Part shown: one piece after another, positions 1-64,000 of the stretch
How the letters are laid out: every line of letters starts with the position of its first letter
Numbering within the stretch: position 1 is the first letter of the stretch
Sequence record: OR670491.1
Length of the DNA: 64,000 bases
Direction: 5' to 3' (one strand)
Program-made: the position numbers and the translations under genes
The notes under the pieces: model-generated
Told to the model about the DNA's origin: nothing
What the model saw: the letters and a program-made list of their open reading frames with translations, nothing else
The model's database searches: none

Positions 1-111
1 ATTTTGTGTCGTGATACACTTTTTTATTCTTGTGTGTACTAGTGTAGTATATAAGTTAGTTCCGTTCTTTAAAGATTTGCACAGTAAAATCCGTGCTAAG
101 AAGAGAGGTGA

Positions 112-468
112 GTGATGTTATCATTTGCGGGTCAGATTATCGTCATGGGTATTACATTATTATTCACGGTGAATAGTATTATTTTACTCGGTAAGTACTT
201 TAATATTCGTCCAATGAATAAGTTGTACGATAAATTAAAAGAAGATAATCCATTCTATGTATTTTTATCTGTAGCAATTGGCATAGGTTTCGTTTTAGAA
301 GTTATTGGTTTAATTGCATCTGCACCAGTTGTGATTGTTTTTGGAATCTTTTCTGCTACATGTGGGTTATTATTATTTTCTTTAGGTTTAATACTCGACC
401 TATCGATTAACATTGGTATTAAACTTAAGAAGTTTCATGAAAAGCAACTTCAGAGGGACGTAAAATGA
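112..468 (+). CDS. hypothetical membrane protein
   Basis: ORF with about three hydrophobic segments; GAGG RBS upstream. Confidence 0.75.
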   Translation: MMLSFAGQIIVMGITLLFTVNSIILLGKYFNIRPMNKLYDKLKEDNPFYVFLSVAIGIGFVLEVIGLIASAPVVIVFGIFSATCGLLLFSLGLILDLSINIGIKLKKFHEKQLQRDVK

Positions 469-836
469 CATACCGTGAGTACTTCCTAATTGTTCATATC
501 TTATTTTTTACCGTATTTTCTGTTGTAGGGTTGATGTATTATTTTTGTATTCAACCAGTGTACAATTACTTCCAGAAGACTACTGACACAAAGGTTGTTG
601 GTACAATTGCTGCAATCCTATTATATATGTTGAGTATCCTTCTTATAATTGGTGAAGTATTTTTTGATGGTATGCCAAATTCAGACGGTTTGCTTATTCA
701 TGAGTTTATAACTGGTTTATATTGTTTAGTTGGGTTTATTGCATTTGTGATTTTTACAGTGTACAGGATCTATAAATTTTTCATGTATCTTGGTGGACTA
801 CACGATTCTATTCGTCAGAAACGTATGGGGGAATAA
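465..836 (+). CDS. hypothetical membrane protein
   Basis: ATGA overlap with previous ORF; about three hydrophobic segments. Confidence 0.75.
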   Translation: MTYREYFLIVHILFFTVFSVVGLMYYFCIQPVYNYFQKTTDTKVVGTIAAILLYMLSILLIIGEVFFDGMPNSDGLLIHEFITGLYCLVGFIAFVIFTVYRIYKFFMYLGGLHDSIRQKRMGE

Positions 837-874
837 AAAAATACCCAGTACTGAAATATTGTACTGGGTATTTT
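837..874. terminator. intrinsic terminator (possibly bidirectional)
   Basis: AAAATACCCAGTAC-9 nt-GTACTGGGTATTTT inverted repeat. Confidence 0.8.
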
Positions 875-882
875 AATATATT

Positions 883-1236
883 ATGAGATTCATTAAAGCG
901 AGCTTGCAATCACAAAAGAAATGTCAAATTATAATTGAACACGATGGTTTGAAGATATCAGCATTTGATTTTGGAAGTACTAAACATTCTATTTGCTTTA
1001 ATGATCCTGACAACGCAGTGTATTGTCTTATGATTAAAGTAAACTACTTACATAAACTTATAACAGAACCTGAATATTTTGTTCGTTTCAAAAACTTTAG
1101 TACAGAGAAACTACATGAGATATATAGAATTTCAATGATTGCATATACATTTTTGGGAATACCTGATGATGAACTTGATGTGACATTCCCTGGTGAAGCT
1201 AAAATACCTAAAGAATCATTTTGGAAGGATTTATGA
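883..1236 (+). CDS. hypothetical protein
   Basis: 117 aa ORF in + strand run. Confidence 0.7.
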   Translation: MRFIKASLQSQKKCQIIIEHDGLKISAFDFGSTKHSICFNDPDNAVYCLMIKVNYLHKLITEPEYFVRFKNFSTEKLHEIYRISMIAYTFLGIPDDELDVTFPGEAKIPKESFWKDL

Positions 1237-1874
1237 AACACAGACTTAATAAGTTTTACACTGACTATTTCAAAGATGTAAATGCATTCTTTAAAAAATA
1301 CAAGATGCATACTAAAAATGCACAGAACAGACGAAACCCAGCATTTGCCAGACCAAGTAGAAATATTACTTCATGTACACCTACGTGCTCAACGAAAAAG
1401 ATGTTAAGTGCCAAAGGTATAAAGATAGCTTATATTGAAGCATATAAAGATAATGCACGTTTGAATAGTACTGATGATATTAAATTCAGTTCTGTTAAAA
1501 TGAAAATTGGTGATATTCAGTGTGAAATGGCTGTTGATTTGGAATACAATCTGGAAATCAGAATGTATGTAGCTCACGATAGTTCACGAAAAGTGGAATT
1601 AATGGGAATAACATCTTATATTTGTAAAGATACAGATGGATTTGCATTGAAAACTTCAACGTTCAACGTTGATTCGGTAGATGATCTCGATGGTGCATTA
1701 AATCATCTGATGAGTTCTGAATGTACAGACGAACTAATGTTCCAGTACTCACTGTTGTATAAAGATATTGACCAGTACATTGAAATGTGCAAAGTACTAC
1801 AACGTGTATATGATATGTACATGAAGACTGGAAAACTAACTGCATTTATTTTATATAACGCAGTAGAGGTATGA
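1233..1874 (+). CDS. family C (FQxS motif) protein
   Basis: ELMFQYSLLY motif; ATG at 1233 overlaps previous stop. Confidence 0.75.
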   Translation: MKHRLNKFYTDYFKDVNAFFKKYKMHTKNAQNRRNPAFARPSRNITSCTPTCSTKKMLSAKGIKIAYIEAYKDNARLNSTDDIKFSSVKMKIGDIQCEMAVDLEYNLEIRMYVAHDSSRKVELMGITSYICKDTDGFALKTSTFNVDSVDDLDGALNHLMSSECTDELMFQYSLLYKDIDQYIEMCKVLQRVYDMYMKTGKLTAFILYNAVEV

Positions 1875-1875
1875 T

Positions 1876-2085
1876 ATGGAAAAGTTTTATAGTTCACTAC
1901 TTCTATCTACTGAACTTGTATCATTTATGGTGTGCAAGACTAAGAAAGATTATTACATTAATAATCCAAATCCTTTAAATGATATAGAGCTATCACTTAA
2001 ATTTGTAAATTGTACTGAAAATATATTAAAGTACAACAATAAAGTTTATTTTAATGTATTGAAATTGATATTTGTATATAACTAA
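1876..2085 (+). CDS. family A-like microprotein
   Basis: C-terminus YFNVLKLIFVYN resembles family A at 13.7-17.4 kb. Confidence 0.6.
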   Translation: MEKFYSSLLLSTELVSFMVCKTKKDYYINNPNPLNDIELSLKFVNCTENILKYNNKVYFNVLKLIFVYN

Positions 2086-2112
2086 AAAGCCAGTACAAAG
2101 TACTGGCTTTAT
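2085..2112. terminator. bidirectional terminator between convergent genes
   Basis: AAAGCCAGTAC-AAA-GTACTGGCTTT. Confidence 0.85.
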
Positions 2113-2113
2113 T

Positions 2114-3319
2114 TTATATACCACGACTGGGTATTTGATATAATTGGAATTTAGTGTAGTAATCAGAAACTGTTGTCCCGGCTGCTTGTGGGATATAGCC
2201 ACTCAAATACACATCCCCTTGATTATCCATATACACTGTTGTACATTCACTTGAACAGAATAACTCGGTGTTAGATACTTTAGGAGCATCAACTGGTGTT
2301 ACAAATGTAGTACTTGATGTTGTATTACCGCGACCGAGCTTACCATACGTGTTTATACCACACATATAAAGTGAATCGGCAGTTTTAACCGTAAGCCCAC
2401 CATATGTTAATGAATTTGATTTCATTTCCATATCATCTGATATTGGTAGAGTGGAGATAGTGGATAATACTGTCCAAGAATTAGCGGATGAACCATTACC
2501 CAAGTTACCATCGGACTGAATCCCACTTGCACGAACTGTATATGTATTATTCGTGTTGTGTTTATATACAACCCATGATGCACTCCCACCGAGTTCATAA
2601 TGTATAACAGTATTGTTGGCGAATGCACCCATTTGTGTCCATACTCTAATGTTAGTTGCATTATTACTTATACCAAGCGAACCCCATGTGTTTTGACCAG
2701 TGACCCAAAGTGTTTTATCAATTTTCTGCACAATCACTGCACTTGAACCTGTTTTAACACTATCAACATTCGTATTAATTGACGTAAAAGTTGATAATCT
2801 AGTGGTTGTGTTATTACCAAAATATCCCTGTGTATTCGTCCCCATTCCATATAGCGTACCATTTTCAAGTAAAACAAAAATACCCTCACCTACAAGTTGA
2901 ATGTCCTTAATTTGGGACAATTGTGTAGCATTGAATACTGATGTAAAATATGAAGTACAATCAGTATAAGTACTGGCAGTACTTAAACCTGCACCAATAG
3001 CTTTACCAACCCCACTGTAATAAAATTTATTATCTTCAGTTTGGATTAAATTAAAAGTACCTTGGGCTGTTCTGAAACGTTTTACATTTTGGTATATTAA
3101 AGTCCATTCTTTTACTTTCGCATTATGTACACCATTCCCGAATCCATAGTTTTGTGAAGTAGTTCCACCTATACCCATTAAGTCTCCATTTTTATATAAT
3201 AGTAAGAGTGCTGTTGCTGGAATTACTGACGCACTATAACCATTGTACATAAAGATTTCTTTCACTTCAGGAACTTTCATTTTATTAGCGTATTTAACCA
3301 TTCTTGCAAAAGGTAACAT
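2114..3319 (-). CDS. RCC1/BLIP-II-like beta-propeller protein, paralog 1
   Basis: GxNxxGxLG repeats (GTNTQGYFG, GQNTWGSLG, GINTYGKLG); starts MLPFARMVKY; GGAG RBS. Confidence 0.85.
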   Translation of the reverse strand: MLPFARMVKYANKMKVPEVKEIFMYNGYSASVIPATALLLLYKNGDLMGIGGTTSQNYGFGNGVHNAKVKEWTLIYQNVKRFRTAQGTFNLIQTEDNKFYYSGVGKAIGAGLSTASTYTDCTSYFTSVFNATQLSQIKDIQLVGEGIFVLLENGTLYGMGTNTQGYFGNNTTTRLSTFTSINTNVDSVKTGSSAVIVQKIDKTLWVTGQNTWGSLGISNNATNIRVWTQMGAFANNTVIHYELGGSASWVVYKHNTNNTYTVRASGIQSDGNLGNGSSANSWTVLSTISTLPISDDMEMKSNSLTYGGLTVKTADSLYMCGINTYGKLGRGNTTSSTTFVTPVDAPKVSNTELFCSSECTTVYMDNQGDVYLSGYIPQAAGTTVSDYYTKFQLYQIPSRGI

Positions 3320-3362
3320 AAAATCCTCCTTTATTCATTATACTATATTTAGCCAAAAAGGA

Positions 3363-3390
3363 AAAGCCAGTACTTGAGTACTGGCATTAT
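3363..3390 (-). terminator. intrinsic terminator
   Basis: GCCAGTAC-TTGA-GTACTGGC with A-tract on + strand left side. Confidence 0.8.
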
Positions 3391-3396
3391 AAAGAA

Positions 3397-4572
3397 TCAA
3401 ATTGTAGGAAGTAGGAATTCTTTCATAACAGATGAACTACTCGCACTGACATTATCTGGTGATTTCCCTGCGTAGTATAATTTATTATTAATGAACATAT
3501 ATAATGTTGCATCATTCCCTGCAACAAGAGAAACCTCTTTATTAAAAACAACACCACTAGGTAAAATTGCTTCAACGAATGAACCTGATTCGCGTGTGGT
3601 ATTATTTGCTAATTGACCATTGTTATTATAACCAGTACTATAAATTTTACCTGAACTATAATACACAAGCCCACGTGTACTAGTGTTTTCTATACGAAGG
3701 AATTCACTATCATCTGGAACTGAAGTTGATAAAGTTGCATTTAACTTATAAGCGGATGTTGTATTATTATTACCCAACTGACCATAACCTTGATATCCTA
3801 GTGTATACATAGGACATGATTCTGGTGTACCTTTAGTTATAACACCAAAATAATTCGAACTACAAAAAGCGTCTATAACTTCTGTAACAGGTGTACCCTT
3901 ATATTGAACCCAAGGGAATACATATGATTGTTGTTTGCCATTCCCTAAAGTACCAGAGCTTGTTGTTCCGGTACGCCATATTGTATCATCAAGTTTAATA
4001 ATCCAGTTAGCAGATGTTATAGATGAACAGAATTTTTTAACATTATCAATTAAGTATGTAAATTTATTATAATATGATGCAGTGTTTAGCCCAAACTTAG
4101 CACCAGTATTATCACCTAACAAATATAAACTATTATCAGTACCTAAAATGACAGCATAATCATAACCTACATATATCTCTTTTATTTTTGAAATACCAAA
4201 TTGTGTAAAATAGCTTGTACATTCAGTGAATGTTGTTACTGTATTTGTTGTATTATTACCTAACCATTTATCAAAACCACTAAAAAAGAATCTATCATCA
4301 TTTGTGCGTATTAGACAAAAAGCGTTCCCTGTACTACACCAGAAATCTTTAACATTGCTATATATTTTTGTCCATTCCTGTACCTGTGTCGTATTACCTA
4401 GACCAAAAATACCACCATTTTGAAGACCGATGGCCCATACTGAACCATTTTTATCAAGTAGCATTGTAGTTGTAAATGAGTATCCAGATGATGGTGTAAC
4501 CAATTTAACAAAATTTGGGATATATGGCACGACCTTATTTCCGTACTTAGCCATCCTTGCAAAAGGTAACAT
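3397..4572 (-). CDS. RCC1/BLIP-II-like protein, paralog 2
   Basis: GYQGYGQLG, GYNNNGQLA repeats; starts MLPFARMAKY. Confidence 0.85.
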   Translation of the reverse strand: MLPFARMAKYGNKVVPYIPNFVKLVTPSSGYSFTTTMLLDKNGSVWAIGLQNGGIFGLGNTTQVQEWTKIYSNVKDFWCSTGNAFCLIRTNDDRFFFSGFDKWLGNNTTNTVTTFTECTSYFTQFGISKIKEIYVGYDYAVILGTDNSLYLLGDNTGAKFGLNTASYYNKFTYLIDNVKKFCSSITSANWIIKLDDTIWRTGTTSSGTLGNGKQQSYVFPWVQYKGTPVTEVIDAFCSSNYFGVITKGTPESCPMYTLGYQGYGQLGNNNTTSAYKLNATLSTSVPDDSEFLRIENTSTRGLVYYSSGKIYSTGYNNNGQLANNTTRESGSFVEAILPSGVVFNKEVSLVAGNDATLYMFINNKLYYAGKSPDNVSASSSSVMKEFLLPTI

Positions 4573-4617
4573 AATTTCTCTCCTTTATTCATTATAATGT
4601 ATTTACCCAAAAAAAGA

Positions 4618-4645
4618 AATGCCAGTACTGGAGTACTGGCATTAT
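4618..4645 (-). terminator. intrinsic terminator
   Basis: ATGCCAGTAC-TGGA-GTACTGGCAT. Confidence 0.75.
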
Positions 4646-4646
4646 A

Positions 4647-5990
4647 TTATTGTAAAGGTATTTCAGTTAAGGTGCTATATTGTGTTCCGTTATATATACC
4701 CCTCCAGTATAATTTACCTTCAGTACTAATAACTAATAAACCATATGTTGTAAACCCTAGAGTTCCTCCGACATACATAGCATCTTTTATTCTAATACCA
4801 ATGTCTTCATATGTAAACTCTGATACTTCACCAGCATTCCACGCTGGACTGTAATAATAATCAGTATAAACACCATGTGCTTTATATAGGGACGTCAATC
4901 CAGGTTCAAAAATTACAGTTCCGCAGTAGTTCATTCTTATTTTAGTACTGGATGAAGTTGGTATATTACCAAAAATATTATCTTTTAACCCAGTAGTTAG
5001 AACGTTGAAACCACCACCAATGGAGTTAACGTTATTCACGCCACTTAGACTCATACCAACGTTGTATCCCATGCAATACACACTACTGCTACCATTCCAG
5101 TAAGAAAAACCGCCGCCACGACCACAACGATATAATTGTGAATTTGAACAGTACATCATACCTTCGTTTGATGCGTCATAGTCGTCTGCTGTTCCAATTG
5201 TAGCTACAGTAGTCCAAGTTTTAATTACTTGGTTTGCACTAGCTGGTGTTTGTATGCCATATCTGATATTATATCCCTTACCGACTATGGTCCCATCTAA
5301 TAATTTGGCATACAGTACTGGTCTAGCCCCATTATAATAAACGTTATTATGTGACATATCAATTGTACTTCGTAATGAAACTGCTTTTTGTGTCAATTGG
5401 TTATCTTTAGTAAAAGATGAAAAGTAGTAATCTGCTGTGGAGTTGTTTATTAAACCCTGAAAGGACTGACCCATATACCAGACTTCTCCGTTTGAGTTCA
5501 ATGCTGCCAAAATACAACTATATTTGGATGTGTACCCAGTATTAGTGCCTGGACCTTTATCATACCCACCACTGAATACCATATCAACGACATCACCAAC
5601 GCTAGTGAAATATGACGAAACATCGATGAATCCAGATGTTAAAAATGGTGCAGTCGTCATCCCTGTATTTGTGAATATTCCATTTGCATATACACCACAA
5701 AAATTATACGAACCATCAATATCCTGTACTATGATACCATTAGAAAGTAACCAAAAGTTTTTTACATTTTTACGAACCAATTCAACACCTGCACCATTAT
5801 TAGGAGTTATTCCAAATGTAATTGCTTTAGTTGTGCCCATGCCATATAAATTCCCATTGGTTGCTAATATTGCACCAAGCCAGTTTCCACCTCCATTACT
5901 ATTACGACCCATACCAATGGAATCGAATTTCTTTACAGTTGGAGCTTCTACTGTATTCCCATAATCAAATAATCTAACAAAAGGTAACAT
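4647..5990 (-). CDS. RCC1/BLIP-II-like protein, paralog 3 (divergent)
   Basis: starts MLPFVRLFDYGN; NGNLYGMG, NGEVWYMG blade motifs. Confidence 0.8.
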   Translation of the reverse strand: MLPFVRLFDYGNTVEAPTVKKFDSIGMGRNSNGGGNWLGAILATNGNLYGMGTTKAITFGITPNNGAGVELVRKNVKNFWLLSNGIIVQDIDGSYNFCGVYANGIFTNTGMTTAPFLTSGFIDVSSYFTSVGDVVDMVFSGGYDKGPGTNTGYTSKYSCILAALNSNGEVWYMGQSFQGLINNSTADYYFSSFTKDNQLTQKAVSLRSTIDMSHNNVYYNGARPVLYAKLLDGTIVGKGYNIRYGIQTPASANQVIKTWTTVATIGTADDYDASNEGMMYCSNSQLYRCGRGGGFSYWNGSSSVYCMGYNVGMSLSGVNNVNSIGGGFNVLTTGLKDNIFGNIPTSSSTKIRMNYCGTVIFEPGLTSLYKAHGVYTDYYYSPAWNAGEVSEFTYEDIGIRIKDAMYVGGTLGFTTYGLLVISTEGKLYWRGIYNGTQYSTLTEIPLQ

Positions 5991-6032
5991 ATATTCCTCC
6001 TTTATTCATTATACTATATTTAGCCAAAAAGG

Positions 6033-6060
6033 AAAAGCCAGTACTTGAGTACTGGCTTTA
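6033..6060 (-). terminator. intrinsic terminator
   Basis: AAAGCCAGTAC-TTGA-GTACTGGCTTT. Confidence 0.8.
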
Positions 6061-6062
6061 TG

Positions 6063-7214
6063 TCAATAAACATCCCAAGGTAATGGTGTCTTTCTAAACC
6101 CATACCTAGTTGCGTTCTGCCCATCTCCGGCTATGTATCTACCAGTACCACACTGATATAATTCAGTACTGCTACATATCGCACCACCAATAGTACCACT
6201 ACCCCACTGAGTTATATTGGAATATAATATTGGCAAATCACTACATTTAGTATATAATGCAACAGTAGCAGCACCACTCGCACCACCAAAAACACTTCGG
6301 TTCGAACCCGTGTAATATATACCATCTGGACTCATAAATGCGGAAGTATAAGTTGTACTACAATCCACTGGACTTCTTATATTATTAAGATCACTTGGGT
6401 ATACCCTAGCACCATATGTGTATACATTACCTGTAGTAGTAATACCATTACCTAACTGACCATTATTTTGTCCACCACATGTAACTAACGATCCACTACC
6501 AGAAACAATGGCAGTAGCATTATAAGAAGTACCTATAACAATAGAAGCTCCCGCCAATAGGTATGGGGCAGGAACTCCGGCTGCATTCCCCTGACCTAAT
6601 TCACCATTGACATTTCTTCCCCATCCGTATACAGAAGTGGTATCCAATTGGCATAGTACTGAACCATAACTAAACGTATATCGTATATCCTTCACTGCCG
6701 ATGGTAAACCACTAACTTTAGTTGCAACACTAATAACGCCAGAAACGCCTGTTACTCCAGCGTTCGCGTTCAGATTACGTCCATATGCATATAAAGAGCC
6801 ATCAGCAGTTTTAATATGCATCATGCCATCTGTGCAATATAATGTATCTATACTACCCACTGCAACCTCTCCCATACTGGACGTTATATCGTTCCACCCA
6901 AGCGTTGTAGTACTAGAAATTAAGTTATTTCCGGCGTAAAGTATTCTATTATCATTAGTAACTACTACTGTATAATTGGCAGTAACGCCAATTAATCTAA
7001 CTTTCTCGTATATCTTAGACCACATTCCTATTGAATTTGTGTTAGTATCCAGAAACCCCAACTGACCAGCGGTATTATATCCAATACCCCACACATCACC
7101 TTCACTATCCAATAACACTTCATGGGAAAAACCAATCTTAAAATCTTTTATCGTTGGTGTTTCTGGAACAGGTTTAATATTTCCGTACTTAACCATTCTA
7201 GCAAAAGGTAACAT
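6063..7214 (-). CDS. RCC1/BLIP-II-like protein, paralog 4
   Basis: GYNTAGQLG, GRNVNGELGQG, GQNNGQLGNG. Confidence 0.88.
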   Translation of the reverse strand: MLPFARMVKYGNIKPVPETPTIKDFKIGFSHEVLLDSEGDVWGIGYNTAGQLGFLDTNTNSIGMWSKIYEKVRLIGVTANYTVVVTNDNRILYAGNNLISSTTTLGWNDITSSMGEVAVGSIDTLYCTDGMMHIKTADGSLYAYGRNLNANAGVTGVSGVISVATKVSGLPSAVKDIRYTFSYGSVLCQLDTTSVYGWGRNVNGELGQGNAAGVPAPYLLAGASIVIGTSYNATAIVSGSGSLVTCGGQNNGQLGNGITTTGNVYTYGARVYPSDLNNIRSPVDCSTTYTSAFMSPDGIYYTGSNRSVFGGASGAATVALYTKCSDLPILYSNITQWGSGTIGGAICSSTELYQCGTGRYIAGDGQNATRYGFRKTPLPWDVY

Positions 7215-7256
7215 AATTCCTCCTTTTATTTGTTATACTATATTTAATAAAAAAGA

Positions 7257-7281
7257 AAAGCCAGTATCAAGTACTGGCATT
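7257..7281 (-). terminator. intrinsic terminator
   Basis: GCCAGTA-TCAAG-TACTGGC. Confidence 0.7.
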
Positions 7282-7285
7282 ATTA

Positions 7286-8476
7286 TTACAATTGTCTAGG
7301 TGTATCCAGAACATATCTATTTGTACTAGGACCACCATCATCATCAGTTCCGGTTGAATATATATTTTTCATATCAGCAGTTAGAAAAGTACGATACGAA
7401 CCGCGATATATTTTTATTTTATCATACATAGAATATGTTATTTCTGACGGCAATGGACATGCAGTAAATTTACCAATGGTAACATCAGAACCAACACCCA
7501 ATGTGCCAGCATAACTACTCGCATTTAAACCAGTTGCATATACACCTGCACTCGTAACTAGTATACTAGATTGTGTTGGGTATCCAGTATGAATTGAATA
7601 CAAAGTACCGGGTGGTAAGGTTGTACTATTGTTTCCTAAAACTCCATTAACAGTGCTAGATGTAGTTTTATTTCCCCATGCTCCATTATTAGCTAATCCA
7701 CCAACTAGAAACTGACGTGCTCCTGTATTTGGATTCTCCACTAAAGCACTGACTGAACCCATTGAGCATACAGTGTATTGTAACGTTTTTGTGTATGTTG
7801 TACTTGGCTGATATAAAGTATATTCATTATATAAAGTCCATGTAGTGCTGGAACTTATACCGGATGTACCACCACCAATATATAAATTATTTTGTGTATC
7901 AAAAAACATTGCACAGCTATTTGTTGACATTATTTGTGCAATATCAACATCTGGTGTTACAGCTTTAACAAATGAACCATCGGTTATTTGTTGAGTTTTT
8001 CCAGTACCATCAGCGAATTGTTTAGCCCCACTCCAACCAGTACTCCATATTGTATTATTATCCATTAAGAAAGTAAACCACGTAGTACCTGCATACATCT
8101 GTTTAATTGAAGTACTTGAACTTTGTGTGAACAAATTTTCAATATATTGGTTATAACTTAAAAATGATGTAGTACTAGTTTCTAAACCAATATAACCACC
8201 ATAGCCACAATAAAAATAATTTAAGTCATTATCTTGTACTAACAAAGTTCCTTCTGACATCCAACAATCGTTAACGTTTTCTCTAATTAATGTCCATGTT
8301 CTTAATGCAGTGTTGTTTCCTCTCCCAAACTTCCCAAAACTATTATTGCCTCGTGCGTATAGTTGACCATCAGTATAAAGTACAACAACATCACTATTGA
8401 TTGGTATTATTTTCTTAATTTGAAGAGGCTCAGGTGTAATATTTCCATAATCAAACATTCTAACAAAAGGTAACAT
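7286..8476 (-). CDS. RCC1/BLIP-II-like protein, paralog 5
   Basis: GQLYARGNNSFGKFG; starts MLPFVRMFDYGN. Confidence 0.85.
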   Translation of the reverse strand: MLPFVRMFDYGNITPEPLQIKKIIPINSDVVVLYTDGQLYARGNNSFGKFGRGNNTALRTWTLIRENVNDCWMSEGTLLVQDNDLNYFYCGYGGYIGLETSTTSFLSYNQYIENLFTQSSSTSIKQMYAGTTWFTFLMDNNTIWSTGWSGAKQFADGTGKTQQITDGSFVKAVTPDVDIAQIMSTNSCAMFFDTQNNLYIGGGTSGISSSTTWTLYNEYTLYQPSTTYTKTLQYTVCSMGSVSALVENPNTGARQFLVGGLANNGAWGNKTTSSTVNGVLGNNSTTLPPGTLYSIHTGYPTQSSILVTSAGVYATGLNASSYAGTLGVGSDVTIGKFTACPLPSEITYSMYDKIKIYRGSYRTFLTADMKNIYSTGTDDDGGPSTNRYVLDTPRQL

Positions 8477-8520
8477 AACTAATTCTCCAAATTCAAATAA
8501 TTATAATGTATTTACAAAAA

Positions 8521-8553
8521 AAATACCAGCACATATTTCAGTACTGGTATCAT
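8521..8553 (-). terminator. intrinsic terminator
   Basis: ATACCAG...CTGGTAT with A-tract. Confidence 0.6.
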
Positions 8554-9735
8554 TTATGGTAAAATGATAGATTGTAACGAACTCATACCCAATGCTGGAA
8601 CACTAGCCTGTGGTGCTGGAGAATTCAATTTTGGTGATGAAACCGCATATGACATTCCTGAACCCAAATCTGGATCAAAAACTACAGCACAATAATTCCC
8701 ACTATATATAAGTCCATTCTTGTATCCTTGTGCACTTTGAATGCATTTCGTGAACGTACCAATATCTGTAGTGGCATTTATTAAGTTCCTCCCACGATAA
8801 CCGCAGGTGTATATGAAATTATCATCGCCTATGTACATACTAGAATCCCCAGAAGAACTACATAGATAAGACATATAAGCACGCATGTTTTTAGGAGCAA
8901 CTGACAATGTACCTGCATAGAATTTATTATTCGAACCCGTAATATCACCATCACCCAATGCACCAAAACTTCCCCAGCCAGTACCATAATATCTCTTATC
9001 ACTCAAGAATATAATACAGTTGTTATTACACATCTTGACTTGATATATCAATGAAGGATCAACCCCAGGGAATGATTCAGTGTATGTTAGAACAGCCAGA
9101 TCAGTACTAGCATTACATTGATGATATGTATTAGTACCAGCGGACAAGATTGTTCCATTAGCTAACAGAATTCTCGCAGTACCAGTACCAGCAGTACAAG
9201 CAACTGCACTTCCTGCACTTCCGGTGTATATTTGTCTGAAAGTAAAGAAACCAACAGTTTTACTTCCCTGCCCACTCCAACCAGTATTATCAACTCCACA
9301 CGCCCATACTGAACCATCTTCCATGATCATCATTACACCAAAGCGTTCTATTGAAATATAAACAATCTTTTTAGTATCAACTGCACGAAATCTAGAAGTT
9401 ATATCAGTCCATACCTTAACACTTACCGCCGTCGCACTGGAAGTAGGATCTTCACCAGCTATCATTATCCTCCCATTGTTAGTAAGATACATTGTCTGAC
9501 TATAACCAGTACTACAAAACTTAACACTATCAGTCTCTGGAACTTTTAACCACTCGTTGTAACGTGTTACGTTAGTGTTATTACCTAACTGATAATAGTT
9601 ATTCATCCCAGATACATATAACACACCATCCTTTATTAAACTATAAGTCGCACTATAGTCACTACAGGTATAACGTGTACCCACAGGTGGCTCAACGACG
9701 TTCCCATAATCAAACATTCTAACAAAAGGTAACAT
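8554..9735 (-). CDS. RCC1/BLIP-II-like protein, paralog 6
   Basis: GMNNYYQLG, GTNTYHQC, GWGSFGALG. Confidence 0.85.
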   Translation of the reverse strand: MLPFVRMFDYGNVVEPPVGTRYTCSDYSATYSLIKDGVLYVSGMNNYYQLGNNTNVTRYNEWLKVPETDSVKFCSTGYSQTMYLTNNGRIMIAGEDPTSSATAVSVKVWTDITSRFRAVDTKKIVYISIERFGVMMIMEDGSVWACGVDNTGWSGQGSKTVGFFTFRQIYTGSAGSAVACTAGTGTARILLANGTILSAGTNTYHQCNASTDLAVLTYTESFPGVDPSLIYQVKMCNNNCIIFLSDKRYYGTGWGSFGALGDGDITGSNNKFYAGTLSVAPKNMRAYMSYLCSSSGDSSMYIGDDNFIYTCGYRGRNLINATTDIGTFTKCIQSAQGYKNGLIYSGNYCAVVFDPDLGSGMSYAVSSPKLNSPAPQASVPALGMSSLQSIILP

Positions 9736-9780
9736 AATTCCCTCCTTTATTCATTATACTATATTTAATCAAAAAAAAAG

Positions 9781-9808
9781 AAATGTCAGTACTCAAGTAC
9801 TGGCATTG
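9781..9808 (-). terminator. intrinsic terminator
   Basis: ATGTCAGTAC-TCAA-GTACTGGCAT. Confidence 0.7.
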
Positions 9809-9811
9809 TGT

Positions 9812-10991
9812 TTATCTAAAAGGAACGCACTTTTTGAATTTATATATATATCCAGTCTCACCTTGTTCAGTAAAATACCCAGGGTTTCCAGTCCAGTATA
9901 AATCCTCACCTATACTAACTACCGATACTGAACCATTACCAATCGTACCAAACCACTCAACATGTGATAAGTCAACACTATCATCAAAGAATTCTATTGG
10001 TAATATTGAACCATAATTCCCAGAGACTGCGTTGCGGCCTAAACCAGCACCATTAGAATTATATCCCTTACCATTCGTATTAATAATGTTAGTACTGGAT
10101 TTTATTGCATTAACATAGGATACTGGTGAAAGTTTATCGAATGAATTTGCTGTTATATCGGTATAGGGATTGGTAGTAAATGATGACCTTATTATACCAG
10201 TATTTTCAGAACCACCTATAGTCAACTGTGTGTTCCAACCAGCCGCCATTAAAGACAAAGCAGATGTACTACTTTGAACAATCAAACGTGTTACCCATCG
10301 TGTAGCTTGTACTGCAATTACATGAGAACTACCAAGATTCAATGCAGTAAAACTAGTAATAGGCTTATTATCACCGGTTCCTAATTGATAAAAAGTATTC
10401 TCACCACAACGATAGTATATACCATCTTTTATATAGTGAAAGTTTCTGCTCATTTCACTAGATGCAATTGCAGATACACTAGTGTCAATTAAGAGTGGAG
10501 ATGTAATTGGTGCAGTTGCTGTACCCAATTCACTTGCACCATTCATGCCTATACCATATAACTGACTGTCACTTGTGAGTATTAGCATAGAATTGTTAGT
10601 ACTGGTTGTTGATGTTATTTTTATATCTTTTATAGAACTTGCAGAGATAGATCCAAAATATGATTCACAACGAGTCCACGTTGAAACAGAAGATGATATA
10701 CCAAACACCGAGTTTGTCCCGCTATAGTACAATTCCCCTTGTTTTGTTCTAATTATAGTACAATATAAAGAACTCCAGAAATCATCAACACTATAAGGAC
10801 ATAAAACCCATCTATCCAAAAAAGATGAACCAGTAACTCCCATTTTTGCTGATTGGTTTCCGTCCACGCATATATAATGACCCATCACTGTATAATACGC
10901 TTATTGAATTTTCATCACTATTAATTTTAACAACAGTATCTTTGACAGGGGCAATATTCCCATAATCAAATAATCTAACAAAAGGTAACAT
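9812..10991 (-). pseudogene. RCC1/BLIP-II-like protein, paralog 7, split by a +1 frameshift (real or sequencing error)
   Basis: MLPFVRLFDYGN start at 10991 with RBS runs into a stop; span 1180 nt = 3n+1; removing one T at 10857-10859 restores LYMRGRNQSAKMG. Confidence 0.8.
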
Positions 10992-11033
10992 ATATTCCTC
11001 CTTTATTCATTATACTATATTTAATAAAAAAGA

Positions 11034-11058
11034 AAAGCCAGTACTGAGTACTGGCATT
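11034..11058 (-). terminator. intrinsic terminator
   Basis: GCCAGTAC-TGA-GTACTGGC. Confidence 0.75.
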
Positions 11059-11061
11059 ATG

Positions 11062-12171
11062 TTATTTTGGTAAATCAATTTTAGTAAAGACTGCAACATC
11101 TGCACTTGCACCTGGAATGGCGTAATACGATCCAGTACTATATACATCCCCGTCTTTGGTTAATAATGATGTTAATCCGTCACTAAAAGCAACATCACTA
11201 ATCTCACTAACTTCTACAGGTAATTGTAAATTAGCAGCACTATAGATAGCACCCGTTTGAGAATTGTTTAATCCCAAACCACGGTTTCCCCCAATACCTT
11301 TCTGATATGCACTAGTTAATATAATTTGCGTAGCCGTGCTTGTTGCCTCTGAATTTGTCATAAACAAAGGTGAATTATTAGGTAAAGTACTTACAGGAAC
11401 TGCTTTGAATGTAGTTGAATCTGAACTAAGAAAGTTTGGAGTTGTACCACATGTGAAATATGATGTACCATTATAGTAATTGAGTGTATGACCACCAATA
11501 GCTGCATCTATTACACCAGAACTACGCAGTCCCCAAATGTTAACTTGTGTTCTGTTCCCTGTGCCATGTAATCCACGGTCATTCCACCCTGAACTATATA
11601 ACTTATTATCTATGCTAATATACATACTATCATTAGGAGTAGACATAACTTTACGCACATTAGAAGCACATAGTGTTAATGTATATATTGATGAAGAACC
11701 AATCCCCAATACACCACGGTATCCATTAGCCCCAGCACCATAGAGTACTGAACTTGAACTGAGTACAAATATTACACCACCATTGCATACAATATTAGCA
11801 ATTTGATTCACAGGAATTGTATTTGTAAACCACTCCGTTCTATCAACTAATGTAGTACTGTAAGAAGTTGTTGATGATGATGTGAACCAATATGTTTCAC
11901 CGGATGTCCATATCGTATTGTCATTTTTAATAATAACAAGTGTTCGTCCTCCAGTGAAAAAATTAGAAACATCTGCACTTACTAATGTCCAAGAAGATAC
12001 CGTGTTTTTATTACCATTTCCAGATTCACCACCTTGATTTCTGCCTATGTAATATAATTCATGTGAATCAGTCAATACGAATTGACCTTGTGTAGAAGCA
12101 CCAACTTTTATTATATTTTTAGGACCAGGTGTAATATTCCCATAATCAAACAGTCTTACAAAAGGTAACAT
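11062..12171 (-). CDS. RCC1/BLIP-II-like protein, paralog 8
   Basis: true start at MLPFVRLFDYGN (12171) behind GGAGGG RBS; GRNQGGESG, GWNDRGLHG. Confidence 0.85.
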   Translation of the reverse strand: MLPFVRLFDYGNITPGPKNIIKVGASTQGQFVLTDSHELYYIGRNQGGESGNGNKNTVSSWTLVSADVSNFFTGGRTLVIIKNDNTIWTSGETYWFTSSSTTSYSTTLVDRTEWFTNTIPVNQIANIVCNGGVIFVLSSSSVLYGAGANGYRGVLGIGSSSIYTLTLCASNVRKVMSTPNDSMYISIDNKLYSSGWNDRGLHGTGNRTQVNIWGLRSSGVIDAAIGGHTLNYYNGTSYFTCGTTPNFLSSDSTTFKAVPVSTLPNNSPLFMTNSEATSTATQIILTSAYQKGIGGNRGLGLNNSQTGAIYSAANLQLPVEVSEISDVAFSDGLTSLLTKDGDVYSTGSYYAIPGASADVAVFTKIDLPK

Positions 12172-12179
12172 ATTCCCTC

Positions 12180-13382
12180 CTATTGTTGCCATAACTGCGT
12201 TGGCATTAATGTTAGTGTAGTAATACTATAAGTGCCATCAGGCAATCTACCACCATTACCATTCCAGCCACCACATGCATATAATTTATAATCTTTAGTA
12301 ATTATTATGGTTCTGCTCCAATCTTTAGATGCCATAAGAACATTGTCATAACCACCACTTATTGCATTAAGATTAAAAATATTCCAAGTTCTAACTAATG
12401 TATTAGTTCCATTACCTTCTTGACCATATGAGTTAGCACCACTACTTCTAACATATGGTGCGTATTGTGCCATAGGTGCACCAATTGATGCATTTCCCAT
12501 ATTACTTGGACAAATAAAAGTACTGTACTTACTTACATCAACCGTGACCGATGTGTTCCTAATTGGTGTTAGCTGATTTACAGATGTAGTCGTACCATTA
12601 CCAGCTTGTCCAGTACTGTTAACCCCGCTATAATATACAGACCCACCAGTAATAAACCACCAAGTAACATCGTATGTAGTACTAATATGTTCTACATTAC
12701 TAATCACGAATTTGTTCAAATATACAACAGAACTACCACCACATCCACTTTCACCAAAGTTATCCTTACCACAAAACCATGCATCTTTATTTGATTTGAT
12801 ATAGTGCGTTCCTTGTAATGAACATGCCATATGTGTAACTTCACCCATATTAGTCATAACTGTTAGTGTAGGTATGGAATTTTTATTACCAGACCCACAT
12901 TCACCATTGGTATTTCTTCCACACGCAATTACTCTACCATCGGTTAATAATATTCTAGTACTTTCACCTATATATACACTCTTGATCATATTAGCCATAA
13001 CACCAATTTTATTAAATGAAGCAGTAACATCAGTCCATGTTCTCAAATAACCATTAACAGGTGTTGCATCTCCATAATCAGAAAATGCACCAACCGACCC
13101 AGTGTAGTATATTTTATTATCCAAATCAATCATCAATGAACCTTGAACACCAAGCCAAAAGGCTGCACATCGCGTTGCAAGTACTGTAAATGACGCAACT
13201 GCTGCTGAATTCCCAAGACCAAATTGATAAAAGTTATTACTACCATAACCATATAAAGTATTAGTTGGGCTATGTAGATACATACAGTTTGTATAATGTT
13301 GTTGTAAAACATTTGAGAACTCTATTGGTTCTGGCCCTGGTGCAATATTCGCGTACTTAACCATTCTAGCAAAAGGTAACAT
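12180..13382 (-). CDS. RCC1/BLIP-II-like protein, paralog 9
   Basis: GSNNFYQFG, GRNTNGECG, GVNSTGQAG, GANSYGQEG. Confidence 0.88.
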   Translation of the reverse strand: MLPFARMVKYANIAPGPEPIEFSNVLQQHYTNCMYLHSPTNTLYGYGSNNFYQFGLGNSAAVASFTVLATRCAAFWLGVQGSLMIDLDNKIYYTGSVGAFSDYGDATPVNGYLRTWTDVTASFNKIGVMANMIKSVYIGESTRILLTDGRVIACGRNTNGECGSGNKNSIPTLTVMTNMGEVTHMACSLQGTHYIKSNKDAWFCGKDNFGESGCGGSSVVYLNKFVISNVEHISTTYDVTWWFITGGSVYYSGVNSTGQAGNGTTTSVNQLTPIRNTSVTVDVSKYSTFICPSNMGNASIGAPMAQYAPYVRSSGANSYGQEGNGTNTLVRTWNIFNLNAISGGYDNVLMASKDWSRTIIITKDYKLYACGGWNGNGGRLPDGTYSITTLTLMPTQLWQQ

Positions 13383-13431
13383 ATTTTCCTCCTTTATTTG
13401 TTATATCATATTTACCCCAAAACAAAAACCC

Positions 13432-13460
13432 TTGACAACCTTTCTGGACTGATGTACAAT
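13432..13460 (+). promoter_or_regulatory. sigma70-type promoter
   Basis: TTGACA-17-TACAAT, divergent from RCC1 cluster. Confidence 0.8.
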
Positions 13461-13483
13461 AGAAAGAAATTAAGGAGAAATGT

Positions 13484-13729
13484 ATGAACAATTCAACAGA
13501 TCACTACCAAGAACTTAGTCAAAGTACTAAGAACTATATGAGCTACATGAACGCAGAAGATTTCGCAGTCTTCCTCGGAAAATTCTGTGCAATCAATACC
13601 CTCAAAAAAAGTACCAGTACTACAAGTGTACTTATGTTGAATTGCTTTATAGAGAACATCCTTGAGGAACTTCAAAGCCCTGACGAAAGTAAACGATTCA
13701 TGAACCTTTTGTTACTGGCCTCTATATGA
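13484..13729 (+). CDS. hypothetical protein
   Basis: AAGGAG RBS; follows promoter. Confidence 0.75.
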   Translation: MNNSTDHYQELSQSTKNYMSYMNAEDFAVFLGKFCAINTLKKSTSTTSVLMLNCFIENILEELQSPDESKRFMNLLLLASI

Positions 13730-13935
13730 CTCAAGAACAAATTATGCAGTACTACCTATGTGCTATATCAAAAGAACATCTGAATAGCATAGGGCATCAA
13801 CAAATTATACTTGCAAATGCGAAACGTTCGGCACTTCTGCTTAACTCCATCAGAAATAACCTCATAAGGAATTTTCTGGAAGGTAACGAATCTATGCAGT
13901 ACTATTTCATCTTAACACTACTAATCGAGTACTAA
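13726..13935 (+). CDS. family A microprotein
   Basis: QYY near N-term; YYFILTLLIEY C-term. Confidence 0.7.
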   Translation: MTQEQIMQYYLCAISKEHLNSIGHQQIILANAKRSALLLNSIRNNLIRNFLEGNESMQYYFILTLLIEY

Positions 13936-14139
13936 ATGAATAAAGAACAATTATTTCAGTACTATAAAAGTACTCTGTCCAAAGGTCTACAGGAAAGTAT
14001 AGCAGTTGAGTCTGCAATACTACAGAACCTTAATGCAGTAGAATTCACAAACAGAATCACCAGGCACGCACAAAATGCTTTACAAGGACATGAAACCTTG
14101 AGATACTATCACATCATCGTGCTTTGTATGGAGGTATAA
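13936..14139 (+). CDS. family A microprotein
   Basis: QYYK; YYHIIVL C-term. Confidence 0.7.
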   Translation: MNKEQLFQYYKSTLSKGLQESIAVESAILQNLNAVEFTNRITRHAQNALQGHETLRYYHIIVLCMEV

Positions 14140-14147
14140 CAGAACAA

Positions 14148-14339
14148 ATGAATCCAGAACATCTAGAGTACTACAAGACATTCATGAACCACAAGGATCA
14201 GTACAGTTACAATACTGCTATGGGGCATTTTCGATACCATACCAAAAAAATGCAAAAGCACACACTAACACTATGGACTGTACAAGCACAACGAGACGAA
14301 CTAAGATTGTGTGCTATAATTAAAATCCTGAACATCTAA
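14148..14339 (+). CDS. family A microprotein
   Basis: EHLEYYK; ATG 14148 behind GGAGG. Confidence 0.7.
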   Translation: MNPEHLEYYKTFMNHKDQYSYNTAMGHFRYHTKKMQKHTLTLWTVQAQRDELRLCAIIKILNI

Positions 14340-14347
14340 GGAATACT

Positions 14348-14539
14348 ATGTACGAGCACAAAGAACAGTACTTAAACACTCTACCTAAAGATATACAAAG
14401 AGCATTCCCTTGTGCTCCGTGGGATTTAAACAGTAAATGGGGTTTTATTGAGTTCTATAACGATGTATGTATTGTACTGGAAAGTAAGTCCCTCTCAATG
14501 CAGTACTGTTCAATCTTGAACCTAATTTTTAAGTACTAA
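14348..14539 (+). CDS. family A microprotein
   Basis: EHKEQY; YCSILNLIFKY. Confidence 0.75.
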   Translation: MYEHKEQYLNTLPKDIQRAFPCAPWDLNSKWGFIEFYNDVCIVLESKSLSMQYCSILNLIFKY

Positions 14540-14543
14540 AACT

Positions 14544-14723
14544 ATGCAAACATTCTATACAGATAGACTAAGCCTTAGAGATACTTTTATGTACGAAACC
14601 TTTGTTAAGTACTATAACTTAGGTACTCCAATTACAAAGAATATTAATCTACAGCACTGCACACACTCAGCAGTACATGACCACGATCCGTACAGATACA
14701 TCTTAGCCCTTTTAAGTATATAA
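14544..14723 (+). CDS. family A-like microprotein (59 aa, absent from ORF track)
   Basis: MQTFYTDRL...YRYILALLSI translated by hand. Confidence 0.55.
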   Translation: MQTFYTDRLSLRDTFMYETFVKYYNLGTPITKNINLQHCTHSAVHDHDPYRYILALLSI

Positions 14724-14732
14724 GGAACACTA

Positions 14733-15407
14733 ATGAAACTCAATAATTACAGTAAACAATACCTAAAGCATTTTAAGTACCTCAAAAGCATTAAGGCTGA
14801 ATCTATCACCAGCAGCTACGTTTACAGCCCTAATGTACTAAAACAATTAAAGTACAAGAAAGAAAAAGTATCAAAGAACCTCAAAAAGTTTCTTAAGCAC
14901 AAAGACGCAAAGATTCAGTACTTGAACATTAAAAACGATCATCCAGTACTAAGCCTCAATACAAGTCTAAAGAATCTGGATAACTCTTCATTTATGCTTG
15001 AGTTCAATATAAATGAAAATACTCCAGCGGTTTTTACAATTGCGTATAATAAAGCACAAATCTTTTTAGGTGCAAAAACCGCACTTAAACTCAGTAAAGC
15101 ACAATTCTGTTTAGGTGACCAGTACTACGTAGGTAGTGTACATATTGAACTCGAAAAAGATATGTACTTCGGTAGTACCCACGATAATCCAGAACATAAA
15201 GATACTATTGACTTCTTCAGGAATCTCCCTAAAGAGTATTCAGAAGATGAAATGTTCCAGTGGAGTACTATTATTAAAGACCCACATCTTTGCTACGAAG
15301 TGTATAAGAAAGTACAAGGGATTAAACAAATGATTAAAGAAAATAAAAAAATGTACCAACTCTTGCAGTTCTTAACCGGAGAAAATCTAATTGTTCAAAG
15401 ACCATAA
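14733..15407 (+). CDS. family C (FQxS motif) protein
   Basis: EDEMFQWSTII. Confidence 0.75.
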   Translation: MKLNNYSKQYLKHFKYLKSIKAESITSSYVYSPNVLKQLKYKKEKVSKNLKKFLKHKDAKIQYLNIKNDHPVLSLNTSLKNLDNSSFMLEFNINENTPAVFTIAYNKAQIFLGAKTALKLSKAQFCLGDQYYVGSVHIELEKDMYFGSTHDNPEHKDTIDFFRNLPKEYSEDEMFQWSTIIKDPHLCYEVYKKVQGIKQMIKENKKMYQLLQFLTGENLIVQRP

Positions 15408-15585
15408 AGAGTACTACAGAAATCAACTCCCAAAGGAATGGCAAATAACATTAGAAACTAACCTAGCACAGATATATACCCAGAAGTTTCTTGCTATGAC
15501 ATGGGAGCACTGCATTGAGTCAGTACTGAATTCTTCAAATGAATCACAATATCTCAATACTCTTTTACTTGTATATAAATTCTAA
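15391..15585 (+). CDS. family A microprotein
   Basis: TTG start behind GGAG; DHKEYY; YLNTLLLVYKF. Confidence 0.7.
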   Translation: MFKDHKEYYRNQLPKEWQITLETNLAQIYTQKFLAMTWEHCIESVLNSSNESQYLNTLLLVYKF

Positions 15586-15598
15586 AAAGGAATAACAA

Positions 15599-15805
15599 AT
15601 GCAATTCCATGAACATATGGAGTACTACAGAAAACAACTACCAGAACCTTTATCGATGATAATCGGTTCCAGAAGTTTAATAAGTAATCCCAATTTTCAT
15701 ATGCGTAGTCACTATAAATGTACTGCTTCAATTTGTAATGGAACTGCTCACAATGAACCGCACCAGCATCTATACCAAATCCTTAAACTAATATATCAGT
15801 ACTAA
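15599..15805 (+). CDS. family A microprotein
   Basis: EHMEYY; LYQILKLIYQY. Confidence 0.75.
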   Translation: MQFHEHMEYYRKQLPEPLSMIIGSRSLISNPNFHMRSHYKCTASICNGTAHNEPHQHLYQILKLIYQY

Positions 15806-15808
15806 ATT

Positions 15809-16000
15809 ATGCACGAATATAAAGAGTACTACAAAGATAAAATCCCAAAGTTTCTACAATACCAAATACCAGATGCTGCACTAGGAATAAATGATGTGCA
15901 CACCTGTACAAGATTCTATCAATGCACTGAAAGTTTTCTGGTAGATGATTATGACCAATGCAAGGTGTACTATGTTATTTCACTAATATATAGGTACTAA
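15809..16000 (+). CDS. family A microprotein
   Basis: EYKEYY; YYVISLIYRY. Confidence 0.75.
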   Translation: MHEYKEYYKDKIPKFLQYQIPDAALGINDVHTCTRFYQCTESFLVDDYDQCKVYYVISLIYRY

Positions 16001-16003
16001 ATC

Positions 16004-16183
16004 ATGCACAACGATTTCTATATACAAAAACTTATCGACGCTGGCCTGGAAAGCTTCCCGATAAATCCTGTACAAACAAAAGGATTGCACTGGTACTTCA
16101 TCCCCTGTACTAAAGCATGTATAAACCCCAGCAATTACAAGGATCTATACCACAATATATTAATACTCGCATTGAGGTACTAA
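16004..16183 (+). CDS. family A microprotein (59 aa, absent from ORF track)
   Basis: MHNDFYIQKL...LYHNILILALRY translated by hand. Confidence 0.65.
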   Translation: MHNDFYIQKLIDAGLESFPINPVQTKGLHWYFIPCTKACINPSNYKDLYHNILILALRY

Positions 16184-16186
16184 ATT

Positions 16187-16369
16187 ATGCAAGAACACTT
16201 GGAGTACTACAGAAGCCATCTCCCAAAGAAGGCACAAAGAAACTTCGACCAACAATATATAAACCAAAAGAATCAGTTCTATAATGCATTCTATTCGTCT
16301 ATGAAAACTATTGCTATACAAGGCAAAGACCCGTACTATAGCATCCTGAACATCATCTTCAAGTACTAA
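16187..16369 (+). CDS. family A microprotein
   Basis: EHLEYY; YYSILNIIFKY. Confidence 0.75.
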   Translation: MQEHLEYYRSHLPKKAQRNFDQQYINQKNQFYNAFYSSMKTIAIQGKDPYYSILNIIFKY

Positions 16370-16372
16370 AGC

Positions 16373-16558
16373 ATGTACAGAGACTTCTATATAAGTAAAC
16401 TTAATCCTGTACTACAAACTCGTATTCCTCCAGCGAAATTTATCCTCAAAACAAAAGCACAAAGGTATGAGTTCAAAAAGTGTACAAAAGAAATACTCAG
16501 TACTAAAAGTAATAAGAACATATACTATCAAGTACTCGTCCTTATATTCAAGTACTAA
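16373..16558 (+). CDS. family A microprotein
   Basis: YYQVLVLIFKY. Confidence 0.75.
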   Translation: MYRDFYISKLNPVLQTRIPPAKFILKTKAQRYEFKKCTKEILSTKSNKNIYYQVLVLIFKY

Positions 16559-16578
16559 AGTACTAAAGGAATAAACAT

Positions 16579-16773
16579 ATGCAACACCAGCACAAATTGT
16601 ACTACACGCAATTTCTTAATCAGCAACTACAACAATTTATACCTAATGAACCATTACCATATGATCATCCCCTGGGTGCACGCGTTTTCAAAAGAACTAT
16701 TAATGAACTATTGAGTACTACCGACGACGATTCCCTGTACTACTGCTTAATTAAACTTATATATAGGCACTAA
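16579..16773 (+). CDS. family A microprotein
   Basis: QHKLYY; YYCLIKLIYRH. Confidence 0.75.
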   Translation: MQHQHKLYYTQFLNQQLQQFIPNEPLPYDHPLGARVFKRTINELLSTTDDDSLYYCLIKLIYRH

Positions 16774-16774
16774 T

Positions 16775-16969
16775 ATGCAACTCCTGCACAGAGAATACTA
16801 CACACAATTCCTTAAAGAGAACTACAGAGATTCAGTCCCCGTAACTCCTTTTGACCCAAATAACCCAAGTTCAATCTTCCTCTTTAACGACGCAACACGT
16901 ACTGCACTCTGTACTACCAATAAACATTGGCACTACGCATTTGTACTTATACTTATATACAGACACTAA
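16775..16969 (+). CDS. family A microprotein
   Basis: LHREYY; VLILIYRH. Confidence 0.75.
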   Translation: MQLLHREYYTQFLKENYRDSVPVTPFDPNNPSSIFLFNDATRTALCTTNKHWHYAFVLILIYRH

Positions 16970-16978
16970 GGCACTAAC

Positions 16979-17164
16979 ATGAATGAGCACAGAGAGTACT
17001 ACATAAAGAGACTTCACCCCGACCTACGAGATACTATACCATTCGTTCCACATAATATACATGAACCCGTAGTGCAGTACTACTTTAATATAACAGTACA
17101 AGCCGCATTAAGTGAATATAGACTTGAGTACTTCACTGTACTAAAACTTATATATAAGTACTAA
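16979..17164 (+). CDS. family A microprotein
   Basis: EHREYY; YFTVLKLIYKY. Confidence 0.75.
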   Translation: MNEHREYYIKRLHPDLRDTIPFVPHNIHEPVVQYYFNITVQAALSEYRLEYFTVLKLIYKY

Positions 17165-17168
17165 CCCC

Positions 17169-17196
17169 TTGACATATACTCCAAGAATGATATACT
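17169..17196 (+). promoter_or_regulatory. sigma70-type promoter
   Basis: TTGACA-16-TATACT. Confidence 0.65.
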
Positions 17197-17229
17197 ACTT
17201 TCTATATAGAAACAATACAGAGATAACAT

Positions 17230-17439
17230 ATGCACGAACATAAAGATTTCTATGTAAGCCAACTCCCCGTAATAGACCAATTCTGGTTAGCTGATGCAGC
17301 ACCGTGTAATACAGATACTAAGTACGGACAATTGTGCTTTGTTGAATCTATAAAGAAAGTACTACAACAAGATAAAACTAAGTACCGTAAAGAAAAAGAC
17401 TTGTACTTTAATATAGTAGAACTTACCTTTATGTTCTAG
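17230..17439 (+). CDS. family A microprotein
   Basis: EHKDFY; YFNIVELTFMF. Confidence 0.7.
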   Translation: MHEHKDFYVSQLPVIDQFWLADAAPCNTDTKYGQLCFVESIKKVLQQDKTKYRKEKDLYFNIVELTFMF

Positions 17440-18580
17440 TATAGAGAATAGTACAGGATACTAAGGTCTAGATGTGTTCCTAGGGAAGCATTATAACAGG
17501 CTTTAACATCTCGTAAAGATGTTAAAATTCAGCCTGCTCGACGTCTGAATTGTTAAAATTCAGCCTGGACAAATGCGATCACTAGGATTCTATCTAGGCT
17601 GAATCCCGTAATCACAAGTACGCATATGTAATCATATATAAACATTTCCGTGAGAAGTTTTGAGTACTGTATAGTATTAAGAATCACCGTAGGAGCACAG
17701 AATGATTAAGAATGCACGGGAATGATTCAGAATGATTCAGTACTGATATGTCACTAAGTAGGCAGAGGAAGTCTGCCGTACTTTTTAGTTTCCAAGCTCC
17801 TTTTCCATTTTTCAAATTACATCAAATGCAATCAAAAGTAATCACGCAATGATTAGTACTGAATTATTACTTTCACCTTAATTTCAAATACCCGTTGACC
17901 CTTCGGGGTAAAATTCCATTACCCCTTGAGGCTCCAGCAAAAAGTTGGTTAGTACTCCATCCTAAATCTCGATCCTAAAAATTTTGGAGTACCTATGAAA
18001 TAAAAGTTGGATCTTCGAAAGTTGAAATTTACGTTGGGATGATTAGGATTTGTGAACTATAATGTAGTTCAAGTTGGAGTACAGAGTGAGAACAATCTAG
18101 AGTACTGAAAGATGAAATAACATCTTGACAATACAATTCAGTACTGTATAATGTTGTACATAGGGTGAGGGAACGGCGGCAACTGTTCCTTAATCTCAGT
18201 ATCATGTCGTGAGACATTACGCAAGTTATATCCTCCTGTGCATAGTGCTGGTGGTTATCTCTTGAACCTCATTTTTTCTCGTGAACTAAACAGTACTGAT
18301 ATTAACAGAATGGTAGCAGTACTGATATTAATCTAATGCATTATGCCACCAGCTTGTGCTGGTGGATTCCCTCTAACAGTATTCAGTACTACATGATGGT
18401 CTTCATCCTCCTGGGGTAACATAGTGAAGGTTATGATGGCAGTACTGAATACTCCAAACTCAAGATGGATTAAGGGTGTAGTACTGACGGATTTTGGGTG
18501 TAGTTACCCTGGATGGATTTTGGACGTAGATATGTCTAGCCCTCCAGAAGTCTGGAAGTAAAGATGGCTATCCATCTAGA

Positions 18581-18652
18581 CGGCTAAACGGCTAGATTTC
18601 TGGATGGCTGGACGTTTGGACGGCTAAACGGCTAAACGGCTAAACGGCTAAA
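18581..18652. repeat. CGGCTAAA 8-bp tandem repeat
   Basis: four perfect copies 18621-18652, a further copy at 18581. Confidence 0.95.
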
Positions 18653-18849
18653 CGTCTGGATGTATGGATGGCTAAATCAAAATTTTATTTTGTTTTTTCC
18701 AATAGTTCCCCTACCGCGTGGGGATAGTTTCCCCGCAGTATCTGGTGTTAGATTTTTCTGAATCTGGAATCATTATCTTATAAACTGGGGGCAATGTCAA
18801 CGGCCTGGACGGATATTTTTAAAAATTTTTTCAGTACTGAATTTTGGGC

Positions 18850-18925
18850 GTAACTATGCACCCGGTGGGCTTGAGTCTTTCTCGACTTGATGGAACTATT
18901 ATACAGTACTGAAAAAATAAAGCAA
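18850..18925 (-). promoter_or_regulatory. leftward promoter followed by CCCA-GGGTGC element
   Basis: minus strand TTGCTT-16-TATAAT then AAGCCCACCGGGTGCATAGTTAC. Confidence 0.65.
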
Positions 18926-19300
18926 TACCCTGGAAGCAAAAAAGTTTTAATTAATTTGCTTGCTATCCTGGGCCGGACTATGGTACTATATTTCAGTACT
19001 GAGAAAGTGCGTTTACCTGCTAGGGTGCGGGAGTGTATCCTTTTTTTATATCTTGAATTTTGGACGGATCTTCCCACCCCCTGGGGTATCCGCTTTCTCG
19101 CGTCTATGTAGTAATTATACGCTTTTTCAGGATCAAGTCAATACCTAAAAACAAAATAATTGAAAATAATTTAACGCGTTTAAACGGCCCGTAACGCCCT
19201 GGAATGATTAGAATGGTGCAAATGTATAGCTTAGGTGTATTAATGCGTTAGAATGCGTCTGAGGCCGTTTTATGGGGTGTAGTAGTGATTTGGTTGATTC

Positions 19301-19465
19301 AGTACTGAATAATAGTACTCCTATATAGAAAGATAGTTCCCCTGGATTGATTCAGTACTGAATGATAGTACTGAATAATAGTACTCCTATATAGAAAGAT
19401 AGTTCCCCTGGATTGATTCAGTACTGAATGATAGTACTGAATAATAGTTCCCCTATATAGAAAGA
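19301..19465. repeat. 66-bp tandem repeat, about 2.5 copies
   Basis: units start at 19301, 19367, 19433; first two units carry three AGTACT each. Confidence 0.9.
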
Positions 19466-19579
19466 AAACTATTTTAAAAGTATTTGTAGAAAGTACTTGC
19501 ACAGTACTGATAAAAGCGTATAATGTTTTACATCGAGAGCGGGAACTCTTCCCGCTACACTTTAAGAGAGATTAATACG

Positions 19580-19942
19580 ATGGCGACTCAAATCACTAAA
19601 ATCATTGCTAACCTGGTTAACTTCCGCGACGATATGAAAGATCTTCCGGCGGCAACGGTTAAAACTCACATTGACGCATACCGCGAACTGATTAAAATGC
19701 TGCCGCTTAAGCGTGAACAATACGCCGCCACCGTGATGCTTGATGCGATGATCCATAAGATGATCGCCAGTGATTTAACGATGGCTTATCAGTATATGGG
19801 TGAATTGTTCGCGGTGTATAGTAAACCAGTACCAGGAATGGAAAGTACAGAAGTATTACACGGTTTAAATTTAAAACAAGATGCATGGGATAATATGCCT
19901 CGTTTCCTGGTATGGGCTGACAGTGGCAAAATTTACGAATAA
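19580..19942 (+). CDS. hypothetical protein
   Basis: ATG 19580 behind promoter/stem-loop cassette. Confidence 0.75.
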   Translation: MATQITKIIANLVNFRDDMKDLPAATVKTHIDAYRELIKMLPLKREQYAATVMLDAMIHKMIASDLTMAYQYMGELFAVYSKPVPGMESTEVLHGLNLKQDAWDNMPRFLVWADSGKIYE

Positions 19943-20034
19943 GTTAAAAATTAGTTTGACAGTACTGAATAAAAGCGTATAATGTTTTACATCAGGTGGG
20001 GAATAGTTCCCCACTATATAAGAGGATTAAAAAA

Positions 20035-20274
20035 ATGGCTAAATCAAAAATGTTCTTAGGTCACAAAAATAAAACTCATTGGAATGTAAGCCTTTGGATT
20101 AATAACGATGAGGGATTGTATCGGTTGGCCCAGGACTTTATTAACGATAGCACTAATCGCAATGATGCGGCCCGTCATATGATGTTATTTTTAGAACAGA
20201 CTGGACAAGATAAAACACCGGACGGATTCAAATATAGCACTACTGCGATCCGTGCGGCAATGGTAGGAATGTAA
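20035..20274 (+). CDS. hypothetical protein, paralog of 22076..22315
   Basis: GHKNKTHWNVSLWINN ... TPDGFKYSTTAIRAAMVGM shared. Confidence 0.8.
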   Translation: MAKSKMFLGHKNKTHWNVSLWINNDEGLYRLAQDFINDSTNRNDAARHMMLFLEQTGQDKTPDGFKYSTTAIRAAMVGM

Positions 20275-20360
20275 TAGAATATATTTAAAGTACTATCATT
20301 TTTTTGCGATAGTACTTTATAATAGTGTTTTATTCATACACCAACGATAAGGGCAACAGC

Positions 20361-20627
20361 ATGAATATTAAGTATTTTGCGACGCGTGAACAAGCTCGGA
20401 TCGCCGCTCGCCAGGACGGGGCAACGTTTAAAGATATGGGCGTACAATCGGAACGTGGTAAACGTTGGGCCATTGTAAAGCGTAGTACCGCCAGATCATT
20501 ACAGTACTGGTTAGCGGCCTTAAAAAGTCCCGATAGTGTATCGCGTCGAGTGGTAGAAATAAAGCTCGACCGAAAGGGCAACCGCGTGACCGTGTACCGT
20601 ACTAAAAAGATAGCAGTACTTGAATAA
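20361..20627 (+). CDS. hypothetical protein, paralog of 32821..33225
   Basis: FATREQAR...FKDMG...GKRWA...DRKGNRVTVY shared. Confidence 0.8.
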   Translation: MNIKYFATREQARIAARQDGATFKDMGVQSERGKRWAIVKRSTARSLQYWLAALKSPDSVSRRVVEIKLDRKGNRVTVYRTKKIAVLE

Positions 20628-20714
20628 AAAGTACTTGCAAACTATGTTTAATGGCGTATAATGTTTTACATCGAGAGCGGGAACTCTTCCCGCCTATAAC
20701 CTGGAGTAATAAAA

Positions 20715-20945
20715 ATGACTAATATGTATATGACTGAAGTTAAAACCGTAAAAGATACTACCACGAATAAAACTACTTACTTACAGCGGATCTGCGGTGT
20801 ATGGCAACGTATCAGCAAATCAAAGTACTTTAAATTAACATCATATGCAAATCGTTCGGATTCATTCAGTACTGAAATAAAAGGTAATAAAGTACACCAA
20901 TACGGCACTTATTATTATTACAGCCTGGACGCGATTGCAGTATAA
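20715..20945 (+). CDS. hypothetical protein
   Basis: own promoter cassette, GGAG RBS. Confidence 0.7.
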   Translation: MTNMYMTEVKTVKDTTTNKTTYLQRICGVWQRISKSKYFKLTSYANRSDSFSTEIKGNKVHQYGTYYYYSLDAIAV

Positions 20946-20975
20946 GCAGTTTACAAATCTTTACAATTGCCGGTA

Positions 20976-21056
20976 TTGACTTATTTTGTCAGTACTGGCA
21001 TAATGTATTCATTGGCAGATAAGCCGTAGCCCATAGGGTGCGGGAGTGTATCTATA
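20976..21056 (+). ncRNA. orphan promoter + CCCA-GGGTGC element (candidate short ncRNA or operator)
   Basis: TTGACT-17-CATAAT then TAGCCCATAGGGTGCGGGAGTGTATCTAT; no ORF. Confidence 0.4.
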
Positions 21057-21071
21057 GAAAAATTAGTTTAG

Positions 21072-21148
21072 TATAGTTACAATTGTGCACCCGGTGGGTT
21101 AGCTGTTGTCATGGGGTATATTATGCCAGTACTTGATAATTCTGTCAA
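21072..21148 (-). ncRNA. orphan leftward promoter + CCCA-GGGTGC element
   Basis: minus strand TTGACA-17-CATAAT then CTAACCCACCGGGTGCACAATTGTAACTAT; converges on previous unit. Confidence 0.4.
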
Positions 21149-21230
21149 TACTTTTTTTTTACTATTCAGTACTGAAAACTATTTTTAAAAAGTACTTGCA
21201 AACTATGTTTAAAGGCGTATAATGTTTTAC

Positions 21231-21305
21231 ATCAGGACGGGGAACGAAATAAGTAACTTCCCGTTAAGTAGCCCAGGAGTAAGGCACACGAAAAACTCCC
21301 CTGAT
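21231..21305 (+). ncRNA. candidate structured small RNA / leader, copy 1
   Basis: follows TTGCAA-16-TATAAT; ATCAGG/CCTGAT closing stem, ACGGG/CCCGT stem, GGAGT/ACTCC stem with 14-nt loop. Confidence 0.55.
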
Positions 21306-21373
21306 AAAATAGTTTGACAAATGTTTTTAAAAGCGTATAATACTTACATCAACTACTGAATGAGGGTTACAAA

Positions 21374-21985
21374 ATGAAAACTATCACTACTACTACTTTC
21401 GTTATGGATTTTTCTGAATTGAACGCAGAACAACAAACGTCAGCTATCGAACTGGTTCGGGATCGTGAGCGTTCATGTGAGGATAATTTCTTTGCTGAGG
21501 GCGTTATCGAGTACTATAAAGAAACAGTACTACCAGAATACGGCATAGATGAAGCTGAATTGCAATACAGTGGTTTTTGGTCGCAAGGTGACGGTGCATC
21601 AATCAGTACTGACAGCGTGGACGCAGTGAAGTTTTTACGCAAGATTAAAGCGTTAACGAAATATCGTTCTATCCGTCACTTGTTGAATGAAGATGATTTG
21701 GCAATGAGTGTAGAACGTTCACACTCTCGCTACGCACACGAAAACACGGTAAGCGGGTACATTGAATCGGCTTACACTGATTTAACCGCAAAACAAGAAA
21801 CGTTAGTTAATGAGCTTGAGGAACTACTCACTGATACTATTCGTGAATTGTCCCGCAAGTTGTACCGTGATTTAGAGAATGCATATGAGGATCAATTCAC
21901 TACTGAAAACATTACGGCACTGATTGAGGGTAACGAATATCAATTCAATGTTATTGATGGCGTAGTGGAATCAATCGAATATTAA
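21374..21985 (+). CDS. conserved hypothetical protein (YSGFWSQGDGAS motif)
   Basis: 203 aa acidic ORF, own promoter and GAGG RBS. Confidence 0.8.
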   Translation: MKTITTTTFVMDFSELNAEQQTSAIELVRDRERSCEDNFFAEGVIEYYKETVLPEYGIDEAELQYSGFWSQGDGASISTDSVDAVKFLRKIKALTKYRSIRHLLNEDDLAMSVERSHSRYAHENTVSGYIESAYTDLTAKQETLVNELEELLTDTIRELSRKLYRDLENAYEDQFTTENITALIEGNEYQFNVIDGVVESIEY

Positions 21986-22075
21986 TTTAAAAAGTACTTG
22001 CAAACTAAGTTTAAAAGCGTATAATACTTTATATCGAGGCGGGGAGTGGTTCCCCGCTCAAACGAGGATTTAAAA

Positions 22076-22315
22076 ATGGCTAGTACTAAAACTTACAACG
22101 GACACAAAAACAAAACTCATTGGAATGTAAGCCTTTGGATTAATAACGGTGAGTCATTGTATCGGCTTGCTCAAAGTTGCATCGCACAAAGTAGAACTAA
22201 AGATATTGCTGCGGAATGTATGTACCGCAGATTAAAAGCCAACGGTACTACTACAACGCCGGACGGCTTTAAGTATAGCACTACTGCGATCCGTGCTGCA
22301 ATGGTTGGAATGTAA
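22076..22315 (+). CDS. hypothetical protein, paralog of 20035..20274
   Basis: shared N- and C-terminal blocks. Confidence 0.8.
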   Translation: MASTKTYNGHKNKTHWNVSLWINNGESLYRLAQSCIAQSRTKDIAAECMYRRLKANGTTTTPDGFKYSTTAIRAAMVGM

Positions 22316-22372
22316 TATTCAGTACTGAGATAATGGCGGGTAATAGTTCCCGCCTTTACTGAGGGTTATCTA

Positions 22373-22633
22373 ATGAGTAAAGTAATTAGCTATACAGCAC
22401 TAAGCAAGACATTATCTATTAGCCAGTGCACCGATGGTTATTGGCTATTTGATGAAACGCGTGGCATGAATTTAGCGATGCGTGCAAAAACTGCTGAGGC
22501 GGCGTATATTCAAGCACTGGAATACTACCAGGAACGTTTAAAGGAAGTAGAAGAAGATTATAAAAGCCTCAAAGCGAAAGTAGATCATTTCGTCGGTCAA
22601 TTCAACGAGGAAGACGACGACAAACAATATTGA
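22373..22633 (+). CDS. hypothetical protein
   Basis: stem-loop + GAGG RBS; C-terminal coiled coil. Confidence 0.75.
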   Translation: MSKVISYTALSKTLSISQCTDGYWLFDETRGMNLAMRAKTAEAAYIQALEYYQERLKEVEEDYKSLKAKVDHFVGQFNEEDDDKQY

Positions 22634-22719
22634 AAAAGTACTTGCAATTAGTTTTCAGTACTGTATAATGGTTTACATCAAAGGGAGAAATGGTTCTCCC
22701 TGGTAATGAGGAAAATAAA

Positions 22720-22941
22720 ATGGCTAATATCACTACTCTTTCCCAACTGGAAGCACTGGTGAAATCTATGCGGGAACATGCCGACAAAATCGGCGTACAA
22801 GATCCAGCCGTTTGCTTCTGCGACGAATTGAATGATGATACCCTGGTAATAGCAGAAGTCCAGGACGTTTCTAACTATTCCTCGCGTTACACTGGCGGCG
22901 TAGCAAATAAAGGCGACTTCTGTTTATACCTTACAAAATAA
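22720..22941 (+). CDS. hypothetical protein
   Basis: ATG 22720 behind cassette. Confidence 0.7.
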   Translation: MANITTLSQLEALVKSMREHADKIGVQDPAVCFCDELNDDTLVIAEVQDVSNYSSRYTGGVANKGDFCLYLTK

Positions 22942-22994
22942 CAACGCGGGGAGATAATAACTCCCCGTTACTTTTTCAGTACTGAATCATTTAA

Positions 22995-23076
22995 TAGACG
23001 GATCTCGGCACCCGGTGGGTTAGTGACTGTTTCGTCTTGATGTAGTAATTATGCCAGTACTGGATGCACTTGTCAA
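22995..23076 (-). ncRNA. orphan leftward promoter + CCCA-GGGTGC element
   Basis: minus strand TTGACA-17-CATAAT...CTAACCCACCGGGTGCC. Confidence 0.4.
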
Positions 23077-23184
23077 CAACTATTTTTCAAATACTTTTTA
23101 TTAAAATACTTGCAATTAGTTTTTAAACGCGTATAATGTTTTGCATAGGGGGAGCGGTTCCCCTGGTAACTAAGGAATAATAAA

Positions 23185-23421
23185 ATGCTTGAACAAATCA
23201 AATCAACGTCTGCGAATGTAACGGGAACGGTATCACACTTTACTAGTGATGAATCGCGTGGTGTTCCTTATTGTGCTGTACATGTAAACACTGATGGCAA
23301 CTACTGGTTTACGGTTTACGGATCATATTCATTTGGACGGCCAGGGCATCAAAAAATTCTGGATAAAGTACAACCAACGGGTAAAAATATCACTGCCGAA
23401 ATGTTTTATAAAAAATCATAA
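23185..23421 (+). CDS. hypothetical protein
   Basis: own cassette, AAGGA RBS. Confidence 0.75.
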   Translation: MLEQIKSTSANVTGTVSHFTSDESRGVPYCAVHVNTDGNYWFTVYGSYSFGRPGHQKILDKVQPTGKNITAEMFYKKS

Positions 23422-23505
23422 AGTACTTGCAATTAGTTTTTAGTACTGTATAATATTTTACATCGCAAGGGGAAACGGTTTCCCCTGGTAACTAAGGATA
23501 ATCAA

Positions 23506-23805
23506 ATGAAAGTTGCAATCATCGCCCTGGCTTTATCTGTATCGTCTTTCGCTGTTAACGCTTCCGTTGATGTACCGCGTGAAAAATTCATTCAGTGCAC
23601 TGTTGCAATGACTAACGAGGAAACGGCTGAGATTGTTACCAAATCCCTGGAACTGGCCCCTGCAATGTTTGCTAATGGCCCGTACCATGAAGAAGATGAT
23701 CAGGGTAGCACGACCATCTATTACGATGCAAAAAGTAAACGCGGTTCAGTTACTGTAATGGATACTGAGAAAGTTACATTCACGGGAGTAATTAATTGTT
23801 TTTAA
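23506..23805 (+). CDS. putative exported protein
   Basis: Sec-type signal peptide MKVAIIALALSVSSFAVNA. Confidence 0.75.
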   Translation: MKVAIIALALSVSSFAVNASVDVPREKFIQCTVAMTNEETAEIVTKSLELAPAMFANGPYHEEDDQGSTTIYYDAKSKRGSVTVMDTEKVTFTGVINCF

Positions 23806-23821
23806 TGAAGTACTGAATCAT

Positions 23822-23851
23822 AAGCCCACTATAAGAAGTGGGCTTTTTTTA
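23822..23851 (+). terminator. intrinsic terminator
   Basis: AAGCCCACT-6-AGTGGGCTT + T tract. Confidence 0.85.
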
Positions 23852-23927
23852 TTGTAGTACTGAATACTTTAAAAATAGTTTTGAAATAGTAGTTGACATT
23901 ACCAGGGAAAGGCGTAGAATGTATTAC

Positions 23928-23990
23928 ATCAGGACGGGGAACACTAAGTAGACCGCCAGTAAGTCGAACGAAAAACTGGACACGACCTGG
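23928..23990 (+). ncRNA. candidate structured RNA / leader, copy 3 (divergent)
   Basis: ATCAGGACGGGGAAC start; CCAGT/ACTGG stem with the same 14-nt AAG-N4-ACGAAAA loop. Confidence 0.5.
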
Positions 23991-24035
23991 AAACTTTGAT
24001 AAACTAACTTACACTTTAATTGAGGAATTAAAAAA

Positions 24036-24515
24036 ATGGCAAATGTAAAATCATTCTTTAAAGCACTGGTATCTTCTGACGTATCTATCGCCGCTGAATT
24101 GCTGGCTGACCTGGATAATGATACCATGAAAGCAGTACGCAATAATTTTAATATGGCGTACAGTGCAGCAAAAGAACTGCAAGCCAAAAAGGTAGCAGAA
24201 CTGGAAGCGGCAAAGGCAGAACGTGAAGCAGAACTGCAAGCAACAATCGAAAGCATCCAGGCGGCGGTAAGTGGATTGGATATCGAGATCGTAACCGATA
24301 TGGCACATAAAGCCCTAGCTGCAAAATACGGTGAAGTAAAAGCGGTTAAAGAAAAGAAATGGATTCAGGACCGCGTTAACGTAGTACTTGACAACGGGGA
24401 AGAATATCTTATTCCTGTACGCGGTAACTGCATTGCCGTAGTACTGGACGCGATTAACTCCAGTGGTATGACACGCGAGGAATGGATCGAAGCTCATCGC
24501 AAAGTTGAAGCATAA
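24036..24515 (+). CDS. H-NS-like protein with degenerate DNA-binding motif
   Basis: central coiled coil; C-term NGEEYLIPVRGNCIAVVLDAINSSGMTREEWI aligns without gaps to the H-NS DNA-binding domain as I recall it. Confidence 0.55.
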   Translation: MANVKSFFKALVSSDVSIAAELLADLDNDTMKAVRNNFNMAYSAAKELQAKKVAELEAAKAEREAELQATIESIQAAVSGLDIEIVTDMAHKALAAKYGEVKAVKEKKWIQDRVNVVLDNGEEYLIPVRGNCIAVVLDAINSSGMTREEWIEAHRKVEA

Positions 24516-24536
24516 CAATAAAAGTACTGAATCACT

Positions 24537-24563
24537 AGCCCACCTTAAACGGTGGGCTTTTTT
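24537..24563 (+). terminator. intrinsic terminator
   Basis: AGCCCACC-6-GGTGGGCT + T tract. Confidence 0.85.
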
Positions 24564-24790
24564 GTGTTTATCGTTTACCAGGCCACCAGCACCGCCTAGA
24601 AACGATTCTAACGCATTAAACTGATTATCTGATGCATTGCCCTAGCTGGTGGCGTTAAGGCTGTAAGAACGCGATTGAGAGCGTTTAAAGTATTTTGCAA
24701 AAAGTAATAAAAAGTACTTGCACGATTAAGAGATTAGCGTATAATTAATTACATCAAGGCAAGACACCTTAACTAACTGAGGATATAAAG

Positions 24791-24943
24791 ATGAATACTT
24801 ATGACCTGGATTGTTTTACTTTACAAGTAATGTCAGTATGCAGTAAGAAAGATTGGTCATCAAAGGAATTTAAAGCAGTTATCGCGTGTGCAAAACACGG
24901 CAAGACTATCAATGAAACGGCATCAATCATTGATAAACTTTAA
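24791..24943 (+). CDS. hypothetical protein (50 aa)
   Basis: own promoter, GAGG RBS; C-term resembles 28686..28829. Confidence 0.55.
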   Translation: MNTYDLDCFTLQVMSVCSKKDWSSKEFKAVIACAKHGKTINETASIIDKL

Positions 24944-25012
24944 AAAATAGTTTGACAATAGTTTTAAGTACTGGCATAATACATACATCAACTACTGAAT
25001 AGGAATTAAAAA

Positions 25013-25240
25013 ATGGCTATTATCATTACTCGCGTATCTGGTACTACTGGCAACGAACAAGTAGTTGCAGTCATTACCAACAAGGAAGGTGCGGAATTGC
25101 AAAATGCAATGAATACCTGGGCCGTTAATGAGTTCGGTCAGTGGGCAAGTGTAGCATACATTGAAACCTATCAAGTGCCGTCGATTAGTTTAACTGATTT
25201 GGGCGTTGAGCGTATCCTTTGCCTGGATGAATTAAATTAA
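25013..25240 (+). CDS. hypothetical protein
   Basis: own promoter and RBS. Confidence 0.75.
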   Translation: MAIIITRVSGTTGNEQVVAVITNKEGAELQNAMNTWAVNEFGQWASVAYIETYQVPSISLTDLGVERILCLDELN

Positions 25241-25325
25241 AAAAGTACTTGCAAAGTAAATCGAATAAAGTATAATACATTACATCAAGGGGAGAAATGG
25301 TTCTCCCCACTACAAGGAAACTAAA

Positions 25326-25469
25326 ATGAAAACTTGTCAATGTGGTCATAAATCTATTACGGGTTTTAAGCGGGGCGTTGCTCTTTGCCAGTACCATTAT
25401 AATTTACAAGTATGGGGTAAAGAATGGGCCGACCAGGTGGAAGCAGCAAAGAAAGCAAAAAGTAAGTAA
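25326..25469 (+). CDS. small Cys/His-rich protein (47 aa)
   Basis: MKTCQCG...LCQYH; behind cassette. Confidence 0.6.
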   Translation: MKTCQCGHKSITGFKRGVALCQYHYNLQVWGKEWADQVEAAKKAKSK

Positions 25470-25557
25470 AATATTATCACAGTACTATTGACATAGTTTG
25501 ATAGTACTGGCATAATAGATTTTATCAAGACAACATATTAATTTAAGGAATACAAAA

Positions 25558-25881
25558 ATGGCTAAAACTATCATTAACACCGTTTCCCTGGCTGCAATCC
25601 GTGCAATCAATGTTGACGGTAAACGTTGGACTGATACATATGGCAATACTTATCATTCTTGTCATGTAAGCGTTGAACTGGATAACGGTTTGAATGATCT
25701 GGCGGTTGAATCATTTACTTATGGCTATGAAGATGCATATCAACAAACGGCGTTAGATCTATTAAAGGAATCAGTAGACGGGCTTAATACTGATGAAACC
25801 TCCCTTACTCGTTTGTGCAATGATCTTAATATCCCGTTGCATTGTACTGTACAGAATGTTAAACGCAAAAAAGATCTTTAA
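25558..25881 (+). CDS. hypothetical protein, paralog of 32407..32730
   Basis: RWTDxxGNTYHSC...TYGY...VKRKKD shared. Confidence 0.8.
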   Translation: MAKTIINTVSLAAIRAINVDGKRWTDTYGNTYHSCHVSVELDNGLNDLAVESFTYGYEDAYQQTALDLLKESVDGLNTDETSLTRLCNDLNIPLHCTVQNVKRKKDL

Positions 25882-25961
25882 TTAGCTTTACTTTATGCAG
25901 ATACTTTGATATAGTGTCTGCATAGGGGAAAGAAATTAAATTAACTTAAGAGGATCGTATA

Positions 25962-26231
25962 ATGAAAAATATCAGTACTTTAATCGATACAGGTACTCAT
26001 GTTCGTCGGTCTATGGTTGCAACCAGTACTACAAAACAAGTACCAAGCGGTTATCTTGTATTTGTGCACGATGGTAAACTCCTGGAACGTTCAATCAATT
26101 TTGATGTTAAAAACAATTGCCGTTTTATTATCTTTAAGCGTGAGCAATATAAAATTGATTTACCAGCAAAGCCCATAAGCGGGGCGTACAACGTGCAATC
26201 ATTGTTTGAACGTCAACCATACACCTATTAA
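25962..26231 (+). CDS. hypothetical protein
   Basis: GAGG RBS. Confidence 0.7.
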   Translation: MKNISTLIDTGTHVRRSMVATSTTKQVPSGYLVFVHDGKLLERSINFDVKNNCRFIIFKREQYKIDLPAKPISGAYNVQSLFERQPYTY

Positions 26232-26282
26232 TCAAAACATCGTTAGCGGTCGATTTAGGCCGCGTATATTGGGGATTATACC

Positions 26283-26555
26283 ATGAACGTTAATCAAGTA
26301 CTGAATGAGATCGAAAGCATCATTAAACCAATGAAACGCATTGATGCTATGTTAACACCGGAAGAATGCCGCCTTTATGAGCGTTACAGCGTCGAACAAG
26401 TCCAGGCAATGGCTATGGCTACCCCAGCCGTTAAACCGCCTGAGAATGCGTTACAGGACGTTACAGGGGATTATATCATCAATCCAGTACTAGGGAAGAT
26501 GGCTGCAATCACCGAAGATCAACAAGATTACTTAAGTCAGTACTTAAAAGGTTAA
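26283..26555 (+). CDS. hypothetical protein
   Basis: ORF in + strand run. Confidence 0.65.
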   Translation: MNVNQVLNEIESIIKPMKRIDAMLTPEECRLYERYSVEQVQAMAMATPAVKPPENALQDVTGDYIINPVLGKMAAITEDQQDYLSQYLKG

Positions 26556-26560
26556 TTAAT

Positions 26561-26770
26561 ATGCTTACTGTACAGGATAAGATCGACATCTTAAAGGTTA
26601 ATATGTATGTGATTGATGCAGTACCTGGTAAAGTATTTGCATACGATGACAGTACTGTAAGCGATTTCTACTATAGCCAGGACGTGGGGGATCTTTCTGT
26701 ACAGTCGGTTATTGAAAACGTAGTTAATGCAGCGTATGAGCATTTACTTTCAAATAGTACTTGCAATTAG
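26561..26770 (+). CDS. hypothetical protein
   Basis: ORF in + strand run. Confidence 0.65.
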   Translation: MLTVQDKIDILKVNMYVIDAVPGKVFAYDDSTVSDFYYSQDVGDLSVQSVIENVVNAAYEHLLSNSTCN

Positions 26771-26839
26771 TTTTTAAACGCGTATAATGTTTTACATGAA
26801 GGGGAGAAATGATTCTCCCCACTAATTAAGGAATATGAA

Positions 26840-26986
26840 ATGAAAGCATCAAAAAAGAGTAATACTAAGAAAGCACGTTCAACCTTAGATGGGGTATTCC
26901 CTTTACGTTTCGTTGATGAAGTGGTGTCCTACCCGCCGGGCCTTACTCCTGAGATGGTAGAAAGTTTGCGTAAATCTAAAAAATAG
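26840..26986 (+). CDS. small basic protein (48 aa)
   Basis: behind cassette; translated by hand. Confidence 0.5.
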   Translation: MKASKKSNTKKARSTLDGVFPLRFVDEVVSYPPGLTPEMVESLRKSKK

Positions 26987-27067
26987 TACTTGCAATTAGT
27001 TTTTAGTACTGTATAATAGTTTACATGAAGGGGAGAAATGATTCTCCCCAATAACAGGAGAATCAAA

Positions 27068-27220
27068 ATGAAACAATACAACGCTCGGTTTGATGTTACT
27101 ATCGGTAACGGCAAAGGTCAATTCTCTTTCAGTACTCGCAAAAGTTATACAGAAAACTTCCTGCGTAATTGTGCACTGACCGCCGCTCAAATTAAACATT
27201 ACTTTCAGGCTAAAAAATGA
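27068..27220 (+). CDS. hypothetical protein (50 aa)
   Basis: ATG 27068 behind cassette with GGAG. Confidence 0.6.
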   Translation: MKQYNARFDVTIGNGKGQFSFSTRKSYTENFLRNCALTAAQIKHYFQAKK

Positions 27221-27306
27221 AAACATTAGCTTACTATAGTTCGGCCCTGGTCGGTGCATTGATCGCGGCGTTGTTAGTAACCTATCTATTCTTTATGGTG
27301 ATTTAA

Positions 27307-27450
27307 ATGAATCCAACAGGTTTAAACTATAAAAGTTGTTCGGCGTTTACGAAAGCAAATAAAGCGAATGCACGTAAAGCGAAAGTACAAGAATACATCA
27401 AGCAAGGCATGACGCGAAAGGCGGCGATTCTAAAAGCTAAAAATAAATGA
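27307..27450 (+). CDS. small Lys/Ala-rich basic protein (47 aa)
   Basis: translated by hand; follows a 29-aa hydrophobic ORF at 27217..27306. Confidence 0.45.
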   Translation: MNPTGLNYKSCSAFTKANKANARKAKVQEYIKQGMTRKAAILKAKNK

Positions 27451-27451
27451 A

Positions 27452-27541
27452 AAAAGTGGTTGACTCCGGTCAGCCATTTTGCTATTATATATTCATTGAG
27501 AGATAGCTCACTAGCCCACAGGGTGCATAAGTGTATCTATT
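27452..27541 (+). ncRNA. hairpin-embedded orphan promoter + CCCA-GGGTGC element
   Basis: TTGACT-17-TATTAT inside hairpin; CTAGCCCACAGGGTGCATAAGTGTATCTAT. Confidence 0.4.
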
Positions 27542-27671
27542 ATATGAGTATTGAGTACTGAAAACTATTTTAAAAGTATTTGTAGAAAGTACTTGCAAAC
27601 TATCTCAATAAGCGTATAATGTTTTACATCGAAAGGGGAAACGGTTTCCCCTGATAATAAGGAAACAAATC

Positions 27672-28013
27672 ATGACTATCTCAATTGCTCAATCTAACTT
27701 TGAAAACGAAATCATCGCCCAGGCACTGCGTTTAAATGATGGTCGGGCCGAAATTAATTACGGTTTCAATTCAGGCGGTTGTGAAAAATATCAGTACTTT
27801 GTAACGGCTGATGGCGGTGTCCTGGGTATCAATACAGTTATTGTAAACATCCAAAAAATTAATTTCAATGATCCAGACGATAGCCAGTTTTACATCACTG
27901 GCGTAGACGTGAACTATGAGGATGACTCACTAACTGATGATCACACTGGTGAGAAGTTAGAGAGTGCATACGGTGAAGATGATTATCAGTCAGTACCGGA
28001 AGATTTTGAATAA
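27672..28013 (+). CDS. acidic hypothetical protein
   Basis: own cassette; YFVTADGG and ESAYGE motifs. Confidence 0.8.
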   Translation: MTISIAQSNFENEIIAQALRLNDGRAEINYGFNSGGCEKYQYFVTADGGVLGINTVIVNIQKINFNDPDDSQFYITGVDVNYEDDSLTDDHTGEKLESAYGEDDYQSVPEDFE

Positions 28014-28110
28014 TATTAAAAAAATAGTTTGACAATAGATTATAGTACTGTATAATAGTTTACATCAAGGGGAGAAAAACTTCTCCCCACTAACAGAGAG
28101 AGAAAACAAA

Positions 28111-28323
28111 ATGGCTAATATCTGCACTGTACTGAAAAATGCAAAACAAGTTTTATTTTCTGATCACGATCATTTAAACAAGGATATTACTGGCGTTCGG
28201 AATATCAAAGATGTAAAAAGTGTTATGGGTATCTATTGCAATATGAAACGTGTTGGAACGTTCGGCGACAAAGTACTATACCAGGCAGGGGATTACAATT
28301 TTACACTGACTATCATTAACTAA
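28111..28323 (+). CDS. hypothetical protein
   Basis: own cassette. Confidence 0.7.
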   Translation: MANICTVLKNAKQVLFSDHDHLNKDITGVRNIKDVKSVMGIYCNMKRVGTFGDKVLYQAGDYNFTLTIIN

Positions 28324-28415
28324 AAATATATTACCAGTACTATTAAATCTATTGACAACGTTTGATAGTACTGACATAATAACTTTTATCAACTACACTA
28401 CTAAGGAATTAAAAA

Positions 28416-28595
28416 ATGGCTATCATCGCAAAAACTGAAATCGTTGGTCTGGATTCTATCATCATGACGTTTGAAGATCAAAAAGGTATGTATGTAGTTT
28501 CATATGGTGATTATGTTCGGGAGTATGAAACGGTAGACGAAGCCTTTGAAAGTTATATTCGCCAGGTGAATAAAGCATACGACGACTACCGCTAA
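28416..28595 (+). CDS. hypothetical protein (59 aa)
   Basis: own promoter, AAGGA RBS; translated by hand. Confidence 0.6.
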   Translation: MAIIAKTEIVGLDSIIMTFEDQKGMYVVSYGDYVREYETVDEAFESYIRQVNKAYDDYR

Positions 28596-28685
28596 AATAT
28601 ATTACCAGTGCTATTGACAAAGTTTGATAGTACTGTATAATAAGTTTTATAAACAGTAGTTAACTTAACCTAAGAGAGAAATAAA

Positions 28686-28829
28686 ATGATCGCACTGGAT
28701 TCATTCATCGACGCAGTACTGGCAAAAACTGGCGAGGATCTGACCGCAGAACAATACGCGATGATCGAGCAATGTCAGCAAAACGGTAAATCGGTGAAAG
28801 ATACTGTTAAGATTATCCGCAAGATGTAA
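28686..28829 (+). CDS. hypothetical protein (47 aa)
   Basis: own promoter; translated by hand. Confidence 0.55.
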   Translation: MIALDSFIDAVLAKTGEDLTAEQYAMIEQCQQNGKSVKDTVKIIRKM

Positions 28830-28835
28830 GATTAT

Positions 28836-28863
28836 AGCCCACTGGTTAACGCTGGTGGGCTTT
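28836..28863 (+). terminator. intrinsic terminator
   Basis: AGCCCAC...GTGGGCTTT. Confidence 0.6.
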
Positions 28864-28928
28864 AATCCTTTACCCTATACAATGCCAGTACTCAACCGTT
28901 TATCTCGTTAGAATGCGTTACAGGACGT

Positions 28929-29132
28929 TTGACAATGATTAGCATGAAATCAGTACAAAAACAAATAGAAACATTATCAAAAATTAAACGTAAACAGTAC
29001 TCGTTAGAATATACAATCAATGGTAACTATCATCTAATGAAAGAGAATAATTTTATCGTCATTGATGAATCATTGCAAGTTATTAGTATAGTACTGAAAG
29101 CATTAATCAATGACAGAAAAAAATTAAAATAA
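28929..29132 (+). CDS. hypothetical protein
   Basis: 67 aa ORF, weak RBS. Confidence 0.4.
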   Translation: MTMISMKSVQKQIETLSKIKRKQYSLEYTINGNYHLMKENNFIVIDESLQVISIVLKALINDRKKLK

Positions 29133-29136
29133 TCTA

Positions 29137-29220
29137 TTGACAATATCCTCCAGTACTGGCATAATACTTACATCAAGACGAGAACGTCGCTAACCCATAG
29201 GGTGCACAAATGTAACTATA
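29137..29220 (+). ncRNA. orphan promoter + CCCA-GGGTGC element
   Basis: TTGACA-17-CATAAT...CTAACCCATAGGGTGCACAAATGTAACTAT. Confidence 0.4.
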
Positions 29221-29227
29221 TAATATC

Positions 29228-29300
29228 GATCAATAAATGATCAAAAAAGTACTGGATCAATTTAGCATAAGGCGTATAATTCTGATCAATTCTTGATCAA
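29228..29300 (+). promoter_or_regulatory. GATC cluster around a TATAAT box
   Basis: GATCAA at 29228, 29239, 29255, 29284, 29295; TATAAT 29275-29280. Confidence 0.6.
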
Positions 29301-29461
29301 AGGCAATATACGCAGTTGAATTTATATAGACAGTACAAAGGCGTTACTATCCGTGGTAATGCTGGTGGATATGTAGTATCATATGGTTTGAATAAGATAA
29401 ACACTAGTAGTATTATTGTAGCATTACAGTACTATAGTATTTTTATAATGAGGTTAAAATA

Positions 29462-29719
29462 ATGGCAGTAGGATACGCGAAAGACGGGGCCGAACAAGAC
29501 GAGATTCACGCAGTGATTCAGGCCGCCGTTAACCACGCTAGAAAGCAAATTAACGCACAAAGAGAATCACTGGTACATTGCCTCGACTGCGGCGATAAAA
29601 TCCCTGAGAATCGACGCCAGGCCGTTATAGGGTGCATGTATTGTATTACTTGCCAGGAGGATCATGATAGTACTTTTAAAAGAGATCCGCGTAATTGTTG
29701 GCATAGATCTATGAGATAA
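29462..29719 (+). CDS. DksA/TraR family C4 zinc-finger protein (YbiI-like)
   Basis: CLDCGDKIPENRRQAVIGCMYCITCQ; N-term G-Y-A-x-D like YbiI. Confidence 0.9.
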   Translation: MAVGYAKDGAEQDEIHAVIQAAVNHARKQINAQRESLVHCLDCGDKIPENRRQAVIGCMYCITCQEDHDSTFKRDPRNCWHRSMR

Positions 29720-29782
29720 AAAGTATTGACAGTACTGAAAGATAGTGTATAATGTTTTATATCTTAACTGAGGATAGTAATC

Positions 29783-30139
29783 ATGGGAATACAACATATC
29801 ACGCGTACTACTGACAATGGCGAGATCACTGGTTATCAGGTACAGGGCAAAGTAGCACAATTGCAGTACTGGTTTGTTAAACGTGGAATCATTGCACCGG
29901 ATCTTGATTATGACCGTGTAGCGTTTATTGATTCTCTTTATGTTGATCCTGATAGTCGGGGCAATGGTGAAGGTAACGAATTAATGAATGCCTTTATTGA
30001 TGCCGCCGATGATTCAGATTGTATCATCTTAGAATGCGATACGGGAGAAGATAACGCCTTTAATCTTAAAGAATGGTACGAAGGTTTCGGATTCGAGGTA
30101 CTGATCGATAGTGAATATCCTATCATGATTTTATCATAG
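29783..30139 (+). CDS. GNAT family N-acetyltransferase
   Basis: motif A LYVDPDSRGNGEGNELM and C-terminal WYEGFGF. Confidence 0.8.
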   Translation: MGIQHITRTTDNGEITGYQVQGKVAQLQYWFVKRGIIAPDLDYDRVAFIDSLYVDPDSRGNGEGNELMNAFIDAADDSDCIILECDTGEDNAFNLKEWYEGFGFEVLIDSEYPIMILS

Positions 30140-30217
30140 TACTTGCATTTAGTTTTCAGTACTGTTATAGTACTTGCATCAAGGGGAAACATCTTCCCCT
30201 ACTAAGAGGAAATAAAA

Positions 30218-30406
30218 ATGGAAAACTTATCAAGTATTTTAGTACAAGATGATTTCGGTAATCCTGGAAGTGCTATCATTGTTCGGGGCAATAAAGCAAC
30301 GTTTGTTATTGCTGGTGGACCCGTACAGCGTAGCATTAAAAATAATGCTGTTACCATTAATAATGTACGCTATCGCTTAGATAAAGAATTAATTCATAAA
30401 CTGTAA
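30218..30406 (+). CDS. hypothetical protein
   Basis: own cassette. Confidence 0.7.
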   Translation: MENLSSILVQDDFGNPGSAIIVRGNKATFVIAGGPVQRSIKNNAVTINNVRYRLDKELIHKL

Positions 30407-30433
30407 TATTAATTTAATAGAGGATAACAATAA

Positions 30434-30757
30434 ATGTACATTCATACTACTATCACAAAGGAAGTCCGTTGCCAGTTCGAAAGTATTCCGGGCGTATGTT
30501 TCATCACTGGTACGTTTTCCCCTGGTGATCGTGATAATCCAGTACTGTTACAATTACGCCATCCATCATGGGATAAAGCATTTGATCTACCGTTGAATGA
30601 ATTCGCAACTACTGCTGAAAAGTACATTAAAAATATTCGCGAGAATGATCGACTATTCATTAATGCTTTTAGTGATGCCGCGTTAAGTGAGATCCATGCT
30701 GTATTGGTTGCAATCATGGAATCAATGGAGAAAACTATATTCAAACAAGGTGAATAA
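30434..30757 (+). CDS. hypothetical protein
   Basis: GAGG RBS. Confidence 0.75.
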   Translation: MYIHTTITKEVRCQFESIPGVCFITGTFSPGDRDNPVLLQLRHPSWDKAFDLPLNEFATTAEKYIKNIRENDRLFINAFSDAALSEIHAVLVAIMESMEKTIFKQGE

Positions 30758-30840
30758 AAACTATTGACAATGCAATCCAGTACTGTATAATAGTTTACAT
30801 GAAGGAGAGAAATGATTCTCCCCACTAAGAGGAAAGAAAA

Positions 30841-31053
30841 ATGCAAGGTCAACTAATCGTTCGTAAATGGTCTGATACTAACGAAAAACCGTGGGATGTA
30901 CAATACATCGCCCCAAATGGTGAATCCAGATATCAACCAGGTGTAACGCATAGTACTGAGCAATTCGCCGCCGCTCATCGCGAACGTCTGTTACAATCAA
31001 TGCAGCAAGGTTCCGGTGAAAAATTCATTCAGGATCATTGGCTGAAAGATTAA
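30841..31053 (+). CDS. hypothetical protein
   Basis: own cassette. Confidence 0.75.
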   Translation: MQGQLIVRKWSDTNEKPWDVQYIAPNGESRYQPGVTHSTEQFAAAHRERLLQSMQQGSGEKFIQDHWLKD

Positions 31054-31139
31054 AAAGTACTTGCACAGTACTGAATAAAGTGTATAATGTTTTATATCGG
31101 AAGGGGAATAGTTCCCCTCCGAACAAAGAGGAAAGTATA

Positions 31140-31313
31140 ATGGTCCAGGTAGAATTAACAGTACTGAAAGATCTGTTTTATCGGATTGGTACTACTGGCG
31201 AATATCCGAAGGGTGATAATGCAAAACTTTACGTATCACTCGACTTATGGCAACGCGAACAATTAGCAACGGCCTGGCGTAAAGGCAAAGCAGATAGCGA
31301 GGTGAAAGCATGA
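31140..31313 (+). CDS. hypothetical protein
   Basis: ATG 31140 behind cassette. Confidence 0.65.
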   Translation: MVQVELTVLKDLFYRIGTTGEYPKGDNAKLYVSLDLWQREQLATAWRKGKADSEVKA

Positions 31314-31459
31314 AAGAATTCTTATTTGAAGTAGTGTTTCAAGGTGTCGGTAATAACCAACTGATTCGATCAAGTGGTTATAATGTTAACCAGGCATGGA
31401 ATAACATTAAACAAATGTACCCGAACGCTATCACATATCGCAACCCGAAAGAAGTTTAA
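31310..31459 (+). CDS. hypothetical protein (49 aa)
   Basis: ATGA overlap, GAGG RBS; translated by hand. Confidence 0.55.
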   Translation: MKEFLFEVVFQGVGNNQLIRSSGYNVNQAWNNIKQMYPNAITYRNPKEV

Positions 31460-31470
31460 AAATAATTGAA

Positions 31471-31554
31471 AAAGGGATTGACTCCGGTCAGTCCCTTTGT
31501 TATTATATACGCATAGAAACAAATTAGCCCACCGGGTGCATAAATGTATCTATT
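31471..31554 (+). ncRNA. hairpin-embedded orphan promoter + CCCA-GGGTGC element
   Basis: TTGACT-17-TATTAT; TTAGCCCACCGGGTGCATAAATGTATCTAT. Confidence 0.4.
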
Positions 31555-31631
31555 GTTTGCTGGTGGCTAGTACTGAAAACTATTTTTAAAAAGTACTTGC
31601 ATTGTACTTAGAATCAAGTATAATGTTTTAC

Positions 31632-31704
31632 ATCAGGACGGGGAACGAAATAAGTAACCCCGTTAAGTAGTCCAGGAGTAAGACATACGAAAAACTCCCC
31701 TGAT
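31632..31704 (+). ncRNA. candidate structured small RNA / leader, copy 2
   Basis: closely similar to 21231-21305 with all three stems retained. Confidence 0.55.
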
Positions 31705-31773
31705 AAAATAGTTTGACAATAGAAAGTAAACGAGTATAATACTTACATCAACCACTGATAAGGAAACATAAAA

Positions 31774-32049
31774 ATGCGGATTCTACTGACAGCTAACGAA
31801 ATCGAACAAGTACTGACTACTAATCTGGAACAATGGAAACGTGAAGCAGATATCCAGGCGGTTCAATGCCTTAACGATAAGTTAACGCCAGATGACTTAA
31901 GCACGATTGTTGATCCACAATTTTATGAAGATATTCACGACACGTCTTTAAGCGTCGAGGATGTACTTGATAAGCACTACATTGATACTGATTTACATGT
32001 TTACGGTCGTAAAAACTTTATCACTATTCACGACATTTACAATACTTAA
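31774..32049 (+). CDS. acidic hypothetical protein
   Basis: own promoter and RBS. Confidence 0.75.
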   Translation: MRILLTANEIEQVLTTNLEQWKREADIQAVQCLNDKLTPDDLSTIVDPQFYEDIHDTSLSVEDVLDKHYIDTDLHVYGRKNFITIHDIYNT

Positions 32050-32135
32050 GTATTGACAAAGTATCTTAGTACTGTATAATAGTTTACATCAAGGGGGGGA
32101 ATGGTTCCCCTCCTAACTAAAAGAGAGAAATAAAA

Positions 32136-32318
32136 ATGGCTAAGTGCACTATCTGTAATAAAGAAATAGTATTAGTTCCAAGTGCCCGTGAACGTGCCGC
32201 TCGGTTCGGTGGCAAAGCGTCAGACTATACAAAAATGTTTACTACCCATACAGCTTGCCAGGTAGCAAAACGTTCACAAGAAAGCGTAGAATTAATGCGT
32301 AAACTTTCCAAAAAATAA
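32136..32318 (+). CDS. small putative metal-binding protein
   Basis: CxxC ... HxxC. Confidence 0.7.
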   Translation: MAKCTICNKEIVLVPSARERAARFGGKASDYTKMFTTHTACQVAKRSQESVELMRKLSKK

Positions 32319-32406
32319 GTATTGACAAAGTATCTTAGTACTGTATAATAGTTTACATCAAGGGGGGGGGAATGGTTCCCCTCCTAACAAAGAGAGAGAA
32401 ATAAAA

Positions 32407-32730
32407 ATGGCTATGATCCTTACCCAGAAAGTAGAACTGAAAATTGTAACCTCCTTTGACATTAAAGTTAATCGGTGGACTGATAGCCACGGCAATACTT
32501 ACCACTCCTGCTACGTGTCCGCATTGATTGGTGATCGCTGGGAAGACCTGGGACACGAAACCTTTACATACGGTTACGGCACACAAGGCGAGTACACGGG
32601 TTTAGAAATCATTAAGGAAACTGTAATAGGTTTCAACCCGAAAGAGAAAGTACTACACAGAATTGAGAAAGAGATCAACAAAGAAATTACAGTTCGCTAC
32701 TACGATGTAAAACGTAAGAAAGACATGTAA
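32407..32730 (+). CDS. hypothetical protein, paralog of 25558..25881
   Basis: shared motifs; upstream cassette almost identical to that of 32136. Confidence 0.8.
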   Translation: MAMILTQKVELKIVTSFDIKVNRWTDSHGNTYHSCYVSALIGDRWEDLGHETFTYGYGTQGEYTGLEIIKETVIGFNPKEKVLHRIEKEINKEITVRYYDVKRKKDM

Positions 32731-32820
32731 TAGAATCCATTTAAAGTACTATTTGACATTGCCCAGATAGTACTTTATAATAGACTCTAACTTGTAGTAC
32801 TAATTAACTTAACTAATAGG

Positions 32821-33225
32821 ATGTACACCATGATTACTAAATTCTTCGCTACCCGTGAACAAGCTCGCATCGTTGCCCGTGAGGAAGGTGAAACATTTAA
32901 AGACATGGGTAAAGATTCTCCTACTGGTAAACGCTGGGCGGTACAGTTCAAAGAGATCTCTGATATTGTGAATTCACCTGAGCCTGTACTTACAGCAGCA
33001 GAACTAAAGCAAGCTCAAGAACTGGCTGAAGTACTGAACGCTCAAGATGACTTCTTGAAAGGTTCTGATATTGAAGTTACAGTTAACGCAAATGCATGGA
33101 CTCACGCGGATCACCTGGCAAACCTTAAGCGTCCAAGTGAACTGATTCGTAACCAGAAAGAGATCCGTCATGACCGTAAAGGAAACCGTGTTACCGTATA
33201 CAGTAAACGCCGCCAGGTTATCTAA
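32821..33225 (+). CDS. hypothetical protein, paralog of 20361..20627
   Basis: shared motifs with a longer central insert. Confidence 0.8.
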   Translation: MYTMITKFFATREQARIVAREEGETFKDMGKDSPTGKRWAVQFKEISDIVNSPEPVLTAAELKQAQELAEVLNAQDDFLKGSDIEVTVNANAWTHADHLANLKRPSELIRNQKEIRHDRKGNRVTVYSKRRQVI

Positions 33226-33289
33226 TACCTTGCAGTACTAACCAACACGGCGGGAAGACAGTTCCCGCCTTTTTTATAGGACAAACAAA

Positions 33290-33544
33290 ATGATTAAGGT
33301 TCAACTATATAAAGATAACATCTTACGGGTACACTATAAAGCACCTCAGAGAATCATCACAAAGGCCGTACAGCTTGCTAATGAGTTTATTAATGGTAAC
33401 CTATTACCTAGGAAGTTAAGCAACGGGAAACTGCGTGTAATCGACGTGGACACTAACAACAGGATAGTAATCGAGAACACAGGAAAGATAAACCTTTATG
33501 AGCATCAACAATACAATAAGAAAATAAAACTAATATCACGTTGA
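33290..33544 (+). CDS. hypothetical protein, possibly ParE/RelE-like fold
   Basis: RKL...VIDV...RIV...EHQQYN pattern; weak. Confidence 0.55.
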   Translation: MIKVQLYKDNILRVHYKAPQRIITKAVQLANEFINGNLLPRKLSNGKLRVIDVDTNNRIVIENTGKINLYEHQQYNKKIKLISR

Positions 33545-33597
33545 CAGTACTCAATTGTTTTAGTACTATGTACACATACCAACACGGGAGAAACAAA

Positions 33598-33816
33598 ATG
33601 AAATTATCTAAAATCGAAAAGAAAACTATTGATGAAGCAGTTAAGCACGGTTATACCTTTCGTAATGATTCACATTTTACCAATTTTCAACAAGGGTATC
33701 GTACTATTAAAAAACTAATTGACAAAGGTTTATTAGTTGAAGTCAATAACGGTAACGGTATCGAGTATCAACCAACACAGGACGCATTTTATTTTAAGAA
33801 ATATAATATTATCTAA
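33598..33816 (+). CDS. hypothetical protein, possible winged helix
   Basis: TIKKLIDKGLLVEV; own promoter. Confidence 0.6.
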   Translation: MKLSKIEKKTIDEAVKHGYTFRNDSHFTNFQQGYRTIKKLIDKGLLVEVNNGNGIEYQPTQDAFYFKKYNII

Positions 33817-33874
33817 TTGACAGTACTCAAATGTTTTAGTACTATATGTACATACCAACACGGGGGGAAACAAA

Positions 33875-34117
33875 ATGATTACTTTAGAAAAACGTATCAA
33901 AGAAACTACATCGCTGGTGGAACTGTTAACAGTACTCAAATGTAAAACAGCACCATTCAGCACGCCGGACTTTATTAATATGGTTGATGTTAATGGTCGC
34001 TATCGTATCACGGTCGAACAAGGAGCGGCGAAAGTATTCAGTACTAAAAACACGAAGGAAGTGATCCACGCCGTTAATGTTAAAAAAGTAGTTGCCATTG
34101 ATAGTAAAGTACTGTAA
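33875..34117 (+). CDS. hypothetical protein
   Basis: promoter cassette duplicated from 33541. Confidence 0.7.
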   Translation: MITLEKRIKETTSLVELLTVLKCKTAPFSTPDFINMVDVNGRYRITVEQGAAKVFSTKNTKEVIHAVNVKKVVAIDSKVL

Positions 34118-34148
34118 TATAGTTTCATTAACTCAAGGAGATCATGCA

Positions 34149-34733
34149 ATGCGTAATTATACAAAATTCATCCGTACACTGTCAGAAATGGAAACCAACA
34201 AAGAGATCCTTTCAGCTTGTCGGTTAGCTGACCTGGAGATCATCGGTGCTGGTTCTTCCCGTATAGTTTTCGCTTTAAATGATCGGTTAGTGATTAAGGT
34301 CGCGAATTGTGATGCGGGTGTAGAACAAAATGAAACTGAATGTAAGGTATGGAATTTTTTAGACTATGACCGCCCTCAGTTGAAACAGTACTTTGCAAAG
34401 GTGCATATGCATTTATGCGATCCTGATAATATGTTTATCGTTATGGATCGGTTGAGTACTGCAAGCAAAGGCAGTGTGAAGCACGTAAACGCGTGCAATG
34501 AATTAAAGTACAATATTAAACGTAATGCAATCGAACGCCAGCACCGCTTTGCTGATGCACTACAACACGTTGATGATACATTATCAACACTAACGATAAG
34601 AGATATCAGAAAACAGAATATCGGCCAGGATCGTAATGGACTTATTAAAGTACTTGATTACGGTTTAACCAGCAATATCTGGAATCAGTACTATAAAAAG
34701 CGTGATGTGGCAGCAAGTAAGGTAACACGATAA
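34149..34733 (+). CDS. protein kinase-like (Ser/Thr kinase fold) protein
   Basis: Gly loop IGAGSSRIV, VIK lysine, QNETE helix C, catalytic RDIRKQNIG, LDYG; AAGGAG RBS before ATG 34149. Confidence 0.85.
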   Translation: MRNYTKFIRTLSEMETNKEILSACRLADLEIIGAGSSRIVFALNDRLVIKVANCDAGVEQNETECKVWNFLDYDRPQLKQYFAKVHMHLCDPDNMFIVMDRLSTASKGSVKHVNACNELKYNIKRNAIERQHRFADALQHVDDTLSTLTIRDIRKQNIGQDRNGLIKVLDYGLTSNIWNQYYKKRDVAASKVTR

Positions 34734-34745
34734 AAAAGATTAAAA

Positions 34746-34834
34746 AAAGGGATTGACTCCGGTCAGTCCCTTTGCTATTATATATCCATTGAGAGATAAC
34801 TCACTGACCCATAGGGTGCGGAAGTGTATCTATT
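34746..34834 (+). ncRNA. hairpin-embedded orphan promoter + CCCA-GGGTGC element
   Basis: TTGACT-17-TATTAT; CTGACCCATAGGGTGCGGAAGTGTATCTAT. Confidence 0.4.
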
Positions 34835-34955
34835 ATATAAGTATTCAGTACTGAAAACTATTTTTAAAAAAGTACTTGCATTGTACTTAGAATCAAGTAT
34901 AATGTTTTATATCGAGAGGGGGAAATGGTTCTCCCTGGCAATAAGGAATAAAATC

Positions 34956-35177
34956 ATGACTACAATGACTTGCATTTACGCTTCCAATCGTCTGAATGAT
35001 GCGGCCTTTAATGTTGATTCAGAATATCAATGTTATCGGGATGAAAATAAAAAAGTTTTTGTAGTTGATAATAATGGTTTCCATATTGAATTACAATCCG
35101 GCTTCACTGGTGTTGATGGTAAATCAGTATGGGGCGTACAGGATGATAAAGGCACATATCATTTTAAACGTAATTAA
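34956..35177 (+). CDS. hypothetical protein
   Basis: ATG 34956 behind cassette. Confidence 0.7.
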   Translation: MTTMTCIYASNRLNDAAFNVDSEYQCYRDENKKVFVVDNNGFHIELQSGFTGVDGKSVWGVQDDKGTYHFKRN

Positions 35178-35260
35178 GTATTGACAAAGTATATCAGTAC
35201 TGTATAATAGTTTACATCAAGGGGAGAATAGTTCTCCCCGATACTAAAAGGAATAAAATC

Positions 35261-35665
35261 ATGACTACTACTAATCTTGCTCGGAATATCGCCAACGATA
35301 AAAATCATGCTGCAATGGTTGTTGGTTACATTGAAGCTATGCAATTCAGTACTGTACACAATGAGAACGGCGATTACCTGGAAGATTATGAATTATCAGA
35401 GCAAGCCCATCAAGCGGCAGTGATTGCATGTTCTCGCTTCATTGAGAAACACGGTAATGATCTGGAAGTAGTTCGCGGTATGTTTATTGATTACGGTTAT
35501 GAGCAAGCTGGTCATGATCTGTTCCTTACCCGCGAAGGTCACGGAACTGGTTTTTGGGATCGTGGTTTAGGTCACTATGGCGATGTATTCACGAAGTACT
35601 GCGAAGAAATCAACGTTTGCGATCCCTATGTAGGCGATGATAATCTAATCTATATGGGCGAATAA
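35261..35665 (+). CDS. conserved hypothetical phage protein (GHDxxLTRxGHGxGFWDR)
   Basis: own cassette; His/Gly-rich motif. Confidence 0.8.
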   Translation: MTTTNLARNIANDKNHAAMVVGYIEAMQFSTVHNENGDYLEDYELSEQAHQAAVIACSRFIEKHGNDLEVVRGMFIDYGYEQAGHDLFLTREGHGTGFWDRGLGHYGDVFTKYCEEINVCDPYVGDDNLIYMGE

Positions 35666-35752
35666 AAGTATTTGACAAAGTATATCAGTACTGTATAATA
35701 GTTTACATCAAGGGGAGAATAGTTCTCCCCGATACTAAAAGGAAACAAAATT

Positions 35753-36025
35753 ATGTCCAGCTACTCCGCTACTATGATCATTAAAGATATGAACGGTAAT
35801 CCTACTTCTGCTGGTGGATCATTTGGAAACATTAATTTAGATGGTCGGTTATCCATGCAATCAGCAATCGATGCAGCGAAAGAAGTTTTTAAGAATGAAT
35901 GTACTGTTAGTAAGCTGGATTATATGGGATTTGCTATCGAAAAAACTAATCGTTTTGTGGACTACAAAAAACCACTGATGATTGATACTAACCTGAAAGC
36001 AAACGAAGTGGAGTACTTATTATGA
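35753..36025 (+). CDS. hypothetical protein
   Basis: cassette almost identical to that of 35261. Confidence 0.75.
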   Translation: MSSYSATMIIKDMNGNPTSAGGSFGNINLDGRLSMQSAIDAAKEVFKNECTVSKLDYMGFAIEKTNRFVDYKKPLMIDTNLKANEVEYLL

Positions 36026-36213
36026 CAGTTGAAGAAGTTAAAAAAGTACTGGCAGTACTACGCTATCATAATCATTGTAAGGTGAAGAATGATCCTGATT
36101 ATCTTGATTCATCCCTGGAAGAGGATACACTACAAGCAATAAGCCATATGCAAACATTAGCAAAGCGTATGACCGAAAAGAATAGACCGGACTATATCGG
36201 AAATAAAATTTAA
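36022..36213 (+). CDS. hypothetical protein
   Basis: overlapping start, GGAG RBS. Confidence 0.6.
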   Translation: MTVEEVKKVLAVLRYHNHCKVKNDPDYLDSSLEEDTLQAISHMQTLAKRMTEKNRPDYIGNKI

Positions 36214-36299
36214 AAAGTACTTGCATTGTAGTTAGATTAACGTATAATGTTTTACATAGAGCGGGGGAATAGTTCTCCCGCCAGTCCAGGAGATACACC

Positions 36300-36563
36300 A
36301 TGAACACTATCGAAATCACTATCAATGCACACGTATACGACAACGTAATCATGCAAACTACTATGACCGCTAATGATACCAGTACTTTGCGGAATACTGT
36401 TATTAGTGCTGTATGTGCCGCTATCGGTGATGTCGCCCTGGAAAATGCAAAACACGTAAACGATGGTTTCACTATGTGCAAACGTGATAACGCAAAACAT
36501 ATCATCGTGGAAGGTTACGGCGGTGTAGAATTTAATGTTTATATGAAAAAAGTACTTGCATAA
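36300..36563 (+). CDS. hypothetical protein
   Basis: own cassette. Confidence 0.75.
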   Translation: MNTIEITINAHVYDNVIMQTTMTANDTSTLRNTVISAVCAAIGDVALENAKHVNDGFTMCKRDNAKHIIVEGYGGVEFNVYMKKVLA

Positions 36564-36630
36564 TAACTAAAACAAAGTATAATGTTTTGCATAGGGGGAG
36601 ATATCCTCCCCCACTAAAAGGAGTAATAAA

Positions 36631-36855
36631 ATGGCTAACTTTGATGAACTGATGCGGGAAGTAGCTAACCTGGCAGAAGAGAAGAAATCATTCGATTCTA
36701 TCTATAACACCGCTCACCGTGATTCAGTACTGGCATGTAACCAGGATCAAAAAGATGAACTAATCGCCACCTATCATGAAGCATGGAAGTACTACCGACA
36801 ATGGGAGAAAGAAGAAAGTGAGTCTACCATTGACGGCCTCAATAATCTAATCTAA
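36631..36855 (+). CDS. acidic helical hypothetical protein
   Basis: own cassette. Confidence 0.75.
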   Translation: MANFDELMREVANLAEEKKSFDSIYNTAHRDSVLACNQDQKDELIATYHEAWKYYRQWEKEESESTIDGLNNLI

Positions 36856-36931
36856 AAGTTTTATTTCAGTACTATTGACATAGCTTGATAGTACTGATGT
36901 AATAACTTTACTAACTACAAGGGGAAACATA

Positions 36932-37189
36932 ATGGATCAGTTCACACAATATCGGGTAAATCATCAAGCTATGGCCTACGTAGAAGACCATAAAACGTTA
37001 CCAGTACTGCAACCAGTTAAAGGCCATATCTATCGTGCAATGTCGTGGTGTACGGCCCAGGATGGCTATAAAACCGTAGCCGTTGGTATGTATTGCGGTA
37101 ATGGTGAATGGTTTGATCCAAATAATCCGGTAGCCATTGACAGTACTGAAAAAATGAAATGGGCCGACTACATCGAAGATATTTCATAA
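36932..37189 (+). CDS. hypothetical protein
   Basis: own promoter. Confidence 0.7.
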   Translation: MDQFTQYRVNHQAMAYVEDHKTLPVLQPVKGHIYRAMSWCTAQDGYKTVAVGMYCGNGEWFDPNNPVAIDSTEKMKWADYIEDIS

Positions 37190-37278
37190 AAACTATTTGA
37201 CAGTACTAACCAGTAATGTATAATGTTTTACATAGAGCGGGGAATAGTTCTCCCGCCAATAGTTTGGAGTAAAACATT

Positions 37279-37479
37279 ATGTCTATCGCTATCGCCCTGG
37301 TTGAAGTACTGAAAGAAGCTAAAGCCAACCAGATCGACGTAAAGATCCAGGAACTACAAAACGGCTTAATCGGCTGTACTTGTACCGCTGGTGGAGCGGC
37401 AGACTATCGAGAACACGAATCACTCGAATCACTGGTTCGGTATCTTACCATGATCGTTGATGATTGGAGAATCATCTAA
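37279..37479 (+). CDS. hypothetical protein
   Basis: own cassette. Confidence 0.7.
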   Translation: MSIAIALVEVLKEAKANQIDVKIQELQNGLIGCTCTAGGAADYREHESLESLVRYLTMIVDDWRII

Positions 37480-37495
37480 CAAAAAAAGAATAAAA

Positions 37496-37576
37496 AAAGG
37501 GATTGACTCCGGTCAGTCCCTTTGCTATTATATACGCATAGACAAAAACTAGCCCACAGGGTGCATAGGTGTATCC
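37496..37576 (+). ncRNA. hairpin-embedded orphan promoter + CCCA-GGGTGC element
   Basis: TTGACT-17-TATTAT; CTAGCCCACAGGGTGCATAGGTGTATCC. Confidence 0.4.
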
Positions 37577-37725
37577 AAAATATATAGTTAATAACGGTGA
37601 GTAACTATCTGCTGGTGGAACTAAAACTATTAATAAAAAAGTATTGACAAAGTATATCAGTACTGCAATAATGTATCTCGTAGGGCGGCAATGGTGCGAC
37701 GGCCCACAAAGTTAGGAGATTCAAA

Positions 37726-38058
37726 ATGACTACTTCAATCGCTATCGTTAAAGCTTTCATCCGTACTAATGTTTCCTCTGTATTCATCGACGGCCTCGAC
37801 CGTAACGTAGAATACTCAATCATTATCGCACAAACGGCAAACGGTTCTCGGTACATCCTGAATGATAGTGAAGCAAATCACTACTACTTCACTAAAGCCA
37901 CTGGCTTTAAACGCATCGATGCTGATGTAGTATACGCTAAGATGAATAAGCTGGTAGACAAGATTAACGCTAAAGGTACTATAGATTTACAGTACTGGAC
38001 CGAAACCGATCCAGAATATGGATCTCACCGCTACCTGAATCCAGGTATCAAAATGTAA
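37726..38058 (+). CDS. hypothetical protein
   Basis: own promoter, AGGAG RBS. Confidence 0.75.
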   Translation: MTTSIAIVKAFIRTNVSSVFIDGLDRNVEYSIIIAQTANGSRYILNDSEANHYYFTKATGFKRIDADVVYAKMNKLVDKINAKGTIDLQYWTETDPEYGSHRYLNPGIKM

Positions 38059-38147
38059 AAAGTACTTGCATAGTACTTAGATTCATGTATAATGTTTTAC
38101 ATAGAGAGGGGGAAATGGTTCTCCCTCCTAAATTAAGGAGTATTGTC

Positions 38148-38549
38148 ATGACTTTTTCTATCAATTCTTATGCTGACGTTTTAGTACTGGCTCGGACTTT
38201 TGGTAAAGATGCACTGGAGTACGCTGTAAGTAATGGCACTATCCAACCGGAACAGTGCCGCATCATTGGAAACTGCAAACGTTGGGCGGTTTCCAATACT
38301 ATTGCACTGGAAAACTTCCACGATGGCAACAATGAATATTCTGTTGATGTAGTATTCGAAGCCGTTGATCTCGGCGGTATCTATAATACTAACCTGAATG
38401 ATGTGCGTATCGTTCGCACTGGGTTCGGTGCTTATGATGTATCTATTCGTGAAGCTATGAACACCGGATACATTAGCAAGGACTTACTTGCTCACATCAT
38501 GCAGCTGTGTACGGAACGTAACGAAGCACGCACTATCTTAGGACTGTAA
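38148..38549 (+). CDS. hypothetical protein
   Basis: ATG 38148 behind cassette. Confidence 0.75.
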   Translation: MTFSINSYADVLVLARTFGKDALEYAVSNGTIQPEQCRIIGNCKRWAVSNTIALENFHDGNNEYSVDVVFEAVDLGGIYNTNLNDVRIVRTGFGAYDVSIREAMNTGYISKDLLAHIMQLCTERNEARTILGL

Positions 38550-38573
38550 GCGTTACACATCACCAAACATCAT

Positions 38574-38595
38574 AGGCCGCCTTGTAGCGGCCTTA
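38574..38595 (+). terminator. possible terminator
   Basis: AGGCCGC-6-GCGGCCT, short T tract. Confidence 0.5.
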
Positions 38596-38617
38596 ACTAT
38601 ATCAGGAGTACATACAC

Positions 38618-38827
38618 ATGATCTATACAGTATACAGCGTTCTAGGCACTATTGCAGGCGTACATGATAACGTCGATAGTGCTATGCGTACAGTACTGCA
38701 ACAGGTTCCACTAAAGCCTAAGACCATTAAGCAGATGACAGCACGACTAACCAGGGCGACGGCTGGCGTGGAAGTATGGCAGGACTATGGGGATACACAG
38801 ATAATCGTAAGCGTAACGAAGGATTAA
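38618..38827 (+). CDS. hypothetical protein
   Basis: AGGAG RBS. Confidence 0.65.
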   Translation: MIYTVYSVLGTIAGVHDNVDSAMRTVLQQVPLKPKTIKQMTARLTRATAGVEVWQDYGDTQIIVSVTKD

Positions 38828-39002
38828 TGCGTAAAAGGATTTAGTACTGATGCATTTTAAATTTTAGTCATTTTTTAAAAACTACGCAAAAAAACTAAAC
38901 CAATACCTTAGCGTAATAGTTTAGGGATTGGACTATGTTTTTATGCGTGGGGGGGCTAGTATGGGGTAACCTTAGCTCGATCGTGAAGTAGCCCATAGGG
39001 TA

Positions 39003-39030
39003 TTGACTTTTTATATGGAACGTGTAAAAT
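39003..39030 (+). promoter_or_regulatory. sigma70-type promoter for family B cluster
   Basis: TTGACT-16-TAAAAT. Confidence 0.6.
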
Positions 39031-39060
39031 CTGAATGATATAAATTATCAAGGAGTCCCC

Positions 39061-39291
39061 GTGAAAAACTTAAGTAAAGATGAATACGATGAGTTACTTA
39101 TACGAACTGTTAATAAAGCCTTTGGAGCCGCTACACCGTTGATACGTTTGGATTACTTCCTTTCGGCTACTCTAGGAACTAACTATCAGGATTTTTGGAT
39201 AGATAAGTATATTGCACAACTAAAAGAAGATATAACTTACAAGGTAGTCAATTACACTATACAAAACGCTATTACTAAAGGTAACAAATGA
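39061..39291 (+). CDS. family B (GTxxQ) protein
   Basis: LGTNYQD; GTG start behind AAGGAG. Confidence 0.75.
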   Translation: MKNLSKDEYDELLIRTVNKAFGAATPLIRLDYFLSATLGTNYQDFWIDKYIAQLKEDITYKVVNYTIQNAITKGNK

Positions 39292-39515
39292 AAGTCATAA
39301 CACAAACACAAGCGTATTCACTTATGCTGCTTTACATGGATGACTTAACCAGTATCTCCCGTGACCTCAATCCTTTGATTAGGGGTCATCTGCAATGTGA
39401 GATTCGCATGTTGGCTGTACTGGGGACCAACTTTCAACTGGAGTACGTTGAAGAATATCTTTACGCACTGAAGAGGTATATTGCACATGAAGCACATCTC
39501 GCCGGACGAACATGA
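39288..39515 (+). CDS. family B protein
   Basis: LGTNFQL. Confidence 0.75.
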   Translation: MKVITQTQAYSLMLLYMDDLTSISRDLNPLIRGHLQCEIRMLAVLGTNFQLEYVEEYLYALKRYIAHEAHLAGRT

Positions 39516-39705
39516 AGAAATCATTAGAAAACTCACACAGCAAGCATTAAATCTGTATAACGATCCATCTAAAACATGGTATGAAAATAGAATCGCAGTG
39601 AGTGACTTATGGGTTCTGCACTTTATCGGGACACAGTATCAAGAAAGGTATCTGGATCACTTGATTGGACATTTACTGCAAGGAATTATAATTAAATGCG
39701 AATGA
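39487..39705 (+). CDS. family B protein
   Basis: IGTQYQE. Confidence 0.75.
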   Translation: MKHISPDEHEEIIRKLTQQALNLYNDPSKTWYENRIAVSDLWVLHFIGTQYQERYLDHLIGHLLQGIIIKCE

Positions 39706-39944
39706 AAATCCTAAGCGAAGTAGAATTTTCTGAAAGAATGAAACTAGGAAGAAACGCCAGATTAAAAGTCTACGATGAAGTGGAGTTAACTAACACACAA
39801 AGAGCCGTAAAGCGTATGGAAATAACATTACCTTACTTCCTTGGGACGAACTATCAGGAAACGATGATAATGAACTATATAAATGAACTTAAAATTCATA
39901 TCCATGAAACATATCAAGGTGTACTGAATGAAAAAACTAAGTAA
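39702..39944 (+). CDS. family B protein
   Basis: LGTNYQE. Confidence 0.75.
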   Translation: MKILSEVEFSERMKLGRNARLKVYDEVELTNTQRAVKRMEITLPYFLGTNYQETMIMNYINELKIHIHETYQGVLNEKTK

Positions 39945-40170
39945 TTACGATTACTTCAAACTATTGGACGGCATCAAAGGTGACATACGTTTAATTCATC
40001 AAACTGAATACATTCCAAGGGACGATAGGATTATTATTGTATCAGAAATGAAACTCAAACTCCTTGTGGGAACCGATAGACAGAATATCGCGGTGGACTT
40101 ACTTATATCATCCTTACGCAATAAGATATGGAACCAATATAATGAAGACAATCGACATAAAGGAATTTAA
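39928..40170 (+). CDS. family B protein
   Basis: VGTDRQN. Confidence 0.75.
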   Translation: MKKLSNYDYFKLLDGIKGDIRLIHQTEYIPRDDRIIIVSEMKLKLLVGTDRQNIAVDLLISSLRNKIWNQYNEDNRHKGI

Positions 40171-40369
40171 CATTAGACTGGCTCGAACTCGTGCACTAAG
40201 ACAACAGATTTTCTACGATACAAACACACCACAAACCAAAAAGGATGTTGCAATATCAGAGATTAACATGTATAGTACCTTGGGAACGCAATACCAAGAG
40301 ATGTACGTCCAAGAGCATGTACTGAACTTAAAAAAGGAAATCCAACATGAAATACATCGATGCCGCTGA
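40142..40369 (+). CDS. family B protein
   Basis: LGTQYQE. Confidence 0.75.
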   Translation: MKTIDIKEFNIRLARTRALRQQIFYDTNTPQTKKDVAISEINMYSTLGTQYQEMYVQEHVLNLKKEIQHEIHRCR

Positions 40370-40586
40370 AAAACAACGTAGATTAATGGAATCGCTTAAA
40401 GCATGTAAAAAGATTTTCAATGACTATACGATTACACATGAAGAACGAATGGTGCTAATCGCTGAAACCCGCGTTCTGGTTATGCTGGGAACATCTGAAC
40501 AGGAAGGTGCAGTTGAAATCTTACTTAAGGAAATGCAATTCCACTTAAAACGAAGAGGCAAAGATGAAACACTTGACAAGCGATGA
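40347..40586 (+). CDS. family B protein
   Basis: LGTSEQE. Confidence 0.75.
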   Translation: MKYIDAAEKQRRLMESLKACKKIFNDYTITHEERMVLIAETRVLVMLGTSEQEGAVEILLKEMQFHLKRRGKDETLDKR

Positions 40587-40851
40587 ATTGAATGCTAAAT
40601 TAAACCATGCGTTCACAGTAAGAACCAGAATTATGATGAACAAGAATTACAGCATAAACGAAAAACGTATCCTCTGTGTAGAAGCTACGATGGGTGTACT
40701 GTTGGGAACCACTAAGCAAGAGCATCACGTTAATCTTGTTATCTCGGAGTTACTCCAGGAAATCAAAGGTAAAATCTATATTCAAAATATGAGTAAAGCT
40801 ATCCACAGAAAGGATATTGACTCTATCGTATCTTTAAACAGAGAAATTTAA
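40564..40851 (+). CDS. family B protein
   Basis: LGTTKQE. Confidence 0.75.
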   Translation: MKHLTSDELNAKLNHAFTVRTRIMMNKNYSINEKRILCVEATMGVLLGTTKQEHHVNLVISELLQEIKGKIYIQNMSKAIHRKDIDSIVSLNREI

Positions 40852-41105
40852 TGCAAAATGAAATGATATACTTAACGAACGATGAACTAAAAGTAAGGCT
40901 CGTTAAATCCAGAAGAGATACCAATAACATCCCAAAAGACCCTATGCAATCACCCGCAGAAAGGAGTGCTGAAGTATTATATGCACAACTCTTGTACTTT
41001 CTAGGAACTGATAGACAAGAACATTACGTTCAATCCTGGCTTAGATACACTAAAATTACTATTCAAGAAAAGCTACATGAACAAGAATTTCCTAAGTCGG
41101 AGTAA
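40851..41105 (+). CDS. family B protein
   Basis: LGTDRQE. Confidence 0.75.
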   Translation: MQNEMIYLTNDELKVRLVKSRRDTNNIPKDPMQSPAERSAEVLYAQLLYFLGTDRQEHYVQSWLRYTKITIQEKLHEQEFPKSE

Positions 41106-41109
41106 TAGA

Positions 41110-41334
41110 ATGCAAAAACCTAAACCACTAGGAACAGCAGAATACATTGAACTAATGGCAGTGAACTTCTCTGCATTTAAGAAACTGCTACAAGAATCAA
41201 AGAATGATTTAGAGTATAAGATTAAGGGTTCTGATTTAAGATTGTTACTTACTCTAGGAACAGACATTCAGGATAAATCTGTTCAAGAGCATATCAGAGC
41301 ACTTACACATAGCATCTGTCATAAACATTCCTAA
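41110..41334 (+). CDS. family B protein
   Basis: LGTDIQD; ATG 41110 behind GGAG. Confidence 0.7.
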   Translation: MQKPKPLGTAEYIELMAVNFSAFKKLLQESKNDLEYKIKGSDLRLLLTLGTDIQDKSVQEHIRALTHSICHKHS

Positions 41335-41348
41335 ATCGGAGAAATACA

Positions 41349-41576
41349 ATGCAAGCCCAAATCAAAACTCTAACATCTAAAATGTATCACGATGGTTTAA
41401 TGAAGAGATCACCACAGCTACTGGAAATTTCCTCAAGCGATAAAAGTGATGAAGAGATTGAAATGCTCATGCAGGAAGTCAGACTAGATATCACGATAGG
41501 CACTGATGCACAATCAGAATACATTGGTTATTATATTGATTGTACTAAAGATTACATCAAGAGCCTATGCCAATGA
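41349..41576 (+). CDS. family B protein
   Basis: IGTDAQS. Confidence 0.75.
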   Translation: MQAQIKTLTSKMYHDGLMKRSPQLLEISSSDKSDEEIEMLMQEVRLDITIGTDAQSEYIGYYIDCTKDYIKSLCQ

Positions 41577-41624
41577 CATATTAGTACTGAATACTTAGTA
41601 CTAAATTTTAATTAGGAAAATAAA

Positions 41625-41978
41625 ATGAAAAACATTTGGGGAATTGAAAGTACTAGTACTAAACAAAATGATTTAGCACTTTCAGCGATTGGAGTGGAGT
41701 TTATTAATCTACAAGGAAAGACATTCTTTTTATCGTGTTCTTCTGATGATGACATTAATATGTGTTTTGAATTAGATAAACATAACATTTCTTTATCGTA
41801 CATTAAAAGTGAAGGATTATTATTATATAGAGTGTATGACACTTGTAGTACTATCAGTACTGTTTATTACATCCAGAATAATACTGGAATGATATTAGAT
41901 CAAAATGGAAATGAACACAATCTATTTGGTTTATCTTATAGGGATAGTTCTTATTTAATTTCAAAGATTATGGAGTAA
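41625..41978 (+). CDS. hypothetical protein (not family B)
   Basis: AGGA RBS; interrupts the family B run. Confidence 0.7.
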   Translation: MKNIWGIESTSTKQNDLALSAIGVEFINLQGKTFFLSCSSDDDINMCFELDKHNISLSYIKSEGLLLYRVYDTCSTISTVYYIQNNTGMILDQNGNEHNLFGLSYRDSSYLISKIME

Positions 41979-41981
41979 TTA

Positions 41982-42206
41982 ATGCACACAATAACACCAA
42001 AAGAACTATGGCGTAGGCTAGGACTAACTGCTACTAACTCTAGTCCAATCAGGACTGACCCAAATCTGACTGTCCTAGAGAAGCGTGTTTTAATGCATGA
42101 ATTACAATTGCACAAAACCATAGGAACAAACTACCAGGAACAGTTCGTTGGAATTTACCTTAAGAGTTTACAAGATTTAATTAAACAGAATAAAAGGACA
42201 TTATGA
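41982..42206 (+). CDS. family B protein
   Basis: IGTNYQEQF; close duplicate of next gene. Confidence 0.8.
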   Translation: MHTITPKELWRRLGLTATNSSPIRTDPNLTVLEKRVLMHELQLHKTIGTNYQEQFVGIYLKSLQDLIKQNKRTL

Positions 42207-42442
42207 GCATCATCTCAATAACCCAAGATGAACTATTACGTAGGATAGGACTAACAACTGCCAGTGCTATTGCAATTCGTAATAATCCAAACTTTACAGT
42301 ACTAGAAAAGTACGCTCTAATGTACGAAGTAAAATTGAATGCTATTTTAGGAACAAACTACCAAGAACAGTTCATTGAAAGTTACGTAAATGCCTTAAAA
42401 GATTTAATTGAACATAATAAAAAGGAATATACCAGAATATGA
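42203..42442 (+). CDS. family B protein
   Basis: LGTNYQEQF. Confidence 0.8.
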   Translation: MSIISITQDELLRRIGLTTASAIAIRNNPNFTVLEKYALMYEVKLNAILGTNYQEQFIESYVNALKDLIEHNKKEYTRI

Positions 42443-42684
42443 GAATCATTACATCTCAACAGTACAGAAACATTATGCTCAATACTATCCCTGATTGCAG
42501 GGCAATAGATAAACTAACCTTAAGACCTGATGAGCGAAAGTGCAAGTACTATGAACTTATGTACTTTAACTTACTGGGTACTAACTATCAAGAGCATCAT
42601 ATTAAAGCGTACTTAAATGTTTTAAAGGAGAGCACTGAATACCTTATTGAACAATCTAAGAAAGCTAAAAAGAGACAGAAATGA
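42439..42684 (+). CDS. family B protein
   Basis: LGTNYQE. Confidence 0.75.
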   Translation: MRIITSQQYRNIMLNTIPDCRAIDKLTLRPDERKCKYYELMYFNLLGTNYQEHHIKAYLNVLKESTEYLIEQSKKAKKRQK

Positions 42685-42941
42685 CAGCAATGAAAGAATT
42701 AAGACACGAAGATTACTTTACTTTTATTTCAAAGCACAACCAACAGTACAAAGAATTTAAAGAGCAGAGTACTTCCCATTATGAGTACTGTGTATTAAGT
42801 ACTGATTATACTTTAGGTTTTACAGTAGGAACTACATTACAGGAATACTCTATTGGTTTGCACTTAAATGCTTTAGAAAGATTAATTCAAAGTAAAGTCC
42901 TAGAACATGAACAAGAAAATAAAAATACTAACAAAAAGTGA
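42681..42941 (+). CDS. family B protein
   Basis: VGTTLQE. Confidence 0.75.
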   Translation: MTAMKELRHEDYFTFISKHNQQYKEFKEQSTSHYEYCVLSTDYTLGFTVGTTLQEYSIGLHLNALERLIQSKVLEHEQENKNTNKK

Positions 42942-43146
42942 ATACGCAGATATCATTTTCAATACTATGCACAAATACCAGTACTTAAAAGATAATTACG
43001 ATTCTATAGAGTTAGAAGTTAAAAAAGCAGACTTAGATGTATTAATAGCTTTAGGTACTAATTATCAAAAGTACAGTACTCCAAGATTAATAGAAGCATT
43101 ACTACAAGAGGTCCAAAGTAAATGCAATGACAATGACAATGAATAA
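42907..43146 (+). CDS. family B protein
   Basis: LGTNYQK. Confidence 0.75.
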   Translation: MNKKIKILTKSEYADIIFNTMHKYQYLKDNYDSIELEVKKADLDVLIALGTNYQKYSTPRLIEALLQEVQSKCNDNDNE

Positions 43147-43393
43147 GAACATAGTAGTAATACAGTACATGAGTTCTGTGCAGTACAAAAATGAAATTGC
43201 TAAAATGCAGAGCAATAGTACAGAAGACCGTTCTAAGTACTTGTGGTTAGTACAATCCAGAGAAATCGTTTTAAATAAATTTATAGGGACAGATGCACAA
43301 GAGTATTGCTTAGAGCAGTACATTGAAGCGTTGATGATGCACATCAGAGGTCTTAAGAAATTACGTTACAGTATTGACAGTACCAGAAAGTAG
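43127..43393 (+). CDS. family B protein
   Basis: IGTDAQE. Confidence 0.7.
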   Translation: MTMTMNKNIVVIQYMSSVQYKNEIAKMQSNSTEDRSKYLWLVQSREIVLNKFIGTDAQEYCLEQYIEALMMHIRGLKKLRYSIDSTRK

Positions 43394-43402
43394 TGCTATA
43401 GT
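43374..43402 (+). promoter_or_regulatory. sigma70-type promoter
   Basis: TTGACA-17-TATAGT. Confidence 0.7.
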
Positions 43403-43442
43403 ACCTGTACATTCAAGGTACGTTCAATAAAGGGTAGAGGTT

Positions 43443-43679
43443 ATGATTAAATTAGCATTCGGTATTGTAGTACTGGCACTTGCAATCAGCTTAGGTCTAG
43501 CTGCACTGGAAGTTAATGAATTAGAAGAGATGCATTGCACAAAGACAGGACAGAGTAGAGTTGAAACGGTTTTGATTCCCGTAACGGTTATTGTGAATAA
43601 TATGCCCATCACGAATCTGATTCCTACCCTAACGACAACGTATCAGTACACTTGCGATGACGGAGAGCGATGGAGATAA
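43443..43679 (+). CDS. small membrane-anchored protein
   Basis: N-terminal TM helix; two Cys in the soluble part. Confidence 0.75.
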   Translation: MIKLAFGIVVLALAISLGLAALEVNELEEMHCTKTGQSRVETVLIPVTVIVNNMPITNLIPTLTTTYQYTCDDGERWR

Positions 43680-43921
43680 TGCATTACAAACATCTTCCAG
43701 AAATGGAATTCAGACGCATGTCCAAGTCAATCAGACAAAAATACATTGCAACACAAAGGTACAACCTAAAGTACAAGCACAATATTCATGACGAACGATT
43801 GCTGTACGTAGTAGGGACAGAGTATCAGGATAGGGTTGTTAATTCATATTTGTACGCCCTAAAAGAGTACATCCTATATCTTTGTAATAACAACAATAAC
43901 AGTACAAAGGACATAAAATGA
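43670..43921 (+). CDS. family B protein
   Basis: VGTEYQD. Confidence 0.75.
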   Translation: MEIMHYKHLPEMEFRRMSKSIRQKYIATQRYNLKYKHNIHDERLLYVVGTEYQDRVVNSYLYALKEYILYLCNNNNNSTKDIK

Positions 43922-44238
43922 AATTTAATATCCTAAGAGTATCAAAAAGAGCGATTTATGCATATGAGTTTAATTATGATCAATTTGATGTAGATATCAT
44001 TTTGTACAAGAACAGCCAAGGTGAAATGCTTTTTAAGTACCAAAATAGTGAAGCAGATAATATTCCTTTACCGGATTTAACCAAAATGCAAGAGGATGAA
44101 TTCTTTCAGCAGAGCTTAGTATATGATATTGATTTTTATAGTATAGATATTCTTTTAGCTTTACAGAAAAAGATGCACGAAATCTTTAATGATTTAGTCC
44201 AGGGTGATGATAGCACAAGGTTCGTATTCTATGTTTAG
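43918..44238 (+). CDS. family C (FQxS) protein, short type
   Basis: EDEFFQQSLVYD. Confidence 0.8.
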   Translation: MKFNILRVSKRAIYAYEFNYDQFDVDIILYKNSQGEMLFKYQNSEADNIPLPDLTKMQEDEFFQQSLVYDIDFYSIDILLALQKKMHEIFNDLVQGDDSTRFVFYV

Positions 44239-44434
44239 AAACATAGATCCCAATCAGTACGCAACAATGTACAGAGATTATTGGATGCAAAGTTCCAGTA
44301 CCAAGTCCCTTGCGGAATTTCGTATGATATATTTTCTTGGTACAGAGAATCAAGAAGAAACGATGCTGGACTATATTGAAGTACTAAAGGTTGAAGTACA
44401 AGATGAATACATATTAGGGGTTATGGAGCAGTGA
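44231..44434 (+). CDS. family B protein
   Basis: LGTENQE. Confidence 0.7.
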   Translation: MFRNIDPNQYATMYRDYWMQSSSTKSLAEFRMIYFLGTENQEETMLDYIEVLKVEVQDEYILGVMEQ

Positions 44435-44925
44435 AATCGAGATTCGTTTCAGAGTTCAGTACAGACACGGTGTACGCTAAGGATTTAGTACAGTTATTAA
44501 TTTCATTGCTCAAGGCTAAGGATAATTCAGAAGTTCAAGATTTGTGTAGTTCTTGTATCCGATATGCAGGTGGTAATTTGTATATTAATATAGATGGATT
44601 AGATCGTCCTATATATAAACAATCAAAATTCATCCAAAGTTGGACATACATTGATTTTGATAGTACATATTCGGCGTACACAAAAAGAAGTACAAAAACC
44701 TTTTTTACAATCCAGGGTAAAACGTATAATTTATTAAAAGAGCCATTAACAGAAGAAATGTATTTCCAGATGCAATGCTTAGGATTAAGTACAGAAGCGT
44801 TAAATGCTTATGTGCTTATTGATGCTATGGATTATTTAGATTTAGATAAGTACGTTCCAGACGGATGGAGAATGTCTTTACCTTCGTTATTTGCAGTGTA
44901 CAATACAATACATGGGGAACCTTAA
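44431..44925 (+). CDS. family C protein
   Basis: EEMYFQMQCL. Confidence 0.7.
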   Translation: MKSRFVSEFSTDTVYAKDLVQLLISLLKAKDNSEVQDLCSSCIRYAGGNLYINIDGLDRPIYKQSKFIQSWTYIDFDSTYSAYTKRSTKTFFTIQGKTYNLLKEPLTEEMYFQMQCLGLSTEALNAYVLIDAMDYLDLDKYVPDGWRMSLPSLFAVYNTIHGEP

Positions 44926-45436
44926 AGTGAATTTTAATGTAATTGATGTTCCTGAATTAGCAAAGAAGATTCAAACAATCCTGTACATAGGTAGTTCAAT
45001 ACGAAGTACAGGTGATTTCATCAGGACAGATAAAGTAAGAATGCAAGGTATGCGTTCATCATATGATGTTAAAGGTATGTGTACATTTGATATGGTCTAT
45101 ACAAAATACGGAAAGGAAAAGAATGCAGTATGTTTATTATCGTTTCCACCGAACCCTATAGCACCGAGAAATCCTAACAATACATTATGGTACGAGCAAG
45201 GTGCAGATACAGTAGAGTTCAAGGGTGTATTTTATGATGTAGAAGATATTCCAGCAACAGAAGAAGGAGCATTCCAGTACAGCTTATTATATCCAGATGA
45301 TGTAATATTTTATAAGAAGTTATTTTGGGAGTTAAACAATTTACCTCATTACACCCCTAATTTTTCAATAGATCTGGAGTGCATTGATACCGTATACGAA
45401 AGTTTAATGGAGTTCATTAGTTATGAAGTACAGTAA
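44912..45436 (+). CDS. family C protein
   Basis: EEGAFQYSLLY. Confidence 0.75.
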   Translation: MGNLKVNFNVIDVPELAKKIQTILYIGSSIRSTGDFIRTDKVRMQGMRSSYDVKGMCTFDMVYTKYGKEKNAVCLLSFPPNPIAPRNPNNTLWYEQGADTVEFKGVFYDVEDIPATEEGAFQYSLLYPDDVIFYKKLFWELNNLPHYTPNFSIDLECIDTVYESLMEFISYEVQ

Positions 45437-46004
45437 CCCAGAAGAGACAGTATTTGAGTACACATATGAAAATGCTGTAGAGCTTTGTACAAAATTAAAA
45501 GAAGTCCTTCAAATTTACAATTCCATTGTAAATGACCCAAAGAATAAAGATAAAAATGTAATCCAATTAAATGCATTTTGTTCCATAAACATAGCAAAAG
45601 ACCATTCAGAATTACAGGTCCGTAAAACACAAGATAACGAGGACAAATTCAGATTCATCAGGAATTATCCAATATCAGATGTATTATCATATCTTAGTTT
45701 TCCACCTGGTCCTTGTTTGAGTAAAGAAGATACGGATTCATTTTGGTATAATAGTACATTCCAGTACATGGGTATTAATAACAAGGGTTCAGATGCAACG
45801 GACAGGATTGAAGTGAATCAAAGTCCTAAAAGTGCAGAGGAATTCTTTCAGTACAGTACCCTTATGCATCCAAGAACAATTTTTTATTCATGCGTTTTAG
45901 ATGCTTTGAAGAGTTCAGGTTTAGATTTACCGCATTTACGTTTCAACCCACAGAGCATTCCTAGTGTGTGGGAAATGTTAAAGAACGAGCCGCCTGTGTC
46001 GTAA
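45423..46004 (+). CDS. family C protein
   Basis: EEFFQYSTLM. Confidence 0.8.
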   Translation: MKYSNPEETVFEYTYENAVELCTKLKEVLQIYNSIVNDPKNKDKNVIQLNAFCSINIAKDHSELQVRKTQDNEDKFRFIRNYPISDVLSYLSFPPGPCLSKEDTDSFWYNSTFQYMGINNKGSDATDRIEVNQSPKSAEEFFQYSTLMHPRTIFYSCVLDALKSSGLDLPHLRFNPQSIPSVWEMLKNEPPVS

Positions 46005-46020
46005 GATACGGGCTTTTTTT
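45992..46020 (+). terminator. intrinsic terminator
   Basis: GCCTGTGTC-GTAA-GATACGGGC + T7. Confidence 0.8.
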
Positions 46021-46023
46021 GTA

Positions 46024-46052
46024 TTGACAAAAGCAAAAGTACCAAGTACAAT
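46024..46052 (+). promoter_or_regulatory. sigma70-type promoter
   Basis: TTGACA-17-TACAAT. Confidence 0.8.
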
Positions 46053-46080
46053 ACAGATATATTAATAAAAGGAACATACC

Positions 46081-46647
46081 ATGCAACCAGTACAACCAGT
46101 ACAACCAGTACCTAAAGTGCCTAAAGTGCATCTAGTAGCCGATTTCGAAGTACCACAAACGTTCGAAGAGTGCAATGCGTACATCGACAAGGTGCTTTGT
46201 ATTTTCAAGGCATTCATTGAAGATGACATTCCATCCTTTGATTACGAACATCCCAGCCAAGGGTACGCAAACATGTACACAAGGAATAACATGAGTGGTA
46301 TTATTCCTCACATCACGAGTACAACGTTTTGGTACACAGATAGTTCAAAGAAATCAAAAGATTTCCTTGTACGCGATTTGAATTTAAACGAACCTTCATC
46401 AGTACCTATGCTGTTTGAGCCTATTCAATCCAAAGAAGAGTATTTTCAGTACAGCACCTTGTATACAGCATTTGAGTTATTTTGTATTCAGATGTACGCA
46501 AGAACAAATGCTTATATTAAAGATAATCCAATCAATTTCAAAAGTGCCAAGATTGTCCATCCTGTATTTGCTGATTTATATGATTCAGTGTATTCAGGTA
46601 AAAAGCCAAAGTACACCACAACAGCGTATAGAGCGTTTCGTCCTTAA
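46081..46647 (+). CDS. family C protein
   Basis: EEYFQYSTLY; N-terminal QPV/PKV micro-repeats. Confidence 0.8.
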   Translation: MQPVQPVQPVPKVPKVHLVADFEVPQTFEECNAYIDKVLCIFKAFIEDDIPSFDYEHPSQGYANMYTRNNMSGIIPHITSTTFWYTDSSKKSKDFLVRDLNLNEPSSVPMLFEPIQSKEEYFQYSTLYTAFELFCIQMYARTNAYIKDNPINFKSAKIVHPVFADLYDSVYSGKKPKYTTTAYRAFRP

Positions 46648-46656
46648 GGAGCTATA

Positions 46657-47268
46657 ATGAGTTACATGAGTTCGCACAGATTATTAGATGTGTTAAAGGA
46701 GCATCTTGTTTTCCTTCAGGACAAGTTACGTTCCTTTTCAGAGACATTCCCGGAGGGTAGTAAGTTGGTAGTTCCTTTTCGTGCACCCAATGTGAATGAC
46801 CAGTTCATAGTACACATCAGTACAGATAATATTTCGTTGCGTATTATCAATTCAGATTTAGATTTATTCGGTGTAAGATTCAATACAAAACAAACGGTAT
46901 CGAGTTCGTCCCTGAACAAATGGGATTTTTGTATTGCTCACCCTAATAAAGCTGAAGAGATTTGGATACAAATCAGTGCAGATGGTCATGAGAGATCGCA
47001 TTTTGCGTATTATCCTAAAACAGATAAGTTCCCAGAATCAGTGTATTACAAGAGAACAGATTATGAAACATTGGATTCATTTTTGTTCCAGCAGCAGATG
47101 TTTGAAGGCGTAAGAAATCAAGATGAAATCCAGAAGGACATTGATACAATCCTTGATATCCAAAGTTATCTTGATGAAGACATGTACGTATATCATGGTA
47201 ATTCAGTTATTTTTGAAAATGTATTACCGTCCTTTATCAATGCATTACAAGATATTAAGGTGTTTTAA
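46657..47268 (+). CDS. family C-like protein
   Basis: DSFLFQQQMF. Confidence 0.7.
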   Translation: MSYMSSHRLLDVLKEHLVFLQDKLRSFSETFPEGSKLVVPFRAPNVNDQFIVHISTDNISLRIINSDLDLFGVRFNTKQTVSSSSLNKWDFCIAHPNKAEEIWIQISADGHERSHFAYYPKTDKFPESVYYKRTDYETLDSFLFQQQMFEGVRNQDEIQKDIDTILDIQSYLDEDMYVYHGNSVIFENVLPSFINALQDIKVF

Positions 47269-47501
47269 TGATTTTATTCAATACAGGTCCGTGTTCCTTA
47301 GAAGTGATGTTTTCAAGAAATCGTTTATGGAATCAAAAATTCAGGGACGATACGTTGTTTCACAGGATGGTACAAACCTTCGAAAACGAGAAAGAAGAAG
47401 AATACATACACAGAATCATGTACATAGCAGTCCTCAGTACACCTGAATATTACGAGCGTTTGAGAGCGTTCAATTCCACAATACCAAAGGAGCCTAAGTG
47501 A
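47268..47501 (+). CDS. hypothetical protein
   Basis: TAATG overlap. Confidence 0.55.
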   Translation: MILFNTGPCSLEVMFSRNRLWNQKFRDDTLFHRMVQTFENEKEEEYIHRIMYIAVLSTPEYYERLRAFNSTIPKEPK

Positions 47502-47899
47502 CAACCATGAAACCAGTACCGTTAAGATATCAATTTTGTGCTTACGCAGTGCAAATGTACAGTTCAGAAGGTATATGTCAATACGAGTTTGATATTGAGT
47601 CACAGGAGACGAATGAAGAGGTGTACACGGTACGTTACCTTTACGGGAAGTACACCTTCGCTATCAAAGACAAGCACAGAAACATATCCCCTGTTCCTAA
47701 TTTTGTACACGAACCGGAGTTGGAGTTCCAGTACAGCACCTTAAGAGATGACATTCCTGTGCACAAGAAGATGCAGGATGTGCTGATAAAGTTCGTAGAA
47801 TGTGTTATGGCGGTTGACAATTACCCGAATATCCTGTACATTACCTTTGATAGTTACGAAATCTTAGAAGATATGTTCGAGGGATGGGAATTATGTTAA
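47498..47899 (+). CDS. family C protein, short type
   Basis: ELEFQYSTLRD. Confidence 0.75.
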   Translation: MTTMKPVPLRYQFCAYAVQMYSSEGICQYEFDIESQETNEEVYTVRYLYGKYTFAIKDKHRNISPVPNFVHEPELEFQYSTLRDDIPVHKKMQDVLIKFVECVMAVDNYPNILYITFDSYEILEDMFEGWELC

Positions 47900-48087
47900 G
47901 TGAAAATCAGACCAAAATAATTGACAGGATGGTATCCCTGCATATCAGTCAGTACCTTTATGATTCCAGAAGAGGTATTGATACATGGGACATTACAATG
48001 CAATGCATCAGGCTTTTTTATTCGGATTTTAATAATGGATTAAAATGGCTCCAAGAGAGAAAAGATGAGAAAGTACACCAGACATGA
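47884..48087 (+). CDS. hypothetical protein
   Basis: ORF in + strand run. Confidence 0.55.
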   Translation: MGIMLSENQTKIIDRMVSLHISQYLYDSRRGIDTWDITMQCIRLFYSDFNNGLKWLQERKDEKVHQT

Positions 48088-48265
48088 GTTTATAGTAGAA
48101 ATTCAGGAAGTATTTCAGAGGTGGAAAGCCTTGGGTTTAGAGAATTTTCCGTATCAGGATTTTAAATTATTACATTTTTGGGGTAGTAATATGCAGGACG
48201 CTGTATTAAAAGAGTACCTAAAAGAGATGCAGTACAAGATACAGTACAAGAAGGAACAACAATGA
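48065..48265 (+). CDS. family B-like protein
   Basis: WGSNMQD followed by EYLKEM helix. Confidence 0.65.
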   Translation: MRKYTRHEFIVEIQEVFQRWKALGLENFPYQDFKLLHFWGSNMQDAVLKEYLKEMQYKIQYKKEQQ

Positions 48266-48486
48266 GTCCAAATCCAAGTCATGAAGTTGCATTTGATTCG
48301 AGTATAGTACATTTAGTTGTAGAAATGGTTAATGAAGATTTCAAACATGAAATTAACAAAGACCGATGGGAAATGCTTTTGGAGTTCATATTACAAAACA
48401 TCAGGTCGTATTGGACGGAGGCAGTACGAGAAGAGATGTTTTGGAGGGGTGAAATTCAAATGATAAATAACGGCATTTTGGAATAA
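48262..48486 (+). CDS. hypothetical protein
   Basis: ATGA overlap, AAGGA RBS. Confidence 0.6.
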   Translation: MSPNPSHEVAFDSSIVHLVVEMVNEDFKHEINKDRWEMLLEFILQNIRSYWTEAVREEMFWRGEIQMINNGILE

Positions 48487-48690
48487 CATGAGGGGGCGGT
48501 TTTACAGGCCGATGTTTTAGGGGTCAAAAAAATTTCCGCTTTAACAAGGTGGAGATTATCTTTTATATATCCTGTTAGAATTGTGCATAAGCGTAGAAGG
48601 AATTTTCGAAAAAGAAAAAAAGACGCGACGCAGGCACGATTCGGGCTGGGAATATATTTCTTTATCTTGTATTTTAATTTGGAGTTCATT

Positions 48691-49035
48691 ATGGATTTTG
48701 ATTATTCGATTTACAGTATAAAGTACCATGATTCTTTTGAATTGTATTGTAATCTTGTAAAGGGTGATAGCAAGCACGATTGTGAGCAATTCCTGCGATA
48801 CGATGGGAAACAATTTCATTTCTATGATTACTGTACTGGAGATAAAGAAGAAGTACCAGATTATACGGGGCTGGATGATGCAGAACTATTTCAGGCTAGA
48901 CTTGTATTTGATTCGAGATTAGTTTGCAGTATTGAAGAGATGATTCCTTTACAACAGGAATTAAAAGAACATTCCGAAAAGAAAGTCCAGTACGGATATG
49001 ATCATCGTTATTACTTTAATCTAGAGGATAAGTAA
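48691..49035 (+). CDS. family C protein, short type
   Basis: ELFQARLVFD; ATG 48691 behind GGAG. Confidence 0.75.
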   Translation: MDFDYSIYSIKYHDSFELYCNLVKGDSKHDCEQFLRYDGKQFHFYDYCTGDKEEVPDYTGLDDAELFQARLVFDSRLVCSIEEMIPLQQELKEHSEKKVQYGYDHRYYFNLEDK

Positions 49036-49511
49036 TGAGTTTAGAAAGTGCACTGGAATTAGGTCGAAGGATAGTTCCTATTATTAATTTCTACCAAAAG
49101 AATTTATATAAGCTAGGATACTTCAATGATGAAATCCTGACTCCAGAAGAACTGGAGTTGGGATACATGTGTATGTTAGCCTTTGGTCAGTATCATACTA
49201 GTGGTGATTGTGATATGAACCTTAGTGGTGGATATCTTGATTTCGAAAGGAATAGTGCACTCCAATTCGTAGACAGAAATGGTTCAGTACAACGTATTGA
49301 ACCGGAAGAGTTTAAAGAATTTAGTACTATGACAGAGGATATGTATTTCCAGTTAAGTACTCTTTACAGTTCAGAAGCACTTGATGCAATGATACTTTTT
49401 GATTACTTATATGGCAGTGATGTTCCTAACTTCGTGTATCTAAGTCTTACTCGCTTGGATATTCTGGAAGAATTATATGAACAGGATTTATTAAAACAGG
49501 TACATATGTAA
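49035..49511 (+). CDS. family C protein, long type
   Basis: EDMYFQLSTLYS. Confidence 0.8.
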   Translation: MSLESALELGRRIVPIINFYQKNLYKLGYFNDEILTPEELELGYMCMLAFGQYHTSGDCDMNLSGGYLDFERNSALQFVDRNGSVQRIEPEEFKEFSTMTEDMYFQLSTLYSSEALDAMILFDYLYGSDVPNFVYLSLTRLDILEELYEQDLLKQVHM

Positions 49512-49864
49512 TGGAATTTGAATTTGTAATATCGACACATAGTTTCAAGTTACAGCGTCAGTACTTTTGTAATTTAAACAAAGGTGATATGATACACGCA
49601 GGGAATGAATATCTTCATTACAGTAGTGGTAAATTTACATTTGTTAATTACGATAATTATCTTAATCCACATGAAGAGATGCTGGATTATACAGTACTAC
49701 CAGATGGTGAACTATTTCAGCAGTCCCTGGTATTTGATAAGAAGTACATTTGTTCTTTTGAGGATGTTTGTGCTTTGCAGAAGATCATAAAAGAATACGA
49801 CAAGAGTATTTCTGGGCGTGATATAATAATTAAGGAATATAAGTTCAACCTAGAGGATATGTAA
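49511..49864 (+). CDS. family C protein, short type
   Basis: GELFQQSLVFD. Confidence 0.8.
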   Translation: MEFEFVISTHSFKLQRQYFCNLNKGDMIHAGNEYLHYSSGKFTFVNYDNYLNPHEEMLDYTVLPDGELFQQSLVFDKKYICSFEDVCALQKIIKEYDKSISGRDIIIKEYKFNLEDM

Positions 49865-50301
49865 TGAGTTTAGAAAGAGCATTAGAAATTGCTGAGTTGA
49901 TTGATTTGTGCAGAACTAAAATCAAAACTGACTGCCTCAATGGATATCTATACCAGGAAGGCAATTCATATTTCCGAAGTTTATTTGATGAAAGTTCTGA
50001 TAGTATTGAAATGTATGATGATAAGTTAGATACCAGATATACTGTTGAATGCGATGTTAGTTTAGAAGATAATTACATATTCTTTTGTAAGAACTCTAGT
50101 ATTGCATTAAGTTATAATGAGCTTCTCCCTTATTCAGTACTTGAAGGTAATTGGGGTAGTCCAGAATATTACTTCCAGCAAAGTACTATCTACAGTGAAG
50201 AAGTTCTTGATAAACTAGTCATTTTGTGGTACTTTAATAACACTAGTCCCAATAACTTCTACATGGACTTGGACATATTAGATGTAATGAAAGGGGGATA
50301 A
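49864..50301 (+). CDS. family C protein, long type
   Basis: EYYFQQSTIYS; FYMDLD. Confidence 0.8.
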   Translation: MSLERALEIAELIDLCRTKIKTDCLNGYLYQEGNSYFRSLFDESSDSIEMYDDKLDTRYTVECDVSLEDNYIFFCKNSSIALSYNELLPYSVLEGNWGSPEYYFQQSTIYSEEVLDKLVILWYFNNTSPNNFYMDLDILDVMKGG

Positions 50302-50303
50302 AC

Positions 50304-50783
50304 GTGTCATTTGAAAGTGCCTTTATGGAAGCCCAACGAATCCATGAGTACATGATTCGTATTATTAATGATGATAATCCAAATATAACAAAGTACTGTG
50401 ATGCATCATGGACTGAGTACTACCTATGTACACCAGCACAAAAAAATTACATGTTGGATTCAAATACTCGTATTCTACATTTATGCCCTGGTAGTAATCA
50501 CTTCTACTGTTGTCGTACAGCAGAGCACAGTACTATGGAGTTCAGTAGGAGTAGTCCTATTATTTTTTATAACTGGAATGTAGAGGGTTCTAACTATACT
50601 GACTGTACACACCAGATAGATGCAGAAGTACTGGATGAGCCGTGGGATTCTTCTGATTATTATTTTCAGATGAGCACTGTGTACGAAGAAGATGTACTTG
50701 ACACTTTAGTACTGATGTGGTACTTTAAGCACAGAACAGATTATCCAGATTTCTATCTGGAGTACTTCCACGACATAGGCTAA
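50304..50783 (+). CDS. family C protein, long type
   Basis: DYYFQMSTVYE. Confidence 0.8.
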   Translation: MSFESAFMEAQRIHEYMIRIINDDNPNITKYCDASWTEYYLCTPAQKNYMLDSNTRILHLCPGSNHFYCCRTAEHSTMEFSRSSPIIFYNWNVEGSNYTDCTHQIDAEVLDEPWDSSDYYFQMSTVYEEDVLDTLVLMWYFKHRTDYPDFYLEYFHDIG

Positions 50784-50792
50784 GAGGATTAT

Positions 50793-51341
50793 ATGGATTA
50801 CACATTTAATGGTTTAGAGTACAGGCACTGTATTGCAATGGCTAAAGTACTGGAGTACGTTGTTACCAGATTGCAATGCAATGAATTTCTTAAGCGAAAT
50901 ATCTTATATCTAAATTCCGATGGTTACTTGTGCCATATTAATGATTTTGTTGACTTTGGTTGGGGCGTTCGTATTGACAAAGATACCATATCAAGAGCCG
51001 GATGCAGGGGTGCAGTTCTTACGCACTGTATTTGTTTTTCTCCTGATAGTAGATCTGTTATTATCAATCACGACAGTCAAAAATATTTTCTGGGTCTGGA
51101 CAATGGAGATTTGGAAGCGTGGTTCTTCCAGAACATTTTAGTACTTGAACCTATGAAAGTACTATATATGGTAGTGTTTAATTATTTGTACAACATTAAA
51201 TGCATAGATTCATTTGATATAGAAATGAGTCTTATGCGTATTATCAATCAAATACCTGAACTCCAGCGTATTACAGAAGAACCGTACTTCAACGATTTCA
51301 CAGAATTATATCGTATGCACAGCTTTGAAGGAGATGAATAA
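50793..51341 (+). CDS. family C-like protein
   Basis: AWFFQNILVL. Confidence 0.7.
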   Translation: MDYTFNGLEYRHCIAMAKVLEYVVTRLQCNEFLKRNILYLNSDGYLCHINDFVDFGWGVRIDKDTISRAGCRGAVLTHCICFSPDSRSVIINHDSQKYFLGLDNGDLEAWFFQNILVLEPMKVLYMVVFNYLYNIKCIDSFDIEMSLMRIINQIPELQRITEEPYFNDFTELYRMHSFEGDE

Positions 51342-51823
51342 TGTCATTTAAAGGAGCACTTGAAAAAGCTAATACTATTTTCGAGTACTATAAACTATTT
51401 CGTAATGGTGACTTGGATGATCTTTTTCAATGCAGCGATTTTTCTAATTCATACTTTCATACCAATAGTGATGGTAAGACATGGATAGTATACAGTACTA
51501 GTGGATCACGTGAAACTATTGAGTACTGCTGCAATCCAGACAGGGATTATATCTCGTACTGTCATAATTCTGAATATATTAATCTTGAGTTATGGACACA
51601 TGATGACAGTACTTACATGAAGACAACTGTTGATGGTGATGAGTTAAATGCCATGTACCAAGATTGGTTATCAGAAGATTATTACTTCCAGCAAAGTACT
51701 TTGCACAAGGAAATGTATCTTGATGCTATGGTAGTTCTTTCTTATCTTCGTTCTAAGAATTTAAGTCCTTTTTATTTGAATTTAGGTTATCTTGAAGAAA
51801 TCAAGAAGTCAATGCAAGGGTAA
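51341..51823 (+). CDS. family C protein, long type
   Basis: EDYYFQQSTLH. Confidence 0.8.
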   Translation: MSFKGALEKANTIFEYYKLFRNGDLDDLFQCSDFSNSYFHTNSDGKTWIVYSTSGSRETIEYCCNPDRDYISYCHNSEYINLELWTHDDSTYMKTTVDGDELNAMYQDWLSEDYYFQQSTLHKEMYLDAMVVLSYLRSKNLSPFYLNLGYLEEIKKSMQG

Positions 51824-51826
51824 TCA

Positions 51827-52174
51827 ATGAAAACTGAAATAGATGTAACTAACTTTTCGTACCACGGTACACTGTATTGTATTTTTAAACTCAAGAACAA
51901 AGATGTATCAATTCGTGCTCTTTATAATATTTGTACTACCGAAACTGAATACGATTTGTACATAGTTAAAGATGAACGTGGTGAGCGTGGTAGGATTCCT
52001 AATTACGCTGAATGTTCATACAGGGATGAATATGAAGCTTTTATGTTCCAGGAATCATTAGTATGGGAGAAGGATGTTGATTTCTTCTTAGTAAAAGAAA
52101 TCCAAGAGTACTTCCAACGTAATCACGAAAAGTTTATAAATGATGATTCCAAATTTACTTTAACACTAGGATAA
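51827..52174 (+). CDS. family C protein, short type
   Basis: FMFQESLVWE. Confidence 0.8.
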   Translation: MKTEIDVTNFSYHGTLYCIFKLKNKDVSIRALYNICTTETEYDLYIVKDERGERGRIPNYAECSYRDEYEAFMFQESLVWEKDVDFFLVKEIQEYFQRNHEKFINDDSKFTLTLG

Positions 52175-52177
52175 TTT

Positions 52178-52570
52178 ATGACATTCGAAGATTCACAAAG
52201 AATTGTAAGTAAATGTATGGAATTAATAAAAGAATTAAAAGAAGTAACAGAATATGATCTATCATTTGCTGAACAAAATGAATTCAAGATTGATGGTTCT
52301 TTTTACTACAATCCCCTTTGGGATAAAAAAATCACATTCTTCTCAAAAGAGGGTTATAAAACAGATTATCCCCTAGAGCCAGAGCACGATCCTAGTACTG
52401 AAGAAGGTTTCTTTCAGTTGAGTTTACTTTACAATGATGATATAGTTCTAATGTACGCGATGTTCGATGCGTTCAAAAAGAGCGATTACGAAGAAATTTT
52501 CTTCCCTAATTATCGTTACCGTGTTGAACTAACTGGGATGGTGAAATGCAAAGTCAAAGTGGAGGAATAG
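52178..52570 (+). CDS. family C protein
   Basis: EEGFFQLSLLY. Confidence 0.8.
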   Translation: MTFEDSQRIVSKCMELIKELKEVTEYDLSFAEQNEFKIDGSFYYNPLWDKKITFFSKEGYKTDYPLEPEHDPSTEEGFFQLSLLYNDDIVLMYAMFDAFKKSDYEEIFFPNYRYRVELTGMVKCKVKVEE

Positions 52571-52571
52571 T

Positions 52572-52883
52572 GTGACACACGATGAATATAAAAGAGTCAT
52601 TACTGTGCAGAGTTCACTCCTTGATATAACTAAGGAGGATGCTGCATATGCACTTGTTTGTAAGAATATTCTTTCTGATTACCAAGATTTCTTTACGAAG
52701 AAATACACTGCTCGTTCTGTTTTGTTCACGGTGTACTTGGTAGGGGAAGAACAAATCCAAGAAATGAAAATAAACGAGTACTGTATAAATTTACACGCGA
52801 TATTCTTCAGAGTAGGTAAAAACGGTTCTAACTCATACGCTGCCAGATGTTTCAGTACTGGATACGTTGAATTACTCCCATAG
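52572..52883 (+). CDS. hypothetical protein
   Basis: GTG start behind GGAGG. Confidence 0.65.
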   Translation: MTHDEYKRVITVQSSLLDITKEDAAYALVCKNILSDYQDFFTKKYTARSVLFTVYLVGEEQIQEMKINEYCINLHAIFFRVGKNGSNSYAARCFSTGYVELLP

Positions 52884-52885
52884 GA

Positions 52886-52913
52886 TTGACACTTGGGAGT
52901 TTTGTGCTATAAT
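52886..52913 (+). promoter_or_regulatory. sigma70-type promoter
   Basis: TTGACA-16-TATAAT. Confidence 0.75.
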
Positions 52914-52929
52914 ATTTTTAGAGGTACTT

Positions 52930-53241
52930 ATGACAACATATACAGTTGAGGTTAGCAGTTACGGGACGTACACGTACAGGGCAGGTGTAGTAGGTAAATT
53001 AGATCAGATCCTTGCATACGATGCATTTGAAGATTTCTGGTACATTCCATATCCTAATGAACGCAAATACGCTGATATCAGTGAAATCTTTAAGATGAAT
53101 GAAGAAGAGTTGTTTCAATTCTCATTAGTATGGGAACATAAAATCCCAATGGAAGTCGTTCTTGCACTGAATCCTATCATCATGAATTTAGTACTGAATT
53201 GTGAAACGCCCCGCAACATGAAGATTACATTTGAGGTGTAA
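52930..53241 (+). CDS. family C protein, short type
   Basis: EELFQFSLVWE; ATG 52930 behind GAGG. Confidence 0.8.
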   Translation: MTTYTVEVSSYGTYTYRAGVVGKLDQILAYDAFEDFWYIPYPNERKYADISEIFKMNEEELFQFSLVWEHKIPMEVVLALNPIIMNLVLNCETPRNMKITFEV

Positions 53242-53712
53242 ATGATTAATTTAGAGAATAGCAGGACTTTAGCGAATAAGGTTATTACAATTGTTCAGTA
53301 CTACCATACAAACAGGCATCTTCTTACTGAGAATGTTCTGGTAGTTAGTAGGAGTGAAGATTTCGATGTAGATGCCTTAAAGGTATGTGAATGTATTTCT
53401 GAAGATAATTTAACAGAATACAGTGCTCGTTATCAGTACATGTGCTACAATAAGATGAGACGCTTGCACATTTCGAGTGACATGTACCCAACTAAAGATG
53501 AATTCGAAGAATTTGATATCACCAAAGATGAGTGCATGTATGCCTGTACTGAAGAAGGTTTCTTTCAATTAGAGACAATGTATTACCCTGAAGTTGTTGA
53601 AATTATTGCAGCTTTTGGTTTCATTTATAATAGCGATATTAACGTTGACTTCTATCTGGACTTAGATTATCTGGATTATCTTTATGCTGAGGCTACTAAA
53701 AATGAACATTAA
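53242..53712 (+). CDS. family C protein, long type
   Basis: EEGFFQLETMY; FYLDLD. Confidence 0.8.
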   Translation: MINLENSRTLANKVITIVQYYHTNRHLLTENVLVVSRSEDFDVDALKVCECISEDNLTEYSARYQYMCYNKMRRLHISSDMYPTKDEFEEFDITKDECMYACTEEGFFQLETMYYPEVVEIIAAFGFIYNSDINVDFYLDLDYLDYLYAEATKNEH

Positions 53713-54238
53713 TATTAACAATCCAGAATCACTTGAGTACTTTTATTCTTTTATTACTAAAGCAGTTCCTTTGATCAAACAATCATTTCTCGAAGGTACT
53801 GAAGATAAACTTCTGAATTCTAAGTACACTATTGATGGCACAGTCCAAGAAAAATCTTCAGCGTTTCAGTCATGTGAAGTGCGTAATGTATTTTGTAAAA
53901 GCGAAGTGCCTGTTATCATTGGGACAAGTGTGTCTAATTCTTTTATGACAGTAGATGATGATGGTAAAATTCTACGTTTCGAGTACACAAGAAAAAGTAA
54001 TGTCTTTGAGTTATTCACTAATACAAAATACAAGTTCAGTTCTTCGTGTAACGCATTTCTTATTCCTGAATATAATTACACAGAATTTGAAGAACAATGT
54101 TTCCAGTTGCGTTGTACCGATGAGAACTGTGAACTAATGATTTTCTTAATGAAACTAAGAATGGTTATGAATAATACATTTGCAATGTACTTACCGTTCT
54201 TAAAAGTAAATGAAGTATTCAATGAAGGTGTACTGTGA
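53702..54238 (+). CDS. family C protein
   Basis: EEQCFQLRC. Confidence 0.7.
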   Translation: MNININNPESLEYFYSFITKAVPLIKQSFLEGTEDKLLNSKYTIDGTVQEKSSAFQSCEVRNVFCKSEVPVIIGTSVSNSFMTVDDDGKILRFEYTRKSNVFELFTNTKYKFSSSCNAFLIPEYNYTEFEEQCFQLRCTDENCELMIFLMKLRMVMNNTFAMYLPFLKVNEVFNEGVL

Positions 54239-54444
54239 GTAAAATAAAGTACATCAATGATGATTACATTATGAAGAACGCTATTAAGTACTTCAGTAAT
54301 TCTGCCAATCAGGGTGACAATCTTAAGATGGTGGAGATTCGTGTACTCATATACTTAGGAACACAACACCAGGAAAAATTGATTGCAGAATATCTTGATT
54401 CACTAAAACGACATGTAGAGAAAATTTATTATGGAATACAATGA
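54235..54444 (+). CDS. family B protein (outlier)
   Basis: LGTQHQE. Confidence 0.7.
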   Translation: MSKIKYINDDYIMKNAIKYFSNSANQGDNLKMVEIRVLIYLGTQHQEKLIAEYLDSLKRHVEKIYYGIQ

Positions 54445-54931
54445 AGTTTTGAAGTTATACGAAGATATTTGTACTGCAATTAAAGTTGTGGAACTTGATA
54501 CAAAGAATCCAAATCCCAAGTTACATACACAGATAGTTAGTCCAGTAGCTTCCTTCCGTAAGATATTAATAAAATCAGACTACGAGATGGAACACTTAAT
54601 GTTTGTACATGATGAGAAGTTGACTAATATTGTACCGAACTCTCATTTCGAACAAGCAATGCATACGTTCATGTCATTCCACAAGGACAGTACTAAAATC
54701 ATGTTACACAGTGATATATACACTGAGTATGATATTGTTCCTGTGGAGTTGAATGCTGACAGTTATTTTCAGTACAGTTTTGTGTACGACGAGACGCTAC
54801 TGATGATGCAGTTTCTTTCTAATCTATACATGCAGAACGATGACCTTCCGAACTTCATTAAGATTAATATTTCATATCTCAAGATGCCACAGTACTTAAA
54901 GATTAAGGAATACTACAGTGATTTACTCTGA
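54431..54931 (+). CDS. family C protein
   Basis: DSYFQYSFVYD. Confidence 0.8.
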   Translation: MEYNEVLKLYEDICTAIKVVELDTKNPNPKLHTQIVSPVASFRKILIKSDYEMEHLMFVHDEKLTNIVPNSHFEQAMHTFMSFHKDSTKIMLHSDIYTEYDIVPVELNADSYFQYSFVYDETLLMMQFLSNLYMQNDDLPNFIKINISYLKMPQYLKIKEYYSDLL

Positions 54932-55460
54932 ATACAATTCGTTAATTGAAACTATTGAAAAGTCCAGACGTGCTCATACGTTAATGGTTAAGTACGATAT
55001 TAATAAGTATAAGAAATTTAGTATTCAAGAACTTGAACTCGGTGAAAATACAAGGAAATTTCTTTCTTATAGTGGTAGAATGTTTATCTCTCTTAATTTC
55101 TTTGAGAATCCAGATTTGGAATTGATGCGTTCTATGGTTACATCAATGGACGATAAAATACAAAGTATCTATTTCCGTAATGGCAAGAAGATGGAAATCC
55201 ATGTGTACTATCAGTGTGATGACCGTTTATCATATGATATTACAAACTATCCACAATTCAGTACTTCAGACGATGCAGCTTTATTCCAGTACAGTACTCT
55301 GTACAGTAATTTTGATTTCATGTGCTTGTACATAATCAATGCCCTACGAGAACTGGACTATAACAATTACAACATCAACTGCTCTGTAATGCAGGACGAT
55401 GGTTTCGATGAAGGTATTGATGAGTTACTTACATATCTAAATGAGTACATTAATGAATAA
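54918..55460 (+). CDS. family C protein
   Basis: ALFQYSTLYS. Confidence 0.8.
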   Translation: MIYSEYNSLIETIEKSRRAHTLMVKYDINKYKKFSIQELELGENTRKFLSYSGRMFISLNFFENPDLELMRSMVTSMDDKIQSIYFRNGKKMEIHVYYQCDDRLSYDITNYPQFSTSDDAALFQYSTLYSNFDFMCLYIINALRELDYNNYNINCSVMQDDGFDEGIDELLTYLNEYINE

Positions 55461-55513
55461 AATAGAAATAAAATCTTTTTGTAATAGTTTTATAAAAGAT
55501 CTGGAGTACTAAT

Positions 55514-55882
55514 ATGAAACAGGTATTTCGTTATACGTATTACACTACAAAAAAGCAATTGGTTTCTTTATTTGGTTTCAAGACTTTGAAGACAAATGCA
55601 TATCAAAGGGTATTCATTGGCATTGATGATAATGGTTTCTTTCAATTACTGTCCAATGAAAGTGATAAGTCCTATACTATCCCTGACACTACTGTACTGG
55701 GAGAAGGTGAATTATTCCAGTTGAGTACTGTATGGGATGATTCAGAATATGCATGTAATTTTGAGAATTTTGTTCAGTACCAGAAAATATTACGAACTGA
55801 TTTTGAGAACTACCCAGTGAAAGTATTAAGTACTGGAAACGAACAATACAGACAAAAAGTGGTTGAACTTGATGCGTATTGA
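55514..55882 (+). CDS. family C protein, short type
   Basis: GELFQLSTVWD. Confidence 0.8.
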   Translation: MKQVFRYTYYTTKKQLVSLFGFKTLKTNAYQRVFIGIDDNGFFQLLSNESDKSYTIPDTTVLGEGELFQLSTVWDDSEYACNFENFVQYQKILRTDFENYPVKVLSTGNEQYRQKVVELDAY

Positions 55883-56405
55883 AACAATAAGAACACACAG
55901 TGCAGAAACATTCTTTGATATTTGGCTTGTCCAGGAGCTAATGACTATTGGTTCTATTCCTACGAAATTATTAAATTACACACATAACAATAGTAATTCT
56001 GTACCACACCAATCAATTACCGATAGTAGTGGTGTGGTGTACATGCGTAGTAGTACTAATATTAATAATATAAAAAGTGCATACAATAATTCATGTGGCT
56101 TCTTTACTTATAAATCCGATACTCACCCATCATTCAGTACTATATTACAGGGGAATGTAATTTATCTTGACATGTTGAAACCACAAGAGTATACTGACGA
56201 TGTAATTAATGAAATTAGTACTGCAACAGATCCGAATCTGGTAATTGCTTCTATGGTATTCTCTTACATGAGATACAGTGCTATGCCGTGTACGTGGGCT
56301 TCAGCACCTGATCTCAGGAGATATTTAAATTCACTCCTAGGCACAAACTTCAGAGAACATTTAAATGCACGACGATTTATACAAAATAAACTACAGATTG
56401 AGTAG
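55872..56405 (+). CDS. hypothetical protein
   Basis: long ORF in run; family C motif degenerate or absent. Confidence 0.65.
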   Translation: MRIETIRTHSAETFFDIWLVQELMTIGSIPTKLLNYTHNNSNSVPHQSITDSSGVVYMRSSTNINNIKSAYNNSCGFFTYKSDTHPSFSTILQGNVIYLDMLKPQEYTDDVINEISTATDPNLVIASMVFSYMRYSAMPCTWASAPDLRRYLNSLLGTNFREHLNARRFIQNKLQIE

Positions 56406-56718
56406 AAAAGAACTTATACTCAGGATTGGTTATGATGCACGTAAAAAATGTCACAATAATATCATGTACAACAGTACTGAACGTTTTCTTTTTTGTGTTG
56501 GATTTACAAGGTACTTCATTGATGACTTTACGGAGTTAGGTGAAGGGGAACTATTCCAGAACATGTGTGTTCTTCCTGATTACATTAATGTAGATATATA
56601 TGACTTAGTAAAGTATCAGAAAGCATTAAAGTACTTATACAATAACTATCCATGTACACCAGATCCTAAAACTATAGGTTATGAGGTTTATCACTTACCA
56701 GGAAATCTAATATGTTAG
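56365..56718 (+). CDS. family C protein, short type
   Basis: GELFQNMCVL. Confidence 0.7.
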   Translation: MHDDLYKINYRLSRKELILRIGYDARKKCHNNIMYNSTERFLFCVGFTRYFIDDFTELGEGELFQNMCVLPDYINVDIYDLVKYQKALKYLYNNYPCTPDPKTIGYEVYHLPGNLIC

Positions 56719-57296
56719 ATAAAGATAAAAAACTACTGTCCCCAAGAAATAATCATTTAAAATTAGATACATTAGAAGAAGCTATCCAATGCGGTAAACA
56801 GTTAGTTGAACTAATCAATGCAATTGAAAATGATGAAATACCACAGATTCAACGCTGTGAAGAAGAATTTGAGGGTGATGGCGATCCTTACTATTACAAT
56901 TTTAGAAAGGAAGATGCTAGAACATCTGAATACGAAAGTGCACTATATACAGTACAAGGTGATTACGACACAAGTGAATACGATCCATGTTTTCAGGGTG
57001 GATTCCTCAGTACTAGTTTAAAATCAGATATAATTGTAGTTGACTGGTATGTACACAGAGATGGTAGTTTAGAGGATAATAATGAACTTCGTCTCGATGC
57101 ATCAGGTATTGAATTTACTGAAGAGTCATTCTTCATGCACAGTACATTGTACTCTCAGTACTGCACTGGTGTTATGGTACTGGCGAAGTACTTAAACCAA
57201 GAACTCAAAAAACCTATCTATCTGGACTTAGATATGCTAGAACAAGCATACAAGTACCACCTTCAAGCCAAATCAAAAAAGGCATCTAAAAAATAG
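56712..57296 (+). CDS. family C protein, long type
   Basis: EESFFMHSTLYS; IYLDLD. Confidence 0.8.
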   Translation: MLDKDKKLLSPRNNHLKLDTLEEAIQCGKQLVELINAIENDEIPQIQRCEEEFEGDGDPYYYNFRKEDARTSEYESALYTVQGDYDTSEYDPCFQGGFLSTSLKSDIIVVDWYVHRDGSLEDNNELRLDASGIEFTEESFFMHSTLYSQYCTGVMVLAKYLNQELKKPIYLDLDMLEQAYKYHLQAKSKKASKK

Positions 57297-57326
57297 TTGA
57301 CCTTCCTCCTTCTCTTGTGATATAAT
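57297..57326 (+). promoter_or_regulatory. sigma70-type promoter
   Basis: TTGACC-18-TATAAT. Confidence 0.55.
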
Positions 57327-57360
57327 TCTTTTAATATCTTTTTAATGGAGTTATATCACA

Positions 57361-57834
57361 ATGAGCACTCATTTTCTTTGCACTTATCAATCAGCATTTG
57401 CTTTAGCTCAAAAAATCGAATTCCTTTACCATACATTCATTTCCTTCGAGGATGATGAACACATCCAAGTAGGTTCAGAAAGACTTGATTTCAAGGAAAG
57501 TCATAACCAAATTATATATAAAAAATGTTTGTTATTCAGTGTAAATGAAAATTCAGTGAATATCAGGACAAATATAGACCCTTATGTTTGTTATTCCCCA
57601 ACAATAAAGAGATATAAATTATCTACTGCAAGGGGTTATTCAAATGATTATGAAGCTGTTGACATTTTCAGTGAAGAAGATTACTTCATGAATTTGTGTT
57701 TGTTCCCTGAACTGGACGTATATAATCTTACTATCATTTCATACTTCAAGTTAAAGGGCATGGGTTCATTCTATATGGATCTGGATTGCGTTAATGAATT
57801 GTATGAGCATTTTTCTGGAGTACATAATGTATAA
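57361..57834 (+). CDS. family C protein, long type
   Basis: EEDYFMNLCLF; FYMDLD. Confidence 0.75.
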   Translation: MSTHFLCTYQSAFALAQKIEFLYHTFISFEDDEHIQVGSERLDFKESHNQIIYKKCLLFSVNENSVNIRTNIDPYVCYSPTIKRYKLSTARGYSNDYEAVDIFSEEDYFMNLCLFPELDVYNLTIISYFKLKGMGSFYMDLDCVNELYEHFSGVHNV

Positions 57835-58315
57835 GAATGTAATGATGACCGACTACGATTCAGTACTGAAATTTGCAGAAATCGTAACCAAAATACACTT
57901 TGAAGCTTACACTGATAATCCATTCGGTGGTTTATTTTATAAGAAATTCGACTCATACGAACGACCAATCCTCGCTGATCTAAATTATGTAAATGATGAG
58001 AATGCAATGGAACGATATTGTGAGTACTTCAAAGATAGTGATTTCAGTTTAAAAAGTGCATATATGTCATACGCACCTGGAACTGATATATCCATTAATG
58101 ATGGCTATGATAAAGTCCTATACAAATCTGAAGATTTACCAAAGGATTATAGTGAGGATTCATATTTTCAGTACTTATGTATACATGATATCAATACTGT
58201 GAATGTATTATTCTTCTATACTATTCTTCGTAAGAAATATCAGTTGACTAAATGTTTCTTTTTGGATTTTGAATTAATGTCCGATGCAGTACTGGAGTAT
58301 CTCAATGCCGATTGA
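57827..58315 (+). CDS. family C protein, long type
   Basis: EDSYFQYLCIHD. Confidence 0.75.
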   Translation: MYKNVMMTDYDSVLKFAEIVTKIHFEAYTDNPFGGLFYKKFDSYERPILADLNYVNDENAMERYCEYFKDSDFSLKSAYMSYAPGTDISINDGYDKVLYKSEDLPKDYSEDSYFQYLCIHDINTVNVLFFYTILRKKYQLTKCFFLDFELMSDAVLEYLNAD

Positions 58316-58646
58316 AATCGAGTTCATGGTTGATTCGGATTATGATTGTTTTATTATCCAGACTAAGTACAAAGATGACTTGTACTTAGTTTATATTCAC
58401 GATAATTCACAGTTCTATATGCATAGAAAAGTATCCAAAACATACACACAAGAAAAGAAAATCAAAAACTATACCAAACTAAGTACAGAAGAACTATTCC
58501 AAATGAGTTGTTCTGACGACTATGATGTGCATTTGATAAAAGAATTACAATTACCGCTTCTTAAATTCCAAAAAGAATGTAATCCTGTATTTGCAAAGCA
58601 CTTTGGTATCCCGTGGGATTATACAACATTTATGTACGAAGGATAA
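58305..58646 (+). CDS. family C protein, short type
   Basis: EELFQMSCSDD. Confidence 0.75.
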   Translation: MPIEIEFMVDSDYDCFIIQTKYKDDLYLVYIHDNSQFYMHRKVSKTYTQEKKIKNYTKLSTEELFQMSCSDDYDVHLIKELQLPLLKFQKECNPVFAKHFGIPWDYTTFMYEG

Positions 58647-58649
58647 GAT

Positions 58650-59045
58650 ATGAAAACAATGCATGTAATTTTACGTGTTGAAACTGCTTTACGTGTTGAT
58701 ACTTCTCTTAAATATGCCAATAATTCATATGATTCAGTAGTATATGAACGTTGGGTTAAGCTTGACAAGACGAACACTTTACGCTATATTTCTAATACAA
58801 ATAAATTCGATGTGAACTCCGAGAACGTTCCTAGGCTCGCTCACATGAGTTCTGAAGAGGTATTTCAGTACTCCTTAGTGCACAAGCATAGTGCTGATTT
58901 GAAGGTTCTGAAGGCCGTTCAGGAGGCTCTATTGGAGAATAACAGGACTCGTTACGTTACAATTGAGGTGGATGCACCGGATTATATGTTAGATGATGAC
59001 GAATTCTATGAGAAACATTTCCCTAAGAAACAATGGAGGGATTAA
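58650..59045 (+). CDS. family C protein, short type
   Basis: EEVFQYSLVH. Confidence 0.8.
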   Translation: MKTMHVILRVETALRVDTSLKYANNSYDSVVYERWVKLDKTNTLRYISNTNKFDVNSENVPRLAHMSSEEVFQYSLVHKHSADLKVLKAVQEALLENNRTRYVTIEVDAPDYMLDDDEFYEKHFPKKQWRD

Positions 59046-59513
59046 ATGCGAAAGTACAATGATGCTATGCGTTTCGCACGTGATAGTCTAAATGCACTCA
59101 CGTACCTTGTACTGAACGAAGATAAACTACCAAAAGAGTTTGACGTTCGTTATCCAGCCCGTAACGTTATGGTTACATGGCACGGTGCTTATAGTGTTAG
59201 TGTTTCGTCGGCAGGAGATCCATCACCTTATGTAGCTTCCATATTTGAAAAAGCCAGAACAAACTATGTGTACTTCGCTAAGAACACTAATACTGTTAAT
59301 TTCATCGCTAAAGACCGTAACTTGTGCAAGATGCAAGTACTGACAGAATTAAGTCCAGAGAATTTCTTTCAACAGAGTCTTCTTTATCCAGAAGATGCAG
59401 TACTTGCATTGTTTATGATTTCGTACTATAATTTGAACAGTACTATCGGTTCGTTCTCCTACGAGGTTGCTGACATGAAGCACTTCATTAAAACACTGAA
59501 GGGATTAAAATGA
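59046..59513 (+). CDS. family C protein
   Basis: ENFFQQSLLY. Confidence 0.8.
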   Translation: MRKYNDAMRFARDSLNALTYLVLNEDKLPKEFDVRYPARNVMVTWHGAYSVSVSSAGDPSPYVASIFEKARTNYVYFAKNTNTVNFIAKDRNLCKMQVLTELSPENFFQQSLLYPEDAVLALFMISYYNLNSTIGSFSYEVADMKHFIKTLKGLK

Positions 59514-60055
59514 ATATTGAAGGTATAGATAAAATTGTCCAAATGTACAAGTTCTTATTATATGCTCGTAAGAATATGGAAGCACATAAAATTTGGTTTG
59601 ATGCACCTGATGATGAATATATGTTGATTAGAAATATCGCTGCGGGTACTGATTTTTATGGAAAGGGTGATGGACTAATATTTACAATTCGCCCTGAAGT
59701 TCAGGGTGATCATAACCGACGAAACCCCAATAGTGCTTCACATTACAAGCACATACTACGCGATGATAATTTCTTCATTAGCTCAAGTGAAAGTGATTTA
59801 TGTGATGATATTTTCATTAGTTATTTGGATGAACCTGTTATAATCAAAATGCCAAGTACTGAAGAAGAGGAATTTCAGTTCTCATTAATTCATGATGACA
59901 AGACTATGTTTATATATTATCTACAGAAAGCATTGAAAGGTATTATACCAAATGATGTATGGGTTGGTGGTTATTATGATAGAATCATAAACTACGATTT
60001 CAGTACTGTACTAAGTCTCATTAACACTGATAAGATGAAATATGGAAAATATTAA
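59510..60055 (+). CDS. family C protein
   Basis: EEEFQFSLIHD. Confidence 0.8.
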   Translation: MNIEGIDKIVQMYKFLLYARKNMEAHKIWFDAPDDEYMLIRNIAAGTDFYGKGDGLIFTIRPEVQGDHNRRNPNSASHYKHILRDDNFFISSSESDLCDDIFISYLDEPVIIKMPSTEEEEFQFSLIHDDKTMFIYYLQKALKGIIPNDVWVGGYYDRIINYDFSTVLSLINTDKMKYGKY

Positions 60056-60560
60056 AACACCTAAGCATATTATTAAAGTACTTGAATTCATGTTAACTAA
60101 AGTACAAAAAACAATAGAGAATGGTATTAAAAAATCTATATACGTTAATGGAAAAGATTCTCTACTTATTATCCATCCTGATGGTCAATGCACTTTGCAG
60201 TACAATACTGACCGTAAAATCACTATGTTAAATGAAAACCTTCAGTACGTAAGTGATAGTGTTTCAAGGATTATCATCAGGGGTGATACATTCTTCCTAT
60301 CTTCACCGAACTCAATGAAGTTGTATCCAGTCAACGATGTTATTGAATATGAGGATGCAGAAAAATATGATTTGACTGGTTTCAAGACCGAAGAAGGTCG
60401 CTTCATGTTAAGTACACTTCTTGATCAAGATGCAATGAACATCCTGGAAATTGATGCTGCTATCGGTCACTTAATCCCAGCTAATCAATACATTAGCTTA
60501 AGAACCAATGCCATGTACAGCGAAGCAATGCGTGCTATAAGACGTGATTTCAACATATAA
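60042..60560 (+). CDS. family C protein
   Basis: EEGRFMLSTLLD. Confidence 0.75.
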   Translation: MENIKTPKHIIKVLEFMLTKVQKTIENGIKKSIYVNGKDSLLIIHPDGQCTLQYNTDRKITMLNENLQYVSDSVSRIIIRGDTFFLSSPNSMKLYPVNDVIEYEDAEKYDLTGFKTEEGRFMLSTLLDQDAMNILEIDAAIGHLIPANQYISLRTNAMYSEAMRAIRRDFNI

Positions 60561-60579
60561 GACCCTTATGGGTCTTTTT
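60559..60579 (+). terminator. intrinsic terminator
   Basis: AAGACCC-TTAT-GGGTCTT + T tract. Confidence 0.75.
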
Positions 60580-60590
60580 GTGTTTAGGGC

Positions 60591-60619
60591 TTTACAGAGC
60601 GTTCTAGACGTGTTATAAT
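60591..60619 (+). promoter_or_regulatory. sigma70-type promoter
   Basis: TTTACA-17-TATAAT. Confidence 0.65.
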
Positions 60620-60649
60620 GCGTATATATTAATTGTTTAAGAGGCTATA

Positions 60650-61189
60650 ATGGAAAAAATACTCATAGTTCATGACATTATAAAAGAGATGGCAACATTA
60701 CATGAAAGCGATAAAGTTGTTTCTAATCCCACTTCAATAACAAACTGCTTTTTAATGAGAAAGATGCACTACGGTGTGAACTTACTACTCAAGGCAGAAT
60801 CGGCAACGTACTTCACCTTTTCAGTGTATAGTAGTTCATTCCAAATAGATGATAGTACTGAGACAAAAATCCTGATAGATGGCTCTAACAAATGGGTGTT
60901 TATTGAAAGTGCTGAAAACTGTATCCCGTGCTTAGAGGCTGACTACGCAGATATTAAACTTGATCTAATTGAAAGTACTGACATTGAGAGTACATACTTT
61001 CAGATGTGTACTTTACATGATACTTCTATTGTAGATGCATTAGTACTTGAATTCTTACTTCGTGATTGGATTAAGAATAGTTCACTAGGAAGATTCTACG
61101 TTGGTTATGTCAATAAAATGCGTGATTTAACTGTTCAAGAGTTGAAAGAACTTCTGGACGCATTAAGGAAATTAAATGCTGAATCGTGA
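60650..61189 (+). CDS. family C protein
   Basis: ESTYFQMCTLHD. Confidence 0.8.
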   Translation: MEKILIVHDIIKEMATLHESDKVVSNPTSITNCFLMRKMHYGVNLLLKAESATYFTFSVYSSSFQIDDSTETKILIDGSNKWVFIESAENCIPCLEADYADIKLDLIESTDIESTYFQMCTLHDTSIVDALVLEFLLRDWIKNSSLGRFYVGYVNKMRDLTVQELKELLDALRKLNAES

Positions 61190-61745
61190 TATACTCTGTA
61201 AAATTAGTTCTGCACTTCATAAAGTTGGTACTAAGTACGATATCCCTGGTGAGAAAGATAAGTGGATTGATATTGAGGATGTGTACCGTATCGTAATCAG
61301 TCCTAGTACTGAATACACGTATAACATCTGTAGTATCAATACCATTAACTACAACCCAAGAATGGGTCTTCAACACATCATCATTGCATCCTATGTAGGT
61401 ACTAGCAGAGTTTATACTGATAACATTGGATACTATAGTCCGCATATGTTTTCTATACGTTGTGCAAGGGACAACCAAATAGCAGCGGTTGAATTGTATA
61501 ATGAGACTGAGTACGCGAATGAAGTGATGGATATCCCAGTTGATCTTCAAAACTTAAAAGAGCGAGAATCTTCATGGTTCCAGTACTCTTTACTTGACAA
61601 CTACAAGATTTATGATACTATGTGCTTAATGTACGATGTGAACAAGATTTTACCTAAAGGGGAAATCTTAATGTACGAGGCATTTGTTAATCTCAAAGAT
61701 GAAGAACTCCAAAAAATTTACGAGGAATTAATCAAACATGTCTAA
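61176..61745 (+). CDS. family C protein
   Basis: ESSWFQYSLLD. Confidence 0.8.
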   Translation: MLNRDILCKISSALHKVGTKYDIPGEKDKWIDIEDVYRIVISPSTEYTYNICSINTINYNPRMGLQHIIIASYVGTSRVYTDNIGYYSPHMFSIRCARDNQIAAVELYNETEYANEVMDIPVDLQNLKERESSWFQYSLLDNYKIYDTMCLMYDVNKILPKGEILMYEAFVNLKDEELQKIYEELIKHV

Positions 61746-62316
61746 CATCATTGATGCTATTCAAAATCCAAATCACAAAATTCTGTGCAATATCATTGCT
61801 GATATGAAGCAGCATTTGATTAAAATGAAAAACACAGATACACCTGTGAACTTCAACAAACAATTACAGCACGGGTTGAACTTGAGCTTAAAGTTGAAGC
61901 AGAAGATGACATATGATAATTACATCTTGAACGCAGGTGGTCCGCGTGCTATTGTATTTGTCAATAACGGTTTCAGTACTGATGCGGTGCATGATATCAA
62001 TGTTGACCATTACATCAATAATAGAAATTTCGTTGTTATTGATGCACCATGTGATAAAGTTGTACTTACTACGGATACAGGATACCGTAAAGTTAAAATT
62101 CTTCGCAGTACGGATGACGTACAAGGTAAAGTCTTTCAGATGATTACCGTTGAAGATACCGACAGTATTGATGCATTATTACTGGTATCAGCTTTACACG
62201 AACTAATTATTGGTAGTGCAATGAAATTGATTATTGATATTGATACCGTCAATAAATTATCAATTGACTCTCTACAGAAAGTACACGAAACTGTACAGGG
62301 ATTACTTAATGAATAA
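61738..62316 (+). CDS. family C protein
   Basis: KVFQMITVED. Confidence 0.7.
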   Translation: MSNIIDAIQNPNHKILCNIIADMKQHLIKMKNTDTPVNFNKQLQHGLNLSLKLKQKMTYDNYILNAGGPRAIVFVNNGFSTDAVHDINVDHYINNRNFVVIDAPCDKVVLTTDTGYRKVKILRSTDDVQGKVFQMITVEDTDSIDALLLVSALHELIIGSAMKLIIDIDTVNKLSIDSLQKVHETVQGLLNE

Positions 62317-62857
62317 TTTTCAAAATATGTACGACATGTGTAAGATTATGTCAAATTTCAGTACTAAGATTAAATCGGCTCCAGTAGCGGAAGTTCACAT
62401 GTCCGAACGCTACTACACGTTCCGAGTATCCAGTACTGGTGACAGTATTCGACTGTTCTTAAATGACCGACAGCAATTGTTTGATGTAGTCATTGTAGAC
62501 CATACTACAAAGGGAAAATATGCATACAATATGTATGCAAAAAATCGTTGGTTAGTAATTCGTAATACAATGCAACGATTACGTGCAGCTACAGATATAA
62601 ACAGTACTGGTGATGATTACGATATTACTAACATTTTAGATGAATCTGTTTTTAATTTTGAAATAGATTTATCTGTTGATGATCCATTCCTGCGTGACCT
62701 TTACAAATTACACGGGTGCGTTGTTCGTGGTACACAAGATATCAAAGCTGTGTCAATTGAGGTATCCAGAATTCATGAACACAATGTGAACCTGGAATCA
62801 TTGATTGATAAGATGAATACCAATTTCTTCTTTTGGAAGTGTAAGGATGAACTATGA
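62309..62857 (+). CDS. hypothetical protein (possibly degenerate family C)
   Basis: ATG 62309 overlaps previous stop. Confidence 0.7.
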   Translation: MNNFQNMYDMCKIMSNFSTKIKSAPVAEVHMSERYYTFRVSSTGDSIRLFLNDRQQLFDVVIVDHTTKGKYAYNMYAKNRWLVIRNTMQRLRAATDINSTGDDYDITNILDESVFNFEIDLSVDDPFLRDLYKLHGCVVRGTQDIKAVSIEVSRIHEHNVNLESLIDKMNTNFFFWKCKDEL

Positions 62858-63306
62858 CACGCGATGAGTGTATCCTATTATGTAAAGTTGTAGAGAAGAT
62901 CTTAAGTGATCCTTCTCTTGAAAATAGTAAAGTACTGAAAAATAAAACACGCAGGTCGTGGACTGATATTGCACTTGTAAGTGATGATATCAATGTTGGA
63001 ACTTTGTGGCCTTCGAGAACATATACACTAACAAGTGCAATACACGAAGAAAGTGTAGATTATGTAGGTGAGAAAACTTTCATCTACGGTAGTACTACAC
63101 CAGTAATGCATATCATTGATTTAGTTGATATGGATGACTTTGATTCGTTATATCTTCAGTACTCTTCGACATATAATACTGAATTAATTTATCAATTGGT
63201 TCTTATTTCGAGGATTAGTTATTTGATTAAAAATAACAATGATTATTCTTCGCTTTCACTTACGTTCGAATTACTACCTTATGCAGAGGAATTCTTAAAT
63301 GAGTAA
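62854..63306 (+). CDS. family C-like protein
   Basis: DSLYLQYSSTY. Confidence 0.75.
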   Translation: MTRDECILLCKVVEKILSDPSLENSKVLKNKTRRSWTDIALVSDDINVGTLWPSRTYTLTSAIHEESVDYVGEKTFIYGSTTPVMHIIDLVDMDDFDSLYLQYSSTYNTELIYQLVLISRISYLIKNNNDYSSLSLTFELLPYAEEFLNE

Positions 63307-63784
63307 TATCAGTGCACAAGATTACGTTAAGATTTACAATTTCATGAATAGCTTCTTTGGTCCTGAAACTAAAGAAGTACAACTAACTAAGAACTTACAG
63401 TTAGGTGTATACAGTAATACTTATGTAGGTATTAAGAATACATCAAGTACCACTGAATTTAATACAGATATGTTTCGTATTATCCGTAATACACATAATC
63501 GTGAAATTAGTACATTAACACCTAATACAATGATAGCTGAACCTCCGACGAAAAATATCAATGTTATCACATTCAATTCAGATAATGTCGTTGAGATTCC
63601 AGAATTTACTTCATTTGATGAATTACAGTTTCAGTTGAGTACTCTATATAAAAATGAAAGTATCCTGACATTCTTATCATATCTTAATAGTATTAATAAT
63701 AATTATGTGGTTTATTTTGGTTCAATCCAGTCTATTAGTATTACACAGGAATTAATTGATTACATTGATAGTCTGGAGGAATAA
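63299..63784 (+). CDS. family C protein
   Basis: ELQFQLSTLY. Confidence 0.8.
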   Translation: MSNISAQDYVKIYNFMNSFFGPETKEVQLTKNLQLGVYSNTYVGIKNTSSTTEFNTDMFRIIRNTHNREISTLTPNTMIAEPPTKNINVITFNSDNVVEIPEFTSFDELQFQLSTLYKNESILTFLSYLNSINNNYVVYFGSIQSISITQELIDYIDSLEE

Positions 63785-64000
63785 TGGAACTCAATTTCAG
63801 TACTTTACTAAAGTTCATCCATCCAGTACTTTGGGTACTAAAGAATAGAAAATCAGAACATGATACTGTTCAGTACAGTAATGATTACTACAGTATATTG
63901 TGCGGGGTTTATGCTGATGGTGGTTCCATTATTATGGAGTACAAAGAAGCTAGTGCAAGGGGAACCAATCTAAGAATCGAATTACGTCTACCACTGTACG
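63784..64000 (+). CDS. hypothetical protein, partial (runs off window)
   Basis: ATG 63784 behind GGAGG; open to window end. Confidence 0.6.
   Translation, partial: MELNFSTLLKFIHPVLWVLKNRKSEHDTVQYSNDYYSILCGVYADGGSIIMEYKEASARGTNLRIELRLPLY

Follow-up and report, generated by a model that had tools for sequence, protein, structure and literature searches.

The palindrome AGTACT is highly over-represented in RaK2-like jumbo phages and may be the site of a symmetric DNA-binding protein

AGTACT behaves like a recognition site on double-stranded DNA that is selected throughout the genome, a reading supported by its sequence context: the flanks show symmetry, coding copies fall in each of the three reading frames, amino-acid usage is biased toward it and its sites are conserved above background. 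The window (the whole stretch of 64,000 nucleotides that was analysed) originates from an Asteriusvirus, a RaK2-like jumbo coliphage, and spans the terminal repeat. As claimed in the first-pass annotation, AGTACT is strongly over-represented, with 307 copies observed and 22.28 ± 4.75 expected from dinucleotide-preserving shuffles (n = 100). The largest count in any shuffle was 34, and 0 of the 100 reached 307. AGTACT ranks first among all hexamers of the window and is the sole clearly enriched palindrome, the runner-up reaching just 1.9x; at least 14 other 6-bp palindromes are at zero copies in the same genome. The phage holds around 1000 selected AGTACT copies while most other 6-bp palindromes are purged, and on a composition basis the hexamer is enriched ~9–14-fold instead of under-represented as under restriction avoidance. 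Enrichment is stronger in intergenic than in coding DNA (Table 1). The six copies annotated in 50401–51000 and the nine in 19301–19508 were both confirmed by recounting, the latter lying within a 66-bp tandem repeat of 2.5 copies, an array whose copy number differs among strains.

Table 1. Features of the window that carry, or lack, AGTACT (positions are those of the window)
Feature	Position	Strand	Details
AGTACT sites, whole window	1..64000		307 sites: 197 fully coding (3.7/kb), 108 fully intergenic (10.2/kb), 2 gene-edge
Terminator hairpin	3366..3385	-	GCC-AGTACT-CA-AGTACT-GGC + T-run, between RCC1-like paralogues
Sister terminator cassettes	~4621-4640, 6037-6056, 9785-9804, 11037-11055		Same hairpin type as 3366..3385
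AAGTACTAA, AGTACT overlapping the stop codon of a small-gene family	14531..14539	+	Also at 16361, 16550, 17156
Equivalent of the ~21-kb direct terminal repeat (DTR), approximate	17835..38830	+	fEgEco12 position 1 maps to ~17,835
Nine AGTACT in 208 bp	19301..19508		66-bp unit x2.5, immediately before the first promoter and gene of the DTR (19523-19942)
Double-site early promoter	22637..22669	+	AGTACT over the -35 box (AGTAC-TTGCAA), second abutting the -10 box (AGTACT-G-TATAAT), 20 bp apart
Double-site promoters	23422-23454; 26985-27017		Same layout as 22637..22669
Single-site promoter AGTACTGTATAAT	28044..28056	+	Offset -7
AGTACT-free accessory island	44400..49322	+	0 sites in ~4.9 kb
Six coding-region AGTACT	50416..50851	+	Within 50401-51000

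Codon usage is not the source of the excess. Synonymous shuffling of the window yields 46.6 ± 6.1 coding copies, compared to 198 observed, and the signal survives the codon-pair correction that the first-pass annotation had named as a refuting test. Coding sites are spread over all three reading frames (80/60/57), and amino-acid usage itself is bent toward the hexamer. The dipeptide ST is written as AGTACT in 80 of 156 cases, with 23 expected, and the dipeptides ST, VL, QY and EY are inflated, the reversed pairs not. Genome-wide, 829 of 1733 AGTACT-capable peptide contexts (48%) are filled, with a near-uniform occupancy over early, replication and structural genes.

The consensus of the site is TTC-AGTACT-GAA, with reverse-complement symmetric flanks. 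At positions -1/+1 in fEgEco12, the pair C/G is found at 7.2x and G/C, the most depleted flank pair, at 0.2x, while the TTC half-flank reaches 7.4x. Such symmetric, graded flanks are typical for a dimeric binder. An oriented motif of the Chi or KOPS type was rejected because of this symmetry. Information content falls to ~0 beyond ±4 bp of the core, so a mobile repeat (MITE- or REP-like) was rejected as well. The E. coli gyrase motif is described as extensive (~130 bp) and degenerate (PMC6379681), and a strong gyrase site was rejected because AGTACT is a strict hexamer.

All four genera sampled in the RaK2-like clade show the excess, with 1115 copies observed vs 116.5 expected in fEgEco12, 119 vs 12 in RaK2, 253 vs 13.8 in GAP32 and 86 vs 12.2 in Erwinia phage pEa_SNUABM_12. 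When compared to phage 121Q, 104 of 120 sites (86.7%) are conserved, against 59.4% for other hexamers. Conservation exceeds the background in coding and intergenic DNA alike, and intergenic sites (88.9% vs 63.6%) lie well above the neighbouring spacer sequence. Across genera, 32.5% of sites are conserved vs ~14.5%. Turnover is balanced (6 gains, 9 losses), and density is equal between genera despite a positional turnover of ~70%. Judged from these alignments, AGTACT sites are under purifying selection. Phage DNA carries 3–7 copies per kb and host DNA ~0.06–0.1 per kb, a 50–100x difference, and 50 kb of E. coli K-12 was not enriched (3 copies vs 4.8 expected). The island at 44400..49322 was found in just 2 of ~85 Asteriusvirus records.

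The placement of the sites is also non-uniform. Density is highest, at ~6.7/kb, in the DTR region, where ~60 small early genes are each served by a sigma70-like promoter of their own. Fixed promoter positions, overlapping the -35 box or directly before the -10 box, had been proposed and are indeed found: relative to the -10 box, AGTACT lies at -7/-8 in 19 promoters, at -17 in five and at -27 in nine, and it is confined to these offsets in 36 of the 52 promoters of the window. The composite strings AAAAGTACTTGCA, AGTACTGTATAAT, GCCAGTAC and GTACTGGC occur 12, 11, 10 and 18 times in the window, respectively. In Cronobacter phage GAP32, promoters carry the hexamer at -7/-8 and at -27 to -29, often both in one promoter. 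In both genera, promoter sites all abut a -35 or -10 box and the free mid-spacer is empty; the palindrome lies over core promoter elements and is kept there in relatives, as in an operator. The annotated sites in left-arm terminator stems (GCC-AGTACT-NN-AGTACT-GGC, then a T-run) and over the stops of small gene family A were verified too. Pairs 11 or 20–22 bp apart, suggested to lie on one helical face, hold for the double-site promoters, and distances of 11 and 20 bp each occur five times in the window with ~1.5 expected per distance. This does not extend to the whole genome, where spacing is Poisson-like (75 gaps of ≤30 bp vs 77.6 expected). Many close pairs lie in promoter or terminator cassettes that have been duplicated, so these sites are not independent events.

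We tentatively favour, with a little less than even confidence, the reading that AGTACT is read by one twofold-symmetric DNA-binding protein, marking native phage DNA and serving as an operator at early promoters. Protein binding and its effect are what we infer here from enrichment, selection on the sites, flank symmetry, promoter positions and phylogenetic distribution, all directly observed. AGTACT would be the invariant core of a ~12-bp palindrome, TTC-AGTACT-GAA, bound on double-stranded DNA. Selection would keep native phage DNA saturated, with about half of the synonymous opportunities, the terminator stems and the promoter flanks being filled, and the resulting contrast in density with the host would let the hexamer mark phage DNA densely. 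In the DTR early region of the jumbo phages, it may be positioned as an operator: measured from the predicted transcription start, site centres would lie at about -36.5, -26.5 and -16.5, spaced by one helical turn and all within the stretch that RNA polymerase covers, so that occupancy would shut off or modulate sigma70 early transcription. Two roles suggested in the first-pass annotation are consistent with this picture, the silencing of early promoters with sites inside the promoter core in two genera and the marking of self DNA with the density difference from the host. Several points weigh against the model. Around 1000 sites per genome in many replicating copies would need a very abundant protein, a protein bound inside genes could obstruct transcription, and some of the intergenic pattern would follow from opportunistic placement in free sequence, with no regulatory role involved.

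An unrelated low-GC prophage lineage, found in Leclercia and Serratia, has the same motif and flank preferences. The Leclercia prophage, with its IS removed, carries 141 copies vs 10.2 expected, with flank ratios of 8.7x for C/G, 0 for G/C and 7.6x for TTC. In the assembled stretch, all 142 copies lie in the prophage, whose ISL3 gene has 0, as have the host flanks on either side; 20.5 kb of Leclercia host flank was not enriched (2 copies vs 1.8 expected). The immunity region of the prophage holds a single AGTACT without an operator-like arrangement, so the operator role may be specific to the jumbo phages, or secondary. The only protein common to both AGTACT-rich lineages is a lysozyme, leaving no shared candidate reader gene, and none of the ten larger DTR proteins tested has a recognisable DNA-binding domain. 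A conserved Enterobacterales host protein is considered about as likely as a phage-borne protein for the putative reader, because the unrelated prophage shares motif and flanks but no candidate gene. Thus, of the proposal that AGTACT is a genome-wide site for a phage-encoded protein, the selected genome-wide site stands, whereas the phage origin of the protein does not follow. It is conceivable, although we regard it as rather doubtful, that low-GC phages of Enterobacterales with no relation to each other, virulent jumbo myoviruses on one side and temperate prophages of the siphovirus type on the other, became saturated independently via the same putative reader, a conserved host protein or small mobile phage gene, making TTCAGTACTGAA a cross-lineage signature of phage DNA.

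Another, unlikely, explanation is that AGTACT is the target of a DNA-modifying enzyme, the modification marking self or shielding from ScaI-type restriction. The rV5-like coliphage VEcB has purged the hexamer completely (0 vs 45.6 expected), suggesting a real AGTACT restriction pressure in the host pool against which phages with ~1000 sites would need protection. In the Leclercia prophage, a cluster of six sites is followed immediately downstream by the gene for a 266-aa SAM-dependent methyltransferase-like protein. GAP32_519, which carries the annotation putative N6-adenine methyltransferase, is closely homologous to this protein, and the jumbo phages also encode C5 and Dam-family methyltransferases. 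However, protection neutralises sites, leaving a 10–14-fold enrichment and an amino-acid bias unexplained, and a type II methyltransferase would not usually have a target with graded preferences in its flanks. When the prophage, GAP32, Asteriusvirus, RaK2 and rV5-like phages were compared, no cognate methyltransferase was co-distributed with AGTACT: neither Asteriusvirus nor RaK2 has the family that the prophage and GAP32 share, which is the only one common to the two lineages, and members of it do occur in rV5-like phages, from a group in which the phage sampled lacks AGTACT. The RaK2 C5 methyltransferase is reported to methylate CpG, and Dam, Dcm, CpG and EcoKI methylation are the only types named where the digestion of RaK2 DNA is described. 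The earlier suggestion of a modifying protein is thus left with no matching enzyme in the window's genus. Digests of fEgEco12 DNA used ten enzymes, all other than ScaI.

It is also quite unlikely that only density matters, i.e. that AGTACT has a genome-wide function such as the recruitment or attenuation of a host enzyme, comparable to the action of Chi on RecBCD, and that promoter and terminator sites are cost-free fits for a palindrome without regulatory meaning. The uniform coding occupancy over gene classes, the Poisson-like spacing and the turnover of ~70% of positions between genera at constant density would all agree with this. Terminator stems take AGTACT where any palindrome would serve, and the prophage lineage has the genome-wide layer, not the promoter layout. 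Chi itself is co-enriched in the terminal repeat. The promoter sites argue against density alone, as they avoid the free mid-spacer and abut a -35 or -10 box in two genera, and so do intergenic sites, being conserved well above the adjoining spacer. The host chromosome is not enriched, unlike for Chi, and we know of no host enzyme with AGTACT specificity.

Three further explanations are each highly improbable. The phage could hijack the host nucleoid-occlusion factor SlmA, activating this FtsZ antagonist on phage DNA and blocking division. The SlmA site GTGAGTACTCAC has the same AGTACT core, cells infected by the close relative Sharanji filament with phage DNA filling the cell, and a host protein could in principle be the reader shared by unrelated lineages. 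Like SlmA-binding sites (SBS) and Noc sites, AGTACT sites are palindromes dispersed over a genome; SBS and Noc sites measure 12–14 bp and are recognised by dimeric HTH proteins. In E. coli, SBS number in the tens, not in the thousands. SlmA depends on G1 and T2, a purine at position 3, and A4 and G5 of the half-site GTRAGY (PMC3020112). The phage consensus has T at position 1 (T2 fits) and a strong C preference at position 3; as positions 1 and 3 both fail, the flanks are incompatible with the published SlmA specificity and SBS membership was rejected. In addition, the pair G-AGTACT-C stands at 0.2x in fEgEco12 and at 0 in the Leclercia prophage, and 899 of 977 sites have 4–6 mismatches across the six flank positions.

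The excess is equally hard to accept as a non-functional by-product of codon-pair bias, mutational bias or biased repair of the very-short-patch type. An order-4 Markov model does predict 264 of the 307 copies and the phage encodes a C5 methyltransferase, but the fit is circular because it is the hexamer that raises the counts of the pentamers AGTAC (461 in the window) and GTACT (407). Intergenic enrichment exceeds coding enrichment, three frames are used, synonymous shuffling yields 47 and not 198, and sites are conserved above background. Host flanks and the prophage-internal IS are bare though replicated in the same cell. A scan of neighbours with one mismatch showed no depletion, which speaks against a repair or mutational drive. 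Among transition precursors, AATACT/AGTATT stand at 1.2–1.4x, GGTACT/AGTACC at 1.5–2.6x and AGCACT/AGTGCT at 1.5–1.8x. With none of these depleted, a VSP-type drive (CCWGG-like) was rejected; no Vsr-like gene or domain was found near the C5 methyltransferase. Reading in RNA as AGUACU, e.g. by a ribonuclease or RNA-binding protein, is just as implausible: the palindrome appears in the transcript from either strand and most sites are transcribed because nearly all genes lie on one strand, yet the flanks are reverse-complement symmetric despite unidirectional transcription and many sites lie upstream of the predicted transcription starts, in the -35 to -10 region.

Returning to a symmetric DNA-binding reader, AGTACT resembles several known systems in part. 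As with USS in Pasteurellaceae and DUS in Neisseria, a short motif occurs at about one per kb or more genome-wide, in all coding frames with a peptide bias and as inverted pairs in terminators, its density being kept while positions turn over. USS and DUS lie in bacterial chromosomes, are 9–12 nt long and non-palindromic, and are recognised by competence proteins in DNA uptake, whereas AGTACT is a 6-bp palindrome of phage DNA only, with no uptake step. Chi (GCTGGTGG) is likewise an over-represented oligomer labelling DNA as own for a DNA-processing enzyme, RecBCD. It lacks symmetry, depends on orientation and is over-represented in the host chromosome; AGTACT is symmetric and shows no excess in host DNA. 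Stoperators of cluster A mycobacteriophages (L5 gp71) are repressor sites spread over the phage genome beyond the main operator, a likeness in the many genome-wide copies. They number ~25–35, are 13-bp, asymmetric and intergenic, and are oriented with transcription; the ~1000 AGTACT are palindromic, mostly within genes and, in the prophage lineage, not an immunity operator. ScaI-type restriction-modification shares the identical hexamer, which VEcB purges like a restriction site. Unlike such targets, AGTACT is enriched with graded flanks, not avoided or neutralised, and no AGTACT-specific enzyme was identified in Asteriusvirus.

Phages are expected to shed short palindromes. Here, ~1000 copies of one are maintained at a measurable protein-sequence cost, and their upkeep in jumbo phages and an unrelated prophage implies a strong, unrecognised selective agent acting on the phage DNA of Enterobacterales. 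AGTACT offers a simple computational marker to separate native from recently acquired DNA in these phages. If the hexamer is unmodified, an extreme sensitivity to ScaI-type restriction is predicted, which bears on the host range of therapeutic jumbo phages. Identifying the reader could uncover how non-nucleus-forming jumbo phages without base hypermodification discriminate self from host DNA or, alternatively, an early-gene switch-off or a host factor on which phages depend. Were the cross-lineage signature true, it would be a new host-phage interface in which sequence density, not chemical modification, separates phage from host DNA, and it would explain the two camps of phages, those in which AGTACT is purged completely and those saturated with it.

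The window matches Escherichia phage vB_EcoM_JNE01 at 99.8–100% identity in a similarity search, placing it in the genus Asteriusvirus, i.e. the 121Q/PBECO4/G17 group of RaK2-like jumbo myoviruses. A comparison with the Asteriusvirus phage fEgEco12, for which a direct terminal repeat (DTR) of 20,993 bp was confirmed experimentally, divides the window into three parts, as listed in the table. The left part contains nine paralogous genes of ~360–450 aa each, whose homologues in relatives are annotated as RCC1-like 'chromosome condensation regulators', and in every one an AGTACT-pair terminator precedes a T4-late-like TAAATA promoter as part of the same cassette. A 1.7-kb stretch without genes, immediately inside the genome's physical left end, holds a block of short repeats that could be a packaging or replication signal. 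The first similarity search also returned local nucleotide matches between rV5-like phages and the early region.

Features of the window and their coordinates
Feature	Window position	Strand	Basis
RCC1-like paralogue array	~2.1–13.4 kb	minus	fEgEco12 comparison
Nine paralogous genes	2114–13382	minus	
DTR-equivalent early region, ~60 small genes	~17.8–38.8 kb		fEgEco12 comparison
Unique region	after DTR equivalent		fEgEco12 comparison
Chi (GCTGGTGG)	18247, 18358, 24645, 28851, 29361, 30311, 31559, 33913, 35810, 37387, 37611	+	
Chi (GCTGGTGG)	18346, 24583	complement	
Inverted pair of the two Chi orientations	18346–18365		
Tandem (ACGGCTAA)n and 16/48-bp repeats, many CAGTACTGA sites adjoining	18576–18676		
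G/C-rich hairpins in 5' UTRs (e.g. GGGGAGAAATGATTCTCCCC)	19.9–38 kb		
-10 hexamers of the four GGGATTGACTCCGGTCAGTCCCTTTGCTATTATATA promoters	27483, 31501, 34776, 37526		
Accessory island, ~4.9 kb, ~15 genes	44400–49322		

AGTACT is present 307 times in the window against 22.3 ± 4.8 in dinucleotide-preserving shuffles and ranks first among all hexamers, with other palindromes reaching at most 1.9 times expectation. Every specific AGTACT count in the first-pass annotation, which had proposed the palindrome as the site of a phage nucleoid, repressor or modifying protein, was reproduced. An order-4 Markov model predicts 264 copies, a fit that is circular because the hexamer itself accounts for 307 of 461 AGTAC and 307 of 407 GTACT pentamers. 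The sites are denser in intergenic DNA (n = 108, 10.2/kb) than in coding DNA (n = 197, 3.7/kb), where they fall in all three reading frames (80, 60 and 57). Synonymous-codon shuffling, which keeps every protein and the overall codon usage, leaves 46.6 ± 6.1 sites (largest 66) compared with 198 observed in coding DNA, so the signal survives the codon-pair correction that the same annotation had listed as a potential refutation. Of 156 Ser-Thr dipeptides, 80 use AGTACT, with 23 expected. Moreover, the dipeptides ST, VL, QY and EY are over-used, unlike the inverse orders TS and LV, indicating that protein sequences have been bent by the DNA motif. The shuffling result, together with sites in every frame and their greater density between genes, led to the rejection of a codon or codon-pair explanation; both artefact and codon bias are disfavoured by direct tests.

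The excess extends over the complete fEgEco12 genome, with 1115 copies against 117 expected and enrichment in all 10-kb bins (11–75 copies, ~3 expected). AGTACT occupies 829 of the 1733 peptide contexts synonymously capable of carrying it (48%), a fraction that is nearly uniform (0.40–0.57) over early, replication and structural genes. Above this uniform coding layer, the intergenic DNA of the DTR and the RCC1-like gene arm reaches 11–12 sites/kb. The hexamer is also ranked first in Klebsiella phage RaK2 (119 vs 12 expected), Erwinia phage pEa_SNUABM_12 (86 vs 12.2) and Cronobacter phage GAP32 (253 vs 13.8), which belong to other RaK2-like genera. In the distant relative Pseudomonas phage PA5oct it is depleted (1 vs 10.2 expected), and the count in Agrobacterium phage Atu_ph07 is unremarkable. 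PA5oct shows a mild excess of CTGCAG, TCTGCA and TGCAGA at 100–135 kb, which might represent an analogous motif of different specificity; with CTGCAG at only 15 vs 3.2 expected and inconsistent flanks, this candidate was set aside.

fEgEco12 is devoid of at least 14 palindromic hexamers, among them CCATGG, CTGCAG and GCATGC (50, 43 and 44 expected, respectively), as well as ACCGGT and CGTACG. The opposite extreme in AGTACT content is the rV5-like coliphage VEcB (Justusliebigvirus, OZ035773.1), with no copy in 148,885 bp against 45.6 expected. Hence, approximately 1000 AGTACT copies are kept in the jumbo phage despite strong restriction avoidance.

The flanks of AGTACT are graded and reverse-complement symmetric, with the consensus TTC-AGTACT-GAA. 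C at -1 together with G at +1 occurs at 7.2 times expectation, the opposite G/C pair at 0.2 times and the half-flank TTC at 7.4 times. Under unidirectional transcription, such symmetry argues for duplex-DNA recognition by a putative twofold-symmetric reader, i.e. a protein recognising AGTACT, rather than for an RNA signal. Information content is gone beyond ~4 bp from the core, so AGTACT is not a mobile repeat. Genome-wide spacing is Poisson-like, and a LexA-box reading, with two sites 18 bp apart, was rejected since this distance is not enriched.

Of 120 sites aligned with 121Q (88.6% identity), 104 are conserved (86.7%), whereas all other hexamers together reach 59.4%; the gap is seen in both coding (85% vs 57%) and intergenic DNA (89% vs 64%). 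With 121Q as outgroup, six gains and nine losses were counted, indicating equilibrium. Between genera (~67% nucleotide identity), 32.5% and 24–28% of the coding sites are positionally conserved, with controls at ~14.5%. As site numbers are still equal (80 vs 80; 65 vs 75), AGTACT density is maintained through turnover.

IMG/VR was scanned for paired extended AGTACT sites and the many AGTACT-rich contigs retrieved were clustered, yielding two independent lineages: the RaK2-like jumbo phages and a group of low-GC siphovirus-type prophages marked by a GpA terminase, a lambda-family portal and a protease-capsid fusion. One member, a Serratia proteamaculans prophage (GC 0.38), has 69 sites against 5.9 expected. 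Another was recovered whole from the clinical Leclercia chromosome CP046445.1 (~1,811,000–1,845,600); it is complete, has 42% GC, is bounded by a large serine recombinase and carries an inserted ISL3. All 142 AGTACT of the assembled stretch lie within the ~34.5-kb prophage region, with none in either host flank or in the ISL3 gene, and the prophage without the IS holds 141 against 10.2 expected. The empty chromosomal site of other strains has two copies in 20.5 kb (1.8 expected), and a 50-kb sample of E. coli K-12 has three. It is thus the phage DNA that is enriched, and neither the host genome nor the mutational environment there is the source. The AGTACT-free accessory island of the window, found only in JNE01 and Turkey5 among ~85 Asteriusvirus records and probably recently acquired, and the bare ISL3 are natural controls: young DNA that does not yet carry the mark.

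The flank statistics of the Leclercia prophage match those of the jumbo phages (C/G 8.7 times, G/C 0, TTC 7.6 times), indicating one and the same specificity in both lineages. Much the same palindromes are purged from this prophage as from the unrelated fEgEco12, which points to a shared restriction landscape. Its early genes encode an HNH-like protein, a YonV/ResIII-type helicase, a DUF2971 protein and a methyltransferase related to GAP32_519 of phage GAP32; this is evidence of gene flow between the two AGTACT-rich lineages. An apparent third lineage (L071) proved to be a false positive caused by a 24-bp tandem repeat within one gene. Escherichia phage DCP80 (PQ671644.1) was considered as a cultured relative and dismissed, as its siphovirus-like module is not enriched. 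The record appears chimeric, with a siphovirus-type head/tail module (1 to ~26 kb) joined to the T4-like genes motA, ndd and rIIA, the last annotated twice.

In the DTR, most small genes are served by a sigma70-like promoter of their own. AGTACT lies inside the promoter in 36 of 52 promoter-like sites, although duplicated cassettes among promoters and terminators mean that such raw counts overstate independent events. Measured from the first base of the -10 hexamer, AGTACT takes only three offsets, one helical turn apart: -7/-8 in 19 promoters (AGTACT-G-TATAAT), -17 in five (TTGAC-AGTACT) and -27 in nine (AGTAC-TTGCAA). No AGTACT occurs in the free mid-spacer of the window promoters. The same classes (-7/-8 and -27 to -29) recur in GAP32, a different genus with diverged promoter sequences, where a single promoter often has the two sites, 20–22 bp apart. 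Relative to the transcription start, the offsets place the site centres near -36.5, -26.5 and -16.5, which is within the polymerase footprint and where a repressor operator would be expected. In the left arm, the terminators are hairpins of the form GCC-AGTACT-NN-AGTACT-GGC.

Other elements were noted in the early region. A near-identical strong promoter without AGTACT (GGGATTGACTCCGGTCAGTCCCTTTGCTATTATATA) is found in four cassettes of ~110 bp, each with a conserved non-coding stretch of ~60–100 nt (CATTGAGAGATAGCTCACTAGCCCACAGGGTGCA...) downstream, and a similar promoter exists in GAP32 (at ~19398 of the stretch analysed). The cassettes may constitute a small RNA family; an Rfam scan of the window, including these cassettes, gave no match. 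In most early genes, a G/C-rich hairpin between promoter and Shine-Dalgarno could act as an RNA stabiliser or attenuator. Chi is concentrated in the terminal repeat: each 21-kb DTR of fEgEco12 has 10 same-orientation copies, with ~2 expected in the whole 375-kb genome. Chi action on RecBCD is polar, and the orientation in the DTR is compatible with attenuation of a RecBCD that enters from the right end of the genome.

These findings call for a selective agent that acts on duplex phage DNA and is strong, sustained, sequence-specific and twofold-symmetric. They would be explained most economically by a single dimeric DNA-binding protein that reads TTCAGTACTGAA, of which TTCAGTTCTGAA is an example core-mutant counterpart. 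A purely density-based function of AGTACT and a modification-based mark at the site are both live rivals to this dimeric reader. Regarding modification, the 266-aa Leclercia prophage protein is a member of a SAM-dependent methyltransferase family, and protein P0004 is 53% identical to it and matches GAP32_519 at 87%. Both a profile search and tblastn for this family were negative in Asteriusvirus and RaK2, and it is present in rV5-like phages, of which the sampled member VEcB lacks AGTACT; therefore, it cannot be the common reader. The C5 methyltransferase was likewise rejected, since that of RaK2 is reported to methylate CpG and close orthologues occur in only ~54 of ~87 RaK2-like records. 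The other jumbo-phage enzyme found is a Dam-family methyltransferase.

Lysozyme is the sole protein detectably common to the jumbo-phage and prophage lineages, and none of the ten DTR and eight prophage early proteins compared with Pfam gave a recognisable DNA-binding domain. A role as prophage immunity operator was rejected: the switch region contains a single site, and the CI-like and Cro-like genes lack it. The host factor SlmA has the core AGTACT in common with the phage site and infected cells filament, but SlmA binding depends on G1, T2 and a purine at position 3 (PMC3020112) and the phage flanks are the opposite at positions 1 and 3. The published gyrase motif is long and degenerate (PMC6379681). 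A very-short-patch-type conversion drive is excluded because the one-mismatch neighbours of AGTACT are all mildly enriched and none is depleted; nor is there a Vsr-like gene near the C5 methyltransferase. Repair drive, SlmA and gyrase are disfavoured by direct tests.

The motif is unmentioned in the searchable literature on RaK2, CBB, Sharanji and fEgEco12 and in a restriction-site-avoidance survey, and a literature search on palindrome over-representation found nothing. Genome-wide over-represented recognition motifs are already known, such as Chi, uptake sequences, stoperators and SlmA- and Noc-binding sites. A strict palindromic hexamer at 3–7/kb that unrelated phages have in common amid palindrome purging, such as AGTACT, corresponds to none of these.

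In the proposed mechanism, the candidate dimeric reader would recognise TTCAGTACTGAA on phage DNA, and saturation with AGTACT gives a 50–100-fold density contrast between phage and host DNA. The identical specificity in two lineages without a common candidate gene, together with the restriction of the trait to Enterobacterales phages, suggests that the reader may be a host protein. In the jumbo phages, the same site would have been co-opted as an operator of early promoters, and its conserved, operator-like position there suggests that the phage controls timing.

Follow-up and report, generated by a model that had tools for sequence, protein, structure and literature searches.

A dispersed family of promoter-linked, non-coding hairpin-core-tail elements in the long terminal repeat of an Asteriusvirus jumbo coliphage

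Analysis of a 64,000-nt window of sequence record OR670491.1, whose source is an Asteriusvirus, a jumbo phage of E. coli, revealed a direct terminal repeat (DTR) of ~21 kb at positions 17757 to 38975, present as a single copy in this collapsed window. The annotated DTR of phage vB_Ec-M-J (1-21525) aligns to window positions 17757 to ~38975 with 90 to 97% identity, and the GC content rises across the block from 0.35 to 0.39. The DTR of a relative, 20,993 bp long, was confirmed by restriction digests (PMC13070987). The repeat is packed with short gene cassettes that are individually terminated; no tRNA or tmRNA gene was detected in the window by ARAGORN. The block from 18.8 to 39 kb, to which the original prediction had assigned a dispersed family of a 30-nt element, corresponds to this DTR, and all element copies lie inside it except for a relic at 38989 just outside. 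The terminal repeat is present twice in the packaged genome.

The 30-nt pattern gave eight matches at up to three mismatches, compared with 0.00 expected. The exact 12-nt core CCCAYMGGGTGC was found nine times in the window, with 0 expected by chance, at 18858(-), 21030(+), 21087(-), 23008(-), 27515(+), 29194(+), 31528(+), 34808(+), and 37553(+), all within the interval from 18.8 to 37.6 kb. The same nine copies are found by a covariance model based on relatives (E ≤ 4e-5). The element family is thus real, and its restriction to one block and its occurrence in both orientations were confirmed. The window contains nine intact copies and two degenerate ones, and the distance from copy to copy is 1.4 to 4.5 kb.

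Each of the nine full copies is preceded on its own strand by a near-consensus sigma-70 promoter, as had been claimed for eight copies, with a -35/-10 pair scoring 9 to 11 of 12, a spacer of 16 to 17 nt, and a predicted start 14 to 22 nt ahead of the core. Unit 1 (18844-18925, minus strand) fires leftward from a -35 box TTGCTT (18925-18920) and a -10 box TATAAT (18903-18898) with a start at ~18891, followed by the 5' hairpin AGUC-GAGAAA-GACU (18887-18874), the core (18869-18858), and an atypical tail to 18844 (model E = 4e-5). Units 2 and 3 form the left and right halves of a convergent pair. Unit 2 (20976-21055, plus strand) has a -35 box at 20976-20981, a -10 box CATAAT at 20999-21004, a start at ~21011, the hairpin UGGC-AGAUAA-GCCG, a core at 21030-21041, and a tail to 21055; unit 3 (21073-21148, minus strand) has a -35 box at 21148-21143, a -10 box at 21125-21120, a start at ~21112, no 5' hairpin, a core at 21098-21087, and a tail to 21073. 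Together they constitute an imperfect inverted repeat of ~180 bp, and a read-through RNA across both folds at -43.7 kcal/mol (z = -5.4). Unit 4 with its terminator (22947-23076, minus strand) comprises a -35 box at 23076-23071, a -10 box at 23053-23048, a start at ~23041, the hairpin GAC-GAAACA-GUC, a core at 23019-23008, a tail to 22994, and an intrinsic terminator at 22967-22947 shared with a convergent plus-strand gene ending at 22941; the predicted RNA is ~100 nt long.

The remaining units are on the plus strand. Unit 5 (27453-27540) begins with a composite terminator/promoter hairpin (27453-27480) containing the -35 box (27460-27465), followed by a -10 box TATTAT (27483-27488), a start at ~27495, the hairpin UGAG-AGAUAG-CUCA, a core at 27515-27526, and a tail to 27540; downstream lie a second promoter (27593-27620) and a gene at 27672. 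Unit 6 (29137-29219) has a -35 box at 29137-29142, a -10 box at 29160-29165, a start at ~29172, the hairpin GACG-AGAA-CGUC, a core at 29194-29205, and a tail to 29219, and the next annotated gene (29462-29719) encodes a DksA/TraR-type zinc finger protein. Units 7, 8, and 9 also carry composite terminator/promoters. In unit 7 (31478-31553), the -35 box (31478-31483), -10 box (31501-31506), and start (~31513) precede a short A-rich leader, a core at 31528-31539, and a tail to 31553. Unit 8 (34753-34833) has a -35 box at 34753-34758, a -10 box at 34776-34781, a start at ~34788, the hairpin UGAG-AGAUAA-CUCA, a core at 34808-34819, and a tail to 34833. Unit 9 (37503-37578), the last copy ahead of the right DTR boundary, has a -35 box at 37503-37508, a -10 box at 37526-37531, a start at ~37538, a core at 37553-37564, and a tail with GUAUCC to 37578.

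Two copies previously listed as partial were resolved differently. The copy at 19015 (18994-19047, plus strand) is a degenerate copy (model E = 0.06) with its own 5' hairpin GUAC-UGAGAAA-GUGC (18996-19010), a core-like CCTGCTAGGGTGC (19016-19028), and a tail (19029-19040) followed by a T7 run; its GGGUGC/GUAUCC helix together with the T-run resembles a terminator (19022-19041). The copy at 38989 (38989-39003, plus strand, TAGCCCATAGGGTAT) is a local match of only 13 nt (E = 0.21) that overlaps the -35 box of the next gene's promoter. Since it lies just beyond the DTR boundary and vB_Ec-M-J does not share it, it is probably at most a decayed relic and not a functional copy. A second degenerate copy (19060-19141, minus strand), overlooked earlier, faces the 19015 copy as its convergent partner, with the promoter TTGACT-16-TATAAT at 19141-19114, the hairpin CGC-GAGAAA-GCG, and the core CCCAGGGGGTGG at 19085-19074.

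Lack of conservation in relatives would have counted against the original prediction; conservation instead proved strong across several genera, covering the RaK2-like jumbo phages. The unit occurs 7 to 11 times per genome in the RaK2, GAP32, CBB, 121Q, and Yen9-04 relatives and in two contigs of ~360 kb, always confined to one block of at most 20 kb; in CBB, copies are found in both terminal repeats. The phage genera concerned have only a third of their proteins in common (PMC5259590). Throughout the clade, a -10/-35 pair ends 21 to 30 nt before the core in all 74 unique copies, and the orientation of the element relative to its promoter is constant. The core-plus-tail pattern gave eight scattered single matches in 185,579 species genomes, none of them in Enterobacterales, and none of 5,426 E. 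coli genomes was matched by blastn. Mimicry of a host RNA or repeat (RNA anti-CRISPR or antitoxin RNA mimic) was rejected on the basis of this absence from host genomes, which excludes near-identical mimicry only. A search of the whole window against Rfam 15 returned no match at the gathering threshold, as anticipated, and near the copies only chance-level matches far below threshold (E of ~1 to 10). No description of the element was found in the literature.

Comparison of the transcribed segments revealed a covarying 5'-terminal hairpin with 24 distinct complementary stems clade-wide, in which all five pairs show changes on both sides. It scores 8.7 compared to 4.8 in shuffled leaders and mostly ends 4 to 5 nt before the core. 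It is followed by the near-invariant CCC-AYM-GGG hairpin: among 73 distinct model hits, the CCC/GGG stem has two pairs that are the same throughout and a third that is C-G in 72 and changed once, to a compensatory CCU/AGG. The core's invariance is to some extent a product of the way the copies were gathered; a promoter-anchored search with a relaxed core yielded few variants only. Conservation of the core as sequence rather than by covariation, together with the dyad symmetry of CCC-N3-GGG, would also suit a protein that binds double-stranded DNA just past strong promoters, the site acting as a roadblock, an insulator, a polymerase trap, or a stop for staged DNA entry. The placement in the terminal repeat and the position of convergent pairs at boundaries between leftward and rightward transcription are consistent with such a site. 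However, a stem that keeps its shape while its sequence changes points to a single-stranded fold and, with the strict strand relation to the promoter, argues against a purely double-stranded site, and the flanks CUAR and UGC are asymmetric. A polymerase sink of about twenty sites per genome would be too small to absorb the polymerase pool of the cell. Nothing specific was found in support of polymerase arrest or DNA entry staging, the second option of the original prediction, and we regard a DNA site as quite improbable.

The architecture of the units resembles in part the promoter-early stem-loops (PeSLs) of T4-type phages, which are composite terminator/promoter cassettes (PMC4122927, PMC2839356). 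Both are short, conserved cassettes that recur among the small early genes of a plastic genome region in a large myovirus, and both can join a stem-loop terminator to a sigma-70-type early promoter. Four window promoters of the TTGACT...TATTAT type have the -35 box inside such a hairpin (27453-27480 and paralogues), which fits the PeSL definition (PMC4122927). The units might therefore be regulatory cassettes, that is, promoter/terminator modules and homologous recombination substrates that shuffle the small genes of the repeat, with the transcribed element as a passenger or as a leader with little function of its own. Units flank gene modules, paralogous units are ~90% alike over at least 85 nt, and close relatives differ by pentamer block swaps (ATAAG to AGGAG, CGAGA to ATAGA), a sequence pattern that suggests conversion between copies. 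In contrast to PeSLs, which are described as promoter plus terminator without a conserved transcribed non-coding element or an invariant core, the promoter here is followed by a conserved hairpin-core-tail segment of ~45 nt. The other five window units have ordinary promoters without a hairpin, and convergent pairs, whose conserved geometry calls for another explanation, are not a PeSL feature. A passenger would not be expected to hold a 12-nt core near-invariant across genera while the adjacent stem varies freely. Cassette function as the whole explanation is accordingly rated improbable.

Analysis of the downstream contexts of 70 unique copies clade-wide revealed 20 arranged as convergent pairs whose cores are offset by a constant 57, 68, or 75 nt and a further 14 with an intrinsic terminator beginning 45 to 52 nt after the core and, beyond this shared terminator, the 3' end of a convergent gene. 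These 34 copies are therefore unable to serve a downstream gene. Seven more have a U-rich run directly after the tail, so that a feature defining the RNA end is present in 41 of 70 copies; a predicted promoter precedes every copy. The other ~40%, including most plus-strand copies of the window, continue into the next gene's UP element and promoter. The claim that no ribosome binding site or open reading frame lies behind the element thus holds up to the next promoter, but behind each of the six plus-strand copies lies a second promoter, and the next annotated gene begins 150 to 340 nt past the core. No terminator (G+C-rich hairpin plus U-run) was called within the element in the nine full window copies; the degenerate 19015 copy and a few relatives' copies with a U-run after the tail are terminator-like exceptions.

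The element keeps a fixed distance from the transcription start, lying at about +15 to +45, which raises the alternative that it acts in cis, through the nascent RNA or a non-template DNA hairpin, to modify, pause, or terminate polymerase just past the promoter. The crowding of the repeat with self-terminated cassettes would fit this, the fairly regular recurrence of the element suits a cis role equally well, and the outermost copies (18850 minus and 37549 plus) aim outward to the flanking unique DNA. The pyrimidine-rich tail is able to pair with GGGUGC and would thereby compete with the CCC/GGG hairpin, so the sequence allows two mutually exclusive helices, as in an attenuator choosing between them. 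Pairing in the alternative helix holds for 88.8% of cells, versus 35 to 67% in slid registers, and in some copies a U-run follows it (e.g., 19022-19047); however, its changes are one-sided only, and it is unstable in about half of the copies. Its inner part is the second mini-hairpin of the original prediction, which keeps pairing in the UGUA-type copies of the window, whereas across the clade 21 of 52 copies have its middle pair broken.

A further variant of cis action is antitermination of the kind known from lambda nut (boxA plus boxB) and HK022 put, which are promoter-proximal antitermination RNAs. These likewise are short structured RNAs just downstream of early phage promoters in a region of many terminators, and the small stem with a purine-rich, boxB-like loop and an adjoining conserved sequence block is also shared. 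Unlike nut and put sites, of which there are one or two per genome, the element has 7 to 11 copies per repeat, and half of its copies aim at no gene. A nut/put assignment was rejected on co-directionality, because read-through of the 20 head-on copies and of the 14 facing a convergent gene 3' end would yield antisense RNA only; in the window, the copies 21073(-), 22994(-), and 19085(-) are opposed to plus-strand genes. BoxA-like sequences (CGCUCUUA) and the RfaH ops pattern (GGCGGTAGNNTG) occur no more often than by chance, the former 59 times versus 53.5 expected, none adjoining a unit, and the latter 18 times versus 17.3 expected, none within a unit; no N-like protein was identified. Taken together, cis action appears unlikely, though the two-helix arrangement is consistent with it.

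Very improbable in our assessment are R-loop origins, in which promoter, G-rich RNA, and AT-rich stretch prime or open the DNA for replication or recombination, as at T4 oriF/oriG, the T7 primary origin, and ColE1. The RNA is G/purine-rich (GGGUGC plus the purine pentamer) with AT-rich DNA after it, and convergent pairs could start two leading strands, but 7 to 11 origins per repeat copy would be unusual, and the weak RNase H resemblance of a nearby protein failed to hold up.

The explanation that we tentatively prefer, while placing it somewhat short of an even chance, is that the units are small-RNA genes in many copies, whose abundant early transcripts a conserved factor recognises. Within the original small-RNA option, action at the RNA level is favoured by covariation in the 5' hairpin and by the 34 of 70 copies that end at a convergent partner or a nearby terminator; that the RNAs might serve as decoys against a host defence or RNA-binding protein is conjecture. 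We infer that the promoters fire and that the RNAs are short, abundant, and act in trans on a protein. Host sigma-70 RNA polymerase would start at the near-consensus promoters once the DNA enters the cell. The 5'-terminal stem-loop, first in the transcript and kept in shape but not in sequence, probably guards the 5' end from decay. The segment YUAR-CCC-AYM-GGG-UGC, with the purine-rich pentamer and the pyrimidine-rich tail, would be the business end, folding either into the CCC/GGG triloop hairpin or into the GGGUGC/GYRYYY hairpin. The 3' end of the RNA would be set by a terminator ~50 nt further downstream, by a U-run immediately following the tail, or by the convergent twin, through collision or hairpin formation, while in ~40% of copies transcription would continue into the next promoter and gene. 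The near-invariant 12-nt core may be recognised base-specifically by a conserved partner, candidates being a conserved protein of the phage and a host factor shared by Enterobacterales, and the many copies would provide a high RNA dose early in infection. Several observations count against small RNAs: folding energies are unremarkable (z of about -1 to -1.8), both core hairpins are marginal (-3.7 kcal/mol), ~40% of copies lack a recognisable 3' end signal, and no RNA-binding protein is recognisable among the 38 proteins of the repeat.

Multi-copy small RNAs and protein sponges are represented by Qrr1-5, CsrB/C, and prophage anti-sRNAs. The element resembles these in having several paralogous genes, one conserved functional segment with variable flanks, strong promoters of its own, and in part its own terminators, although many copies are without one. 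The GGA-loop repeats of CsrB are not seen here, GGA being in the loop of only two of the nine window copies. A parallel is also found in PA5oct, whose terminal repeat encodes two abundant non-coding RNAs that account for 2 to 5% of phage reads; they are 236 and 451 nt long and were detected by RNA-seq at two loci (PMC7318152). These RNAs are unrelated in sequence to the element, and the core does not occur in the PA5oct repeat. The likeness lies in highly expressed RNAs without open reading frames in the long terminal repeat of a related jumbo myovirus group.

A search for the near-invariant 12-nt core of the unit, CCCAYMGGGTGC, revealed exactly nine occurrences in the 64 kb and none besides, located at 18858(-), 21030(+), 21087(-), 23008(-), 27515(+), 29194(+), 31528(+), 34808(+) and 37553(+). 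The same nine copies were recovered at E ≤ 4e-5 by a covariance model derived from relatives, and the 30-nt pattern of the original prediction gave eight matches at ≤3 mismatches compared to none in shuffled sequences. The promoters described for these copies were confirmed, as a -35/-10 pair scoring 9 to 11 of 12 with a spacer of 16 to 17 nt is present in all nine full copies. The predicted start is the A of a conserved CAT, positioned 14 to 22 nt 5' of the core. Two further copies had been reported as partial. The one at 19015 is a degenerate copy (E = 0.06), in which a separate 5' hairpin is present and seven T residues (T7) follow the tail. It is faced by a second degenerate copy at ~19085(-), which had gone unnoticed and combines the promoter TTGACT-16-TATAAT with the hairpin CGC-GAGAAA-GCG and the core CCCAGGGGGTGG. 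The other partial copy, at 38989, was reduced to a 13-nt local match that lies immediately beyond the block and is not shared by a close relative; it was treated as a decayed relic. A covariance-model match at 7046 was rejected as spurious because it has neither promoter nor core.

The window belongs to Asteriusvirus, ~350-kb jumbo coliphages of the PBECO4/121Q/G17 group, with JNE01 as the closest match (98% identity). The annotated direct terminal repeat (DTR) of vB_Ec-M-J (1-21525) aligns to positions 17757 to ~38975, and the 18.8- to 39-kb block in which the copies had been noticed is therefore the terminal repeat, assembled once in the window. A repeat of 20,993 bp has been confirmed by restriction digests in the relative fEgEco12 (PMC13070987).

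The original prediction named conservation in related phages as a test, and the motif proved to be widely kept. Scanning of IMG/VR for core-N5-TGTA revealed the unit in RaK2 (345,809 bp), GAP32 (358,663 bp), CBB (378,379 bp), 121Q and fHe-Yen9-04 and in several metagenomic contigs of ~355 to 366 kb; matches in unrelated contigs of small size appear fortuitous. In each large genome, the matches are confined to a single block of ≤20 kb, and those of CBB lie inside both copies of its terminal repeat (22,456 bp; PMC5259590). The covariance model detected 76 copies, 73 of them distinct, in 208 kb of the relatives' loci, corresponding to 7 to 11 per genome. Since CBB shares only 33 to 38% of its proteins with GAP32, PBECO4, 121Q and RaK2 (PMC5259590), the noncoding unit exceeds most of the surrounding genes in conservation. 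RNA sequencing of PA5oct, a related Pseudomonas jumbo phage, detected two abundant noncoding RNAs expressed from its terminal repeat (PMC7318152); PA5oct lacks the motif, and these RNAs have no homology to the unit. Among 185,579 bacterial and archaeal species genomes, the motif was absent save for 8 scattered, chance-like matches, and E. coli genomes contained no copy, so that near-identical mimicry of a host element was rejected. The Rfam check suggested with the original prediction gave no matching family in Rfam 15 at either gathering or permissive thresholds, a tRNA/tmRNA search returned none, and the searchable literature contained no paper on the motif and none on Asteriusvirus transcription.

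A promoter is present in all 74 unique copies collected, and its -10 box ends 21 to 30 nt 5' of the core. Two types were distinguished. The ordinary type is TTGACA-17-CATAAT, with a spacer that often contains CAGTACTG. In the composite type, a terminator-like hairpin holds both boxes, the -35 (TTGACT) in its 5' arm and the -10 (TATTAT) in its U-tract (AAAGGGATTGAC-TCCG-GTCAGTCCCTTTGCTATTAT). Such hairpins, with a stem of 10 to 12 bp and a UCCG loop, occupy 27453-27488, 31471-31506, 34746-34781 and 37496-37531, and the same sequence should both terminate incoming transcription and initiate the next RNA. The composite type fits the definition of the promoter-early stem-loops (PeSLs) of T4, which are composite terminator/promoter cassettes with this dual action (PMC4122927). 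A PeSL-like recombination cassette that carries the element as a passenger is a less likely explanation of the family.

The predicted RNA begins with 1 to 5 unpaired nucleotides followed by a hairpin of 3 to 5 bp, which ends 4 to 5 nt before the core in most copies. Because MAFFT alone misaligned this hairpin, a hand-registered alignment was used in its place. The analysis revealed 24 different complementary stems, e.g., UGGC/GCCG, UGAG/CUCA, AGACA/UGUCU, GGAG/CUCC, ACCAC/GUGGU and ACAAA/UUUGU, closed by purine-rich loops (AGAUAA, GCGAAA, GAGAAA and AGAACAA), and both sides change in all five pairs in the registered and the model-fitted alignments. The hairpin score was 8.7 compared to 4.8 for shuffled leaders; approximately one-fifth of the copies have a short A-rich leader without the hairpin. 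Stem-loops near the 5' end shield bacterial RNAs from 5'-end-dependent decay, and the hairpin of the unit may guard its RNA in the same way. The leader is followed by YUAR and by the hairpin R-CCC-AYM-GGG-U, the sole structure returned by RNAalifold from the model-fitted alignment. Hardly any variation occurs in its three G-C pairs, and its closing pair is G-U or A-U (37 versus 34 of 73 copies). A search that was anchored on promoters and allowed a relaxed core revealed one compensatory CCU/AGG, some CCU/GGG, and the tetraloops AUUA, GUAA and UCAA. Readings of the unit as a double-stranded DNA site or as an R-loop origin are less likely.

GGGUGC is followed by five mostly purine bases and the tail U-N-Y-R-Y-C-Y-R-U. 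Variation in the tail always keeps pairing with GGGUGC possible, with Y opposite G and R opposite U. This alternative helix, for which the support is one-sided only, is paired in 88.8% of cells compared to 35 to 67% in neighboring registers, and it is mutually exclusive with the CCC/GGG hairpin. In copies of the UGUA type, which include most of those in the window, it is the more stable of the two structures (-4 to -10 versus -3.7 kcal/mol); in the UCCG, UCUG and UAUG types it is unstable. The second mini-hairpin described earlier did not hold as drawn, since 21 of 52 copies cannot form its middle pair, but it survives as the inner part of this longer helix. Several other candidates were rejected. 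Pairing of the UCUAU tail with the leader or the hairpin loop (AGAUA/UAUCU, AUAGA/UCUAU, AGACG/CGUCU), as a closing helix or a pseudoknot, seemed appealing on visual inspection but yielded -5.09 kcal/mol for cognate and -4.75 kcal/mol for noncognate combinations, with a mean z of -0.38 against shuffled leaders. Tiny open reading frames starting in the tail (AUG/GUG-UAU-CUA...) are unconserved across tail types, and the purine run is too close to serve as their ribosome binding site. CsrA-type GGA loops occur in a minority of copies only.

Downstream contexts were assigned for 70 unique copies, and all types are represented in the window. Convergent pairs account for 20 of the 70, with core-to-core offsets fixed at 57, 68 or 75 nt. 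An intrinsic terminator begins 45 to 52 nt 3' of the core in 14 copies; in copy 22994(-) of the window (terminator at 22967-22947 on the minus strand) and in the relatives inspected by eye, it is shared with a gene ending on the opposite strand. A U-rich run immediately follows the tail in a further 7 copies, and the remaining ones continue into an UP element and the promoter of the next gene, as do five plus-strand copies of the window (27511 to 37549), each with a second promoter and a gene next. The convergent pair 21026(+)/21073(-) forms an imperfect inverted repeat of ~180 bp, and its read-through RNA was predicted to fold at -43.7 kcal/mol (z = -5.4). Roughly half of all copies are thus in no position to act as the leader of a gene, which argues most strongly for the short RNA, or its synthesis, being the product.

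We therefore tentatively regard the units as a multicopy family of early small RNAs. The 5' hairpin would stabilize the RNA, a conserved partner would read the invariant core base specifically, and high gene dosage together with near-consensus promoters would supply RNA in large amounts within the first minutes. The main rival is a cis-acting cotranscriptional signal, which could act by antitermination, by pausing or as an attenuator made of the two alternative hairpins. The fixed position of the element and its terminator-rich setting are consistent with such a signal, but the head-on pairs and the antisense-facing copies do not fit it, and boxA and ops patterns occur only at chance level; we consider it unlikely. 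For the small RNA reading, a more specific version can be formulated, which appears rather doubtful: ~20 promoter-driven copies per genome of RaK2-like phages would flood the cell with a short RNA in the opening minutes, and the invariant CCC-AYM-GGGUGC hairpin of this RNA would capture or reprogram a conserved factor of Enterobacterales. This factor could be RNA polymerase (as with put or 6S RNA), an RNA chaperone or nuclease, or a defense protein. If such capture occurs, the unit would represent a phage RNA effector of a new class, one that folds in two states, and any action on a host factor would add an RNA to a mostly protein-based list of host-takeover and antidefense effectors.

Phage small RNAs, promoter-proximal RNA elements and PeSL-type cassettes are already known. 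The combination is new: 7 to 11 dispersed copies confined to the terminal repeat, an invariant core beside a covarying 5' hairpin, conserved convergent pairs and, possibly, a two-state fold. Within a terminal repeat that otherwise changes fast, nothing is as well conserved as this element, which occurs in phages of Escherichia, Klebsiella, Cronobacter, Pectobacterium and Yersinia with only about one-third of their proteins in common. RaK2-group jumbo phages are candidates for phage therapy, with ~80% of the genes and the entire early regulation uncharacterized. The predicted starts, the 12-nt core and the covariance model offer a precise and cheap experimental handle on the first minutes of infection.

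The terminal repeat contains ~60 small plus-strand genes. Most of these possess a promoter of their own, and many a terminator. Few of the proteins are recognizable: a ParE-like toxin-domain protein (33290-33544; E = 6e-11), a DksA/TraR zinc-finger protein (29462-29719), a GNAT acetyltransferase (29783-30139), two DUF7249 paralogues (19996-20274 and 22046-22315) and several domains of unknown function. The other ~30 proteins scanned have no Pfam family. No RNA-binding or antiterminator protein was recognized among the 38 proteins of the repeat, and a subthreshold RNase H match was not confirmed.

The right DTR boundary (38920-39003, by homology to position 21525 of vB_Ec-M-J) lies between a decayed composite-promoter-like GGGATTGGACT and a decayed core TAGCCCATAGGGTAT, and the genome end may have been set inside an old copy of the unit. 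At the left end (17757-17800), the hairpin GGCAGA-GGAA-GTCTGCC is followed by a T-run and, shortly after, by AATCA/GTAATCA repeats. Three tandem repeats of ~66 bp each (GATTGATTCAGTACTGAATGATAGTACT...CCTATATAGAAAGATAGTTCCCCTG), all with AGTACT motifs, are located at 19300-19500 in the gene-free stretch from the first convergent pair to the first plus-strand gene. The center of the convergent pair in some relatives (L004 8050-8136, L041 6060-6139 and L007 1248-1334) contains the palindrome AATGATAATCATT, which is similar to the core of the Fur box of E. coli; the convergent pairs of the window lack this palindrome.

Analysis of hexamers across the whole window revealed that the palindromes CCATGG (0 versus 9.2 expected), AGGCCT (0 versus 5.9) and AGCGCT (0 versus 4.4) are missing, which fits restriction-site avoidance. 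AGTACT occurs 307 times compared to 22.3 expected, a 13.7-fold excess (1.9-fold for the next palindrome), and CAGTACTG occurs 61 times compared to 1.2 expected. AGTACT is found in coding and noncoding DNA within and beyond the terminal repeat, e.g., at 4623, 11039, 18139, 20990, 29151 and 34846; the 4-kb bin at 44 to 48 kb holds a single copy. Promoter spacers (CAGTACTGGCATAAT) and terminator-like hairpins (GCCAGTACTGGAGTACTGGC) contain it, some copies are fused to -35 boxes (AAAAAGTACTTGCA), and others lie directly 3' of many elements; it may serve as a site at which a phage protein binds or modifies the DNA.

Follow-up and report, generated by a model that had tools for sequence, protein, structure and literature searches.

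Described counterparts of the locus analysed here are the PeSLs, in which the stem-loop is placed at the transcription start or ahead of it and has been assigned a terminator role. In the PeSL-rich region of RB49, the stem-loop either separates the -35 and -10 boxes or overlaps them, and a PeSL stem-loop inserted in front of lacZ, downstream of a promoter, reduced expression to the same extent as the rrnB T1 terminator (PMC2839356). Arbiol et al. also located one mini-circle crossover in the loop of such a stem-loop and suggested the involvement of a DNA-binding recombination protein (PMC2839356).

The terminal-repeat gene array and its cassettes

The window, a stretch of 64 kb, is the final part of the genome of Escherichia phage vB_EcoM_JNE01 (Asteriusvirus; JNE01), a 355-kb E. 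coli jumbo phage, and contains an array of ~54 small genes, all on a single strand, in the ~21-kb terminal-repeat region; its match to JNE01 is 100%:

17757..38962 (+): ~21-kb direct terminal repeat (DTR) homolog, enclosing the entire cassette array (alignment to Asteriusvirus phages)

The DTR of vB_Ec-M-J (1-21525) aligns with window positions 17757 to about 38962, the array occupies the DTR counterpart of vB_Ec-M-J, fEgEco12 and Sharanji, and the fEgEco12 and CRJP21 records terminate ~150 bp past the homolog of 38618-38827. The fEgEco12 DTR was demonstrated with PhageTerm and restriction digests. In the whole 121Q genome, the five exact matches to the strict cassette pattern are all inside the DTR homolog (5/5). 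Since it corresponds to the DTR, the array looks like an early host-takeover module, by analogy with those of SPO1 and T5. The preliminary description had not recognised it as the terminal-repeat region. The label "anti-host genes", given to these genes in the preliminary description, is mostly inference, since no known function was found for most of the array ORFs; one of the exceptions is a GNAT acetyltransferase (ORF 29783-30139).

We were able to identify 24-25 hairpin cassettes between positions 19497 and 38147, as the preliminary description had claimed, with the following composition: an UP-like A tract, TTGACA/TTGCAA, 16 bp, TATAAT, GTTTTACATC, a GC hairpin of 7-11 bp, a Shine-Dalgarno site and ATG. 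Some also mark differences from other phages:

19497..19579 (+): hairpin cassette TTGCAC-16-TATAAT, hairpin 19538-19556, ORF 19580-19942
19956..20034 (+): hairpin cassette TTGACA-16-TATAAT, hairpin 19995-20015, ORF 20035-20274; additional ORF in vB_Ec-M-J and A4 (junction overlap 61 bp)
20635..20714 (+): hairpin cassette, hairpin 20677-20693, ORF 20715-20945
21998..22075 (+): hairpin cassette, hairpin 22038-22058, ORF 22076-22315; borders replacements/indels of G17, 121Q, A4, EJP2 and fEgEco12
22305..22372 (+): atypical cassette TTGGAA-18-GATAAT, GGCGGG..CCCGCC hairpin adjoining the -10, ORF 22373-22633
22642..22716 (+): hairpin cassette, hairpin 22682-22701; annotated ATG 22690 within the loop, likely start 22717
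23110..23184 (+): hairpin cassette, hairpin 23146-23165, ORF 23185-23421; left partner in a cassette-to-cassette junction of 121Q
23427..23505 (+): hairpin cassette, hairpin 23468-23486, ORF 23506-23805
25249..25325 (+): hairpin cassette, hairpin 25289-25308, ORF 25326-25469; orthologous cassette-ORF pair in Vequintavirinae W70
26761..26839 (+): hairpin cassette, hairpin 26801-26820, ORF 26840-26986, missing from 121Q and CRJP21 (overlap 72-74 bp)
26990..27067 (+): hairpin cassette, hairpin 27030-27049, ORF 27068-27220
27593..27671 (+): hairpin cassette, hairpin 27634-27652, ORF 27672-28013
28029..28110 (+): hairpin cassette, hairpin 28069-28088, ORF 28111-28323; right edge of a 2.8-kb EJP2 deletion
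30143..30217 (+): hairpin cassette TTGCAT-17-TATAGT, hairpin 30182-30200, ORF 30218-30406; borders the G17 deletion of the GNAT gene
30764..30840 (+): hairpin cassette, hairpin 30804-30823 (one A·C mismatch), ORF 30841-31053
31061..31139 (+): hairpin cassette, hairpin 31097-31122, ORF 31140-31313
32053..32135 (+): hairpin cassette, hairpin 32092-32114, ORF 32136-32318, missing from 121Q (overlap 103 bp)
32322..32406 (+): hairpin cassette, hairpin 32363-32385, ORF 32407-32730
34876..34955 (+): hairpin cassette, hairpin 34917-34936, ORF 34956-35177
35181..35260 (+): hairpin cassette, hairpin 35221-35239, ORF 35261-35665, missing from 121Q and CRJP21 (overlap 99 bp)
35672..35752 (+): hairpin cassette, hairpin 35712-35730, ORF 35753-36025
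36221..36299 (+): hairpin cassette, hairpin 36261-36281, ORF 36300-36563, missing from 121Q (crossover immediately past the -35)
36556..36630 (+): hairpin cassette, hairpin 36594-36612, ORF 36631-36855
37197..37278 (+): hairpin cassette, hairpin 37237-37256, ORF 37279-37479
38066..38141 (+): final hairpin cassette, hairpin 38106-38127; annotated ATG 38115 within the loop, likely start 38142

The core motif TATAATGTTTTACATC (up to 2 mismatches) has 24 copies in the window, where shuffles gave an expectation of 0.18; every copy is on the + strand and in the range 18147-38103. Three near-identical pairs noticed earlier were recovered, with identities of 87/92 (cassettes 32053/32322), 81/85 (cassettes 35181/35672) and 55/61 (promoters 33541/33817). 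A scan gave ~45 sigma70-type promoters on the + strand of the region, most of them with a spacer of 16 bp, and 13 perfect TTGACA-N16/17-TATAAT promoters on that strand in 19400-38900. An own promoter is located at most 125 nt from 37 of the 54 annotated genes, and in 25 of these 37 it belongs to a hairpin cassette. Start sites, timing and strength of the promoters are inferred from the consensus. The ~20 further sigma70-type promoters have no GC hairpin; they include the following:

21314..21373 (+): consensus promoter without GC hairpin, ORF 21374-21985
24718..24790 (+): promoter without hairpin, ORF 24791-24943, missing from vB_Ec-M-J and CRJP21
24952..25012 (+): extended -10 promoter (TGGCATAAT) without hairpin, ORF 25013-25240
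25488..25557 (+): promoter without hairpin, ORF 25558-25881; junction with 124-bp overlap in vB_Ec-M-J, 121Q and A4
28352..28415 (+): promoter without hairpin, ORF 28416-28595
28614..28685 (+): promoter without hairpin, ORF 28686-28829
29726..29782 (+): promoter without hairpin, GNAT acetyltransferase ORF; left edge of the G17 deletion
31713..31773 (+): promoter without hairpin, ORF 31774-32049; additional module in 121Q (overlap 55 bp)
32753..32820 (+): promoter with 17-bp spacer, without hairpin, ORF 32821/32830-33225
33541..33597 (+): promoter TTGACA-17-TACTAT
33817..33874 (+): promoter TTGACA-17-TACTAT, ORF 33875-34117
37644..37725 (+): promoter with Phapecoctavirus-like leader (GGGCGGCAATGGTGC...), ORF 37726-38058; additional module in 121Q (overlap 68 bp)

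The hairpin is dispensable for some genes at least, because 12 promoters do without it and because the ORF 25013-25240 family, which has a hairpin-less promoter in JNE01, is led by a hairpin cassette in W70.

The hairpin as a transcribed structure

The stem begins 8-14 nt (mode 12) past the -10 hexamer and closes a loop of 3-5 nt, which places the hairpin ~5 nt into a ~44-nt leader counted from the predicted start, with an A-rich tail between it and the Shine-Dalgarno site. Predicted energies range from -13 to -17 kcal/mol (z -2.3 to -3.7 relative to dinucleotide shuffles), with no pairing of the Shine-Dalgarno region in the folding prediction.

Comparison with seven relatives gave identities of 0.98 for the -10, 0.94 for both UP element and -35, 0.93 for the initial transcribed region, 0.91-0.94 for the stems and 0.87 for the loop, with third codon positions at 0.85, which shows, at the sequence level, that the cassettes form a family of repeats on which purifying selection acts. 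The inner stems are diverse (13 distinct ones in JNE01, 72-78 over 11 genomes) at a constant offset, and a 345,809-bp contig has very different stem sequences at the identical hairpin position. Compensatory changes were observed in six of seven stem pairs, with a covariation score of 0.527 versus 0.182 in shuffles, for hairpins chosen by a hairpin finder, so that the percentage paired follows from that choice. Interior non-Watson-Crick stem positions are G·T in 24 cases versus A·C in 5 on the sense strand (p = 5e-4). The compensatory changes and the G·U bias show conservation of the hairpin as a sense-strand structure, which hence acts as RNA.

The same bias is not expected if the inverted repeat functions in double-stranded DNA, as a cruciform or protein-binding palindrome stimulating recombination, a speculative role of the GGGG...CCCC motifs in PeSLs. 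The mini-circle crossover of Arbiol et al. (PMC2839356) would fit such a role, which we consider very improbable here: resolved crossovers fall in the -35, spacer or -10/start region and none is at the hairpin, and junctions also occur at the hairpin-less promoters 25488, 31713, 37644 and 29726.

The hairpins could instead terminate or attenuate transcription, the function proposed for PeSLs, by stopping or damping read-through from upstream cassettes, with each gene then depending mainly on its own promoter. The lacZ result with RB49 (PMC2839356) agrees with this, the stems here also consist of a G-run and a C-run, and most array genes lack another terminator. Nevertheless, the hairpins are downstream of their own predicted start and would halt their own transcripts, a T run follows none of the 24 (0/24), the tails being A-rich, and separate T-run terminators with different stems, together with four composites over a -35, are present every few genes of the same array:

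22946..22977 (+): intrinsic-terminator-like hairpin and T run, 3' of ORF 22690-22941
23822..23854 (+): intrinsic-terminator-like hairpin (AAGCCCAC..GTGGGCTT) and T run
24537..24567 (+): intrinsic-terminator-like hairpin and T run, 3' of ORF 24036-24515
33249..33278 (+): intrinsic-terminator-like hairpin (GGCGGGAA..TTCCCGCC) and TTTTTT, 3' of ORF 32830-33225
27453..27488 (+): composite terminator/promoter, 12-bp hairpin over the -35 (TTGACT), then TATTAT
31471..31506 (+): composite terminator/promoter AAAGGGATTGAC-TCCG-GTCAGTCCCTTT, then TATTAT
34746..34781 (+): composite terminator/promoter of the same type
37496..37531 (+): composite terminator/promoter of the same type

A terminator function of the cassette hairpin therefore seems unlikely.

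The mRNA-stabilising role put forward in the preliminary description is weakened as well, because the predicted start leaves ~5 unpaired 5' nucleotides ahead of the hairpin and RppH and RNase E require only 2-3 (PMC8833179), and because RNase E bypasses simple stem-loops (PMC9943677); a classical 5'-terminal protector is thus an unlikely description of the modelled leader. The single raw-read RNA run contained no phage reads; the other RNA sets consist of contigs.

Hairpin and AUCAA...ACUAA flanks might also form a 5' tag for a phage or host RNA-binding factor, providing coordinated post-transcriptional control of early messages, such as their shut-off at the early-to-middle switch or their protection against phage-induced RNA decay. 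This is consistent with a leader design common to ~25 mRNAs, with the conservation of the flanks (0.93 in the initial transcribed region), which are present in the 345,809-bp contig too, and with selection on the structure at the RNA level. We regard it as doubtful, since the diversity of stems, both within one genome and in comparison with that contig, would leave only their shape to be recognised, the array genes yielded no identified RNA-binding protein, and the start-site context is common to the hairpin-less promoters.

Gene turnover at the cassettes

Gene content and order between cassettes differ among isolates, as the preliminary description had anticipated: comparison with seven Asteriusvirus genomes revealed numerous indels and replacements of genes and, in EJP2 and 121Q, some reordering. 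At least 13 junctions consist of a single cassette in place of the two present in the other genome, with overlaps of 17-124 bp, and three-way alignments revealed chimeric cassettes with the crossover within the core.

The cassettes may nevertheless be passive, alike as strong promoters of common descent, with turnover due to ordinary illegitimate recombination or to exchange via homologous flanking genes, filtered by selection to intergenic positions. About 5-6 of roughly 30 indels affect promoter-less ORFs or are inside ORFs and so did not arise through cassettes (among them 30407-30755, 23798-23850, 29133-29451 and 26413-26538). Junction location alone is weak evidence, because whole-gene indels must be intergenic and cassettes make up about 60% of the intergenic DNA in the array, so that coincidence is expected. 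The argument for cassette recombination rests on the in-register junctions, each leaving a single chimeric cassette, which speak against passive cassettes. So do the cassette pairs around polymorphic single genes, which are 0.81-0.94 identical (top similarity decile; all-pair median 0.72) and flank unrelated ORFs.

Other phage lineages share parts of the array. Ten or eleven of the 54 gene families, some along with their cassettes, recur in Vequintavirinae and Phapecoctavirus; in W70 and phiWec188 their order differs from that of the array. Homology blocks between genera begin within cassettes and finish at ORF ends, again unlike the pattern expected of passive cassettes, and in the W70 locus all eight AGTACT sites (8/8) are in the 23% homologous to Asteriusvirus. 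One gene family occurs in 224 phage records, a T7-like Kayfunavirus among them. In Kayfunavirus CLB_P1 one shared family follows a different promoter, and in FV3 a terminator, which suits passive cassettes. Overall, we consider passivity improbable. These alignments show that the same genes, in W70 with the same cassettes, are present in unrelated coliphage lineages in another order, and that genomes differ at the cassettes, the sites of gene gain, loss and reordering in related as well as unrelated phages.

Proposed role and comparison with known systems

We consider it fairly probable that the array is an early DTR module with portable promoter/hairpin leaders, in which genes are turned over by cassette recombination. 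Host RNA polymerase would fire the array promoters immediately on DNA entry. As the comparison shows, homologous recombination between in-register cassettes deletes, inserts or swaps the intervening gene and leaves a chimeric cassette, probably via the phage's general recombination system and without need of a dedicated site-specific enzyme; relatives encode a RecA-like recombinase. The hairpin would most likely be a context insulator and decay barrier of the portable leader, keeping the ribosome-binding site open regardless of the upstream sequence and capping the 3' end of read-through RNA from upstream. Its dispensability for some genes speaks against this role.

The earlier wording "integron-like" is appropriate as an analogy only, since each gene has its own promoter and neither an integrase nor an attC-type site was found. 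The likeness to PeSLs extends to the role, cassette-linked gene shuffling, and not to the anatomy: unlike in RB49, the JNE01 stem-loop is transcribed, in the 5' UTR and without a U tract, and is not part of the promoter. The PeSL layout is matched by the composite at 27453..27488, with its hairpin overlapping the -35. The array represents a known sort of phage genome plasticity, now in a new phage group and with the hairpin in another position.

Promoter-hairpin cassettes in the terminal repeat homolog

The region 19497-38147 lies within the part of the window (15020-51000) to which vB_EcoM_JNE01 (OR670491; 355,583 bp; Asteriusvirus) is 100% identical, the window corresponding to the final 64 kb of that record. 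The direct terminal repeat (DTR) annotated in vB_Ec-M-J comprises the first 21,525 bp of that genome, whose positions 1 and 21525 align with window 17757 and ~38962, respectively, and the records of fEgEco12 and CRJP21 end ~150 bp past the homolog of ORF 38618-38827. The fEgEco12 repeat, backed by PhageTerm and restriction digests, measures 20,993 bp and that of Sharanji 20,668 bp. The alignment to the relatives' repeats thus places 19497-38147 in a single assembled copy of a ~21-kb terminal repeat. The sign of the GC skew flips at ~18 kb and, right of ~39 kb, ORFs are tightly packed and cassette-type promoters are absent. For CBB, a related phage, prediction has placed RpoD-like promoters carrying UP-like elements both in early regions and in its terminal repeat.

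Two neighbouring features were also observed. The segment adjoining the repeat homolog, 39061-51000, has a quite different gene organisation, being a long run of ~65-85 aa ORFs whose stop and start codons overlap or abut and in which consensus promoters are absent. In the left part of the repeat homolog, adjoining the first cassette upstream, there is a 66-bp tandem repeat (19301-19465; two and a half copies, two of them 100% identical), each copy of which carries AGTACT pairs and whose copy number varies in G17, 121Q, A4 and EJP2.

The cassette array outlined in the preliminary description is real. The motif TATAATGTTTTACATC (up to two mismatches) is present in 24 copies, against 0.18 expected, all on the + strand and only within 18147-38103 of the window. 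We identified ~45 sigma70-type promoters on the + strand, including 13 perfect TTGACA-N16/17-TATAAT promoters and ~30 near-consensus ones, with a spacer of mostly 16 bp and a AAAAAGTAC-type tract upstream. A hairpin is present in 24-25 of them, with a GC stem of 7-11 bp and a loop of 3-5 nt, starting 8-14 nt past the -10 (mode 12) and followed by an A-rich tail, a Shine-Dalgarno site and the ATG. Among the annotated genes, 37 of 54 have their own promoter within 125 nt, in 25 cases as a hairpin cassette. The three near-identical cassette pairs named in the preliminary description are identical at 87 of 92, 81 of 85 and 55 of 61 positions and, when the strict cassette pattern was searched in the whole 121Q genome, all five exact matches fell inside the repeat homolog.

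The transcription start was predicted at the A located 8 nt after the -10, based on the Y-R rule and on ATCGAGAG, with which two cassettes begin and which equals the start of the T7 A1 transcript. The predicted leader has ~44 nt, and its predicted unpaired 5' tail preceding the stem has a median of 5 nt (range 1-7). In the only raw-read RNA run phage reads were absent; the other runs are contigs, probably partly DNA, whose joints fall at cassettes and were left uncounted, having short sides and possibly involving paralogous cassettes. The array promoters match the sigma70 consensus; their expression and the functions of the hairpin are inferred.

Some hairpin loops (GGAGAAATGG) contain an ATG in frame with the downstream ORF, which was taken as start by the JNE01 annotation (22690 and 38115) or, at 27038, by the ORF lister. 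Translation probably starts instead at 22717, 38142 and 27068, respectively, each behind a Shine-Dalgarno site. A CATAAT-ACAYCCATCAAGACGAGA start region is common to the early promoters of RB49, an unrelated phage, and to some promoters here (29137 and, on the - strand, 23076). No Rfam match was obtained for the whole window at gathering thresholds, nor a notable one for the array region at E <= 1; no tRNA genes were found in the window and no description of these cassettes was found in the Asteriusvirus literature searched.

The PHROG matches of the array products are mostly of unknown function, and the Pfam matches, apart from DUFs, are the following:
29462-29719, DksA/TraR zinc finger
29783-30139, GNAT acetyltransferase
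34149-34733, kinase match, weak and sub-threshold
one ORF, ParE-like domain
PADLOC gave marginal matches only. The Pfam matches are hints of interference with host processes, and an anti-host role of the array genes is plausible.

Gene exchange within and beyond Asteriusvirus

The preliminary description proposed that the cassettes allow small genes to be gained, lost and reordered. In alignments with the genomes of seven Asteriusvirus isolates (vB_Ec-M-J, G17, 121Q, fEgEco12, CRJP21, A4 and EJP2), gene content and order between cassettes are not invariant: by gene number in the array, EJP2 has the order g48-g47-g41-g49-g45-g29 and a moved g37, and g10 has moved in 121Q. Around 30 indel or replacement events were read off the alignments, 22-24 of which have one or both edges in cassettes, and at least 13 junctions have an overlap of 17-124 bp, corresponding to one cassette where the other genome has two. 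In three-way alignments at five ORFs (23185-23421, 26840-26986, 32136-32318, 35261-35665 and 36300-36563), the single 121Q cassette is chimeric: its upstream part matches the left copy and its downstream part the right one, with the crossover in the -35, the spacer or the -10/start region. Identity between the two cassettes on either side of these polymorphic genes is 0.81-0.94 (0.73 in one case), whereas the median over all 300 cassette pairs is 0.72. Tandem gene duplication was considered as the source of the near-identical pairs and rejected, since the ORFs that they flank are unrelated to each other (32136/32407 and 35261/35753). Five to six events are not bounded by cassettes (30407-30755, 23798-23850, 29133-29451, 22621-22629 and, within an ORF, 26413-26538). 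The alignments support a role of the cassettes in recombination, and the junctions look like those of general homologous recombination; excision products were not observed.

Sharing of these genes extends to other phages. Ten to eleven of the 54 gene families are also present, in a different order, in Vequintavirinae W70 and in Phapecoctavirus phiWec188, with 57-93% amino-acid identity. W70 has cassettes of the same type (e.g. TTGCAA-16-TATAAT ACATTACATCAAGGGGAGAAATGATTCTCCCC), and its homology blocks start inside cassettes and stop at ORF ends; in the family of ORF 25013-25240, the leader carries the hairpin in W70 and lacks it in JNE01. The 23185-23421 family was found in 224 phage records, including a T7-like Kayfunavirus, CLB_P1, whose homolog (452-772; 69% identity) is at the left end of the genome; it has its own, different sigma70-type promoter upstream and is directly followed by gp0.3, an antirestriction gene. 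A scan of IMG/VR added only 121Q itself, a contig as large as Klebsiella phage RaK2 (the RaK2-size contig; 345,809 bp) and one chance match. All eight AGTACT sites of the W70 locus fall within the 23% of it that is homologous to Asteriusvirus, which suggests transfer from an AGTACT-rich jumbo lineage.

The AGTACT palindrome occurs 307 times in the window, against 21.5 expected (14-fold), and AGTACT, CAGTAC and GTACTG are the top hexamers. Coding DNA is enriched for it in every frame (84/58/50), and of the 151 Ser-Thr dipeptides 84 are encoded by it (~15% expected); its density is 11-12 per kb in the non-coding DNA of 1-38.9 kb, and third codon positions are more conserved within it (0.925 vs 0.855). 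In the cassettes it lies next to the -35 (AAAAAGTACTTGCAA) and again, about two helical turns away, next to the extended -10 (CAGTACTGTATAAT). Its frequency per kb is 6.5 in the RaK2-size contig, 0.8 in W70 and 0.2 in phiWec188, and no literature on AGTACT enrichment in Asteriusvirus was found. The SlmA-binding consensus requires a flanking G, and a SlmA-binding site was rejected as explanation since G is the rarest base at that position. Terminator-like hairpins of - strand genes (2086-2110, 3366-3385, 4618-4643, 6034-6059 and 11037-11055) consist of GCCAGTACT-loop-AGTACTGGC and have a T run behind them; the AGTACT motif thus forms terminator stems as well. Many GC-rich 6-bp palindromes, including AGCGCT, AGGCCT, CCATGG, CGTACG and CCCGGG, have no occurrence in the window, against 2-7 expected, which is consistent with restriction-site avoidance.

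These observations can be joined in one tentative reading, which we regard as possible and rather less than probable. The cassettes would be the linkers of an early-gene exchange network spanning unrelated virulent coliphages, namely RaK2-like jumbo phages, Vequintavirinae, Phapecoctavirus and relatives and, in part, T7-like phages. A gene with its cassette would work wherever it lands, the leader hairpin insulating translation from the context; the AGTACT-rich signature would mark jumbo phages as donors of modules now present in rV5-like phages, and AGTACT would be the putative site of a phage factor acting on these promoters.

The leader hairpin and candidate RNA elements

Folding predicts an unpaired Shine-Dalgarno region and, for the stem-loops, an energy of -13 to -17 kcal/mol (z -2.3 to -3.7). 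There are 13 distinct inner stems in JNE01 and 72-78 across 11 genomes, all at the same offset, where the RaK2-size contig has unrelated stems (GGGGATACA/TGTATCCCT and GGGAATGAA/TTCATTCCC). Pair counts were restricted to the 30 distinct hairpins with a 3-nt loop, because in full cassettes MAFFT put 3-nt and 4-nt loops out of register. Two-sided changes were observed in six of the seven stem pairs, and the covariation score was 0.527, against 0.182 in shuffled sets and 0.10-0.14 with partners slid, in a set chosen by the hairpin finder, from which its paired share follows. Under a symmetric rule, the interior non-Watson-Crick positions comprise 24 G·T vs 5 A·C (p = 5e-4), an excess that points to folding of the sense strand, i.e. 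of RNA. Identity to the seven relatives is 0.98 in the -10 and 0.91-0.94 in the stems, and lower in loops (0.87) and third codon positions (0.85). Altogether, this comparison indicates that selection acts on the hairpin structure and not merely on its sequence.

As to its role, a terminator was rejected as the main one by sequence, since a T run is lacking behind the hairpin in all 24 cassettes and separate terminator-like hairpins of canonical form, which do have T runs and whose stems differ, are present in the array (22946, 23822, 24537 and 33249). In addition, four composite elements (27453, 31471, 34746 and 37496) have a 12-bp hairpin over the -35. The preliminary description regarded the hairpins as built-in mRNA stabilisers; a 5'-terminal protector role is, however, doubtful, because two unpaired 5' nucleotides suffice for RppH and RNase E, three or more being preferred (PMC8833179), and a simple stem-loop is readily bypassed by RNase E (PMC9943677). 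We favour a hairpin that would insulate the ribosome-binding site from upstream RNA and would block 3' exonucleases on read-through RNA. The main alternative is that it constitutes an operator for an RNA-binding factor. As a leader element on which selection acts at the RNA level, the transcribed hairpin lends itself to testing.

Around ten promoter-driven non-coding elements with one shared layout were also noticed, at the following positions:
20976-21075, + strand, non-coding element
27460-27560, + strand, non-coding element
29137-29240, + strand, non-coding element
31478-31580, + strand, non-coding element
34753-34855, + strand, non-coding element
37503-37605, + strand, non-coding element
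18925, - strand, promoter of a non-coding element
19141, - strand, promoter of a non-coding element
21148, - strand, promoter of a non-coding element
23076, - strand, promoter of a non-coding element
In this layout, a -10 and a short leader precede a small covarying hairpin whose loop is GA-rich, and the invariant TAGCCCAYMGGGTGC and then RTGTATCTAT come next; no ORF follows, and the next promoter is 120-220 nt further on. The same element is present in the RaK2-size contig (L011:6456) and has no Rfam match. These elements are a candidate small-RNA family.

A second unit, of ~85 nt (ATCAGGACGGGGAAC...CTCCCCTGAT), is located between two promoters:
21231-21320, ~85-nt unit
31632-31719, ~85-nt unit
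23928-24020, diverged copy of the ~85-nt unit
It is also found in the W70 locus (L009:2515-2604), where it is 83-88% conserved, has a closing stem AUCAGG/CCUGAU with an inner hairpin, and may possibly be a small structured RNA.

Comparison with known systems

Terminal repeats with strong early promoters are already known, as are repeats acting as recombination linkers. Here, cassette-mediated shuffling, so far described only in T4-type phages, is extended to RaK2-like jumbo phages and their ~21-kb terminal repeat, and the same small early genes and leaders move between phage families with no other common DNA. Such shuffling and gene movement account for the terminal repeat being more variable than any other part of these genomes and make it the place to seek host-takeover and anti-defence genes; the compact, naturally insulated, strong expression cassettes could be tried as parts.

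The array resembles an integron, as the preliminary description suggested, in being a one-directional array of small genes in which a repeated hairpin-capable element bounds each unit and units are gained, lost and reordered. Integron cassettes, however, are promoter-less, moved by IntI at attC/attI and expressed from one Pc promoter, whereas every unit here has its own promoter and the repeats are promoters, not attC sites. No integrase-type Pfam match was found among 53 ORFs, and the analogy does not extend to integrase and attC features. Morons of lambdoid phages are likewise autonomous promoter-gene(-terminator) units inserted between existing genes, but they are isolated insertions without a shared repeated linker, while the units here form a dense array with homologous linkers. 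Like the present leaders, those of ompA (5' UTR) and of T7 late mRNAs have a stable GC hairpin close to the 5' end and, downstream of it, an open ribosome-binding site; protection by a 5' stem-loop, nevertheless, needs fewer than 2-3 unpaired 5' nucleotides (PMC8833179), against the ~5 (range 1-7) predicted here.

The location agrees with that of the host-takeover modules of SPO1/T5-type phages, since the array aligns with the DTRs of vB_Ec-M-J and fEgEco12. SPO1 is likewise large and virulent, and its terminal repeat also holds a block of small early genes, a few dozen in number, that have strong promoters and ribosome-binding sites (PMC6873191). Host and phage lineage are different, and SPO1 genes are grouped in operons, whereas here there is mostly one promoter per gene. 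No description of repeat-mediated shuffling in SPO1 was found in the literature searched.

The preliminary description likened the cassettes to the promoter-early stem-loop (PeSL) cassettes of T4-type phages. Those of RB49/phi1, PST/T4 and nt-1/KVP40 are defined by a sigma70 promoter, an AT-rich upstream tract and a GGGG...CCCC stem-loop and, further, by location in hyperplastic regions, cassette-bounded indels and mini-circles (Arbiol 2010, PMC2839356; Comeau 2014, PMC4122927). In both systems, sigma70 promoters close to the consensus and preceded by an AT-rich tract lie between small ORFans in a plastic region (here 54 genes of 38-203 aa, with content varying among seven relatives), together with a GC-rich stem-loop of G-run/C-run type, a Shine-Dalgarno site and an ATG, and indels or replacements bounded by cassettes leave a chimeric cassette. 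The position of the stem-loop differs. In PeSLs, where it is assigned a terminator or attenuator role, it is in or before the promoter, be it between or over the two boxes, upstream of the -35 or just ahead of the start site; at the RB49 locus (108-128 kb) we found stem-loops at -24..-5 or -16..+6 relative to the -10 end, either in the spacer separating the two boxes or over the -10, and thus outside the cassette's own transcript. In the main class here it starts +8 to +14 past the -10, is transcribed and lacks a U tract, and only the four composite elements, with a stem-loop over the -35, have the PeSL placement. Moreover, PeSLs are in dispersed hyperplastic regions and the present cassettes in the terminal repeat of a jumbo phage, with sharing across families. 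The feature is therefore real and well defined, and of known kinds, early promoter recombination linkers and a terminal-repeat host-takeover module, in a new lineage; what is new is this lineage and the distinct, transcribed hairpin.
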